This document shows, in pieces, positions 1 to 52,698 of a stretch of 52,698 nucleotides of DNA. The stretch covers positions 107,666-160,363 of the forward strand of contig CAJNOF010000202.1 in the NCBI GenBank assembly GCA_905250055.1, in the 5' to 3' direction. Within the stretch, counting starts at the first letter, position 1. Every line of letters starts with the position of its first letter. The notes under the pieces were generated by a model that was given only the letters and a program-made list of their open reading frames with translations, made no database searches and had not been told where the DNA came from. The translations under genes and the position numbers were made by a program. The stretch comes from Rotaria sp. (lineage: Eukaryota).

Positions 1-2
1 TT

Positions 3-208
3 GTAAGCCAAAATGACTGTAATATTCAGACGTAGCATGAAAAACTACGTCGAATCGAATAAATTCTAGAGATACTTCTTTTTAAGGAAAACTAACCTCT
101 AGAGGACCATAGGTGATTTTTGCTTAGAAAAAAAAGTATCTCTAGAATTTATTCGATTCGACGTAGTTTTTCATGCTAAGTCTGAATATTACAGTCATTT
201 TGACTTAC
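3..208. repeat. Foldback/MITE-like inverted repeat: two ~74-bp arms with 2 mismatches and a ~56-bp loop, abutting the window start
   Basis: Positions 3-76 (gtaagccaaaatgactgtaatattcagacgtagcatgaaaaactacgtcgaatcgaataaattctagagatact) are the near-exact reverse complement of 133-206. No coding capacity. Confidence 0.8.
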
Positions 209-1895
209 CAATGTCTTGTCAACGAAAACCACCAAAAAAGTTTTGTTTCTTTTGAAAAATCATGAAAAATTACTAAGAAAAGGATATTTGTGAGTCCCAT
301 TTCACCTTGAACGCCAACTTCTTTTTGCAACATTTTCTTATCATTTTCTAGTGAATCAAAAGCTGCATAACAGGGTTGCCACCTCTTCTGCTTTTTTCAG
401 ATATCTTATCTATTATATTTTTAACCAACATTTGTTATATTATACCATATCATTCTCTTCAACGTGAAGGCAAATTCTTATCAATATTTGGTGACATTTT
501 GTCTTATTCTTATTCTATGGTAAGCATAATTCTTATTTCCCACTGGTTGTGAAAGTAAGCAAATGTTTGGCATCATTCTTCAGCAAGTTTTCATCTCTTG
601 CTAGCAAAATAGTGTCAAACATAAAACATCCAGCGGCGAGAAAGTTCTGGGACAAATATCATTCTATTCGTCCATTAACTTTTCTTTTTAGTTCCAAATA
701 ATATCAATGGAAACAGCTTGAAAAACTACCTATTGTAGATATGTTTTCGTGTCGAAGATTATATTTATCAAATTTTTTTCATGAAGAGATTTTTCGCTGT
801 AACAATGCTAGCGGTCTAAACAAAACTGTTAAAAAACTACTATAAAAGAGGAGAAATCGGGGCTTTTTAGCTCGTTTTGAAAAGCAAAATAAATTCAACG
901 AAACAACATATTTTTGACTCTCTAATACATCAAACAACGTATTACAGGTAACAACAAAATAGAAATCTAAAATTTCTAAACACAATCGAAAAATGGATGG
1001 GTAAATAGAACGCAAATCGGCCAAGAGCTTCTTGTCACTGAATATTATAATGGGTAATGCAAAAGTTTTTGCACAAATGTCCTTTCATTTTTCATCTACT
1101 AAAAGACGTTTCGGAAAATGGAAAATATCTATTTATAATCTACATCGAAAGAGGTTTCTAACTGTGTGTTCAAAATTTTATTATCGTGCTTTGTCTTTGA
1201 ATAACAAGCTCATCATTGAATGGCATTAAACGGTAATTTGTAAAGAAGAAAACAGTTTGTACATCTTTTCAAACTTTGACGAAAACAACTTCTATTGAAA
1301 GATCAAACTGTGACTTGCCTAACAGACTATAGAACAGACTTTTTTCAACAAAATGAGGTGTTGTTGATTATTTTTTTGTAGCAACAACCGAGCAAATGTT
1401 TAAATTATTCAAAGCCTAGGTTTTGTTTTGAGAAATAGTGTTTCCAGCGAAATAAGCATAGTGTTCGGAGAAATGACGATAAATTCGAATTCATTTGTGA
1501 TATAACCTGTTTCAAAACGTCGTTTTCTAGAGAACTGTCTGCTTTACAAGCGTCCATAATCCAAAATAGTTCTAGTAACAATTTAGTAGTTCTACGCTGA
1601 TCCGAAAGGAAAAGCTTTTGGTCCTGTTCAGATCAAATTTTTGTATGTTTTAAAGATTCGGCCATTGCTCGGAAGTCAGGGTCGATTAAAAAGTTTTTAG
1701 TGCGTAGTGAAAAAGCTCTTCAAATGTAGAACACGAGAAGCTATTTTTGTTTTTTTCTAAAATATTCTTTGGTAAAAAAAAACGTGGATTGGCATATGCT
1801 TAGGAACAGGCCTGTTATCTGATATTCACAAGCTACTTTTTACTGCCATACAAAGATGTGATTGGTGCTCAGAGACAAGACACGATAAAAAAAAT

Positions 1896-2165
1896 GTGAA
1901 CACACAGTTAGAGGGTGTGGGTGTGGGTATGGGTGTGGATGTGGGTGGATGTGGCTGTGGCTGTGGGGTGTGGGTGTGGGTGGGTGTGGGCGTGGGTGGG
2001 TGTGTGGGTGTGGGTGTTGGCATTGATGTGGTTGTGGGTGTTGGTGTGCGTGTGGGTGTTGGCATTGATGTGGTTTTGGGTGTGCGTGTGGGTGTTCGCA
2101 TAGGTCTTGGTTTCAACCATCTCTGAGAGCACATCGACCCACACGCACACCCACATGCAACTGCA
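1896..2165. repeat. Degenerate telomere-type (TGTGGG)n array, G-strand ~230 bp, followed immediately by a short C-strand (CCCACA-like) segment
   Basis: Runs of gggtgtgggtgtgggtatgggtgtggatgtgggtgg... through 2126, then cgacccacacgcacacccacatgc at 2135-2165. The ORF-track [12 protein letters not shown] ORFs here are translation artefacts of the repeat. Confidence 0.85.
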
Positions 2166-2213
2166 AATTAAAAACAAATGGTTAATTTCTCAAAAGATTT
2201 ATGCTTCCGGGTG

Positions 2214-2400
2214 TGGAAACGAGTTAGTGGCGGAGCCAGGATTTTGAGCTGGGAGGGGGCTCAGCCCTCTCTGAAGCACCGTTGAGCTCCGGTTGGCAAA
2301 TAAAATACATGGTTTAAAAATTTTCCTGAGAGGGGCTCAAAGGTTTCCTGGAGGTGGGGGGGGCTCAGCCTTCCAGTCCACCTCTGGCTCCGCCACTAAA
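2214..2400. repeat. G-rich palindromic element carrying the GGGGGCTCAGCC motif; 15-bp inverted repeat tagtggcggagccag / ctggctccgccacta
   Basis: 2224-2240 gttagtggcggagccagg versus 2381-2398 cctctggctccgccacta. Internal near-palindromes gagggggctcagccctctc (2255) and ggggggggctcagcc (2358). It sits between two telomere-repeat arrays. Confidence 0.6.
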
Positions 2401-2769
2401 ACGAGTACAGGTGTTCAGTGTAGATTCGGCAAAAGTAGAATTGCGTCCACATTGATACTCATACTCATACCCACAGCGAAATCGAAAAAGTGCTGTTTTA
2501 CCATACTGTCGATATTCATTTCAATTAAACCCCTCGTCATAATAAATGACCCCGGGTCTTCTATGATGTTCCACCAAAATTTTTGAAATTTTGGCCCATT
2601 TCTGCTGACGATAACACGAAATTACTATGGAGCGACCGCCCTGGAGAAGCGTTCTTCGAAAGTGGGCAGGTCTTCTTATATGGAATGGTCTTCTATTATA
2701 TCAGCGAGTTTGTAACAAATTAGCTCTAATGCATCGCATTCGATCCAAGCTGGATGATCTCCAAAACAG

Positions 2770-2945
2770 GATGTCGGTGTGGGTGTGGATGTGGGTGTGG
2801 TGTGGTCTAAGAGAATATATACACCCACACCCATACTCCACATACCCACCCGCACTCACATCCATGCCGCACATCCGCACCCACCCACACGTACATACTC
2901 AGACCCACACCCAGCCGCCCACACCCACCCACACCCACACCCCGC
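2770..2945. repeat. Head-to-head telomere-repeat palindrome: G-strand arm 2770-2808, ~12-bp spacer, C-strand arm 2821-2945
   Basis: tgtcggtgtgggtgtggatgtgggtgtggtgtggtc, then taagagaatatat, then acacccacacccatactccacatacccacccgcactcacatcc...cccacacccacaccccgcacc. Confidence 0.85.
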
Positions 2946-3478
2946 ACCTTCTTCTCTGTGTTTTGTTTTAACTAACGTTGCAGTGATAACTAATAGTGAA
3001 ATATTATTCTTCTCTGTTATGAGATTATATGCAATTCTGTTACAACATCTTACTGGCTGTCGTGCCGCCGCTCTGCTGGAATGGTGACCGAAACGTGTCC
3101 AAAGGTGACTAGGGGAGTAAGCTTGGAAAGTGACGTCACCTCAGACACTCTAAACTTTCGGCTTCGGCGAAAATTTGGGTTACCTTTTCGATAAAATGTT
3201 CGGAAACTACCCACACTCCTCTTTGGGTGGGTTTGAAAATTGTCTCAATTTACTTTGTTTTAAATATTCGCCGGCAAGTTTTTTGTGATCAGGTGACGTC
3301 ACGTTTATGAAGTGGGATGAGGTCAGCGGAGAAAATGACCAAAGAGCAAGCTGGATTGGGGGCGGGGAGGAGGAGAAGGGTTTAGGAAAGGTAACATCAT
3401 TAATGCACAGCCCCTTACGTCATCTTGAAAATTCCCAACATGCCTTGCGTATATATGACCGCACATTCTATAGTGTGT

Positions 3479-3817
3479 AGCATGAGCATGCTATCACTCT
3501 ATCTCTTTTTGTTTCTTGTTACTGGTTCTTTAGGTGGCATGAACGACCTTTTTCGGAGCTCCAGTTCTCATCGACCGCTGGAAGTCCAACAATGTATGAA
3601 TCGGACTCATTTCGGGTACTTTTGCCCGGACGACAATGCCTGTCACGATGGCTACGAACGGTGTAGGAACAGCAAGACTCCTTCGTCTTGTAGTAACAAC
3701 AATTGCAGGGAACTTCCAAATGGTAGATACCGTTTTGACTTCTACAAGACGTCGCTCTCTCGTGAGCATGAAAAAGTTGACCTACATTTTGCCCCACATT
3801 CAACAAAGACGCAGTAG
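3479..3817 (+). CDS. Putative small secreted cysteine-rich protein; N-terminal signal peptide MSMLSLYLFLFLVTGSLG, 10 Cys in the mature part. Exon structure uncertain.
   Basis: ATG at 3479 preceded by a TATA-like gcgtatatatgacc (~3448-3461). Hydrophobic N-terminus followed by CMNRTHFGYFCPDDNACHDGYERCRNSKTPSSCSNNNC. The open frame runs to a stop at 3815-3817. Confidence 0.4.
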   Translation, partial: SMSMLSLYLFLFLVTGSLGGMNDLFRSSSSHRPLEVQQCMNRTHFGYFCPDDNACHDGYERCRNSKTPSSCSNNNCRELPNGRYRFDFYKTSLSREHEKVDLHFAPHSTKTQ

Positions 3818-4092
3818 TGTCAAGAAAAGGTATAAATTGAGCTAAAACCGATGTGTCGACGTGTTTTACGAAAGTTTGTTTAACTGTTATGAGGTCAAGC
3901 ACCATATGGTTCAGTATCGTGGATACCTGTTTGAATTTGGCACCTATGGTCAACAGGTACTCGATCTTCTCGATCCTAAATACAAGTACAAAGACCAAAG
4001 CCTTGATTGGATAGATTTTGGGTCAAGTTCGTGCACTCTGGAACAAGTGAAACGACACACTGACTTCTGGCTACAGTCGCACAACACATAAC

Positions 4093-4374
4093 TTGACGGC
4101 CAACAACTGCCAGCATTACGCCGGAAGTTTATGGTACTGGTTGAATGGCAACTGTGAAGGCAATCCTTCAAGAACTCGGTGTCATGATCTAGTGAAGAAA
4201 TCACTGCATACTTGCGGAAATGAAAGTAGCTTGGAAACTGGCGAGAAACAGTGCTGTCAAATACCCGGTGTAGATGAGGATGATCCACGTTGCAGTGGAT
4301 GTGCTTCCGACTCAGCAATTAAGTTAACATATGGTCTCTATCTGTTGCTTCTGTTCTTTTTCCTCATTGTTTAA
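4093..4374 (+). CDS. Possible downstream exon(s) of the same secreted Cys-rich gene; C-terminus resembles a GPI-anchor signal (small residues then hydrophobic tail LTYGLYLLLLFFFLIV)
   Basis: ORF ...NCEGNPSRTRCHDLVKKSLHTCGNESSLETGEKQCCQIPGVDEDDPRCSGCASDSAIKLTYGLYLLLLFFFLIV* ends at 4372-4374. Different frame from 3479-3817, so an intron or a separate gene is required. Splice sites not resolved. Confidence 0.3.
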   Translation: MTANNCQHYAGSLWYWLNGNCEGNPSRTRCHDLVKKSLHTCGNESSLETGEKQCCQIPGVDEDDPRCSGCASDSAIKLTYGLYLLLLFFFLIV

Positions 4375-4591
4375 ATAAACTTGTCGAACCGATGTGCAGA
4401 AGACTAAGAAGAAGAAGGTGCAGGATCAAACAGCTGTCAATCTACTGCGAAACGCTATCGGATAGCTTAATTTTCGATGACATTCCCTGTCTGCTCATTA
4501 ATGTAACTGGCTCGTCATTTTTCGATTTTCGTGCAAGCAGTGACTTCCAACTATATTTCACAAGCTGAAAAAGTTCAGTAAACCCCCCCTC

Positions 4592-4712
4592 CGTAATAGA
4601 AGCCCCCTTTAAAGGATCTCTCCAGCAAAATTTTCAGTTTTTCCCAGCAAAATCTGACCAAAGTTTGCAAGGCCAAATAGAAGTCCCGGGGGGCTTCTAA
4701 TATGGGAGGGGG
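4592..4712. repeat. Short G-rich inverted repeat (~25-bp arms, ~60-bp spacer) of the GGGGGGCT motif family
   Basis: aaccccccctccgtaatagaagccccc (4592-4618) versus ggggggcttctaatatgggagggggttt (4686-4712). Confidence 0.6.
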
Positions 4713-4957
4713 TTTAATATGAATATCGAATAATCTAATGTTTTACCATTAAAAGGAGAGGTCATGGTTCGCATTGAACTCAGCATATTTGCATTTTAAT
4801 GGTTTTTGAAACAGGAGCAAAGAAAATCGTGATAAAACTATGCCAAATATTTACTTTTGCTTGGATAGGTCAATTAAATTTCTTCTTCTTTGATAAAGTT
4901 TTTATTGTGACGTTTCGACGACGATGTCATCTTCTGCAGACAGTGAATTTCGAAAAT

Positions 4958-5062
4958 GAGGGTGTGGGTGTGGGTGTGGGTGTGGGTGGGTGTGAATGTG
5001 GGCGTGGGTGTGGATTGTAAGTGTGGACGAAAAAAGGATACAGTCACACTCACACCCAAATC
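4958..5062. repeat. Head-to-head telomere-repeat palindrome (G arm, 26-bp spacer, C arm)
   Basis: gagggtgtgggtgtgggtgtgggtgtgggtgggtgtgaatgtgggcgtgggtgtgg ... tcacactcacaccc. Confidence 0.8.
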
Positions 5063-5835
5063 TGCAGATTTCATATTTAATTAATTCCTTTTTTTATTTT
5101 CATTTACGGCAAAATATTTTCAAAATAAAATTATCTTTGCCTAGTTCCTCTTTTCCAGTTCTATCTATTACCAAAAGAATTGGAATAAAAACTAAATGCT
5201 AAAGATGCAAAAAACAGTATTTCGAAAAAGGGGTAAAATTTTTGTGTACTACCTTGTATTACATCTTACCAATTGAAACAAATCAATTCCGTTGAGAGTG
5301 GTTTCTTTTCAGTACATCTGTTAATAAAAATTATTGTTCTCGATGATGATGAGATGTGGCAATAATTTAGTGCTTTTTTTGTAACTCAATTAAGTTCGGG
5401 AAAACAATAAGATAGTGCCCAAGTCAAACTGTTAGTCATTCTTACAGAATTCATTCATATCTTAATCGAAAAGTTTGAAGGATTTGAATCACATTTCATA
5501 AAAATTGATGGAAAGAAACTCATACTATTAAATCTAAGATTAAAATATTCCACACATACTAGTCTATATCGTCAAGATATTTCGAGAGAGAGCACAAATT
5601 TTTAAGCTGAATCGAAAAAATACATATACGAATAATTGTTTTGATTGCTGGAATTTCTACAAGAAAAGAACATCGTTGATTTTTTCCTTTCATAAATCAT
5701 CTAATGTGAATCTATTCCAAATATTAAAACTTTCTATCAATACATTATTCTTTTATCAATATATTGTGTAACTTGTCTGTTCATTAAGAGGACCACCAAG
5801 TTGAAGTTACAAGAAAGAATACTGATTTTTTTGCA

Positions 5836-8195
5836 TCAATGAAATTCAATAGTGACTCCAACATGTTTAGGTATAAGAGTTAGTTTCTGAATAAATCCAC
5901 CTGCATTTACTTCAGGACCACCATCACCAATTGTCATTTGTTGTAACATACGAGCTAGAATTACTTTTAGTTCGAATAGAGCTAAATCTTGTCCAAGACA
6001 TTGACGATGACCACCTCCAAACGCTAGAAATGCATATGGATGATGATTTTTATCTTCATCAAGAAATCTTTCTGGATAGAATAATTCAGGATCGATTTTC
6101 CAATGACGCCTATCTCGAGCGAGAGAGGATGTTGGAATCAGTACTTGGTCACCTTTGTAAAGTCGAGTACCACTTTTAGGGAGACAGTCGTCGACAGTGA
6201 CTGAACGACATGTTGAGTCAATCGTTGGAGAATAACGAAGTACTTCATTGATAAAACAATCCAAATAAATAAGTGAATCAAGATAATCTAATGATAAATG
6301 TTGACCACCATTATTCTCCATTAGTTCTGCCTTGATTTTTTGCTGAACTCTTTGCTGTTTACTTAGATGATAAATAGACCAAGCAAGAGCAGTAGATGTC
6401 GTTTCATAACCAGCAATCAAAAACATGAGTACCTCATCAAAAACTTCCTTTCGTGAAAGACCTATCAATAAAAGAATAGTAGATATAAAACCGCATGACT
6501 TCAATATGCAGTAAAGGTAGAGATCACTGCAAAATAGGCAAATCTAACAAAATTTACATTATATATATAGACAAGGACAATATATATCTCGATATTATTA
6601 GGAAGAATTCAAGTTCATTCATGGAAAATAATGCAATCGTTTCATACTATCATTGAAAAGCCTTCATAGATGAAATCTAGAGAAAATGTACTAGATTATT
6701 CGATGAATAATAGTTTTGACTTTTGCTCTGTTCGATTTCAGCAACTAAAGGATAAAAAACGTTTATCCGTTTTTGGATGTGCAGTTGTGTACAGTCGAAC
6801 AAGATCCAATCATATACAAATAGAAACAAGAACGACCAAGGGTGTGGATGTGGGTGTGAGAGTAGTAAGTTCCATAGTCCACTTCTACACGTCATACCGA
6901 CACTCACATCCACACCGTATTCCGAAGATCTCAGCTCTAGTAACAATTAGACAGAAAAATTCATGTCTTCGTCATGCTATAGATAACATGCTAGTGTAGC
7001 AAAGGCATAGAATGCCGTGAGAAACATGTGTATGAGCATTCGTTCTGTGGAATTTTTAGTAAAAAACAACTTTGCTCATAGCAAAAACTCAATAGATCTT
7101 GAAATTTTCGATTCATAAATCAGTCGATGGTATTTAGAAGACACGAAAAATGTAGCTGCATCATATAAGTTGTATGATCTTTCCAAAAAGAAAATTCAGC
7201 GTGTAAATATACGACAAATTATTAGAAACGATGAATCAAACCAAGGGTTTAACGAATCGATTTTACCTCTTTTATCTTCCTCCTTTTTTCTTGCTTCGAC
7301 TTTTTCATCGGCTTGTAATGAATTCACAAGTGATGCGATTAATGAAGTTTTCTTTCGTTGTGCTCTCGACTCTGGACTTTCAGCCAATTCTTGTTCGATC
7401 ATTTTATGAAAATGTCGTTCGACTGTTGCTCTTGCTCGTTGAAATCGAGTATTCAACTTCATATAGATAATTGATACAAAACTAGGCGCATATATAGCCA
7501 TTTTAAATGTACTCATGATATCGAGCAGGGCTTCGGTCAGTTCATTATTATTGCTGGAATATTTATTATCAAGTGTTTCCAAATTATAATCAAAAGCAAT
7601 TAATCCAAATATTTCAAGAAGAAGATTTTGACACTGTTCAACAACATCTGTATGCACCTGATTATGTGGTCTAGCACGCCATCTGTCTAATAGTTTGTCA
7701 GTACTATCAACAATTGTGTTAATATTTGAAATAATTTTGCTACGACGAAATAACGGCATAGTAAGAGTACCATGCCGTTTGAATTTGAAACCTAGTAACC
7801 AAAATGAATAAATACTTGTTATTACTAGACCAATAAGCGATACCTATGTTACAAATGATACTCTCAGGAACCAAAAGGCTAAATTTTTCTAAAAATACTT
7901 GCCCTTGATCGTAAACATTTCGATGCGTAAGAACGTACTGAACATCGTCAATATCATGCACAACAATGAAACGCATAAAACCAAGCCAATATTGATAAAT
8001 ATCACCGAACCGTTTCTTGAACGATATATAGACATCAGATGCTGATCTTTTTCCTAATAGTAAACCCGATTGAAGAAGATTTCCAAAAAAGATATGTGGA
8101 GACAAGCCAGGTATTGGACCACGAAGTGTAAAATATTTCAATTTAATATAGACCATCAATACAATGATGAAAAAAAGCAACAGAAGAGTCACCAT
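5836..8195 (-). CDS. Cytochrome P450 monooxygenase (CYP3-clan-like), apparently intact, 3 exons, ~500 aa
   Basis: Minus-strand join 8195..7844, 7791..7267, 6461..5836, with phases consistent (352+525+626 nt). N-terminal membrane anchor and proline hinge RGPIPGLSP, I-helix AGYETTS, PERF (FYPERF), heme-binding FGGGHRQCLGQDLA. ATG at 8195-8193, TGA stop at 5838-5836. Intron 1 is 52 nt; intron 2 is ~800 nt and contains a telomere-repeat palindrome. Confidence 0.85.
6840..6920. repeat. Head-to-head telomere-repeat palindrome located inside intron 2 of the intact P450 gene
   Basis: ggtgtggatgtgggtgtgagag ... spacer ... cgacactcacatccacaccg. Confidence 0.75.
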
Positions 8196-9284
8196 TATAA
8201 CAAAGCGTTAAACAAAAAATGCGGCAATCGTGAGTGCCCGATGGTAAATATTAATGCCTATGTGCACATGTCACCTTTCTTTCTTTCGTTTTCTGCTGTT
8301 TCGCCGCTCTTGTGCGACACATGCAGCCAATACTATCATGCAAAAGGACATAGAATCACATGCTATATCTATGAATAACTACGAATAGCTTTTTTCTACA
8401 AATCATACGTGATTTTGTCGAGTAACGCCTGTACTTTGCTCATTCCAATCAGTTGCATCTAAATCATAGAAGTATTATTCTCACAAGGCTAGTCTGTTTT
8501 AAAAAGAAGCAAGGACATTTCATTCACAAAAAAAACTATATTGTAGAAAGACTTCTCGTAAAACATGTGAATGGTGCATATTGTGATCAATCAACCGATT
8601 ACTGCTGTCAATACACATATATATATATATCATTATAAAGATAGTGGAAAATATACTTAAATATACTCAATCAATGTTAAATGATTCTCGCGATAGAGAG
8701 CTTCAAGTTCGTCACTCGATTTCAATTAAGTGAAATGTATTTTTGTCAATAATAGAAAAATACTCTAAATATTTTTGTATCTAACAAAATTGAATAAATA
8801 CTTTATGATTTAATTATCATTCAATTTGGCTGGAGAAAGCAACATTTTCATAGGTTTTCAAAGTTTTATTTATCACTCAGTTTCCAATAACACCATTATA
8901 GCTTACGATATCGCCGAATTTTCCATGATAGTATGACTCATTTCAAGCATTATCATTCCATTTAAAATTGCAATTTCAACCCATTAAAATTTATTCTTCT
9001 GTTTTTGGCAGATATCCATCGTTTAGTAGTAATAAAGCGTATGCGAAGTCATCTCTTTTCTAGATACTGCGCAATAGCTACTCCTAAGTGAGACGTACTG
9101 GTATCAGTAGAAATTGCACTGAAAACTACTGTTACAGCACTTCATTATTCAAAGCGAATAATCCACAGATTTCATATCAGCAAGTCATAATAGTCATGGC
9201 CGTTTAAGCCAAAAGTTCAGTCTCCTATAATCGATAGAGTACGTATTAATCATGTCGATTTTATATAAAAGTAGCTGTCACATG

Positions 9285-9346
9285 CGTGTGTGGGTATGAA
9301 TCTGAATGATGGGAATACTCACACCCACATCCACCCATCCACACCC
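9285..9346. repeat. Head-to-head telomere-repeat palindrome
   Basis: gcgtgtgtgggtatgaatctgaatgatgggaatactcacacccacatccacccatccacacccc. Confidence 0.75.
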
Positions 9347-9608
9347 CATTTTAAAATAGCCAGCCGTAGACACTTGAATCGTGTGTTGTTGATGGCTTTA
9401 ACTTATATATTTTTTTTACAGCTGAGGCCTTGTACATTTTTTTTTATCAAATGAATCATAGAGTACTTTTCAAAGATTGCAACATTTTATTTATCTTATC
9501 TTTCTTGTTTAATGTAAATATTTTCGGACTGTGGACTTTGTTGAGAATGTGACAACCCTTATCAAAATTTAAGTATTCAAGGTTAGATATATACTAAGAC
9601 TGCTATGA

Positions 9609-9697
9609 AGAGTGTGAATATGGGTAGGGAATGGTTTCAGGGAAGGAGAGACTCATACACACTTGCACACTCATACTAGTGGGTATGGGCATGTATA
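9609..9697. repeat. Telomere-like G/C/G arm cluster (degenerate)
   Basis: gagtgtgaatatgggtaggg ... actcatacacacttgcacactcatac ... tagtgggtatgggcatg. Confidence 0.55.
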
Positions 9698-9989
9698 AAT
9701 CCCAATACAAAATGTTCCAATGAAGTTATACAACATGTTTCGATTCATTCGAGAATCATCTTCAGGTATGTTTAGAAACATTACAACAATATTCAAATTA
9801 GTCAAAAATAGTATTGATAAAAACAGAATTTCATCGAACATAAACGTAGAAATGTTACTTGTTCGAGCGAAAAATCATAGTTCGAATTCACAAAGGTGCA
9901 TATTTACCAGTGTGGATAGAATCGTAACCGTTCCACAACAAACGACTTCTGTTTCTGTTCTTTCAGAAATTCATCAGGTGAGTCTTGAG

Positions 9990-10032
9990 GTTGTGGGTTT
10001 GGGTAAAGAGAGCACATACAACCATACCCACA
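9990..10032. repeat. Short head-to-head telomere-repeat palindrome
   Basis: gttgtgggtttgggtaaagagagcacatacaaccatacccacaccc. Confidence 0.6.
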
Positions 10033-12273
10033 CCCTTATAATTATATCAAAAACAATCTATGTATAGAGTTTTTATTTCCATGTCGAAAGAAGCATTGAA
10101 TTTTGAAAAATATATTTATTTTATTTTCAATTAAATACTTATTGCAGAAAAGTTAAAATTTTCATGATTTGAAAAACAATGTTCATTCAACGAAATTCAC
10201 ACCCATATATTATTGTGAATGTCAGTATACATATAATTCATTAAAGATAAACATTAAAAAAGAAATGAACGTCAGTATGTTTGAATCTCTACATGCCCTA
10301 TTTGTCAAAATTTTTTGAAATTAATAAATGATAATCAATTAGCAAAAGGTTCATTAAAATTTCAAAAGATTCAATCGAATATTTCGAATACGACTTATTT
10401 TCGTACATTGACTATTGGTTATGCATACATCATTCTTTCTCGAACGTTTAATAACATGTATATCGCTTATTGCAGACCTTTCTTTTGGTGTAAATGATAC
10501 ATTGATGAATGAGAACGAGGATTTTGGGTGTGTAGATGAAGGTACTAGTGATATGCATACTCGCATCATTTTTCTCTCATTGACTTACATTTTAGTAATT
10601 AAGAGTATACTTTGTATACACATCAATAGTTTATGCATCATGCTTTGTCGTATGAATCCTAAAGAGAGTGAAGAAGAAATATTGAAGATTGATTTACTTT
10701 AAAGGTAGGCAAAATAACGATATTGTTTTATGTTGTAAAAATCGATCGGTTTCTTATCAATCATCCAGCTAACTTACTTCGTAAAAGATTATTGGTATAG
10801 GTTCGCAGAAAGATATAATATAGACTCCTCACGATTATTTTAGTCAAGACTTAACATGAAGTAAAAGATTTTAAAAAAGGAATTCAATCATTGTAATTCT
10901 TTTACTGAACATAACTGATATAATCGATTTATTCAGCTAGTAAGGTTGATTGTGATCATTCTAATTCTCTTTTTATTTTTTATTAAAGCATAATTTGTTT
11001 AAACTAAATAGTGTTCTCACTTCTGTTTTTTGTACCTGAATGTTTTTATAGAAAAAGCTGCTTAAATGAGCTTAGGGTGTGAATGGGTGTGTGTGTGTGC
11101 ATATGTGTGAGAAAAGAAAACGACTACGCTCATGCTTATACCGATTTACACTCGTGATAGAGAAAATGAACGTACCTCACCTTCAAACGCAATTTGAAGT
11201 TACCTAACTGGATTTGCTCGCATATATGTCGCACATTTCCATTAAGATAAGTAACTGCTTTTACCTACTGCACAGAATAAATACGAAATCTATTAACTGA
11301 AACGGTGGCGATTTTAGAATGGAAAGAAATTTTAAAGCGTCACTCGTCACAACATAGACTAACTTTAGTGACTATTTTATCACAAAGTGATATTTTATCA
11401 TCCGTACGTAATTTTCTTTATCACATCGTCAGACTGCACTAACTCTGTAGTACACGCTACAATGGTTATCAGATCAATATGTCTTAGGTTTCAAACAACA
11501 TCTACTGAGTATCACCGATTGCCGATGATTGTCTTGCTGACAATTAGCCTCGTCTTTCTTGCAACTAAGCGTAGTGGACTCGAAAGAGATTTTGCACTAA
11601 AGCAATATGATAATACCTAAGAGAATAGTTTCTCTAAAAATTTCGTTGACAAGAACTTGTTGTCCTTTGATTCTTCATGTCTTCATTGCACATATTGCTG
11701 TTACTAAGAATAGAGACATGTTCACTATTTACTGTGAGAAAGTTCCATCAATTTTAAGGTTATCTTTGCAACAAATTTAGATACATTCATAACAAATCAA
11801 CATGAATAAGTAGAACTTGGTTGTTTTCAGTACTGAGATTTTTTGATCTAACATTAAACGACTTCGAGCAATCCTATGGTATGTGATCGAATTTATAGTC
11901 ATAATCCTATTAACTGTAGAAAAATGTGTTTGATGATAACTGTTAAGTTGTAGGTTTATTACACGACAAGAGGATTCTTAAGATGGATTGCTGATGTGCG
12001 TTTTGGCATCTAGAGCGAATTTCTCAGTATTGATTACTCTTGGTTGAATGATTAATGGATTGAAAACTGTAAATCTTATAAGTATTTATCCACAGAAATT
12101 TATTAGGAGTTTCATGCACTATCACATTACACACTTCAAGTATTCTCTTTTCGAAAAAGCAAAATTATCATGATGAAAAGGAGCAGTCTTGCTTTGGATC
12201 AATAAAGAAAACATCGTCATTCTCAGGATGATTAGATATCTTTTTTTTTTATTTGATAAACAAAAAATATTAT

Positions 12274-14255
12274 CTAAAACCAAATATCGAATATATGTGG
12301 TTTGGATCTCCAACTCCATGATCGAGGACAGTTCATTCCTTTATACCATTCAGATGCCAATGCAGTCAAATCGTAAATGGTATTTTTGAATAGTTCTATC
12401 CGACAACAAAACAATGTGAAATGAATGAGTTTTGGAAAACGATTGAATACAAGTCGAAGTCCACTTTGAAAATGGTCCAGTGTGAGCCATGACGCTGGAT
12501 CAGCATCGACGAAGATTGTTAACTTTTTTAGTGATGATGATGACGAATAAGAGTAAATAGTATCGACAACTTGAACCAATTCAAGAAAGGAACTTGTTCT
12601 ATCTTCACTACAGAAACGAAGTACTTCAAGATGATCGGCAAGATATGTACAAAGTTCGATATTGAATGAAAGAGCAAGACCAAATGCAAGTGTCGCCTGA
12701 ACTTCCAGTTCGCAAAAACGTGGTGCTCGTTGAGCAACATAGAGTAGAATTGGTAGATTAAGACAAATTTGATTTCTATCATGAAAGAGAAAAAAACGAA
12801 TTCAATCTTAAGAGTATGCGTGTTGAGAAAAAGAAGACTAACATTCACATCAAACTATTCGTTAACCAGAGTCATTTTAAAACCTGAACAGGATGAGAAA
12901 AATTAAAATCACTATCATATTGATTTCTTTAATTCGAAAAAAACCGTTCCATGATAGAAGACATTTTCAGACATACTGTTATGGAAAATATTCTACTGTG
13001 AACGTAATGTGAATAGGTATTAGAATTCATTCTTCTCTGAAAGTCTACCTTTGAAAGAAATGTATCGTTTCAAAAAACAATTTTTCATTTAAAAGATTTT
13101 TGTTCTTGATCTATTGAAGATGCTGAAAAAGATTTTTATTGATTTTAACAAGCAGAAATCTTTTCAGCAAATTTCTTAAGTCGAATCATGAAAACATCAA
13201 TTTGGCTTCAATATGTCTGTCGATTAGACTATTTTTTAATTTATTTTAAACTTAGTTGCTTATTTTGTTAGACGATCAGATCATATATCGAAGAAAATTT
13301 GAGAAAAAAAATCAAACAAAACATTTCACTTACGGATCTGTTGTGCAATCACCCAAGATACATATTCTTCGAAGATTGTTCCAGCGAGACACATTATGCA
13401 CTGCTTGTATCCATTTATCTTCCAAATGATCCGAGTCTTCGATGTCTAACTAGAACCAAATACATTGAATAGAAATCATCGTATTCAATGATTGGACTAG
13501 CTGCAAAATGTCTAAGACATAGACTTTCTTAATATCTTTTGATCCCATGAAAATGGTCATCTTTCGAAAGAAAGCAAATGTTTGAATGTTGAAAACTCTA
13601 TTTTTTCCTTCTGTTTGTTTTCGAACACTTATTGAAAAAAAACCTTCAAAATGTACATTGTCGATATTTTGGAATTCTCTGACCTGAAAAAAGCATGACC
13701 TAAACAGTGAATTTGTACATCTTAAACTAAGTATTCTTCTTGTTAGCTTCGAATGATCCAAGAATACAGCTCGATTTTATTTCTTACCTCTTCATTAGTA
13801 GCAATCATTGAATAATCATCATCGTCGTTTTTTTCACTTCCATCCTTACTGTCATTTCGCATTAATTCAACGTTAATCGGATAACGTATAGCTATGTTAT
13901 GTTTTTGATCACATGAGTGAGAACCGAATGTTTTGGTATAATCAGTAAACAAGCCATTCAAGTGTTCTTTATCCTCGTCATTGCCACAGACCACTGACAA
14001 ATCTAATCGAACATTACATCGTTTCGATTTCGGCATAACTAACCATCGTTGTAAGTTATATGCAGTGGGAAGATCAGCATTCTTGCTAAAATTTACACGA
14101 CCACGTAATGTAAATTGTTCAAGTTGTTCGCAACGATAGAGATCTTCGAAATAACATAATATTCCTTCAATGTATGCAGAAATTTCAACTTTGATACGAC
14201 GTAATTCAGGTACGCAAGTTCGATTCAATGGTGTCTGATGAGATGGAATTATCAA
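12274..14255 (-). other. Possible additional coding exons (F-box/LRR-like) downstream of the F-box exon, or a second gene
   Basis: Minus-strand open frames at 13743-14255 (acceptor ttttag just upstream, at ~14282-14277), 13330-13446 (flanked by an AG acceptor and a GTAAGT donor; contains WIQAVHNVSRWNNL), 12528-12848 and 12274-12579. Leucine-rich, no confident domain assignment, and frames conflict near 12528-12579. Confidence 0.25.
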
Positions 14256-14442
14256 AAGATGTTCACGGTCATGATGACTAAAACATATATGATTTTGTAA
14301 ACGATTTAGTAGAATATATCAAATTACGATTTCTGCTCAATACTATAAAGAAAAATCGAAAATCTTTGCTCAACTTGTTATATTATTTTCTCTAACTTGA
14401 AAAAATGATTTTCAACTAGAGACATGATTCAATGTGTACTTA

Positions 14443-15156
14443 CTAAGGAAATTTAATATTCAAATTGCGTAATTTTAGTAAACGATTATTGCCGAGTAAT
14501 TCCACCAACAATACGCACGAACATTGATCAATCAAAAGTGTATGTAGATACCAATGAGTATTGATACGAGAAGATATATCCTTAAGATCATTCATATAGC
14601 TCTTGTCATACTGCGGTGAAATTCGTAGGTAGAATGAACACAATTGTGGGAGAGAATTGAGTATTGGTATAATAAAATCCATGTCGGTCCATGTATCGTA
14701 ATTCCGATAGTGATACAGATCACTATTCAAATCGATCGAAAGTGATTTGAGAGTAAGTGATTGTAGAAAGTTGCCTATCAATGAATTATAGATACGCACA
14801 GGCACATCTCTGATAGTTATTGCTTTCAAATTTGACAAGACGAATTTTTGATCATATAGTTCGAAAAGAAACGAGTCAACTGCATGAGGAGCACGGTGTT
14901 CGGACAAATGAAGATAGACAATTTGTGATGAATATTGATGTAGAACATATGCCATGTAATAACCATCGTAGACATCTATACTCATGCGTCGATTATTGGG
15001 CAACGAAAAAGGGTGTTGCATGATGATGGATGAAAATCGACTGTTAAGTTCTTCAAATGCATTGAGTAGATCGAGTGGAGTAAGATATTCGAAAATTAAA
15101 AGAATGAGTTCAACGGACAAATGTTCGAACAGTGTAGGTGAACATAGATTACTCAT
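14443..15156 (-). CDS. F-box domain protein, 5-prime exon (237 codons of open frame from ATG 15156-15154)
   Basis: N-terminal F-box consensus LFEHLSVELILLIFEYLTPLDLLNAFEELNSRF, followed by Leu-rich repeats LKAITIRDVP...LTLKSLSIDLNSDL. Real ATG at 15156-15154. A GTAAGT sits right after the frame-ending TAG at 14445-14443, so the exact 3-prime boundary is unclear. Confidence 0.55.
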   Translation of the reverse strand: MSNLCSPTLFEHLSVELILLIFEYLTPLDLLNAFEELNSRFSSIIMQHPFSLPNNRRMSIDVYDGYYMAYVLHQYSSQIVYLHLSEHRAPHAVDSFLFELYDQKFVLSNLKAITIRDVPVRIYNSLIGNFLQSLTLKSLSIDLNSDLYHYRNYDTWTDMDFIIPILNSLPQLCSFYLRISPQYDKSYMNDLKDISSRINTHWYLHTLLIDQCSCVLLVELLGNNRLLKLRNLNIKFP

Positions 15157-15481
15157 ATCTTATGATCGAATGTGATAAATGAAGAGAACGATAATACAGC
15201 ATACTCATACATATATATATAAAGTCAGCGATAGACAAAACACAGCTGCTACATTAATTAGTCACAGGACATTTTGTCTCAGTCAATTAGTCACATTGAA
15301 AAAATTTAGTTTTGACACCTGTTTTCATTAAATAATCCACCGAGTTCAACACACAGTGACATGATATACTAGAACGTTCTCAGCGATTCGACAAATGTTT
15401 TATTCAAGAAGAACTGTATCTTGACGAATACGATCTCTAAAAATCATCATCCAAGAATAGTTAAAAACAACTTATGTCGTT

Positions 15482-15545
15482 GACTTTGAGTGTGAATGTG
15501 TTTTTCGCTTCATCTACACTCCACATCTCGACATCCACCCCAAAA
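15482..15545. repeat. Head-to-head telomere-repeat palindrome (degenerate)
   Basis: gagtgtgaatgtgtttttcgcttcatctacactccacatctcgacatccacccc. Confidence 0.6.
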
Positions 15546-15829
15546 TAATTGTATTCCTTGATGAAACATATTTCTCATTAGAATATATTTATACTGCAAA
15601 TTGATAAGAAGTAGACGAACAGAAGGTTATTAACCAAAAGGTTAAGAATGAAAAAAGAATTATGGTGTGATCAGATGCATCTAAAGATGGATTTTCTCGT
15701 ATATTGTTATACTTGGAAGCGCTTCCATAGGAATATGTAATGATAATTTAGAGCGTAACAAAAATAATCTAGACAATATGAGCATAATCTCATCGATATG
15801 ACATTCGGTTACAATGCAACATTTTGAGC

Positions 15830-15965
15830 AACATGGAGAAGAAAAACAACGAAAAGTACGAAAAAAAAAGAAAAAGAATACGAAGAGAAAGACAAGAAGA
15901 ATAGGAAAAAACGAAATAAGGATAAAAGGAGAAAAGAAAACAAAGAGAATAGAAGATAAAAAGAG
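15830..15965. repeat. ~135-bp pure purine (A/G) tract on the + strand
   Basis: gaagaaaaacaacgaaaagtacgaaaaaaaaagaaaaagaatacgaagagaaagacaagaagaataggaaaaaacgaaataaggataaaaggagaaaagaaaacaaagagaatagaagataaaaagagg. The overlapping ORFs (KKKNTKRKTRR... and poly-F/L on the minus strand) are low-complexity artefacts. Confidence 0.8.
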
Positions 15966-16760
15966 GTACATATACGTGTATGGAGGCGTTCAGTCAACAA
16001 ACTCAATTTATTTAAGCAGCGGAAACTAATGCCTCTCCTTCAATTTTTTCACTCTTCCCATCCGAAAGAAATGACCAAGATTATCTCGTTGACTTTTATT
16101 GAAATCATATATTTTAGCGTAAAAATCGAGTAGATCTTCATTTATCACCGAGAACAAATTCTGTTCTGACACATATAAACATCGATGCATCAATCCTATT
16201 CCGATTCGAAACTTCCGCCTCACAGTTTCCTGATGTGACAATAGAGGGAAAAGTCAGACGAGATGTGGAAAGATACATGCAAAAAAAAAACAATATTCGT
16301 GATACTGATATTGATACTGATTTTCCTGCTATGGAAAAATGATTTGACGTACGGTTTTGATAGTATTTTATTGATTGTTTCCATTTTTTTTGAATAGGTT
16401 GAAATTTGGTTACATATTTTTGCTTCTTCGATCTCCAAATATTCGAATTCTGATCTCAATGTTCTGGATTTTCACGTGTGGAATGCTAGTACCATTAATA
16501 TACGATAGCATAAAGTTGAAAGTTATGATTCATTAATTGGCAGAGTAAAAGCTCCCGACCTAATCGTGTACCCATAAATGATATCGTTCGCAGTATCGAA
16601 AATTAGTCGCACAGATATCCGCTTATCTTGAAGACGAAATACAAAGAATTAAAACGATTTTTTTCTTTGCAGATTGTAGAGCTTTTCACGTTACATCTTG
16701 TAGTACATTCTATTTTTTAATAAAACGTATTGAGAGATTAAAATATGTAATGTAAAATGC

Positions 16761-16822
16761 GGGTATTTAGGGTGTGGGTGTGGATCTGGTTGTAATTGAT
16801 CTTTTCATTCATACCCACACCT
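16761..16822. repeat. Head-to-head telomere-repeat palindrome
   Basis: gggtatttagggtgtgggtgtggatctgg ... cattcatacccacacc. Confidence 0.7.
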
Positions 16823-16886
16823 TCAAGTAAATAAAAGGCAGTAGCTGCATACGAAAATAAACAAACTATACGAATAACTTGACATT

Positions 16887-19001
16887 TCAGATTTTCTCAA
16901 TATATATCTGTGTTTGTTCACCACAATCAATAATTGAATAAGTTTTTAGCAAGTGAATAAGAACTAATTTCATTTCCATCAATGCAAAGCGCATGCCAAC
17001 ACAATTTCGTGGTCCGATACCAAATGGAATTCATGCGAGTGGATGTCTTTTTGTAGCAAATCGTTCTGAATAAAATACATTCGGATCAACTGGACCCTAT
17101 AGATCAGGATCAAAATGTACACTATAAATATCAACAGTGACAATTGTTCCAGCAGGAATCGTACGGACATTACGAATATGAAAATCTTCTGTACTTTGTC
17201 GATTGATGACAACTGGTACAATTGGATACATATGAAGACCTTCTCGAATGAACATATCTAAATATTCCATTTTCAAAATTGCTTCATAAGTGGGTATATC
17301 ATTGTCTGTATTCGGATGGAAATGAGAATCGATATGTTCTTGTAATTTGAGTTGTTCATTTGGATGAGTTGCAAGAACATAAGAAACATAAGCTAGTGCA
17401 GTACTTGTTGTTTCATAGCCGACAGCCACTAGATAGAAATAAATATGTTGATAATAAAAAGTTATCTAGACGAATAGAAATTACTTACTAAAGAAGTGAT
17501 GAACGATCCTACAATAGTGAATAATAGAACAATCTGATACAATCAGATTCACTAATATTTGAGTGCAACTCATTTCAGAAACGATTGTTTTACGTTATAT
17601 AAATAACAGAAACGGTAGACAATCAATAGCTAGTCTTTACAATACAAAGCAAAACGTATTGGATATGAGCGACGAGACAGCGTATTAATATTAAAAAAAT
17701 AAGTTTTATCATGTTTCATATGAAAGTAAATTCAGTTTCATGACCGAAAAATAATCTTTAGCTGTCAACACTTTTTCCTATCGTTGAAACTTGTAAAACT
17801 AAATCTTCGAAATCTAATCTGACCAAAATTGCATTAGATTAGAAGTAGTTCTCACTCTGCTCATTTGTTAGCATGCAATAAAGCTCATCGACTCCAGTAT
17901 GAAAGTATTTGAAAAAGTTGTTTACAGAAGATAGCCTTTTCAAAACTCTAAACAGAAACTCGGCCTGAATAATAATTGAGAAATATATGAACATTAAAAT
18001 GAGCAATCTGACACTTTTTTCCTTTGAGGAAAATCCTGCTCTGTCATCATCGAAAACCGGATGGTTCTAGGTTACTCTCGTAATAGAACTTCTTACTTGT
18101 CTGAATCTATGCGGGAATGCTTGACATACTTCAAGCATAGAATCAAAGGAGCAAAATATCATACTTGAATGACTTCTTCATCCGATGCTGATTCAAGCAT
18201 CAACTGTAATAGATCCATTCGGCTTGTATAACCCAAATTAACTCTTTTCTTGATCAATTCTTGAGTCTGTTTCTTTATCCATATAACTGGATCATCAGTG
18301 ATCTGCTTCCGTGCTAGAGGTACATTATATCGAAGCCATCTTCGCACAATATTATCAATCGTGTGTAACATATTTCAAAACCATTTGAATTCAGGCATAA
18401 ATACATACGAAAGCATAATCTTACTTAAGCAATATTCTGGGCTGAATACACGTTGTGATTGAATAAGATATGGATCATTCGGATTATTTTGCATGTCTGT
18501 ATCAAGACCAAATCCACATGACCATATAGTATCCATAGTAAAACGTTTCAAAAATGTATAAATATCAAAGGGTTCGCCAAGTTGATATTGCTCGGTTAAT
18601 TTTGTCATTAATGCCTCAATACTATGATTAATTAGTGGAGACATTTTTTTGAGTTTGGTCGATGAAAATGTTGGATTAATAACAAATCGTTGCCGTTTCC
18701 AACGAAGATCTTGTGCAGTAAATAGATGACCTTCTTTCACATGTGGTTCGTCAAATGCAACTTCACGACGTGAATGAAAGTTTGAAAATATTTTAAAAAT
18801 ATATCTTGTAAAATATTCGGATCGGAGACGACAAGAATTGGTATATGGCCTTCAAAATAGCCAAATATTCGACCATATTTTTTCGTTCATTCTTTTATAC
18901 ATAATGACATATCGAATAAAAAAACTGTAAGTTCGATGCATATGCCATAAATACACAACAACTAATGCGATAAATACAGCAATGAGAATACTTGTTAGCA
19001 T
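16887..19001 (-). pseudogene. Cytochrome P450 (CYP3-like) paralog with three in-frame stop codons and N-terminal frameshifts; probable pseudogene
   Basis: Minus-strand exons ~19001-18755, ~18740-18150 and ~17467-16887 encode [74 protein letters not shown]. In-frame TGA at 18377-18375 (..EFKWF*NMLHTID..), TAG at 17099-17097 (HFDPDL*GPVDPNVFYSERF, aligned to Trp in the intact paralog) and TGA at 17033-17031 ([14 protein letters not shown]). A 1-bp frame break lies in a T-run between KYFQTF and NFHSRR, and the N-terminal exon lacks the PGP hinge in one frame. Confidence 0.6.
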
Positions 19002-20961
19002 GCTGAAAGCGACGTGCTTTTGCTCTTTATAGTTTACTTCGGTGACATGCTTTTTCTTTTTCTTTTTTTCCTTTCTCTTATATAGCCCTATACAGCAATG
19101 ATACTTTATTTATTTTTCTATTTACTAGATGATGATAGTGGCTGACCTGTCAGCGACTAAACTCGTCAGTTTTAGAAGATCTTTTAGGAAAATAAAAGAG
19201 TGAATGAGTATTTCAATCGAATATTGTTGTCATTGTATTCAGCAGAAACAGAAAACAAGCAGTTAATGATGCTACGAAATATTCTTCATATAGATTGATA
19301 GTGACATTTGACGAAATAATACGTCTGATATTGTTTTGTTTGTAATAAAATAGTCAAAATAAAACTCAAATATATTGAATTTTCGCTTTATACTTAGGCA
19401 GATTCGATTCTATTTGTTTCTGATTGATAAATTATGTAATATACGATTTTCCTCATCATAATAGAATTTAGAAATGGATTTAATTCAAATTGGTTGTTTG
19501 TATTTTTATTTCTACCGAAACTGTAACAAAGTTTTGTTTTTTGACGTAAGAACTCAAATTTAATAATGTGTCATCTCTTAGTAAACAATATAACATGATT
19601 CTATTATCGTATGTTGCTCATTCAAAATTTCAAATGATTAAGGATAATTGTAAATTCAAGAAAAACAAATGTCAGCCCAAAATTACCTAATTATTGTCTA
19701 TTGTTTCTTCATAAAACCTTATCGAAAAATGTGCTGATATTTGGATTTTTGGATTAATCACTGATTGTCTAGTGTAGAATTCGTCGACTAATATTGAAAA
19801 CAATTGATAAAGCCTTTGCATGCGTCGTCATTCTTAATATTAACACTGATATCAAAACTTCAAGATTGATTATCAACAAATGCGATCAGTAATGCTTTTT
19901 TTTCGATTTTCTGCTCAATCATACAATAACATCCATATGCCTAAAATATTGATGATTTAGTCTTAGAAAAAACTTTCCATTCTATTCATGCATGGCTTGT
20001 GTCCGAATCTGTCTGTATTGGATAACATCTCTAGACTGGTACATGGTCGAAACACTATTCTTCTACGTAACCTTATGGACATATAAAAATATGATCAATC
20101 ATGTAAAATAAGATCTGATATTAGATTCAAAAGTAGCTTCAGTCTTGTCATCAGAAATGAGTATGATATATATGTTAGTTAAAAGTAGTATAATACAAGC
20201 ATTCGATTGGCAATTCTTTGGTCACGATAGTTTTTTCCTGTTCGTAATCATTTTACTTGCATTTGTAGCTGTTGAATATCTATTAAAAGAAAATGTGAAA
20301 AATTTAGGTTTGATCTTTTTTAGATTGACGAAAATTATCTTTCCAGATAAAAATGTCAGTATTAGAAAAGTTTAACAAAAAGGATATTTCACGTGTTTCA
20401 ACATTGAATTTTTCATTGATAAGAAATTTCCTGGTGGATACTCTGTACTTCATTCAGCGAAAAAGCGTGAATTCATGGAAAATGTATCACTGTTTTTGGA
20501 GCAATCTTTTTTTTCGCACTTTTTCAAGCAAGTTCGATCGTTAGTAAACAGAAAACAGTTTTGGACAAATATAAATCTCAATTAGCACCAATAATGATGA
20601 AGACTCAGCTTGTTTTATAGGAACATCTGATGAAGATCTCTGATCTGATGATAAGAGCAATCCAAAAGTAATGGTGGAAAATTGGTAATTCCATATAAAA
20701 AGTTTTAAGAAAATTTCTCTCTATATAGTCTGATAGAAAAAGAATGCTTTATTTTTCTATGTTATTTGATCTTACTTCAACTAATAACCTAATAATAAAC
20801 TTTTGATAATATTTGTTTCGTTATGATATGCTCTGGTTGTAATGCCTAACTATCTATACATATTGGGATATAAGAAATTTTGTGACCCCAGAACAAAAAA
20901 AAGAAATATAGAGTTGATCAAATTTTTATTTCATCAAATCTTCGAAAAAATAACCGTGGTT

Positions 20962-21032
20962 AGGAGTGTGGGTGTTCGTTTTAGCTGCATTCACATGCAC
21001 ATTCAAATTCACATCTACACCCATCTTCGATA
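20962..21032. repeat. Head-to-head telomere-repeat palindrome (degenerate)
   Basis: ggagtgtgggtgttcgttttagctgcattcacatgcacattcaaattcacatctacacccatc. Confidence 0.6.
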
Positions 21033-21756
21033 GCTTTTCAAAGTAGACCAAATTTGACTGGTAACATCAATCGAATGTGAATATGATAGACTACCTTTTT
21101 AAAGTTTATTTTGATGAAGAATCAGTCTATTTCACATTATGAATAGAAAAAGTAAAACATTATTCATGAATATAAGCGCATGATTAGAACTCGACACCTT
21201 TCATTGCACAATTATGCAGAATATGCGGATTTGCCTGCATTGGTTCATTCCGAGAATCTAGGTACAGATTAATACTCATTAATAAAATTGTCATGAAAAG
21301 GAGAATCCATTTGAAGATATCATAAATAATTTTATATTTGTGATAACTACTTAAATGGGAAAACATTGACTACGATAATCGAGCACGACAATAGCAGACA
21401 GATGATAAGTAAAATTACTCGAGACCATAACCTCCTTGTTGGAGGCTCTTGAAAACCGAAAAACCTCAATCAACCTTGATTGAATACAGCAAGCGAGGCA
21501 ATATTTAGAAGAACAAAATCTCGAATAACATGAAGTTTCACTCTACTAAGTATGTAGTGAATATAAATGTGTTCACATGAATCATGCATCTGAAATTTTG
21601 GCTGATATACATTCTACATATTGTATTTCTTTTTTATCTTCATGAACCCATTGTGGCTTCGTATGCTATTTGAAAGCCAGGTGTGGTGACAAAAAGCATT
21701 GTAATGGAAAATAGAAATGCTTGATGTAACATGCATAAAGCGGAAGGTTTGTATTT

Positions 21757-21920
21757 ATGGTGGGTGGTGGGTGTGTGCGTGTATGGGTGTGTGTGGCTGG
21801 TTGTGGGATGGGTGTGCGTATATCCGGAAGATATATCTACATCCATACCCACCCACATCCACATCCGCACCCATCCACACCCACAGCCACACCCCACACA
21901 CTCACACCCACCCACACTCT
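21757..21920. repeat. Largest head-to-head telomere-repeat palindrome in the window: ~75-bp G arm, ~8-bp turn, ~80-bp C arm
   Basis: ggtgggtggtgggtgtgtgcgtgtatgggtgtgtgtggctggttgtgggatgggtgtgcg ... atccataccc acccacatccacatccgcacccatccacacccacagccacaccccacacactcacacccacccacac. Confidence 0.85.
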
Positions 21921-23205
21921 CTTTTTGCCTCACGATAGTGAATGATTCCAAATATTTCTATAGGTTAAACGTTTAGTAAGAGCGCTTAAAACTACTGTTA
22001 TTTAATCTAATCAAAAGAGAAAATTTCTATTTTTTGCCAAAGATAAACGAGAGATTTTTGGTTTTTTTTGTATGATTCAAGTTCACCATGTTCTTAATTT
22101 TTTTTCTTTGGTTAAATAATTTATTTACGATGTTTAAGTTTTTGCTTAGCCTATCTAGATTATCCAAAACTCTGCAGAATTTTTTCAGCTGTTCGTAAAC
22201 ACGAAATCTTTCAAGAATCCGGTGGACTAGAGTTAATTTGTGATAGGTTACTTCCATGAGTAATCAATTACAAGAATAACCAGGAAACTAAGCTATATAA
22301 AAGGAGATATGTCAACAAATTTTTGGATATGTTTGCTTTTTTTATTGTTGTGGTTACTTATGAGAGTAACTAATAAAAACGGGTTGTCAGTGTGTGTGTG
22401 ATAAGAATATTGGTCTCAATTAGACTCACACTTTCTCACACTCTGAATTGCTCGAAGAGATTTTTTTCCTCTTATCATATGGCGAACACTAATTCGTCTT
22501 CGACGGCATGGTATTATAAACTAATCTCGACATTCTAGAATTGTTTTTAGAAAACTAATGTCCGTGCATTGCGGAGCGCTTTGTTAATAACTTGTTCATA
22601 TTCTATGTGCCAACATTTTCGTCCTGCCAGAAGAAAGACCTAATCATCAGGTACGGTGTTTTCTTTCGCCAATTTCATCAATATTCATAAACTCTTAGGA
22701 TTTATTACTTTCCTTGCTTTATTTTTATTAAAGAGAGACTTTGTTTAACAAATGCGTGCTTAATAATCAATATATTTCTGACCATAATCAAATAGATAGA
22801 TGTTTTACGTAGCGGTAGCTGCAAACCTCTTTACAGGTTGAATACAAGAGCTCTGCATGAGAATGTTGACTTCGTTGAATTAACAATTGTGTCAGTCGTC
22901 TAGTTTAAATATTTAGTCGATAGATACCCTGCAATTGGCGACAACATCCATAGTGAAGTGCATTAGTGTAGTGCTTGGTGATTTGCCGACATTTTCACCG
23001 TATACTTGTTTCATCGAATTGTGCAATAACATAAAATACATGACATGTGCAGAATTGTAAAGACAAAATGTCAATAGCATTGGTTTACTCATTTTTTTTT
23101 CTGTTTCTTTCTACCACACAGTAGGTAATTGAATATTAGCCATCACAAAAAACGCTAAAATGAATCTATTCGTAGATTAGTTAGAAGATTATTGATGACT
23201 TTCAG

Positions 23206-26200
23206 ATGAAACAAACGACTATATCTACTCCATCTCTGTCACCATTTAATGGTAAATCAATTGTCCTCGAAATTGGTCATGAAATAGGTTTCAAAGCTAA
23301 ACAAGAACTGATCAACTATTTACGAGAACAGAAAGCACATATTTCATATATTCTTACAGCTAGTGTACGTTCTACTTCTATTTTACAAGTATGCTGTTGA
23401 AGTTGACTGCTGTTTTTTTTTGTAGACTGACTATGTTTTGGTTACGAATAATGTAGACAGCTACAAAACACGTCGTGCCAAACAGCTCGGTTTGCCACTG
23501 GTCAATGTAGAATATGTGTACGAGTGTCGCCGTTTGCCACTTGGTCAAACATCGATCGATATTAACAAATTTATCATAAAATCGGTTGAAGATCAGGACA
23601 TTTTTACAAAGACTGGTACTATTTCCGTCACAGGTATTAGAAGATTTCTTTTTTTTATTTGAAAAAACATATTAGACGTACCTATTTGTTAGCATCCAGA
23701 GTAAATACGACCAAAATTAATAAAGTCGATTTAGCTAAAATCAAGATATGGAATTCAGACGATGTTGATTTGCCTCGTTTCGATGAGTTAACACATTGTG
23801 AAATTGGCAAATGGGCAATTTTTAAAGTACAGTTTTATTCATATACTATAACCATGCTCTATTTTATAACTCCACTGTTTGTAACAGGAAACTAATGATA
23901 ATTCAGATGTATTTTTTGTTCTTGAACTCCAAGTTATTCCTGAAACATACTACGATCAAACAACAAGCGATTATCGACTAAGATTTCGATACGAAAAACA
24001 GAGTATTGTTAGCGAAAGTCAAACACAACATAAAAAGGTCTTGATACAATATGCGTTTGGCAATGATCCAAACGAACAGCTACAACTATTTGCATCATAC
24101 TACTATCGTGTAGCTACAATGCCACGTGTAACACGAATTCGTGAGATGCTACCGGATAAAGTAGGATCTAAACTATTATTACGTGTAAGTCAATAATACT
24201 AAAGAAAAGAAAATATCTTCCAAAAAACGAAGATGCATTTGTAGGCTTTATTTACTCATCGTATCGATACACAAATACTCAATGAGAATGTATGTCAATT
24301 GATCGAGTCGATTTGGCTAGAATCAATAGGTGATCTAAGTAAAATTTTGAGCGTACAACCTGAATCAATCAATCTTAAAACGGTATACATATTCATTTTG
24401 ATACATTACAATTATAGATATTGTTTCATATTATTAAATAGATCATCGAAGCTGAAGCTGCCTTATTCGAAATTAAATTGACCAATGATCCGGCTGCAGC
24501 ACTTCGTTTCTATTCACTTATTCCTCATCGACCAGAGTATAATGTTGATCTCATAAAGAATCGTCGAACATTGACCGAAAAAATAGATTTATGCCAAGTA
24601 TGTCTATTTCATTCGAATATTTCATTTAATCTTCTTTATCATTCAGATGCTTCGAGATATGCTAACAGTCAACGAACTAACTAATTGGAATGTTAAAGCA
24701 CCGATCGAAGCTAAATATCGAGCGTTAAAATGTCATATTGAAACAGTAGATAATTCAACACCTGAATTTAAGAATGTTGCTGATCTCATTCAATCGTCAA
24801 CGGACGAGTGAGAAAAATTGAAGTTCGATTTCATAATGATAATTTCCTTTTTACTTATTAGTAATGAAAAAATTCTTATACACCACGTCTTCAGTGTAGC
24901 CAAACAAACAGATGCACTCAATTATTGTACATCACTATCTCATCAACGGCAACTATTTCATGGATCGAAATATGCCAATTTTCTTGGAATTCTGTCACGG
25001 TAATTTTTTTTTCATTATCTAGACAGCATTTATAGTACGACCATATATCTTCAGTGGTTTGACCATGCCAAAAATGGTCGTTGAAGAATTAGGTGTCGTA
25101 CGTACTGATATTGGCTGTCTCGGCTATGGGATTTATTTTTCTGATTCTGCTTCTACATCTCTGAAATATACAACAGCAAGTACAACACGACCAGGACGAA
25201 GATTATTGTGCATCTGTCAAGTAGCACTAGGCGAATCAGCTAACTATTATTCATTTTCGCCGACTCTTACTAAACCTCCCGATGGTTTTCATAGTACACA
25301 TGGAGTTAAACGAACGGAAGAAAATCATTCAATGTTTACTGTAAGTAGTTTGTGTTCTATCAACCGGATCACAACTAGATCGCTGAGTAATAGAAAAATA
25401 TACGGCAACAACAAAGGACACTGTGCATAATAGTGTTCGGCTCGGATGGGATCAAGAAGAAAACATTTGGATCTTGAAGTAAATCTGCATTCTAGACATT
25501 TTGCAGATACAAAAGACAGTCTGAATGTTTTGTCCGTTTCGAAGTTCTATCAGATAAAGTGGAGAAGCTTAATCAAACAAAAATTTATATATGGTTCGAT
25601 TTTTTCCTTCCCTTTCACAGAATTTTCGCTATCGAAATCAAACAAACAAAAATAAAACTATCATCTAATTGTTTCGTGCCAATAACAAAATATTGATGAA
25701 GCATTAAAAACGAATAGAAATTAGGGGCATATTCTTTGTTTTTAATCATAAAATGAACGAAAGAAAAAAAGGAATTGAGAAATTGCTTTTCTCGAGGGAA
25801 GGAAACAAAGTAATGCTATTTATTTTGTAAAATTTTTGTGTTGAATAGAAAAAAAAAGATCATTGTATTCTCTATCTCTGTTACACGATGATAGCAAATT
25901 CTAAAGTATTTATCAAGTGTTTTGTAGTGTTCAAGGTAGCTAAACCAGCTGTGAAGAAAATAGTTATTGTTTCAACTCTACCAAATTACCTTCATGTCGT
26001 AATCTTTTACTAGAGTTTGCATAGCATCCTTCGCATATTTGACATTTTCTTGACGTAGTTAATGTGGAAGTACACTTAATCAAACAAACGACAACATGAT
26101 AGCGGTGACTATCGCTGGTCGTATCGAAAAAATATTTTTCTCCGAGATAAAACAGAAAACTCTAAGTTTTCTAATATATGTAACACGTCATTCTAGGAAA

Positions 26201-29200
26201 CAAGAATTTCAACTGTTTTCTTGTATTTGAGAAAATAAAAGTGGTCAAAGCACCCTGTTCAAGTCAGGAATAGAACCAAAGCTGAGCAATGTATCTTCAT
26301 GTAAAAAAAAAGTGCAGTTCTTTCTCAAGTCACAAACATTAAGTTGAAGAAAAAAAATCCGAAATTATCAGACTTATACATAATGTGAGACCGAGAATCT
26401 TCGATTATGTGTCTCAATTAGGTCTCTTTCAGTTTTCTTTCATGACTATTACGAATTTGAAACTCTAATTGAAACCTATTACAGACCAAATTAAGACTTA
26501 ACATTGAGAACAACACTACTTCGCAGCATCTTTAATCATGCAACGCAAAAAATTAATCTTTATCGAAATAGGATAACGAATATGCGATCTATCAACTCGA
26601 TCAACAACGTCTACTTTACATTGTGGAAGTTTCATGGGTACCAAATGATGCTCTCAATATTGAATTAGAACGATTACCGATTGTTCATACTCAACAACAT
26701 ACGTTAAAATTGAGTGAACATGGTAATGATTATTTTTACTTTTATTTTTTGTTAGAATAAAAAATTCGGCCAATTTATTTGTTACGTTCTAGTCGAAGTG
26801 CCGTTGGCAATCGACGATGAAGTTATTGAAGTAGCTGAACAAGACTATGGTTTAATATGTCCATCGTCAGGAAAACTCGTACCACTTAAATCATTTCATA
26901 TTCGTGCTCAAATTGTTGATACTACAGTTGAAGTAATTATACTTATTTTTCTGTTGATATAATACTACGTAGTTTATTCTATTGTCTTTTCAACGAAAAG
27001 GTTGTTCTTTATCAAGTCTATCATAATACAAGTTCGATACCGATCGAAGCCAAATATGTATTTCCTCTCGATGATAATTCTGCTGTATGCGGTTTTGAAG
27101 CACATATTAACAATAAAGTTATAAAGGGCGTCGTCAAAGAGAAAGAACAAGCTAAACAAGAATATCGAGAAGCAATTGAAAAGGGTCACGGTGCTTATTT
27201 AATGCATCAAGAACAAGCACAAGTATTCAGTGTAGCTGTTGGCAACTTACCAGCGAACAATGAAGTGATTATCAAGATAACTTATGTTGCTGAATTAGAA
27301 ATCGAAAATGGTGATATCATTTTTCGTCTTCCAGCCAAAATGGCTTCATGGCAATCAAAACAAGCGATTGAAAGGAAAGATCAATCTATTGTACGAACCA
27401 TCGATATTGTCGATGAAAAAGTCGAATTTAGTTTCAAAGCATCGATTCGAATGCCCTATGAAATAACTAAATTATTCTCGCCAACACATCGTCTTCGTCG
27501 AAAATTGACCGACTGTATAGCCGTGATCGAACTTGTTGATAACGTTTTAATTGATCGAGATTTCGTTCTTTCAATAACACTCAAAAGTGCTAATTTACCC
27601 CGAATATTAAACGAAACATTGTCATTGGATGATGACAATGGAACAACAACGACAACATCGAACAATGTTGATTCTGAAGCATGTATGCTGACATTTTATC
27701 CACGATTTGAAAAATTGACAAATTCGTACGAACAAATTGAAATTATATTCATTGTCGATGTGTCGAATTCAATGGACGGTACACATGTACAACAAGCTAA
27801 ACAGTTAGCACATTTGTTTCTTATGAATTTAAAAGTAGGCGACATAAATACATATTTTAATGTAGTTACTTTTGGATCAGGTAATTAGATGATCATCTGC
27901 AGTACCATTTTATTGTTCACATTTGAACTATTTAGATAATGATGAATGTTTTCCTATTTCAACATCAACTACAAAAGAAAATCTTGATAAAGCTAAACAC
28001 TTTGTTTTGGTTGGTTGTTTATTTTAAATACAATTTTGTCTTTTGAAAATTTATGTGTTTACATATTGTAGCATTCACTTGTTCATCGTGGTAACACGAA
28101 TCTATTTGCTGTTCTTCACCGTTATTCATTGTTACCATCATCAAACTTTGGTCGACAATTTATTATTCTCTCTGATGGACATATTCATGATCTTCAATCG
28201 ATTCTTGTTTTACTTGAACATCAATCAACTATGCGTCGAGATCGTATATTTGCATGTTCAATTGGTAATGTTGCTAACAAACACAGTTTGAAACAATTAG
28301 CGAATGGAGCAAGTGGAGGTGGTCTAACAACCGTATTCGATTCGAACTATCGATCGAAATGGAAAACAAAAGTATTAAATATTCTCGAACAAGTTCGACA
28401 ACCATGTGTTACAAGTATATCAATTGATTGGCATGGTCGTTTAGATGAACAACAAAAATTTAATATGCAAGCACCAAAAATAATTCGATCATTGTTTAAT
28501 GGAATGCGACTTAGTGTCTATCGATTTATACAAAATTGTCATAAGGCCACATTAACAGCTACTATCGATGGACAAGAATATGTTACAACTGTATTTAGTA
28601 GTACAACGACAACGACCAAAGGGCGTATCCTACACTGTTTAACCGCTCGAGCGATTATCGATGATTATGACAATGGATTATTGCATGTAGACGAGAGCAA
28701 AAACGAACTGATGAAAGTTCAATATAAACAAGATCTCATTGATCTAAGCATCAAATATTCAGTCGTTAGTGCATACACTAGTTTCGTTGCTATCGAAGAA
28801 CGTGATACTAAAACAGATGCAAAAACTCTTCAGCCAGGTTAGTAGAAAGTTAAATAGAATGTAATTAATTGCTATCGATCAGCAGTGTCACATATCCAAG
28901 ATTTTGGAGATGCCACCACATCTCCTGCGGGAGATGCCGCATCTCGCTCGAGAAATGCGAGTGTGGGTGTGGGGGATGCGTCTCTCTAAAGGAGATCTTA
29001 CATCTCCAGTGGTGAATGACCTCATCTCCCGAGTGTGGGTGCCGCGTCTCCCGCTGGAGATGCGGCATCTCCTGTGGGAGATGCGGTGGCATCTCCTGTG
29101 GGAGATGCGGTGGCATCTCCTGTGGGAGATGCGGTGGCATCTCCAAAATCTTGGATATGTGACACTACTCCTATCGATAATCATAAGCATTATTGTTTTA

Positions 29201-29875
29201 TTCTATTAATAGTTCGTTTCGTAAAGTTTTAACTCTTCAAAAACTTTCGAAGAAAAAATTTGATTCTTTTTTACTAATGCCTATTACTATTAAAAAATAG
29301 TCGACAATGTACTTTCTATTATAGGTGTTCGTCTTCTTGATGTTATACTCGATCGAGATGTTGACTTATTACCATACATTGGATGGGACGGTGATATGTC
29401 AAATTTGGATACAATCAAACAGAAATTAATGGATGCACGCATTACACTCGAAAGTGCATCGATTCAAAGCAAAAAAGAATCCGTAGTTGATATTGAAAAT
29501 CTTTGTGAAAAAATTTCCTATCGAGCAGGTGGTGATACGAAATTTGATATGATGATGAGTATCATACGCACATATCGTCATGTATTGAATGAGCATGAAA
29601 AAGCAAATGAAATAGAAGATAAAATGCGAAAGGGTATGTTATTCAATTATAAATAAACGTTCATAGATGTCGATTTTTGAGAAATAAATAGATCTTAAGA
29701 CTGAAATGATTAGTGCAACGACAGAAGAACGACAAGCATTACAGCAACGATGCCAAGCTAACAATTTGATAATCACAAGTGACGAAGAGTATGCAAATGA
29801 AAATGGAGGAAATATTGAGAATAAAAATTTCATGTTGATTTTTTGTTTACAGGGAATCATTAGGCGACTTCGATG
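23206..29875 (+). CDS. PARP4: Vault-type poly(ADP-ribose) polymerase (PARP4/vPARP-like): BRCT + PARP regulatory/catalytic + VIT + vWA. At least 18 exons; 3-prime end unresolved and may extend to ~30.9 kb.
   Basis: Hand-derived exons: 23206-23364, 23426-23633 (BRCT: VLVTNNVDSYKTRRAKQLGLPLVNVEYVYEC), 23693-23826, 23888-24184, 24245-24382, 24442-24597, 24647-24807, 24862-24999 (LFHGSKYANFLGILSRG), 25055-25340 (LTMPKMVVEELGVVRTDIGCLGYGIYFSDSASTSLKY...HGVKRT, aligns to human PARP4 GLLLPKVVEDRGVQRTDVGNLGSGIYFSDSLSTSIKY), ~25506-25676 (QTKIYIWFDF, boundary uncertain), 26572-26722, 26793-26932, 27001-27880 (VIT: VPLKSFHIRAQIVDTTVEVVLYQVYHNTSSIPIEAKYVFPLDDNSAVCGFEAHINNKVIKG...GHGAYLM; vWA MIDAS IIFIVDVSNSMDG), 27935-28008, 28072-28837 (IFACSIGNVANKHSLKQLANGASGG...FVAIEERD), 29325-29633, 29692-29788, 29853-29875. 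Intron phases are consistent throughout the resolved part. Confidence 0.8.
28872..29178. mobile_element. Foldback/MITE-like element inserted in a PARP4 intron: ~60-bp terminal inverted repeats, an internal 3x 24-bp tandem repeat and short telomere-like GAGTGTGGGTG motifs
   Basis: Left end gctatcgatcagcagtgtcacatatccaagattttggagatgccaccacatctcc versus right end ggagatgcggtggcatctccaaaatcttggatatgtgacactactcctatcgata. Tandem gcggtggcatctcctgtgggagat x3 at ~29083-29154. gagtgtgggtgtggggg at 28955 and gagtgtgggtg at 29030. The ORF-track ORFs 28865-29232 are repeat artefacts. Confidence 0.75.
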
Positions 29876-32089
29876 GTAAGTCAAGTGGTAAGTGAAGACA
29901 CTTTGTCCACTATCAAGGCAATGAACAAATATTAAGCTTTGCTTCCTTTGTCTAATATAATCTTTGACTTGAAGTTAAACCCTACTATCTGTATTTGACA
30001 ACTGCTTATTCTCAGTAGGATCATTCCAATACTTATCGAAGTTTGCATTACGATGTAGTAAGGTTTAAAAGTACTGCGATATGATAGAATAAATTATTAT
30101 TTAGTAGGAACATTCTATTATGCAATGAGCGATTTGACTTTCATGTTAAAATGAAGAATAAATAGGGGTTCGTTTTTGGACTGAATAAAAGAGATAGCAA
30201 CCATTACCGATAATCGAATGATGTAAGTCAATTAAGAGAGATAAAGTTCGATTCCTATCATGAAATTTCAACTTTTGGATTCGACGTATACATCAAGCAG
30301 AACTGTTAGTGTTATTTAGATCATTGTGGACATAAGAAATCATAAAAAAAATCCATAATATATTCGCAAACGGGTGTGTTGATCTTTGAGTGGAAACCTA
30401 TCTTCAAGTTAAATCGTATATGAGAATACATTTAATTCATTTAGGGGAGACAGATTATGTGAATTAGAAACATATTTCATCATTAGTCTACTCTAGAATA
30501 ATCGTTTTATTTTTTAAAAACAGTGGTTTGAATATTCATAGCATTATAACTTTTTCGAAAAAGATTTATGACCCTAATTAACTTCCTCGAATCCGATACA
30601 TCCATTAATTGAGCTGGCAAGAAAAGATGCGATCATCTTTTCCAAACGAATGTTGATATTTAATTTTTATAGAACATGTTTGGTTCAAACATCACTTTAA
30701 AGGATTAACAAAAGCCCAAGAACTGGAATGCGTGAAACAATTAATGGATGAAGTACGTCAAGCCACTGCTTTATGTAGCATTGACAATAAAATCAAATAT
30801 TTATTTTTCAGTTGAGTGAAGCATCCAATACCGCTGATGTACCTTCTACACCGTCGTCATCATCAACGTCATCACTAGTACTTGTAAAAGGGATGAAAAA
30901 GGGAGGTAACATATGAATTGCTACGTGTAACAAAATTTGAGGACTTGAGCATATACTGAAAAACGAAAATCATCATTCATAACCATGCCGATGGCGAAAA
31001 TCTGGTTTCTTTAAGGCTCCTTTTTCCTAAGTGAAAAGGTTTTCGAAACAATTAACCCGGTTGACGTGATATTTCTACAAATACTCAATATCCGTATTTG
31101 GAAAGAAGATACTATACAACCGTCTCTTTTTTATAGAAAACAAATGATTTTCGCTCTAGAAAAGAGAAATCGATTTCGTGACATCTTTAAACATATCACG
31201 AATTTGTTTTCATATAAAATAAATATAATATTCGAGATACAATTTCGAAGAAAAACGTTATTGATGAATCATAGAAAATATATTGGTAAATAAGCAAATC
31301 TTGATTGAAATAACGACCAAAATTTGAAGTAGTATACCAAGGTCATAGTTGAAATGGAATACAAAAATATCAAGGTTATGATCATTTTGTCTGAATTTCA
31401 CTATTGATTTTGGGATATTCATCGAGATATCAAACTGAAAAATTTTAATTTTAAGTTTTGTTTGTAGATACACTTGATGTTCCTTTGAACATCCTAAAAG
31501 TTTCAGTCGAAATGAACGTTTTTAGTTTGACATATGGAATTACCAAAAAGCTAGCGATTCCCTACGAAAGTCAAATTCTCTATGTCGAGAAAGAAACTTT
31601 CATTTCGACTTAAAATCTTAAAATATTCTCTGAGTATCGTTTTCGACAAAGTTATAATTTTTTACTTTGATTTACGATGCTGACTCTGAAACTATTGTCT
31701 CAAATCTTAAGAAAAAATATAAATTAGAAAAGTAAAGTTTTCAGCCACCGTTAAAAAGGTCTTAGATTATATAGCACTCAGTATTCATTTAGATCCATCA
31801 GTTCTATTTAACTGTTTAGAAATTGTGCAAATATCTTATGCTATTTTTCTAAAACATTAGTTTTTTGCATCATCAAGAATAGTATCTCGAAAAAAGAAAT
31901 GACTGAGCCTCAATATTCTGATTTCATTCAGAAACTTATATTCATACGGTGATGCTTAATTTGAGAATAAGAGTTTGATCTCGTAGTAGAGACGCAACAT
32001 ACGTTTGACACATTTCGTTTTTCAAAAGTCTATAGATTATTTAATTTTACTCCTGGTTTAAATATTCTGTATTTTTTCTTTAAGAGAAA

Positions 32090-32356
32090 ATGCGTGCACC
32101 GGAAATGTATTCGTTAGCAGCGCTATCAGATTCCGACGATGAACACTATGGTATGATGGATTTCGACGATCTTGATGATGGTATGCCAACAGCTTCCCAC
32201 TCGACACCTCGTAAGTTATGCAAGTGTTATGAAATACGATCTAAAAGGAACGTTGAAGTATATATAGTGGACATTTGGACTCACTCCTTTCCTAATGCGA
32301 CTCACGAACATTTAGTAAAAGAAGAGGGAAGACATGTATCTCAGGATATATATTGA
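32090..32356 (+). CDS. Small acidic protein of unknown function (tandem paralog 1); possible intron after ...KRNVE (conserved GAA|GTAT donor)
   Basis: MRAPEMYSLAALSDSDDEHYGMMDFDDLDDGMPTASHSTPRKLCKCYEIRSKRNVEV... The 5-prime flank tctgtattttttctttaagagaaaATG is shared with copy 2. Confidence 0.35.
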   Translation: MRAPEMYSLAALSDSDDEHYGMMDFDDLDDGMPTASHSTPRKLCKCYEIRSKRNVEVYIVDIWTHSFPNATHEHLVKEEGRHVSQDIY

Positions 32357-32673
32357 ATTAAATAATCTTCTTTTGATTATTGCGACAATAGCTTTTTCGT
32401 TCAAGTTCATATTCAACTATAAAAACGTTATCTCAAAAAGTCAATCTACAGAGTACTTAATTATAGAATATATAATGTCAATGATTGAACCTAAATATGT
32501 TGATTTCCCTCAGGAACTTGAAGCTATGCTTTGGTGTTTAATTTGGAAATAAGAAATTTGAATCCTTCTGTAAGGAAACAAGTATTCTTGTCACACTTTG
32601 TTTTTGACAAAAATCTATATATTATTTAATTTCACTTCTGTTTTCAATATTCTGTATTTTTCTTTAAGAAAAA

Positions 32674-33015
32674 ATGCCTGCACACGAAGAACGACCATCG
32701 AAAGTACAGGTGGAATACGACGATGAAGACGATGATCATGCGTTAGACATATTTGGTGATTATACACCAACAGCTTCATACATAGCATCTGGTGAGTTAT
32801 GGAAATTTTATGAAACACGATTTAAAAGGAACGTTGAAGTATTTAAATTAGAAACTATATCAGAACTTCTTTCTTATTTATATTTCGAGAGGATTGTGCA
32901 AAAGAAAATTGAAGAAATATTTCCCAAGATAATATTATTAGTTGTTTTCTTGAAGAAGATACCTGTATATAAGAACGGCATTTTAAAAAAAACTAGTGAT
33001 TTATTAAGCACTTAA
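32674..33015 (+). CDS. Small acidic protein of unknown function (tandem paralog 2)
   Basis: MPAHEERPSKVQVEYDDEDDDHALDIFGDYTPTASYIASGELWKFYETRFKRNVEV... The same upstream motif ttctgtatttttctttaagaaaaaATG and the same AAAAGGAACGTTGAA|GTAT junction as copy 1. Confidence 0.35.
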   Translation: MPAHEERPSKVQVEYDDEDDDHALDIFGDYTPTASYIASGELWKFYETRFKRNVEVFKLETISELLSYLYFERIVQKKIEEIFPKIILLVVFLKKIPVYKNGILKKTSDLLST

Positions 33016-33180
33016 GTATAAAATCGTTTCATCGATAAATGAACCTCATTCAGGAACTGATAATTAATACTCACTCTAATGTTTAACTTGAGATTCAGAG
33101 AGTTCAATAGTTTCATAATCCTTGTTTTTCAAAAAATACATTGCTTAATTGCTTCTACATATTATCCTGGTGTTATATCC

Positions 33181-33260
33181 TTGGAGTGCAGATTTTCTTT
33201 TAGAGAAGAAACCTGCACCAGAAGAGCGTTCAATGTAACAACTATTGAAATTGGTTGAGT
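33181..33260 (+). repeat. Degenerate third copy of the small acidic gene 5-prime region (start codon lost)
   Basis: ttttcttttagagaagaaacctgcaccagaagagcg resembles tttttctttaagagaaaatgcgtgcaccggaa / ttctttaagaaaaaatgcctgcacacgaaga. Confidence 0.4.
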
Positions 33261-34248
33261 CAGAGTAGGAAGGCAATAAGATAGACTGGAACATTTTGGG
33301 TGTAATGGACGAGCTCTTCGATATCGACTTTAGTGAATTATACAACTTTTATTATAAGTAGCGAATATTGAAAGAAAAGTTTATTGAACTACCATCTTCT
33401 GTTTGACGATAATATATATATATATGTGTCTCCAACAAAGTTTTATAAGAATATCTCCATAAATACCAAAACTTCTCAAAAAATGAATTGTGGAAGCTAC
33501 TGAGTAACTAACGAAGGTAATGGGTAAATATTACACTATGTGTTTCAAAACAACCGTTATATTTATTCAACTAAATTCTCATTTAGTTCATTGCCATAAG
33601 GGAAAATCGATCCTAAGCCAGACAATTGTCTTATGGCTTTGACTGAACGAGACATTTTTACGAAAATGTACGCATAAAACTTTGTCATCACTCACTATAA
33701 TCTATTCGTTAAATATAGTCTAATATTAAAATTGATTTGTTAGATAACTATGTTCTCTCATCATTTACAAATTGACATATAAGAAAAGTTGACAGTTACC
33801 TTTAGTACTCCTAAACATTATTTAAATTTGACAATAAATCACATCAACGCAGCAGCAACAAGTCAGAGGAAAATTATTGTGCTCTACGGAGTGACATTTG
33901 GTAATCTTTAAAACCAAATTCTTTTCAAATATCTTAAATAAAGAGTTATTGAACTTGTTAATAATTGCTGATCGACTATCAAGCAGTATATCTTTAATAA
34001 TCCCGCATAATTTACTTAGCACCGACATATTTCGGAAAAAAAAAATCATTCATCATAAGAGTTTTGTAGTTCATTCTTTCAAGGACCACATATCTGACTT
34101 ATTCCTACATCCAATTCTTTTTTTTTGAAATGCAAGATACAGAGAATGGTATTATCTATATTATTTATTTCCTGTAATTCTTTCTTCACGAATTATAGCA
34201 GTTGAATTCAACGAAGAAGAATACTTATTTTTATACTGTTGTGTAGCT

Positions 34249-36533
34249 ATGATTGAGGATTCATTTTTAGCACAAGAAAATCTATCACAATTGCAATCGA
34301 TAAAAAGTGATGAGAAACGACAGTCATTAGTGAAATATGAAGAAACAGAGTTATTTAATGACAACAGCGTTGGGGGTGACGATTTGGCTTCTCCCCGATT
34401 TACCGACGCTCGTGAGTCTTCTTTAGCGAGTCATGATTTTACTACTGTAAAGACCATTTCAAGTAATGAAAACAAATGCTTTGTATAATCGAGTTTAGTT
34501 GATTTACTTTTGAAATCTGAAGCTAAACAACTTCCAATATCTACTGCTGATCAAAAATTGGAAACGAAAGAGAGTGATAGTACAGGTAATATCGCTAATG
34601 GCATCAGATTCATTTCATAATATTTTTTATAGAATCTGTGCCTGCATCATCACTATTACCATCAGCGGGACTGGCTCAACAGCTATCAAAATCTGCTGCA
34701 ATGAAGCGAGCGTATGAATTTTCCATAGTATATATAATGTAGACATTAGTGTTTTCTATTAGACCGCTAATTAGTAAACGACAGTCAACTTCAACATCAG
34801 TACAATTGCCTAAATCTGAAGTGTCGATTCTTCCCTCTGCTAGCATCAGCCATCCCATACCTCAAGGTGAGACCTGAATTTTCGCATACTGATGCTTATG
34901 TTCGTTTTTAACGTCAACTAAAATCGATCTATATTCGAACGTTGTGAAAATAACAGATTGTTATTAGATGATCTACAGTTCATAATTGCCTTACATTTAT
35001 TTTTATTTTTTGATATTTCTACTTTAATGATATAAAGCCACGAACAGGAATAATATTTTTCTTTGGAATATAACCTTAACTGTAAGAGTGTTACTTTCGA
35101 TAAAACATGCCCTCACTCACTGCATAGCTCTTATGTTGATTAAAGAGATAGCATTTTGAACTTATCCTACAAAAGCGAACAGAAGATCAAGTGTTGATTT
35201 TGCTGATGCACAGAAACCATTTTCTGTATTATCCAATACTTTTTAATCGAAAACCATCGATACCATGTTTCATTTCAAAGAAAAAAGAGAACTATCTAAT
35301 TTTTGAATAACTCAAAAAATAGATTTTCAATACTTTGAGAAAAAAATGAGAAAATCAGCAACTGTGTGAGACTTGTATCGACAAATAAGATAATAATTCG
35401 AGTATTTTGTTTTACATGAATATATTATGAACAATTAACACGACAGACATTTATTTCAAGTCGTAAGTTTTTTTGTTCACATGGACTACGGGAAGAAAAT
35501 GTTAAATTTTAGGGTGTAATAAGCTTACCTTACAAACACAAAATATGAATTTCCTGGATGCTTGATAAATGTTTTCAATCGTTTCGTAATAATATATGAA
35601 AAATCTAAAAGTCGTTTTGTGAATGGGAATCCTGTTTTTTCATTTTGTCTGTGTCAATATATCTGAATGAGCTTTATTAGTATCTATTTGTTCCATTCTA
35701 AATTGAGTCTCGCTTTCTATTTTTTCGTAGCTGCTTCATTTTCGTCTCAGAGGCCACCTGAGCCTCAATCACTGCGTCCACCGCCGCCGCCGCTACCACC
35801 ACGGCTCGAATTTATGCCCCATTCAGCTACAGTGAGCAGTAGAGGTAGGATGCCAGGGCCGTTACCACCACCACCAATAGATACACCAACAGCATCGATG
35901 GCATTTTTTGAGATGCCACCGCCTGCTGTCAATCAATCCCTTCCACAAGATTTTTTTCTACCACCATCAACTCCATGTAAGATGTCTTCACATGTAATGA
36001 CGTTGCATTCATTGAGTAATGAATTAATAGTGTTCACGCCTTATTATGTGGCACCGATGACCAACAATAACAATAATAACGCATCATTTTCAACAACGAT
36101 ACACAAAATACCAGCGCTTAAGGGTAACTTATCACCAATGTCTTTAGCTGGTCAGATAATGTAAGCTATAGCATGTAACTCTCGCTTTCTTTTAGACTTT
36201 AGTTTTGATGACGACGTCAGCAATGTAGGTAGCTTATTTGATGCTGCATCATTGCCTGCTCCACGTAAGTCGCAAATAGAATCATATCCATTTTTGTGTT
36301 TGATGTCATTAGATTTCTAATGAATACAGTGTGGATTCATTTAGGTTTAGAAACTGCTGCTGCTGCTGCTCCTCCACCACCCCCTCCTCCTCCTCCTCCT
36401 CCTCCTCCTCCTTTTCCACTACCGCCTCCACTACCGCCTCCATTACCAACAACAACAGCAACAGCATCATCATTCTTACTTGATCATTTCAACCAGGCTT
36501 CTGCTGATGGTAGCATCTCAAGCCAAAGTAAGA
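34249..36533 (+). CDS. Multi-exon Ser/Pro-rich protein with long polyproline tracts (FH1/WH1-ligand-like); identity unknown
   Basis: Exon-like open frames at 34249-34488, ~34500-34617, ~34640-34866 (ends at a GTGAGA donor), 35667-36164 (RPPEPQSLRPPPPPLPPRLEF...MPGPLPPPPIDTP...) and 36296-36533 (AAAAPPPPPPPPPPPPPPFPLPPPLPPPLPTTTATAS, then a GTAAGA donor). Exact splice junctions not resolved. Confidence 0.35.
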
Positions 36534-37740
36534 CTGAAATTTTCCATTTTCTGGATTAAATTTTCTCGTAATTTTACTTTTATTTATTGTCTTGTTCGAA
36601 AGCAAAATACAGTTACACGTACCAAAGGAAAATAGCGTTACAAACATGTTTGTTTTCCCTGAGGATCTCGAAGTAACATTAAGTACCATAGTTTCATTCG
36701 CTAGTCACCTATGTCGTGAACCGAACATCGCAGTCAAATCTTTCATTCTAAAATACAAAATATGTACATAGTGCATGTTCAATTAATTATTTATGAGATT
36801 TTGTTTGTTTTTTATTTCTTTGGAACTTCAGATATGAACGCATGTGCATGTGTAACTTTAGTCCAATCATTAGTTGATTCGAGGCTAATCTGCAGCAAGT
36901 TTGCCATTTGGCCAGTCAGTACTACCCAAACATAAAATCTATAACACGAATGATTTTCTATCAACGTCCTTTACGTTTTCACATGAGAAGAATCAGCAGG
37001 GATGCCAACTTTTGGCGATACTAGCGCGATATTATCATTAATGCATTGTCAGTTATGTACGTTAGACATATTACTTTCTAATTTGGTGTTCGTCTTAGGC
37101 AGTGAATCAGCAGATCGACTCAAACGGGAGGACGGACTCTTAGCTGATACTTTGACTTTGAGTGTTTCTTCTTTTCGTCCTATAGCATCACTCAAAAAGT
37201 CATATCCAACAGTATCATTGAAAATGAAAGCGGGATCAGATGAACCTCGTAGTGGTGGCTGCTGTATGGGACCTCCAATAACAGCAACACACTCAAGGAA
37301 AAGCACTAGTAAGTTACACTCACATGAACTTCTTGTTTATCTCGATTAATGAAACGTGAATATATATACAGTTTCAGAAGCTTCGCCACGTGGTGGTAAA
37401 CAAGGTAAGCTACTTGAAATAACTCATTCATTTATTCTAGTTTTCTTTCTACAGATACAGATGAACGGCGTAAGGAAATTTATGAGAAAAAGGCTGCTTT
37501 AATGAAATCATCGCTTCAATGCCTCAAAGTATGTACATTAACATGCTTTTTGTTTTTCGGAAATTTCCTTCACTTCTAGGAGAAAGTCAGTGCGGATAAA
37601 AAGGTAAAGAAGTTACCTAGTGAGATAATGCGGAGCTCTATAGTTGACAACAGAACAAAACTCGACACAACGTAAGTTTTAATATCTATCACATTAGTGC
37701 ACTACGATTAATTATTAATCATCTAAATTGAGTATTCAAC

Positions 37741-38337
37741 CAAGAACGAAAGAAGTGCCAACATCCGATACATCTATATGTGATCTTCTCCTTCTCGATG
37801 TCTGTCCGCTTAGTCTTGGCATTGAAGATATTCACGGTCAAATGCACACAGTTATTCGTCGTAATACAACAATTCCAACACGTACACAATTCTATCCAGT
37901 GTTCACAAATGCTTATGCCTATCAAACAACTGCTACCATTCGTATATTTGAAGGCGAACATAATCTTACAAAATACAATGTGTGTAGTGTTCGAAATTCA
38001 ACATTTTTGTTTTGATAGCTTTTTCTATTGTAGATACTTTTGGGCGAGTTTAGTCTTTCTGGTCTGACAAGCAATTATGCTGCTCAGACACTCGTAATTT
38101 CTATTCGGATGGATATTGATGCTAATGGTATAGTTCATGTCGATGCTGAAGAAGCACGTTCAGGTGCCAAAGCTTCCTTTACTGTCACATCCGATGATCA
38201 ACAAAGTACAATAATTATATAACTGTTTCAGGTCGTAATTAAATCCTATTTATGTTTATGTAGGATTGACCAGAGATGATATTGAGCGACATATTACATA
38301 TGTTAATAGTGACCCAAGTTTTGCAGCTAAATCAAGT
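37741..38337 (+). CDS. HSP70-family C-terminal substrate-binding domain (SBD-beta + start of lid) coding exons; no ATPase (NBD) domain found upstream
   Basis: Exons ~37741-37980, ~38034-38214, ~38264-38337: ICDLLLLDVCPLSLGIEDIHGQMHTVIRRNTTIPTRTQFYPVFTNAYAYQTTATIRIFEGEHNLTKYNV / LLGEFSLSGLTSNYAAQTLVISIRMDIDANGIVHVDAEEARSGAKASFTVTSDDQQ / GLTRDDIERHITYVNSDPSFAAKS. These align to the HSP70 segments DLLLLDVAPLSLGIETAGGVMT..IKRNTTIPTKQTQ.F.TY.DNQ..V.IQVYEGER / [34 protein letters not shown] / GRLSKEDIERMV. Upstream exons at ~37440-37650 (TDERRKEIYEKKAALMKSSLQCLK, EKVSADKKVKKLPSEIM) resemble HSP70 lid helices ([22 protein letters not shown]). Confidence 0.55.
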
Positions 38338-41300
38338 AAGTGTTGAAAGTGTAAATGATATTTAATTATTGTTATTTTGTAGTTTATGATTGCAAACCAA
38401 ATGATCCATTGTACATGGTTTGTATTATGACATATTTTCAGAGTTCGATTGTTTACTTTTCTGATCTTTGGTTAGCTCGGTGGTCAAACTGAATCTGTAA
38501 TACACAATTTTTCCAGTGAACCGATTACTTCATCCGGTAATTTATTCATTATTATTATTTACAACAATAGTATTTGGATTTAGGTCAAACGACTAGTGCT
38601 TCACTTCTTAGTAAATTGAAAGATGTTCGATCTACTACAACCATGATTGAAGAGCTTTTCAAACATCAATTCAAAGTTGTATTATTTTGAAATTTCATTT
38701 GATATTTATTTTCTTTTTTTTTCTATGTAATTCGAATATAGGATGGTTCATTTACATTGAATAAAGACCTAGCTGATGTATTTCACATTGATGTTGATAC
38801 ATTCAATGATCTTGAAAACTACTTACGTGAACAAGGTTTTAACTCATTGGGTAACATTGAATGGTTTATTTTTAGAGTATAAAAGTATGAGATTTTTGTT
38901 TTGTTAGCGTTGAACATACGCAATGAAATTCTTTATTTGATCGGCACGGGTGTTATTCTTATCTGGCTTGTTCTTCAAACACAAGCATCACAACAGAATA
39001 CATTTCAATTTTTATTTAACATCGAACAAATCAAAGTGAGCTGAATTTTTTTCGATCTTCTCATTATCTAGATTAGCCTCTTTATATCTCGAAGGTTCAT
39101 CTTTGCAATCATTTACCTGCTAATATGAACGAACAAATAAACAAAGCGATTGAATTCTATCAACAAACAAATCAACGTAATGGCATATATTGCAAACAAT
39201 TAGAATTGAGCGATTCATCATGGAACATGTTTATTCAACGTATACTTATTGGTATCGATCGTGTCGATAACTAAAAGAATGACTCAACAGTGACTTGTCT
39301 GCTTTTACAAATATTTTTTCTTTCTATACTTTTATTATCCTAATCATGAAATGCTTCAACAAAAAAGACAGAAAATTTGAAGATATTCATATACTGATAA
39401 ATTTCATGTAGTTAACAGAATCTTACTGGAATTTTTCTCTCGTACGAGTAATGATTCATATCCTATGATTGAACTTGAAAATGTCATCTTACATGTTGGG
39501 TGAAGTCTTTGCTGGACTCAATGTGAGTTCGAATTTGGTAAGCATTGAACTTGTTCCCGTGCCAGTCATTTTTTCTTATTAATATAAAGTCAAAGTGTTA
39601 TTTATATCAGCATTCAACATTCCAGAGATCTGTTTTATTAACCACAAACTTAGGATTGATAGGATAGATCTATAATCAAGTACATTGTTTACAAAAAAGA
39701 CATGTATCTTTTAAATTGAAACAAACAACTATAGGTATCTGTTTTAGCTTTAATATTCTAGATTAATTGATAATTATTTGGTATTCAGTTGCTCTAAAAT
39801 AACTTCGACACGACGTATATATATATATTAGATGAAGCTACTCTCACAAATAAGTATAATAATTTGATATAATAGAATAACAGAATAGGCATACAAAGAC
39901 CAAAACGAAGAAAATATAAGTACACATATACAAAAGAAAATAGATCAAGTTAAGCACTATTAACAATAGTATATGGTTCTTGTTTAAATTCGCATTTGAG
40001 TATAAATGAATACATCTGATGATTTTATAAATATAAGCTTTAATAATGAGCCAAGTAGATATTTTCTTCGATCGTTTGACAATAGAATCAGATGTAATGT
40101 TCTCATTCAAAACCAATTGGTGATTTGTAAATAGATCATACTAAAAAGTTGTAAAAAAAGCATTATTTTCAATGCACATAAATCAAAGTTCTCTTCGTCT
40201 AATCATAAAAAAGTAGATATTTGGTGAAAATATTTCTGTTTCTCAGCATTTATGAATAGACTTCATTTATATATTCACTCCTAACAGACGTCGAAAATTT
40301 TAAAGATATTTCTCATAATTATTTTACTAATTTATAGCGGCAATTAGATTAGAATAATTTAGAATTCTACTTGACTTTTACTGGTTACTTTTCCATTTAC
40401 AAATTTAGCTCATGTATGTTTAAAACTTTTGGCATGAACCTAATTGGTATGAATGTAACTAATATTAAGTATCTAAGTTTCTGGTTGGATCAAAGCAGAG
40501 TAATAGAATGATGACACTTCGATGTTTCTGAAAATATCTTGTTATAAATTGGAATTGAGCAAAATCTCTACAATTTGAAGAAAAACAAAACATGAAAAAA
40601 AAATAGTTCGATCTTCTTCTATTTAAATTGATCTTGTCATCTGATGTAAATGACATCGTTCTTTGTGAGATATTATAGTGAATATCTGATAGAAAGTCTA
40701 ACACATAAACATATTGAAGATAAATAGAATAAATTAATCTTTCTCATCTGTTTTTGATTGACACAAATAACTTTTACGACAACGAAAGAATAATGATAAA
40801 GGATAAAAGTGATACAATTGAAATTGTCTAATACTAATCAAGTCATAGACTAAGCCTTTTCTGTGTGCATATCTTGGGTTTGATTCGTACATATAAAAAG
40901 ACACAAGACAACGAATTAACTTTTATGAAGAAAAACATTTCGTTTGATTCTCTACTACTTCACTATACTCACTCAAGAATAAATGCTTTCGACAGTAAAG
41001 AAAATTGAGAAAGCAAGTGTACATGATATAAGAACGACAGTATTATAAACATGTATTTGTTTTGAATGAGCAATTGTTTTCTATGAATAGCACACAAGTA
41101 AGTTGAATTATTCATGAAAATTTACATACTTACACTGTGTTGAATCATATCATATATTGTAAAACTACAAATTATAATCATTAAAGTAGAGCACAGACTG
41201 AAAAATACTAGATAGAAAATGAATTCATCACTTTTTTTGTCTTTCAGATGCAGATGATGATTTTGATAAAACATTGTTAGAGTTCATCATAACAATGAAG

Positions 41301-42598
41301 ATGAGATTGTTATCAATAAAAGTTAAATATATTAATCTTTTATATAGTAATAATAATATGATAATCTATAATAAAATAATGTATAGATTAAGTGAAAATC
41401 ACTCCAGATCATCTAGTCCAGTCTTATTGAACTTACTTATATTTTCTAATCTAATCCTCAGTGATTATGTGGAAGAGAAGTGTAGATTAGAGATGTGCGG
41501 GACCAGTTCTAGGACTGGAAGCAAAAAAAATTGTTCAAAGCAAAATTAAAGAATTTTCTACCATTTTAAGCAAATTTTCTCGTAAATCACACCGATCCAA
41601 AGAAAATTCAGGAGAGGTCATCGAAAAAGTGACGTTTTTTCGTCTAAAGGAGTCAAACAATGAGTATTCAAGATCATTTTTAAACTTTAATATGAGAAAA
41701 TTTTGAATAGTTTTCTTGAATCGAAGAAAAGTGAAGAAGAAATGAAAAACAGACAAATAATCTTTTATTTCATTTTTCTCTTCGTTCATTTGTTATTATA
41801 AATTATTAACTTTAAATTCTTTCGTCTATCATTTCAAAAACTTTTTTTTTTGAAAAAGATTTTAAAAATTTCCTAATTGAAGTTCTACGTATTTTGTAAT
41901 AAAGATTAAAACTAGAGTGAAGATTAAATATCTATAAAATATCAGTTTAGATTTTGGATTTAAAAGAATATTCATTCTTCTGATTTCAAGTGAACATAAA
42001 AGTCAGAAATTATCTTCAATTACTTCTCTAACAATATCTCAATCATAGTTATTGTAAGAGAATGAAAAGAAATCAAATTTTAAGATACGTTAAACAAGAA
42101 AAATATGATAATATTAAAGTTAATAGAGCAGATGAATATATTTTTAAATAATTTTCTTTCTTAAAGCAAGACTTTATTCATTGTCATGAAAGATATGTGT
42201 TTTCATTTGATGATAGATATAATTTTATATTTATTGACTTCGATTAACATGTAAAATAATCAAAATGAATTATTCTAGCATAAATAAAATCTTAAATAAT
42301 TCATAAAAGATAATTGTTTAATTATATTTGTCAATAGTCAAAAATACACAATCTTGCTTGAATCAATCTAACAATGTTTAATAAGATAATCTCAATTTTT
42401 GATTTTTCAAAACTCATTTGCCATTTTAACTGATGAACAAAGAAAAATGTCCAGAGAAGTAATGAAAAATTCTATCTACAATATATTTAAGATGATAATG
42501 ATGATTATACACAATGAAAACATCAAATGATCATTAGAATGATAATCATGAAGAGATAATTAGATTAATGAATTTGTCTCTTCTCATATATATGAAAA

Positions 42599-43194
42599 TT
42601 ATTAATGTCCGTTTCAAAATATAATGCGCCCCACTGTTTTTTGAATAACTCAAGAATGCAATCAGCTAGAGACCTGCGGTTTTCACCAATCAGAAGAAGG
42701 GACAGGGGGCGTCTTTTTCTCCAATATCGTATCAGACGGAATCATTTTGAAACCAGTCATTTCTGCATAACATCGAAAAAATGGTCTGTCATTCAGATTA
42801 AATTTTGAGAAAAAGTAAAAAAATTTGCTTCAAAATTAAAAGAAATTCATAGTTTTCTTGCGAGTAAATAGACGATTTTATTTGCTAAACGTTAGGATGC
42901 GGTAAGATAATCATTCGAATTATATCCTGAAGTATAGATCCGAAGTCCCTCTATCTAGATCACATGTCAAAAGGAAAATTTCTTCAGAATGCCGAGTCGT
43001 TTTCATGCATTTTTTGCAATGTTTTGCAGAAATGACTGATTCTAAAATGATTTTGTCGAATATATTATTGGAGAAAAATACGTCCCACTGTCTCTTCTTT
43101 CGATTGGTGAAAACCGCAGATCTCTAGCTGATTGCGTTCTTGAATTATTCAAAAAACAGTGGGACGCATTATATTTTGAAACGGACATTAGTAA
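42599..43194. mobile_element. Non-autonomous DNA-transposon (MITE-like) element, ~596 bp, with ~110-bp terminal inverted repeats
   Basis: Left TIR ttattaatgtccgtttcaaaatataatgcgccccactgttttttgaataactcaagaatgcaatcagctagagacctgcggttttcaccaatcagaagaagggacag... Right TIR (reverse complement) ttactaatgtccgtttcaaaatataatgcgtcccactgttttttgaataattcaagaacgcaatcagctagagatctgcggttttcaccaatcgaaagaagagacag... About 6 mismatches. Internal ~370 bp with no meaningful ORF. Confidence 0.85.
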
Positions 43195-43234
43195 CTTTTA
43201 CTTTGAGGGTCAACTTTAGAGGTGTCTATGTAAA

Positions 43235-43275
43235 AGCTGAGGGGGGCTAAAGCCCTCTCAGCCACCCCCTTCCCT
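43235..43275. repeat. G-rich palindrome of the GGGGGGCT(A)AGCC family, just outside the MITE
   Basis: ctgaggggggctaaagccctctcagccacccccttccc. Confidence 0.6.
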
Positions 43276-44082
43276 ACGGCCTTGCTTTTTAGTCAAAAAG
43301 TATGAAAAGTACCTAAAATGGCTCACATATACATACTTTTTTTTTTACATGAGTAGTTAGCAAAGCTTTAAGAAAAAGAAAAAAAAAAATGCAGCGTGAA
43401 AATGAAAGATAAGAAATTTAAAATGCTCCTATAATGCGAAAATAACCAATGAATCATTCGACGCAAAAGACTCAAACAGTGGCGGGTGAAAAGAGCTCAA
43501 ACCAATGCCAACATCTCACTCGAATAATTCTGAATATTTTGCTTATCATTGCATGATCGTCGTGAGTAATTCATCACAATGATTTGACTAGGAACATCAA
43601 ATATTATGACGATCATATGCATAGTGCTATCATGATCCAAATATTGATCAGCGTTGAGTCATATATAACATTGATTGTCATGATCGAAGTTACTTTAAAA
43701 GTTGATCAATTTATCAATGCATGCTAGTTATTCATTTCGTTGATGAACTGTTGAGTGTTTTGATGTTATTATTTAATTGTAAATGCGCACTTATACAGTA
43801 AACTGCACATACCACAACCTCTGCGTACATCCGAATTGAGATAATCGGTGTGCGTATACTTATGCATTAATGCCAGCGTGCAAAAGTTAGACTCTTTGTC
43901 AACCATTTAAGATGGCATTAGACAATCTACAGCCTCAGTATGGATATAGATGTGAGCCAAAGGGAATATCATATAACATTCACTTCACACAACCGTAGTC
44001 AGAGGGACATCCTGAACGAAACTATCGAAACGTCTTAGTTGCTTGTGCTGATCTCTTACGTGTCTCGCCATTAGAAACATGA

Positions 44083-44165
44083 TATGGAGTGTGAGTATGG
44101 GTGTGAGTAATGGTCTGGATGTAGTATTAAATAGTTAAATGAAACATCCATACCCACACCTGCAG
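44083..44165. repeat. Head-to-head telomere-repeat palindrome
   Basis: gagtgtgagtatgggtgtgagtaatggtctggatg ... spacer ... catccatacccacacc. Confidence 0.7.
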
Positions 44166-45330
44166 ATTTTTGCAGTCTTTTTCATAGGTATTCTTGATGG
44201 AGACACTACCCAAAAACAGTTCTATCAAGGTTAAATTAAATCACTTTGTTCCTTGATAAAAATCTTAATGTAAGCGTTTTTCTTCTTTTTAACATGGTAT
44301 GACCGTTTCATAAGCCGTTCGCAAACATATTCACAATCAGACGATCGTAAAATATGCTATGACATTTCGCATAAAGCTTAAGTTTAATCTTTCTATTGCT
44401 ATATTTTTTCTTCAAACATGATGCTTATTGATACAACGTAAATAAAATCATCACCAGATTCTTTATCCAATTGCGTGTTGGGATATTCGATATTCCAAAC
44501 TATGAATTTTGAGATCATAGATAGCATTGCACAAAATTTGTAAATTATTAGTAGGGGAAGGGGATGATATGAAAAATTAGAGCATATCGTTGGATAGAGA
44601 TCGTCAACTTGTACTTAGAACAAGCTCCTATGATAATTCGGGGTGGATATGCTAGAATCTGGTGGTGGCTTCACTTATGTATTGATAAAGCAAGTATAGG
44701 TGCAGGTTTGTTGCGTTTCCTAACATTGTAATAGAAGAATCGAAATTGGTCAACAGCTTCCCTGTGAATTTCGAGTATCGAGAAGCATTCCTCTATATGA
44801 ATATCAGAGATACTTAAGATCTTGTATGGATCAGCATGAGCGGACAAATGCTATTGGGTCTTGAGAGTAGATAAGAAACTATTACAGGATGAGAAAAAAA
44901 AATAATTGATACAGTACCGCTAAGTAGAAAAAGATCGGATGATTCTATCTTCTACCCTATATCTCCTACTTTCAACATTGCATTTAGCAAAACCCATCGG
45001 GTCAAAGAATTACGTTTTATTATTAATGATAGTTGATTATCAAATAACATTATCTGGAAGCATAATTTTTGTGAAGAACAAATTCGACAATAGAAACATT
45101 AATTACAAAGTACTCCATATGCAGGGTATTTAAGCAAATGTTACGATCGCCCGATTCTGAATATGTTTGCGATTGGTTTATGAGATTGTAGTAAAATGTC
45201 AAGAAAAAGAGAAAAGACTATACTGAGATTGTTACCAAGAGAAGAAGTGCTTTTATAAAGGTTTGATAGCACTGTTATTCAGTAGTGTCTCGGTTAGGAA
45301 TAGCTTCTGTTGTAATTTCAGGAGCAGTTC

Positions 45331-47877
45331 ATGGAATTTCCAGTTACGTTGCGGCTGTACATATTGTTGATTGTGATCGTGATATGTAACGGACTGTCGA
45401 GTCCTCTTCGACCTTTTACGACCTACAAACATTCGGTAGAACTTCAGGAAAAAACGGCTTACCTATGGTGGACAGTGAATGATGTCGAACAAGAGATTAC
45501 ATTTGAATTGCATATGAAGACTGTCGGATGGATTGCTTTGGGGATTAGTCCAGGTAGGAAATTCTACAGTTGACTGTTTCTCTGATTTTGATGTTTGTAA
45601 TTGACATTTAGCTGGAGGCATGAAAGGTGCTGATATCGCAGTCGGATGGGTTGACTCTTCTGGTAAAGTTCATATTCAAGTATGACAGATATTTTTTCTG
45701 ATTTCTAACGTATAAAAACATTCATCGATCGAGTCTTTTATCAGGATCGATTTGCATTCGACAAAACAAAACCAATCATAGACAACACAACTCAAGATTG
45801 GTTTGTTCTTCAAGGACAAGAACAAAATGGATGGACAGCCATTCAATTCAAACGTTACTTTGATTCTTGTGACCCGATGGATGTTCCTATTAAAGTATGA
45901 CTGTTGATTCTGCTGTTAAACTAATGGACATATTATACTTTGTCACAACTAGTCTGGCACGAATATTCTAATATTTGCCTATGGTCTTGTCGATCTTGAT
46001 TTGTGTCAATCAAACGTTGATATCACGTATCATAATGATCGGAGAGGTACACGTATGTTACCACTTCGATCGTATTCTGAATCACCAGCGGATGATATGT
46101 TTTCTGGACGAGATTTCTTCGATTTCCGTTTCGACAATGTGCTTGACTATATAATAGTATCTTTTTTTTCTTATTCTTCATCTCTTTCTTTAGCATTTGG
46201 TACCATCAGCTGATACAACGTACTATTGCAAAGTATTCATGAGCCCAAATAGATTTTCTACGAAAAGACACGCGATAGCCGTACATTCTATTTATTTCAT
46301 GATTATTTTACACTTATTTTGGTATTTTCTCATTCTTGACAGCATAAAGTATTAATTGATCCGAGAAATGTGAATCTTGTGCATCATCTAGACCTATTCG
46401 AATGTACTTCGAAGGATGTACTCAATGATGACCATCTACCCGATGGCATATGTGATGATATTCTCACTGAAACGAGAATCTGTTCGTCACGTTTAGCTAC
46501 TGCTTGGTCAATCGGTGCTGATGTGGTAAGTGGAAAACGACAATCAAAAAATTACTAATAGAATGGCTTGAAATTCAAATAGACTACAGTATATCCGGAA
46601 GAAGCTGGTTATCCTATCACTACTAGTGTCGGCACTAAGTATTTTATGATTAAAATGCACTATGACAATCCACGACAAACTTCAAGTAGGATAAATGAGC
46701 GTTTGTGTTGCACAGTTTGGAGTAAGATTGATTCTTTTATTGTTCTCTAGATCTTCGAGACAGTTCAGGGATTCGATTTTATCTTGGTGATGAACTTCGA
46801 CAATATGATCTTGGTTACGTCTTATTTGGAACCCTGTCTAGTCCAGCAGCTCTTGCTATTCCACCGAAAACGGAACAGTTCATTGTCGACTCTTATTGCC
46901 CTCCTGAAGCCACTCGCGTAAGCACATTGTTTCATTCATATAAGACTTGAGATTATATTCGTATTCTTCTTTGTGAAATAGAATTTTCCTGTTTCTGGTA
47001 TCAACATCGTGTCCGCCTTGCCACATACTCACTTACAAGGTACATGACTTGTAAGATAATGAAAAGACTAAAAATTCATGGGTTTCTATATAGGTTCCAG
47101 CGTATGGACCAAATTGATTCGTAACAACACAGCTGTTCAATATCTATTCAATGCAGAAGCATTCGATTTCAATTATCAATTCGCAAATCGGCTACCAAAG
47201 CCAATCAAAATCTATCCAGTAAGAAATCAGGCAGCTGACATGTGTAAAATTTGATTAAAATTTAGGGAGACGCATTTGTGACTCGTTGTATATATAGTAC
47301 AAAGAACAAGAATGTGATCACATTGGTAGAATGATAAAATAAAATTGTGCAGATTTATAATTTATATTTTGTCCATATATAGGGTGGAAAGCGAACAACG
47401 GACGAAATGTGTTCTCACACATTCTCTTATTACCCACTCGTTGATAGTCTATCCGCATGCATGTCAGCCATTGACGAGACAGCATGGCAAACTATCATGA
47501 ATACATCCACGTCAGTTTTTCTTTATAAACTTTCGAATTCTAGTTCTTTTTCTCATTTGAATAGACCAATAGGCAACATCAAACTGCAGGAATGGCTTCT
47601 TAATCTTGTATGGACACCTCAAGCAGTTACTCAATGGCAAGAGTTCTACAATAAAGCTCAACGTTTTATTCTTTATGATCGAGAAGGCCAATTCACAAAT
47701 AAAGTTTTACTCACCATCCCGAAATATAAAGATCTTACAGCTGAGCCATGCAATAAAAAAGAGGTTCAACATAGTACGGATCAATCATGTGAGATATTCA
47801 ATGATTCAATAGCTTGTCAACATACATTGTATCTCTTTACTTTAATTTTCTTTGTTTTGAAAAATATAATTCCTTAA
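45331..47877 (+). CDS. Dopamine/tyramine beta-hydroxylase-like copper type II ascorbate-dependent monooxygenase (DBH/MOXD1 family) with N-terminal signal peptide and DOMON domain; 11 exons, ~614 aa
   Basis: Join 45331-45553, 45612-45679, 45745-45894, 45953-46138, 46194-46280, 46343-46525, 46583-46685, 46751-46917, 46982-47039, 47094-47218, 47383-47877, with all phases consistent. Signal peptide MEFPVTLRLYILLIVIVICNG. DOMON: WTVNDVEQEITFELHMKTVGWIALGISPAGGMKGADIAVGWVDSSGKVHIQDRFAF. DTTYYC. CuA signature HHLDLFEC (H-H-[LM]-x2-F-x-C). HYDNP. CuB signature HTHLQG (H-T-H-x2-G). DEMCSHTFSYYP. TAA stop at 47875-47877. Confidence 0.85.
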
Positions 47878-48339
47878 TTGAAAAGCTTCATTGATTTTGT
47901 ATATTAACATTTCATAGCAAGCACTTTTTATGGATAACAGGCTGATTTTTTACTCGTATCAGTTTAAAACTAGGTAAAATCCTTTTAGTGACATCATCAA
48001 TGCGCCAACATTCATAGCGGCTATTGAAGTCCAAGTTTTTGAAATGGTCAAAAAATCACTCAACCACTTAGAATAGCCAAAATTAGTGTCTCCTGTCTTA
48101 TGTTTCTTCATGGAAAGCTTAATTATGTCTCTGTTACAACTTTTTTCATCATGAAACAAAGATGGGTGATTCAAGCCTTGTTTCGAGTCAGAGTTTTTTG
48201 GGTTATTGTTCGTATCTGTTTATTTTTACTGGGAAGATCCACAACAATTTTTTTTCATTATATCCCGTTCCAATTTCTTCGGAACAAAAACCGAAATAAG
48301 AAAAGTCACATACAAAATGAAAACATAAAACTATAGATA

Positions 48340-48570
48340 TATAGAGCAAGAATTCTTGAAATTTTCACTTTAAAAAATTAAGGTTAAAGTAATATTTTTC
48401 ACAAAAATTTTTTTTTGAAAAAGAAATATTTCTTTCACTAAAAAAAATATTCTTTGGTAAATAAAAACATTTTTTCGCAAAAAATCATTTTTTTCACACG
48501 AATTTCGATTTTTACAAAAAAAAATGATTTCTTTTTACAAAACAAAATATTTTTGTGAAAAAATCTACTT
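48340..48570. repeat. AT-rich minisatellite: ~10 degenerate ~20-bp units (TTTCAC/G-AAAAAAT-ATTT...) flanked by ttaaggttaaag / cttaactttaac inverted motifs
   Basis: ttttcacaaaaatttttttttgaaaaagaaatatttctttcactaaaaaaaatattctttggtaaataaaaacattttttcgcaaaaaatcatttttttcacacgaatttcgatttttacaaaaaaaaatgatttctttttacaaaacaaaatatttttgtgaaaaaatc. Confidence 0.65.
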
Positions 48571-49302
48571 TAACTTTAACTTAAAAGTTTGAAGTTTAAG
48601 CATGTTACCTTAACTTTAACGTTAAATAAAATTAAAGTGCCACTTCTAACGCGTAGTCCATCACTCGTAACATATGAAAATGAAGGTCGAAAAAATTCTT
48701 GACGAATCCCTTTGGGATGGATTAGATGCAATTAGCAAGTAAGTTGTGATTAATTAAGAAACTATAATCTTACATATAGTAAGTTTTTATGCCGGTAAAC
48801 CAAACTTTTTTAAATTATTGACTCGAGTCAAACAGTTGAGTCAGTGTTTCCAAATTTTCGAGTCCAAGTCATGACTCGGACTCGCCTATCCCTGCCTGGC
48901 TAGTGATAGGCTGCTGTTTGAATTCTGTTTTTCTTCTCAAATTCATCATTCGAATTTTCTCGCCCTAAGAGCATACAATAGTTGTATGCCTATGAAAATT
49001 TTGTTTTGTTGTTCGCAATAAAATTTTGTTTAAATTCTGTTGTTTGTTGAAAATTTATTTTTTTAGAATTTCTGTCGTGTTAAAAATATCCAATATTAAT
49101 GTGCCTATGCGAAGTTTGGTTTCTCTCATAAGTCATACAATCTTATTCTCAAGCGTACAATCACCTTTAAGATTATATTCGACTTTCTGTCTAGTATGGA
49201 CAAGCCTATAAAATTCGAAATTCTGCTTTGTAGATATTTTGCAGGCCCTCCTTTTTCTATCAAATCATAGGAAGAAAGACATCAGAAATTCAATAAAAAC
49301 AG

Positions 49303-49378
49303 GATTGTGAGTGTGGGAGTTCATGTACCGATAAGTCTTCTTTTTGTCCACACACTCACTCACACCCAATTCAAGGAG
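49303..49378. repeat. Head-to-head telomere-repeat palindrome
   Basis: ttgtgagtgtgggagttcatgtaccgataagtcttctttttgtccacacactcactcacaccc. Confidence 0.7.
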
Positions 49379-51838
49379 AACTTTATCTTTTGGCTTTTTG
49401 CTGTAATCAGGTGCTGGCTTGGTTTATTACTGATTTATTCTCGAATTGATATTATGCAGTTGAAGTTTCTGTTATATTCGAAGTCGAATCAGGAAACTCA
49501 TGGAAAAAAATACGAAATTGTGGTTGGACGACGTAGCAGTCGTTCATATCTTCTTAATTTTACGTAGACAAGAAATGTTTATTTGAAAATACAAATTAGA
49601 CAATTTTGTACAGTGAACAATTTTCCATCGCTTGAGCTTAGATGAGAGACTTTTCATGTATTGCTGTTCTTCAAAAAAGTTACTGTACAATATATAAAGA
49701 AACAATAACACTCTCTATTCCCTACAATAGTATGTTACATTTATTAAATAAACATTTAAACTAGTTCCATTTAAAACTGCCAACAAAACCCGAAGGATGT
49801 TAAAACAATATCTCACTATGTATACATAAATGCATGTATATATGCATCCCCAAAATCATAATAAAAATTGCATCTTCTGTACTGATACGATCTCTAAGAG
49901 ATGTACAGAACATCATTAAACTAAAACAGAATAACGTATACTAATGTGTAGACTATTGTATTATAAAAACCCCAATTTTTTCATAATGTTTAAGTAAAAA
50001 TAACTTATTCTGTTACTTTTTTGAATTCGCCTTCTAAGCTTTTGTCTGTTGAAGAAAGTCTATTGCACTTTCTTGAATGCATCTTCCAGCGCTACATTTA
50101 GAAACAAAACTTCACTGTACTTTTGCTGATAGACCCAAGAAAAATTTACCAATTATTAATGAAAGGCTAGCGAATGAGACTGATTGAGCTGATCTAACAC
50201 AATTAGAAATTATTTATTGAATTTCAATACTTTCTGACAGTCATAATAAAGTATAAAAAAAGAAAGCATCTTACAGTTTGGAATCTTATTAGATTGAACA
50301 TATTTTCTCTTAGTATTTCGCCATATCCGACAATCGGACAGTAATCATGACTATTTCTCAGTAGATAAAAGCAAGAAAGCATTTTCTTGGAATGATTTTT
50401 TTCTGATTTATCAAATATTTTTAAATGAAAATGAAGAAGAAAAAAGAATTTCCTCTGAAATTGCAAAGAAATTAATCGTTATTTCTTCTTCTTTTTAGCA
50501 AAAAACACCGTGATTTGACTTGTCCCAAGGTGAGGAAATCACATTTGTCCAAATAATAGTATTTTCAATATGTCAGCAAAATAAAGCTAGGTAGACTTCA
50601 GTTGAATTGCAGTACACATTCTAAAAGGTTCATTACACTAAAACCTTTCTTTCCATTTTTGTATGTGAATTTCGGATGTATAGAAATACTTAAATATCCA
50701 ACTTAGCTAGTTCCACGTCATACTAACAGTCTTTCGATTGTTTGTGTCTTCCTCCAACTATAGGCAATATCAAAAGTCATCAATCTGGGAATAGACTCTG
50801 CGCTTATTTTATTCAGAGATGAGTTCAAACGAGAGTCGTATCATGGATTCAGAATAATTCTTTCATGTCAAGACTAACGTGAAAGTCATAATATTTTCAC
50901 TTGACGTCCTCAATCAAGTATAGATGTGGATATTCTCTTTCCTACCAACCACATCCTTCGTTTGGATGGTAATTAATGTGAACGCTTCTCTTTACTCGCG
51001 ATGACGCCAGAAAAAAGAAATGTAAACAAAATTTTGTTTGCCTGCTCCCGACAAAAAAGGAGAAAGAAATGATCACAATGATTCACGTATTCAAAGGTGC
51101 GGAGAACTTTCTCAATCACCATGTTTCATTATTAGTTGAAAATATTATGCGTTTCGAATAACAAAATCCAAAAGTTGTTTTCACGATGTTGAAAAAGATT
51201 GATTCATTGTGTCTTCAAACAACAACAACAAATATATGAAATTCGTTTTTACGGACAACAATTTCTAATGCAAGAGTGAAATCATTGCTATTGATCGTAT
51301 TTGAAAAACGTTCGAAATGGATCAACGATCATCTTTTTCTAGTTCTTGATGAAACTATCATTGATGATCGAGGGTTCAGTTGATTTTCACTCAAAATATG
51401 TATACTTTCGAGTCTGAATAGATAAGTGCCGATGTTAACATACCCAAGCACAGTGTTTCAGCTATAGTTCAAGTTTGCATTGATTATTTTTTCAGAATAG
51501 CCAATGAATAACTGAAATCATGATCCTTCTCTGAGTTTCGTAAATAGAGTGTCAGATACTGATGAAAAAATAGACAGTTTCAAGTCTAGATATGTCAGAG
51601 CTGGATCCATGAAAATGTAGACTCACAGCTTCCTAACTATATACGATTGATACTACTGCGCAATTGTGATAATTAAGAACACTATGATGACTCAACGTAC
51701 GGTCATCTTATGACATCATTGAAACCTACTTCAAAATATGAGTATAATCATGAATATTGATTCGTTTTTCTTTCCGCATGACGTCAATACAGAGAGAAAA
51801 TTACAAAGTCAGACGTAGTTCGACGGTAATCATTCACG

Positions 51839-51846
51839 TATATAAG
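51839..51846 (+). promoter_or_regulatory. TATA box (TATATAAG) ~50 bp upstream of the ATG of the peptide-precursor gene
   Basis: cgTATATAAGccatgcgttcttcatttc... then ATG at 51895. The spacing is typical for a core promoter; no other support. Confidence 0.35.
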
Positions 51847-51894
51847 CCATGCGTTCTTCATTTCTTTTCACTATCACATCATAATTAAAGTATC

Positions 51895-52221
51895 ATGGCT
51901 TGTTATTATACAATTTTCTTTACTATTGGAATAATTTGTTTGCTAATTTGTGCAACAAATGCTGCTGATGAGAACATCGAAAATCTTGACCTTTCATTAC
52001 TTCGAAAGTTACTTGAAAAGCGTATGCCTTGTGAAATACGAGATCCAATCACTTATGAATGTAAAACACGGGGACCACGAAGTTCATTTAAACGCCATTT
52101 GAACAACGAAGTGCATGATATAGACAGTGTTCGACGACGAAAAAAACGTCTTCCATGTGAAGTACGAGATCCATGGACAGGTGAATGTCGTGTACCTGGT
52201 CCACGGAGTCCATTCAAATGA
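51895..52221 (+). CDS. Secreted prohormone-like precursor (108 aa): signal peptide, then two related Cys-loop peptides flanked by mono- and multibasic processing sites
   Basis: MACYYTIFFTIGIICLLICATNA | ADENIENLDLSLLRKLLEKR | MPCEIRDPITYECKTRGPRSSFKR | HLNNEVHDIDSVRRRKKR | LPCEVRDPWTGECRVPGPRSPFK*. Repeat unit PCE[IV]RDPxTxEC[KR]x[RP]GPRSxFK with a C-x8-C spacing. Single exon, stop at 52219-52221. Confidence 0.6.
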   Translation: MACYYTIFFTIGIICLLICATNAADENIENLDLSLLRKLLEKRMPCEIRDPITYECKTRGPRSSFKRHLNNEVHDIDSVRRRKKRLPCEVRDPWTGECRVPGPRSPFK

Positions 52222-52698
52222 AACGTCTACATTGACTTTCGTTAGAAAAAAACTTTTAATACAATACTTTTTAACTATGAAGAGCTATTTAAAAAAGTAT
52301 GAATTACTTATTACTTAATAACGTTATTAACTTCTAACTAATCTTGTACTTGATACATATCATATAGTGATTTTTTCTACTGTGTTCTTTTCTTCACTTT
52401 TCATTTGTATTTTCTTTCAACTCTCTTTTATAATAATAGAACAAGAATATCGATCTAACCGTGAACTAATGAAAACTACTGTTTTCAGTTCCTGTGTCTA
52501 TAATGTCAGAAGAAGCATTTATGTCGATTCCACAATCTACAATCTTTTTTGAAAAACTCACATTGTCTTGTTACAAAGTCTTTAGTTTCTTTGAACAGAG
52601 CATGTATCAATTACATCGTTTTTACTAAGAGGTAAATGATCGACTCTGATCGAACACATGTTGCGATGACGAAAGTAAGCAGGTTAGTGTCAACAAAA

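Follow-up and report, generated by a model that had tools for sequence, protein, structure and literature searches.

Telomere-repeat insertions and foldback elements

The telomere hexamer of bdelloid rotifers is TGTGGG (PMC8494291, PMC7943196), and de novo telomere addition has been reported in A. vaga as neotelomeres at deletion breakpoints (PMC13564844). The short palindromes described here resemble these neotelomeres in that the G strand starts abruptly at non-telomeric sequence and the irregular repeats run 5'->3' away from the flank, here on both sides of each copy. However, telomere healing yields a one-sided terminal array, whereas in the palindromes two internal arrays face each other across a conserved 27-nt core that joins them, and the whole is passed on as an interstitial repeat. 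Further points of comparison come from the Athena/Terminon elements (PMC6431247, PMC8557442), whose (ACACCC)n and (TCACCC)n repeats are complementary to the TGTGGG and TGAGGG units of the palindromes, and which operate at free 3' ends with no endonuclease involved; additionally, Penelope-like reverse transcriptases make inverted repeats by self-priming (PMC3846280). Unlike these elements, the palindromes adjoin neither a reverse transcriptase gene nor a hammerhead ribozyme and are situated in gene-rich DNA rather than in subtelomeric element arrays. Moreover, from the mechanism of Athena attachment one would expect the repeats on the two sides to share one orientation instead of facing each other (PMC6431247, PMC3846280).

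The human 2q13-type fusion likewise consists of a G-strand array followed by a C-strand array, but it represents one site per event, with subtelomeric flanks and no conserved unique core, whereas the present family has 16 sites in 52.7 kb, some of them between ordinary genes and others inside them. Drosophila FB-type foldbacks and MITEs, in turn, are short, dispersed, hairpin-forming repeats with a short central loop and arms of tandem subrepeats of variable, often unequal length. The palindromes differ from them in lacking a target-site duplication and a visible partner transposase, in their ragged termini and differing arm unit order, and in having the host telomere repeat as their arms. No description of this family was found in the literature searched.

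Palindromic sites in the window

The window, i.e., the whole 52.7-kb stretch of DNA analysed, is bdelloid rotifer DNA, its P450 exon being 78-82% identical to Rotaria proteins; this similarity, together with the published bdelloid hexamer, bears out the origin and the telomeric identity of the repeat proposed in a preliminary description. In 16 window sites a TGTGGG-like run is followed after 10-37 nt by a CCCACA-like run (Table 1). All 14 palindromic sites listed originally are present, exactly or within a few bases of where they had been placed, and an additional copy was found at 50921-50959. The supposed G-only fragment at 11070-11115 proved to be a full, very decayed copy (11072-11155). 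The fragments noted at 28955 and 29030 fall within a hAT-like MITE that is distinct from the hairpin family and has an 8-bp target-site duplication; they were left out of the copy count. The density, first put at about one per 3.5 kb, is 16 copies per 52.7 kb, but the copies are not evenly spread, with 13 in the first 22.5 kb and three in the remaining 30 kb. Gene context confirms their location in introns and between genes.

Table 1. Palindromic copies in the window (E, family model; z, DNA fold)
Copy	Position	G arm	Spacer	C arm	Sequence features	E	z	Context
1	1910..2159	1910-2098 (189 nt, internal duplication)	37 nt	2136-2159 (24 nt)	arms 88% identical to (TGTGGG)n; end AGAGGGTGTGGG	3e-3		
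2	2769..2944	34 nt	16 nt, TCTAAGAGAAT, trace of centre	126 nt		4e-10		
3	4956..5062	61 nt, starting TGAGGGTGTGGG	27 nt	19 nt		7e-4	-3.05	777 bp (about 780) downstream of stop codon of first P450 gene
4	6839..6917					no significant match	-4.0	long intron of first P450 gene (minus strand, exons about 7795-7230 and 6459-5839)
5	9283..9347					1e-5		between divergent P450 gene and ORF starting at 9720
6	9609..9677				strongly decayed, arms 72% identical to perfect repeats; centre trace GGAAGGAGAGAC; weakest among listed sites	missed		
7	9986..10038				outer end TCTTGAGGTTGTGGG; centre TAAAGAGAG, match 10/12	1e-7		apparent ~100-nt intron read by eye (GTGAGT ... TATAG)
8	11072..11155	TTAGGGTGTGAATGGG...	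centre AAAAGAAAACGAC	very decayed				
9	15487..15542				decayed	0.07		
10	16767..16825				outer ends TTAGGGTGTGGG and CTTGAAGGTGTGGG (reverse strand)	8e-4	-3.55	
11	20963..21023				decayed			
12	21763..21921	59 nt	17 nt	83 nt	right end, reverse strand, GAGAGTGTGGG	4e-5		
13	22389..22444				decayed			
14	44089..44164						-2.99	
15	49305..49369				centre GTCTTCTTTTTG, match 10/12	3e-4		
16	50921..50959				short, decayed: GATGTGGATA-TTCTCTTTCCTA-CCAACCACATCC; centre resembles L188/L224 variant TCTTCTCTTCCTA	0.15		

Polarity

A segment scan of the window (two telomere units, at most two mismatches) identified 16 G-type and 12 C-type segments, with a G segment less than 60 nt upstream of every one of the 12 C segments. 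The exact pattern GTGTGG-N11-71-CCACAC has 20 matches (10 per strand, at six sites) as against 0.06 expected from dinucleotide shuffles. Its inverse, C then G, occurs in the window in one place only, 2139-2216, where the C arm of copy 1 precedes a lone GGGTGTGG octamer; therefore, the claim that the inverse arrangement never occurs is nearly, but not strictly, true. Across 219.6 kb of gene-anchored bdelloid DNA, the window included, there are 27 G-then-C pairs, one G-G, one C-C and a sole C-then-G pair, which falls between two adjacent copies in L012. These pair counts, 27 versus 1, and the shared core described below uphold the earlier proposal of one dispersed hairpin-forming family with fixed G-then-C polarity.

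A conserved core and its distribution

The window sites are one sequence family and not random telomere fusions. Well-preserved copies of Rotaria, Adineta and moss-metagenome contigs have in common the core GGTGAGGG-TCTTCTCTTTA-CCCTCACC (consensus from 12 independent copies, GGGTGAGG GTCTTCTCTTTAC CCTCACCC), which is constant in length and about equally constant at both of its junctions. From the outside inward, the best-preserved copies begin with a TGAGGG unit, which ATCT may precede, and continue through a variable series of TGTGGG, TGAGGG and TGGG units to the core, beyond which follow the complementary C-rich run and an optional AGAT; family copies measure about 40-250 bp. The shared arm start first read as GAGTGTG... 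results from decay of the actual end motif, in which TGTGGG units follow (ATCT)TGAGGG and which some ends retain as ATCT-TGAGGG. TGAGGG units also adjoin the core, in the same order as in Terminon (TCACCC)n-(ACACCC)n tails (PMC6431247).

As regards spacer homology, which the preliminary description had left to be checked, well-preserved copies elsewhere share an 11-nt centre, but the window spacers are mutually unalignable and keep a weak though significant trace of it (mean match 7.86 versus 6.98 +/- 0.24 for random segments, P<0.0005). A family model containing no window sequences recovers eight window copies at E<0.01. Across 414 kb the centre, in recognisable form, is confined to palindromes, with no one-armed context, and some copies with intact arms are devoid of any core, e.g., L001 12359-12440, which has an unrelated 49-nt spacer.

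The family is present in R. magnacalcarata, R. sordida, Rotaria sp. Silwood2 and Adineta steineri, and in all bdelloid genera sampled bar Didymodactylos, for which the sample is thin (19 kb). In metagenomes, from a sample chosen by perfect 12-mers in both arms, 105 contigs carry it, with 70 non-redundant copies on contigs of GC <0.47; their putative bdelloid assignment is based, for the set as a whole, on low GC, host-like genes and an origin in moss-type samples.

The window copies are decayed members, their arms being 85% identical to perfect repeats with G>A as the commonest single change (71/149). The hairpin-forming capacity ascribed to them is only residual: DNA folding z-scores range from -4.0 to -0.5, and at 9283, 9609 and 15482 the copies are no more stable than shuffled sequence (z above -1.1). 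Folding is very stable in well-preserved copies (L209, z=-10.7).

Ends, arms and associated genes

No target-site duplication was detected in 42 well-preserved copies, where the best flanking repeat averages 2.24 nt as compared with 2.39 +/- 0.15 for mismatched flank pairs. The outer ends are ragged: a full ATCTT occurs at 7 of 32, TTCTT or GACTT at three more, and in no copy examined is the full terminus found at both ends; T occupies position -1 in 24/32, and the sequence is random beyond -5. Cognate arms are no more alike than non-cognate ones, both in centre-anchored well-preserved copies (similarity 0.709 versus 0.704, permutation P=0.40) and in the window, and the order of units varies from one arm to the other within a copy as well as from copy to copy. 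Arm lengths can be extremely asymmetric (189/24, 34/126, 116/31); within copies they are correlated (rho 0.66, p=0.002, n=19). The arms of L209 mirror each other at 97%, and L001 has perfect 15-nt inverted ends. In L239, two copies 560 bp apart share about 50 nt, comprising one arm and the centre, with two differences, while their other arms and flanks are unrelated; in L246, the homology of two duplicated segments begins within the palindrome. Both haplotype breakpoints inspected in Rotaria sp. Silwood2 (n=2) are free of telomere repeats, and no empty site was recovered.

Among the 20 largest ORFs of the window there is no reverse transcriptase, and neither the window nor 20 related loci contain a hammerhead ribozyme, which speaks against the suggestion that the copies are Athena termini. 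An ordinary MITE, also suggested at the outset, fares no better in view of the ragged ends, the lack of target-site duplication and the failure to find a transposase in the window. No telomerase-RNA match adjoins any copy, and Rfam returned sub-threshold generic miRNA-hairpin matches only. The 15 intergenic copies favour neither the 3' nor the 5' ends of genes. Downstream of the orthologous P450 gene, a copy is found at a distance of 777 bp in the window, 348 bp in R. magnacalcarata and 642 bp in R. sordida.

Origin of the palindromes

Chance GT/CA microsatellites or relics of ancient telomere-to-telomere fusions can hardly explain these sites. The head-to-head orientation is that of a fusion, and one A. 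vaga interstitial telomeric cluster has been read as such (PMC8494291), but the excess of exact matches, the 16 copies within gene-rich DNA, the conserved non-telomeric core and the occurrence of the family at many unrelated loci in several genera all oppose this, and copy number and core together refute it. A selected cis-element, be it a hairpin, a G-quadruplex or a paired site for a telomere-repeat-binding protein, serving as a terminator, insulator or small-RNA source, would be consistent with the shared P450-downstream position and the very stable folding of well-preserved copies. It is nevertheless very improbable: the window copies, for which a regulatory hairpin or G4 had been considered, are decaying, and several of them (9283-9347, 9609 and 15482-15545) have no more folding potential than shuffled sequence; at one copy per 4-8 kb a shared position in three species is not very unlikely; and neither gene-end preference nor the Rfam matches point to such a role. 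A non-autonomous foldback (MITE-like) DNA transposon, with telomere-hexamer inverted repeats and termini ATCTTGAGGG, moved by a putative enzyme and varied in arm length by replication slippage, is a somewhat unlikely source. The conserved core and recurrent terminal motif across genera, the correlated arm lengths, the mirrored arms of L209 and the inverted ends of L001 argue for it, as do the arms of foldback elements, which consist of tandem subrepeats unequal in length. However, target-site duplications and a window transposase are absent, the full terminus is infrequent and never paired, and unit order varies between arms and copies, the reordering of TGAGGG and TGTGGG being impossible by slippage alone.

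The copies might instead derive from a small hairpin RNA, inserted whole at breaks as a retrocopy by a telomerase-like reverse transcriptase, candidate RNAs being a hammerhead-cleaved Terminon/Athena 3' tail or a read-through telomerase RNA template with its boundary hairpin. This would fit the constant core length, the lack of target-site duplication, the ragged outer ends (of the kind left by variable initiation and 5' truncation), the Terminon-like order of TGAGGG units beside the core (PMC6431247) and the self-priming of Penelope-like enzymes (PMC3846280). It is unlikely, however, as a single RNA master predicts uniform unit order and mirrored arms, neither of which is seen, no hammerhead or telomerase-RNA match adjoins a copy, and the centre is never one-armed; further, the two L239 copies have a decayed arm in common and must therefore have had a genomic copy, not a canonical RNA, as their template.

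Possible origin in the repair of chromosome breaks

The tentatively preferred explanation, quite possible if short of probable, is that both ends of a break received telomere extensions and were then bridged by a core copied from an existing copy or RNA. A chromosome break would expose two 3' ends, to each of which telomerase or a related Athena-type reverse transcriptase would add telomere repeats in the 5'->3' direction; extension of both would place the G strand on the top strand in the left arm and on the bottom strand in the right arm, the only orientation seen. One G tail might then base-pair with the C arm of a copy already present, or with RNA of the same sequence, and be extended across the core, gaining a C-rich 3' end that would pair with the opposite G tail, whereupon the break would be sealed. 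By these steps the core and innermost units would be copied and the outer arms made afresh in each event, with inserted copies subsequently decaying by point mutation. Because empty sites were not recovered, insertion at a break, like any accompanying loss of adjacent DNA, is what we infer and not what we observe.

Some observations are at odds with break repair. Independent arm synthesis does not predict the correlated arm lengths or the mirror arms of L209, which hairpin copying or a master-copy element would; a simple run-off-plus-end-joining version predicts one variable junction, whereas both core junctions are about equally constant; and there are the intact-arm copies without a core and the Silwood2 breakpoints without telomere repeats. 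A mobile-element terminus could explain the ATCT-TGAGGG end motif equally well. In favour of break repair are the polarity, the occurrence of the family in other bdelloids, the conserved core, the absence of target-site duplication, the ragged ends, the extreme asymmetry in arm length and the likeness of arms only at the level of non-cognate ones. The L239 pair would represent half-element copying and L246 an association with a rearrangement edge. Additionally, the TGAGGG units match Terminon (TCACCC)n tails (PMC6431247), and telomere repeats are reported at deletion breakpoints in A. vaga (PMC13564844). The family resembles a scar left by the repair of chromosome breaks more closely than a normal transposon.

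Telomere-repeat palindromes in the window and their orientation

One P450 exon of the window shows 78-82% identity to proteins of Rotaria magnacalcarata, R. sordida and Rotaria sp. Silwood1/2 and ~65% identity to those of Adineta and Didymodactylos, which identifies the window (GC content 33%) as bdelloid rotifer DNA. The bdelloid telomere repeat is TGTGGG (PMC8494291, PMC7943196). All 14 sites listed in the preliminary description as telomere-repeat palindromes, i.e., a G arm (TGTGGG-like), a short spacer and a C arm (CCCACA-like), are present in the window sequence. Its estimate of 15 or more loci stands, with 16 copies in 52.7 kb, except that two "G-only" fragments counted with the family, at 28955 and 29030, both lie inside a different element, a hAT-like MITE (Table). 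A third such fragment, at 11070-11115, is actually part of a two-armed copy, and one additional copy at the far end of the window completes the total.

On the plus strand, a scan for any rotation of TGTGGG (two units, at most 2 mismatches in 12) recovered 16 G-type and 12 C-type segments, and every C segment has a G segment no more than 60 nt upstream. Exact matches to GTGTGG-N11-71-CCACAC number 20 (10 per strand, at 6 sites), as against 0.06 expected from dinucleotide-preserving shuffles of the window. The claim that the C-then-G order never occurs is nearly correct: the inverse exact pattern is found at a single place in the window, 2139-2216, where an isolated GGGTGTGG lies downstream of the C arm of copy 1. 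In every copy, the G-strand repeats start at non-telomeric DNA and run away from it 5'->3', on the top strand in the left arm and on the bottom strand in the right arm.

The copies are unevenly spread, with 13 of the 16 in positions 1-22500, while 22501-52698 and the region of the long PARP4-like gene are nearly devoid of them; clustering by gap size among the window copies is not significant (P=0.15). Apart from the two intronic copies marked in the Table, they are intergenic. Pfam domains in the 20 largest ORFs of the window point to two P450 genes, a PARP/VIT/VWA (PARP4-like) gene, a copper monooxygenase and an HSP70 fragment, with no reverse transcriptase or transposase among them. The HSP70 match is a lone 98-aa ORF at 37719-38012, which corresponds to the middle of HSP70 (E=4e-15), lacks obvious adjoining exons and may represent a pseudogene or a partial gene.

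Table. Palindrome copies and other repeats of the window; the arm limits of decayed copies are good to a few bases only, and the profile is that of the family core described in the text
Feature	Position	Profile match (E-value)	Remarks
Palindrome copy 1	1910-2159	2066-2161 (3e-3)	
Inverted-repeat unit GTTAGTGGCGGAGCCAGG ... CCTCTGGCTCCGCCACTAAAAC	2223-2403		between copies 1 and 2; looks like an unrelated MITE
Palindrome copy 2	2769-2944	2772-2858 (4e-10)	
Palindrome copy		4984-5060 (7e-4)	
Palindrome copy 4	6839-6917	too decayed	within long intron of first P450 gene
Palindrome copy		9281-9348 (1e-5)	
Palindrome copy	from 9609	too decayed	
Palindrome copy 7	9986-10038	9976-10038 (1e-7)	within apparent ~100-nt intron (read by eye)
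Palindrome copy	11072-11155		two-armed
Palindrome copy	15487-15542	weak	decayed
Palindrome copy		16758-16829 (8e-4)	
Palindrome copy	from 20963	too decayed	
Palindrome copy		21759-21880 (4e-5)	
Palindrome copy	from 22389	too decayed	
Palindrome copy	from 44089	too decayed	
Palindrome copy		49302-49372 (3e-4)	
Palindrome copy	50921-50959		additional to the preliminary description
hAT-like MITE, foldback	28881-29169		~58-nt inverted ends (CAGCAGTGTCACATATCC...), internal GGAGATGCGGTGGCATCTCCTGTG minisatellite, flanking 8-bp duplication CTATCGAT
Long inverted repeat	3-208		81-nt arms, 96% complementarity, 44-nt gap; not telomere-like
Long inverted repeat	42706-43086		76-nt arms, 80%, 229-nt gap; not telomere-like

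Distribution of the family in other genomes

Comparison loci were fetched via P450 homologues, and were thus selected by gene and independently of the repeat. They contain G-then-C palindromes in R. magnacalcarata (L001 12359-12440, with perfect 15-nt arms GAGGGTGTGGGTGTG), Rotaria sp. Silwood2 (L002 4414-4506) and R. sordida (loci L011 and L013), as well as G-then-C pairs in Adineta steineri (three in L012 and five in L246); no copy was found within 19 kb of Didymodactylos carnosus DNA. Altogether, the 219.6 kb of gene-anchored DNA, including the window, hold 27 G-then-C pairs versus one C-then-G pair, which is formed between two neighbouring copies.

A palindrome copy lies downstream of the stop codon of the P450 orthologue in three species, at 777 bp in the window (4956-5062), 348 bp in R. 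magnacalcarata (L001 12359-12440) and 642 bp in R. sordida (L011 11239-11311). The spacers of these three copies are not alignable, and the common position could reflect shared ancestry or coincidence at such a copy density.

Public metagenome contigs were scanned for GGGTGTGGGTGT-N11-71-ACACCCACACCC, giving a sample chosen by perfect arm 12-mers and 11-71 nt spacing. The pattern matched 105 contigs and, with redundancy removed, yielded 70 copies on contigs with GC <0.47, whose taxonomy is inferred. A few related samples (Ga0116226, Ga0116230) contribute many of the low-GC contigs, which seemingly carry ordinary animal-type host genes, as judged from reading their largest ORFs. High-GC matches are bacterial or phage hairpins and were excluded. 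Viral contigs proved uninformative as a control, with two phage-type hairpins in the G-then-C and none in the C-then-G order, and the 15-mer end motif was too unspecific as a search query.

Two groups of metagenome contigs stand apart. Ten (L175, L194-L196, L202, L212, L215, L235, L243 and L244; GC 0.36-0.43), whose surroundings are 75-98% identical to one another, carry a distinct, conserved 73-nt hairpin, GGGTGTGGGTGTGTCGAGGTCAGTAATGAGTGACCGAAGGGAACGAATTGC...ACACACCCACACCC, which represents another organism or element with the same end words. In five others (L143, L153, L185, L199 and L230; GC 0.43-0.46), long TGTGGG arrays abut CCCACA arrays nearly directly (GGGTGTCCCACACCC) in a satellite-like setting, and another taxon's genuine telomere arrays may be what meets head to head here.

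Anatomy of the core, arms and ends

The better-preserved copies are built around a 27-nt core, consisting of an 11-nt centre and the innermost arm units flanking it, for which 12 independent copies give the consensus ...GGGTGAGG GTCTTCTCTTTAC CCTCACCC...; the centre and innermost units are conserved in at least 12 independent copies. A recognisable centre is found, in 414 kb, solely with a G arm on one side and a C arm on the other. Some copies, e.g., in L001, are core-less, with intact arms and unrelated spacers, and two copies of Adineta steineri (L246 3266-3316 and 13209-13269) have the spacer TTAGACTACTACTTATACCCACAT in common. Beyond the core, the arms are TGTGGG runs mixed with TGAGGG and short TGGG in a copy-specific order, the C arms being made up of CCCACA and CCCTCA units with CCCTCA adjoining the core. 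The TGAGGG unit complements the (TCACCC)n tails of Terminons (PMC6431247). The irregular, copy-specific succession of units has the look of new synthesis by a telomerase-type enzyme of low precision.

Comparison of the arms from the core outward, in centre-anchored well-preserved copies, gives 70.9% identity for cognate and 70.4% for non-cognate pairs (permutation P=0.40), with the exception of the copy in L209, whose arms mirror each other at 97%; mirror symmetry in the window copies is likewise absent (cognate 10.4 versus non-cognate 10.2). Arm lengths within a copy are correlated (rho 0.66, p=0.002, n=19), but pairs such as 116/31 and 119/34 lie far off this trend. At the outer ends, 32 of which are anchored on GAGGGTGTGGG, the preceding positions favour T at -1 (24/32), T at -2 (18/32), C at -3 (12/32), T at -4 (17/32) and A at -5 (15/32), and are random farther out; the full ATCTTGAGGG end is present in 7 of the 32, and TTCTT or GACTT in 3 more. 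Another group of ends begins at (T)GAGGG, and many of those not anchored on GAGGG begin within the TGTGGG array.

In L239, copies 560 bp apart (3046-3118 and ~3590-3670) have ~50 nt in common, comprising one decayed arm and the centre, with 2 differences; neither the remaining arms nor the flanks on either side are related. In L246, the homology of duplicated segments starts inside the palindrome and extends to the right only, which places a copy at the edge of a segmental duplication (ADP-ribosyltransferase/NHL genes). Apart from the L239 pair, the longest matches of spacers to nearby DNA are no better than those of random segments, and the unrelated spacers of the core-less copies do not derive from neighbouring sequence. 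The hairpins of well-preserved copies are stable as folded DNA (L209, -52 kcal/mol, z=-10.7; L001, z=-5.0).

In the window such stability is merely residual (DNA fold z -4.0 to -0.5), and the arms are 85% identical to perfect (TGTGGG)n, the commonest change being G>A (71/149). The preliminary description had raised the question of whether the spacers are homologous, and the answer is split: the window spacers are unalignable (best pairwise score 10; shuffled maximum 9-13), and the core is visible in the better-preserved copies elsewhere. A profile of the core +/- 30 nt, made from non-window copies only, matches eight window sites at E<0.01 and two further ones weakly, five listed sites being too decayed (Table). 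Further, the window spacers reach 7.86 against the centre motif versus 6.98 +/- 0.24 for random window segments (P<0.0005). The window copies are old members of this palindrome family.

Comparison with known classes of repeats

A foldback element has already been reported in bdelloids. The palindromes have inverted arms, with the ragged termini given above. They resemble MITEs and foldback elements in their shared internal sequence, which some copies lack, but differ in the absence of a constant-length target-site duplication: the best flanking direct repeat at 42 well-preserved copies averages 2.24 nt versus 2.39 +/- 0.15 nt for mismatched flank pairs, and none is seen by eye at the window copies. 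The missing duplication, the ragged ends, the differing unit order of the arms and the lack of a nearby enzyme gene speak against a MITE or foldback transposon of the classical cut-and-paste type, a MITE family being among the candidates initially suggested. Three further readings were rejected: a hAT origin for the L005 copy, which a hAT transposase gene adjoins and which has no matching inverted end; a target-site duplication at L153, where the flanking 8-bp direct repeat is part of a local satellite on a contig (GC 0.43) that is probably not bdelloid; and a splice-site or "introner" reading of the ends, the 3' ends showing no consistent AG by eye.

Athena and Terminon elements use telomere-complementary tails (PMC6431247, PMC8557442), and the C arms of the palindromes fit the (ACACCC)n/(TCACCC)n composition of such tails (PMC6431247); unlike these elements, the palindromes have no adjacent RT ORF or element body among the 20 largest ORFs of the window. 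Hammerhead ribozymes are absent at Rfam gathering scores from the window and 20 related loci and, in a relaxed search, from 4 loci. Judging from the mechanism in PMC6431247, Athena attachment to a G overhang followed by re-healing would leave repeats in one orientation, making the head-to-head arrangement unexpected. With no RT gene or hammerhead nearby either, the possibility that the copies are Athena or Terminon termini is excluded as a direct explanation. Neither the window nor the 20 related loci have a gathering-score match to a miRNA precursor, telomerase RNA or ribozyme; relaxed searching produced only unspecific hairpin hits across numerous miRNA models, each well short of its cut-off.

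Fusion-type interstitial telomeric sequences likewise present head-to-head G-then-C arrays. However, a fusion is a single site between former subtelomeres with no common junction sequence, whereas here 16 copies in 52.7 kb lie amid ordinary genes with a conserved core at the junction. De novo telomere addition is comparable in that G-strand repeats leave non-telomeric DNA 5'->3', and differs in that all palindrome copies are internal and two-sided rather than at chromosome ends.

Comparisons for an empty site did not reveal one. The R. magnacalcarata copy in L001 is identical wherever covered in L008, L009, L010 and L247; the copies in Silwood2 (L002-L007) are held in common at 99.8% identity; those of R. 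sordida (L011 against L136-L138) are 84-90% identical and unalignable at the site; and A. steineri (L012 against L246) offers paralogues only. An apparent 433-bp indel, considered as presence/absence, is a scaffold gap. Haplotype breakpoints in Silwood2 show no telomere repeats, and one such "breakpoint" is a run of N.

Possible origins

There is a realistic chance that the palindromes originated as repair scars. The account that we tentatively favour, at somewhat short of even confidence and with its steps inferred, is that both ends of a chromosome break were extended with telomere repeats and then bridged by copying of a core. A polymerase of G-strand repeats would act on the 3' ends at both sides of the break; as the two G tails could not pair with each other, one would anneal to the C arm of an existing copy or an equivalent RNA and be extended across the core to give a C-rich end, which would then pair with the G tail of the other break end. 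The strict polarity would be expected if such a polymerase worked on both ends; the core and innermost units would be conserved because they were copied, and the outer arms variable and independent because they were newly made. Ragged outer junctions, missing duplications and the half-element pair of L239 would also follow. Four observations sit awkwardly with this break-repair account: the correlation of arm lengths, the mirrored arms of L209, the equal constancy of both core junctions and the existence of core-less copies.

Among the alternatives, a foldback-type mobile element appears rather unlikely. A retrocopy of the whole hairpin is slightly less probable again; Penelope-like elements are known to form inverted repeats through self-priming (PMC3846280). 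That the palindromes are a selected cis-element is very improbable; where loci from other species are annotated, 15 of 18 copies fall between genes, and neither 3' nor 5' gene ends are preferred. Chance microsatellites and relics of simple telomere-telomere fusions, scarcely credible as an origin, are ruled out by the conserved core and the copy number.

A more far-reaching form of the break-repair account, which we consider doubtful, would see the palindromes as heritable scars of germline breaks, both ends having been healed by telomerase and rejoined by a copied core, and their density of 1 per 4-8 kb as a fossil repair record of an asexual animal that resists desiccation and radiation. The ATCT-TGAGGG end and the core GGTGAGGG-TCTTCTCTTTA-CCCTCACC would then have been copied from the sequences on either side of the telomerase RNA template. 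To our knowledge, no rotifer telomerase RNA has been identified so far. If this reading were true, the end and core sequences would be a direct probe for that RNA, the candidate locus being single-copy, one-armed and reading GGTGAGGGTCTTCTCTTTACCCTCACCCACACCCTCAAGAT.

Relation to earlier work and implications

Interstitial and subtelomeric telomere-repeat stretches have been described in bdelloids (PMC2861651, PMC8494291), and a 2026 study of irradiated A. vaga reports that deletion breakpoints carry telomere repeats and speaks of neotelomeres as transient, "leaving only scars" (PMC13564844). A full-text literature search, with the primary Athena, Terminon and bdelloid DNA-transposon papers outside its coverage, did not turn up any account of dispersed telomere-repeat hairpins that are head-to-head and form one family around a conserved core. 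The family is kin to interstitial telomeric and foldback repeats, its comparison with Athena and Terminon is by description, and it may have been mentioned earlier.

How bdelloids, which survive massive DNA breakage, rejoin or stabilise their broken chromosomes is under active study. With its dispersed copies, strict polarity, telomere-repeat arms and absence of transposon hallmarks, the family is a concrete candidate for a scar of this process, and can be looked for directly in existing long reads of irradiated lines. Were the family a mobile element, it would be an unusual one, mimicking the host telomere and inserting without target duplication. On either reading, the copies inflate simple counts of interstitial telomeric repeats, which papers on bdelloid genomes take as a proxy for a subtelomeric setting (PMC7943196, PMC8494291).

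Follow-up and report, generated by a model that had tools for sequence, protein, structure and literature searches.

A small two-unit peptide precursor gene in a bdelloid rotifer, probably encoding a lineage-specific hormone or neuropeptide

Rotifers are among the animals least explored for peptide signalling. A homology screen of rotifers in 2024 recovered only about 20 families, all of them arthropod-defined (10.1101/2024.07.20.604414), and very few precursors had come to light in an earlier Rotaria survey. Peptides that are specific to a lineage escape homology screens. The locus studied here lies close to the end of a 52,698-nt stretch of DNA (the window, by which we mean the whole stretch that was analysed), and it raises the question of whether a short open reading frame (ORF) encodes a peptide precursor and, if it does, to which class of secreted peptides the products belong.

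The coding sequence runs from 51895 to 52221 on the forward strand as one uninterrupted exon, stop codon included, and encodes a precursor of 108 aa (MACYYTIFFTIGIICLLICATNAADENIENLDLSLLRKLLEKRMPCEIRDPITYECKTRGPRSSFKRHLNNEVHDIDSVRRRKKRLPCEVRDPWTGECRVPGPRSPFK). On its 5' side the frame is closed by an in-frame TAA (51886-51888) 9 nt before the ATG, whose Kozak-like context has A at -3 and G at +4. The layout of the precursor is as follows, with L007 denoting the locus of a two-copy homologue, P0004, that is described further below.

51895-51963, plus strand: predicted signal peptide (aa 1-23), from hydropathy and the -3/-1 rule; a feature common to all homologues
51964-52017, plus strand: pro-region (aa 24-41), poorly conserved (18% aa identity to L007) and carrying allelic substitutions
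52018-52023, plus strand: KR cleavage site (aa 42-43), present in every family member
52024-52089, plus strand: peptide 1, MPCEIRDPITYECKTRGPRSSF (aa 44-65), with a Cys46-Cys56 loop; the more derived copy
52090-52095, plus strand: KR cleavage site (aa 66-67), kept in the two-copy homologue P0004
52096-52131, plus strand: spacer HLNNEVHDIDSV (aa 68-79), of low conservation except for an xLNxE motif
52132-52149, plus strand: multibasic RRRKKR (aa 80-85) with a furin-type R-K-K-R inside it; the homologue has ERGKR at the equivalent position
52150-52215, plus strand: peptide 2, LPCEVRDPWTGECRVPGPRSPF (aa 86-107), with a Cys88-Cys98 loop; near the family consensus and 82% identical to unit 2 of L007
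52216-52221, plus strand: Lys108 at the C-terminus, presumably removed by a carboxypeptidase, followed by the TGA stop

The only hydrophobic segment of the protein is at its N-terminus, where mean Kyte-Doolittle hydropathy reaches 2.7 over a 15-residue window, and the (-3,-1) site has TNA before and AD after the predicted cut. The two units can be aligned without gaps over 24 residues with 16 identities, whereas none of 3000 shuffled versions of the protein gave more than 9. A preliminary description of this DNA had proposed a prohormone-like gene with two Cys-loop units, and the ORF, the sites KR, KR and RRRKKR, and the units at aa 44-65 and 86-107 bear this out. Its count of the loop as C-x8-C has to be corrected, as the loops read C-EIRDPITYE-C and C-EVRDPWTGE-C and are C-x9-C in both units. 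The core that it gave, PCE(I/V)RDP.T.EC..GPRS.FK, is present as a motif except for the two-residue gap between EC and GPRS, which is in fact three residues long (KTR in unit 1, RVP in unit 2). The peptides are rich in Pro and Gly, with a net charge at pH 7 of -0.3 to +0.8. AlphaFold2 predicted no globular fold for the precursor (mean pLDDT 61.5, pTM 0.23) and placed, at low confidence, a beta-hairpin across each Cys pair.

Short ORFs are numerous in this window, which is AT-rich eukaryotic DNA (~33% GC) that also carries P450, PARP/VIT/VWA and dopamine beta-hydroxylase (DBH)-like genes, and a frame of 108 codons might accordingly be no independent gene, being either a chance ORF or an exon of a larger, unrelated gene. 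We regard this as effectively refuted. The internal repeat is far beyond chance; an in-frame stop immediately precedes a conserved start context; the TATA box upstream is conserved; and the homologues show frame-specific conservation together with synonymous divergence, the one-copy relatives being complete 66-aa ORFs in themselves. The NCBI gene models, too, are stand-alone. The single exon with an upstream TATA box that had been noted at the outset thus holds, with TATATAA 56 nt before the ATG and a 108-aa product annotated on its own, and the upstream stop together with these annotations argues that the frame is not part of a larger multi-exon gene.

The 108-aa protein is identical to four NCBI accessions, including CAF1139146.1, an 'unnamed protein product' of the bdelloid rotifer Rotaria sp. 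Silwood1, and two more variants from Rotaria sp. Silwood1 are 95-97% identical to the protein of the window. Seven contigs of Rotaria sp. Silwood1 carry the exact protein as an annotated stand-alone product. Between two haplotypes of one assembly there are 7 nt differences in the coding sequence. Six of them are non-synonymous, are spread over 5 codons and lie without exception in the signal, pro or spacer regions; the remaining one is synonymous and falls in the codons of KR66-67, and the stretches encoding the two mature peptides contain none.

A first word-indexed search with the single protein returned this allelic cluster only. The preliminary description had suggested an HMM search and a look for relatives with differing copy number, and both were productive: an exhaustive phmmer (HMMER) search over 1.84 billion representative proteins gave only four sequences at E<=1e-3, a profile search added two further sequences, and the result is a small new family in which one-unit precursors are found beside two-unit ones. 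Five distant relatives (P0004 to P0008) lie beyond the Rotaria cluster, and the contigs on which family members lie are genomic throughout. P0004 (L007, 2229-2555) is a collinear two-copy precursor, also of 108 aa, with units A[RP]CEIRDPFTGGCAVPGPRSPF. The best named matches of the gene adjoining it are in Rotaria and Adineta, at 55-59% identity, and L007 is therefore attributed to another bdelloid. P0006, P0007 and P0008 (loci L010, L011 and L012) are one-copy precursors of 65-66 aa, complete from start to stop, and consist of signal, pro-region, RxKR and peptide, with the stop codon directly after the Phe of ...GPRSPF. Their contigs are AT-rich and metagenomic, and their N-termini (MAYYH...) resemble the MACYY/MARYY of Rotaria. 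One-copy and two-copy genes are possibly ohnologues of the bdelloid genome duplication. In P0005 (L009, 2219-2500, from JGI metagenome 3300061194) the KR, most of the peptide and the upstream blocks are kept, Tyr replaces the second Cys, and a further Tyr replaces the stop after Phe, so that the ORF is 26 codons longer. P0005 is probably a decaying paralogue, or else a linearised variant.

The consensus of the family peptide is [AL]PCEIR[DN]PFTGGC[AS][IV]PGPRSPF. The KR, both Cys, E, R, P, T, GPRS and F are invariant (P0005, with Tyr for the second Cys, being the decayed copy), and the spacing between the cysteines is nine residues in all seven intact units. KR precedes every unit, KR or RxKR separates units, and after the last unit comes either K and a stop or the stop alone. 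A signal-like N-terminus is present in all six sequences, with mean hydropathy of 2.4-3.2 over 15 residues and small -3/-1 residues near positions 23-25. An X-Pro N-terminus is found in six of the seven intact units; combined with a penultimate Pro at the C-terminus, it makes the protease-resistant ends that are typical of bioactive peptides.

The annotated proteomes of monogononts and of other bdelloids (Adineta, other Rotaria, Didymodactylos) yielded no homologue, but small genes may have been missed there. Back-translated patterns, scanned against metagenome, prokaryotic-genome and viral contigs, gave no confirmed match, the metagenome result being a weak negative because the pattern KR[AML][PR]CEIR[DN] missed L009 and L012, which both encode KRLPCEIRD. 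We also considered the horizontal transfer of a fungal, Kex2-processed repeat peptide, and rejected it as no search produced a fungal or prokaryotic relative.

Several other genes were seen around these loci. A gene with DOMON and Cu2-monooxygenase domains, similar to dopamine/tyramine beta-hydroxylases, lies at about 45500-47900 (plus strand) of the window, 4-6 kb upstream of the peptide gene, and is upstream in every Rotaria assembly in which the flank is present. It was not found in the 2.2 kb of L007 upstream of the homologue, and given that the adjacency is absent there we claim no functional link. Elsewhere in the window, at least two cytochrome P450 genes are represented by ORFs of exon size at 5836-8195 and 17097-18740 on the minus strand (Pfam p450 E 5e-50 for 5836-6504), and PARP catalytic, VIT and VWA domains at 25059-28842 (plus strand) form a combination resembling a vault-PARP (PARP4)-like gene. 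An ORF of 237 aa at 14443-15156 (minus strand) has an F-box-like N-terminus (LSVELILLIFEYLTPLDLL) and no Pfam match; ORFs of this kind typically belong to a gene family that is large in bdelloid genomes. Within L007, an ANF_receptor-type ligand-binding domain (Pfam PF01094, E 2e-12), of the domain family found in natriuretic-peptide receptors, iGluRs and class C GPCRs, is encoded at 3-710 on the minus strand, head-to-head with the P0004 gene, which is probably a coincidence. At 2997-3725 of L007, again on the minus strand, there is a DUF1295/steroid-5-alpha-reductase-like gene with dozens of bdelloid copies at 55-60% identity, whose next named relative is in the fungus Lineolata rhizophorae (39%). 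These DUF1295 genes look like an expanded family, possibly acquired by horizontal transfer.

What the products do may be approached through the selection acting on them. The gene of the window and that of L007 align without gaps and were compared region by region. Signal, pro-region and spacer together share 26% aa identity, with dN 0.60 and dS 0.56. For both peptide units the corresponding values are 70%, 0.23 and 1.30 (dN/dS ~0.18), and for unit 2 alone 82%, 0.13 and 1.31 (dN/dS ~0.10). Judged from this alignment, the non-peptide regions are effectively unconstrained, dN being about equal to dS, with the basic sites holding their positions; selective constraint lies on the peptide and on its cleavage sites. 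Within L007, four synonymous changes and a single non-synonymous one distinguish the two units, so that their identity is upheld by selection and does not reflect a recent duplication, and comparison of the L007 units with those of L010 and L012 gives dN/dS of 0.07-0.10. Of all the units, peptide 1 of the window gene is the most derived, its dN/dS in comparisons with the others being 0.3-0.7. In precursors of signalling peptides the peptide is more conserved than the spacers, and in toxin precursors the reverse holds (10.1101/2022.08.05.502922). By this comparison of sequences, the pattern between the window and L007 is typical of signalling-peptide precursors.

A processed cyclic peptide need not be a signal. 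It could serve in host defence as an antimicrobial, act as a protease-inhibitor loop, or be a secretion of gland, mastax or cuticle, and furin-type RxKR/RKKR sites, lack of amidation and a single disulfide loop are all established features of defence peptides as well. The Arg inside the loop could in principle act as a P1 residue. However, the canonical inhibitor loop is C-T-K/R-S-I-P-P, which C-E-I-R-D-P does not resemble, and peptides with a charge of about zero that are neither cationic nor amphipathic fit poorly with an antimicrobial role. Moreover, conservation in the precursor is highest in the mature region, the part in which toxins and defence peptides usually diversify (10.1101/2022.08.05.502922). 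The family therefore differs from cationic host-defence peptides both in charge and in the absence of diversification in the mature region, and we consider a non-signalling role unlikely. In our reading this bdelloid gene codes for a small secreted pre-pro-peptide whose products are most likely extracellular signals, that is, a neuropeptide or peptide hormone. The preliminary description had read the gene in the same way, as a precursor of a neuropeptide or other secreted signalling peptide, and the signal-like N-termini, the conserved basic sites and the far higher conservation of peptides than of spacers support such an interpretation.

The upstream region may bear on how the gene is controlled. 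Four elements were distinguished there.

51711-51718, plus strand: octamer TGACATCA, similar to a cAMP-response element (CRE), 184 nt before the ATG; L007 carries the same octamer at -118
51779-51786, palindromic: perfect CRE consensus TGACGTCA, 116 nt before the ATG; one of three copies in the 52.7-kb window
51839-51845, plus strand: TATA box TATATAA, 56 nt before the ATG
51854-51894, plus strand: conserved 5' leader with the in-frame stop and the start context, 35 of 41 nt identical to L007

The leader is thus 85% identical to that of L007, whereas the adjacent coding pro-region is less conserved (18% at the aa level). A TATA-like element occurs 35-56 nt before the ATG in the window and in L007, L010, L011 and L012, L009 having no score for it. 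Elements of the CRE type recur in the family (TGACGTCA at -73 in L012, G(A/G)TGACG in L009 to L012), and the four loci of the one-copy type have upstream sequence blocks in common. Over six upstream regions of 200 bp we counted 14 TGACG/CGTCA half-sites against an expectation of 1.6 derived from the remainder of the loci (Poisson P ~1.5e-9), counts that are not fully independent, L010 and L011 being closely related. Regulated neuropeptide promoters often contain CREs, which also occur outside neuropeptide genes. These elements suggest that transcription of the peptide gene may be regulated through CREs. The other two perfect TGACGTCA palindromes of the window are at 3131 and 3294, just past a low-complexity stretch (2627-2971, plus strand) with THTHTQ/PHP repeats in one frame. 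A possible shared element 3' of the gene (window ~52355-52425) was clear between L009 and L010, but in the window it is T-rich and ambiguous, and it was dropped.

How would the precursor be processed? From the anatomy and its conservation we infer the following scheme of processing, disulfide formation, secretion and receptor-mediated signalling. The signal peptide would be removed after about residue 23, and subtilisin-like proprotein convertases would then cut at KR42-43, KR66-67 and RRRKKR80-85. Most of the sites have Arg at P4 or P6, so that they could be cut by furin-type as well as by PC1/3- or PC2-type enzymes. A carboxypeptidase would trim the basic residues, including the terminal Lys108, and the Cys pair of each unit would close an 11-membered Cys-to-Cys loop (C-x9-C). 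As no Gly precedes the basic residues, the peptides are expected not to be amidated, and as the one-copy homologues stop directly after Phe, the mature C-terminus is taken to be this Phe. The predicted products are two cyclic, non-amidated peptides of 22 residues ending in ...GPRS(S/P)F-COOH, with oxidised masses of about 2585 and 2497 Da, which may act on a receptor, probably a GPCR. Lack of amidation together with sites that are mostly of the furin type R-x-K-R means that processing is also possible in non-neuronal cells that secrete constitutively. The name neuropeptide, as against another kind of secreted signalling peptide, is putative.

One may go further and speculate that bdelloids evolved a signalling system whose ligand is the family peptide, a cyclic hormone or neuropeptide without amidation that has no counterpart elsewhere in animals and would act on a receptor. 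We hold this more specific model to be possible, although the odds are against it. Such a peptide system could be tied to physiology specific to bdelloids. In any case the gene is a concrete candidate, with predicted products of 22 aa, one disulfide and a free Phe at the C-terminus, and with one-copy and two-copy variants that can be used for comparison. It could mark bdelloid peptidergic cells and help to deorphanise a receptor. It is an incremental addition to neuropeptide diversity and brings no new principle.

Comparison with described peptides places the family on its own. A Pfam scan of the precursor gave no family at E<=10, hormone and neurophysin families included, and the best hit of a profile search of the PDB was a beta-agarase at E 1.4, a chance match. 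Full-text searches of the literature for the motifs GPRSPF, RDPFTG, CEIRDP and PGPRSP returned unrelated papers only, and no peptide of this type is described in the rotifer neuropeptide literature. The 'Triangle DREP' peptides of rotifers, with 59-65 aa and a long loop, were examined and are unrelated. The absence of obvious likeness to vasopressin/oxytocin, CCAP or insulin-like peptides, remarked on in the preliminary description, extends in the Pfam, PDB, literature and protein searches to known families generally, in agreement with its suggestion of a lineage-specific peptide.

Known Cys-loop peptides differ in format as well. CCAP has a loop of 5 residues and CCHamide one of 6, as against nine here. 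The loops of vasopressin/oxytocin and AstC/somatostatin are likewise shorter, with 4 and 6 residues (sizes for AstC and vasotocin from PMC10175484). The amidating Gly followed by basic residues, or the neurophysin domain, of these four groups is absent from the present precursor.

Closer in format are the ENF/growth-blocking-peptide cytokines of insects, which have about 23-25 aa, a single disulfide loop and a free C-terminus, and lie at the extreme C-terminal end of their precursor. Release from the C-terminal end is also expected for the one-copy 66-aa relatives. ENF peptides are nevertheless confined to insects and share no sequence similarity with the family, in which their N-terminal motif and longer loop are absent. 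A conserved free C-terminus of the form ...(S/H/M)-P-F is known from angiotensin II, apelin and des-Arg9-bradykinin, and the removal of the final basic residue of bradykinin (...SPFR) by carboxypeptidase resembles the ...SPF(K/R) ending here. These -Pro-Phe-COOH peptides are linear or come from unrelated precursors and show no evidence of homology to ours, and we treat the likeness as a lead only; to our knowledge, no receptor link has been found for these vasoactive peptides in protostomes.

Among protostome Cys-loop peptides, elevenin is nearest in format, and the signalling peptide might in principle be a strongly diverged orthologue of it or of another such peptide. Like the present products, elevenins are short (19-27 aa) and non-amidated, with a free C-terminus, one essential disulfide loop of similar size and a short tail, and they are cut from a small precursor that carries both a signal peptide and basic sites (PMC10175484). 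Elevenin is not among the families reported for rotifers (10.1101/2024.07.20.604414), and short peptides often diverge beyond what sequence comparison can detect. However, all elevenins have exactly 8 residues between the cysteines, and conserve an Asp ahead of Cys1, a Phe and a Pro inside the loop and Arg-Gly following Cys2 (PMC10175484). In the seven intact units of our family the loop has nine, and D5, F11, P13, R16 and G17 (Aplysia numbering) are all absent; the family instead has Pro before Cys1, Gly-Gly before Cys2 and Ala/Ser followed by Ile/Val after Cys2. The precursors also differ, since elevenin occurs once and follows the signal peptide without a gap (PMC10175484), whereas here a pro-region of ~18 residues and KR come before the first of one or two units, two in the case of the window gene. 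No sequence similarity between elevenin and the window peptide is detectable, and protein searches gave no match to any annotated neuropeptide. Orthology to elevenin or another known Cys-loop peptide is accordingly quite improbable in our estimate.

The preferred reading, that of a signalling-peptide precursor, finds a close parallel in convertase-processed multi-copy neuropeptide precursors in general, such as those of the FMRFamide-, FCAP- and orcokinin-type known from rotifers, which have the same layout of signal, acidic or unconserved spacers and repeats bracketed by KR or RxKR, with conserved peptides between variable spacers and a copy number that varies. The present precursors differ from these in having only one or two copies, in that their peptides would be cyclic and not amidated, and in a sequence without counterpart in Pfam, the PDB or the literature searched. 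On these comparisons the gene, real but of an ordinary kind, is filed as a new peptide family, apparently confined to bdelloids, inside the known class of convertase-processed signalling-peptide precursors, and its peptide is probably a lineage-specific hormone or neuropeptide that had not been described before.
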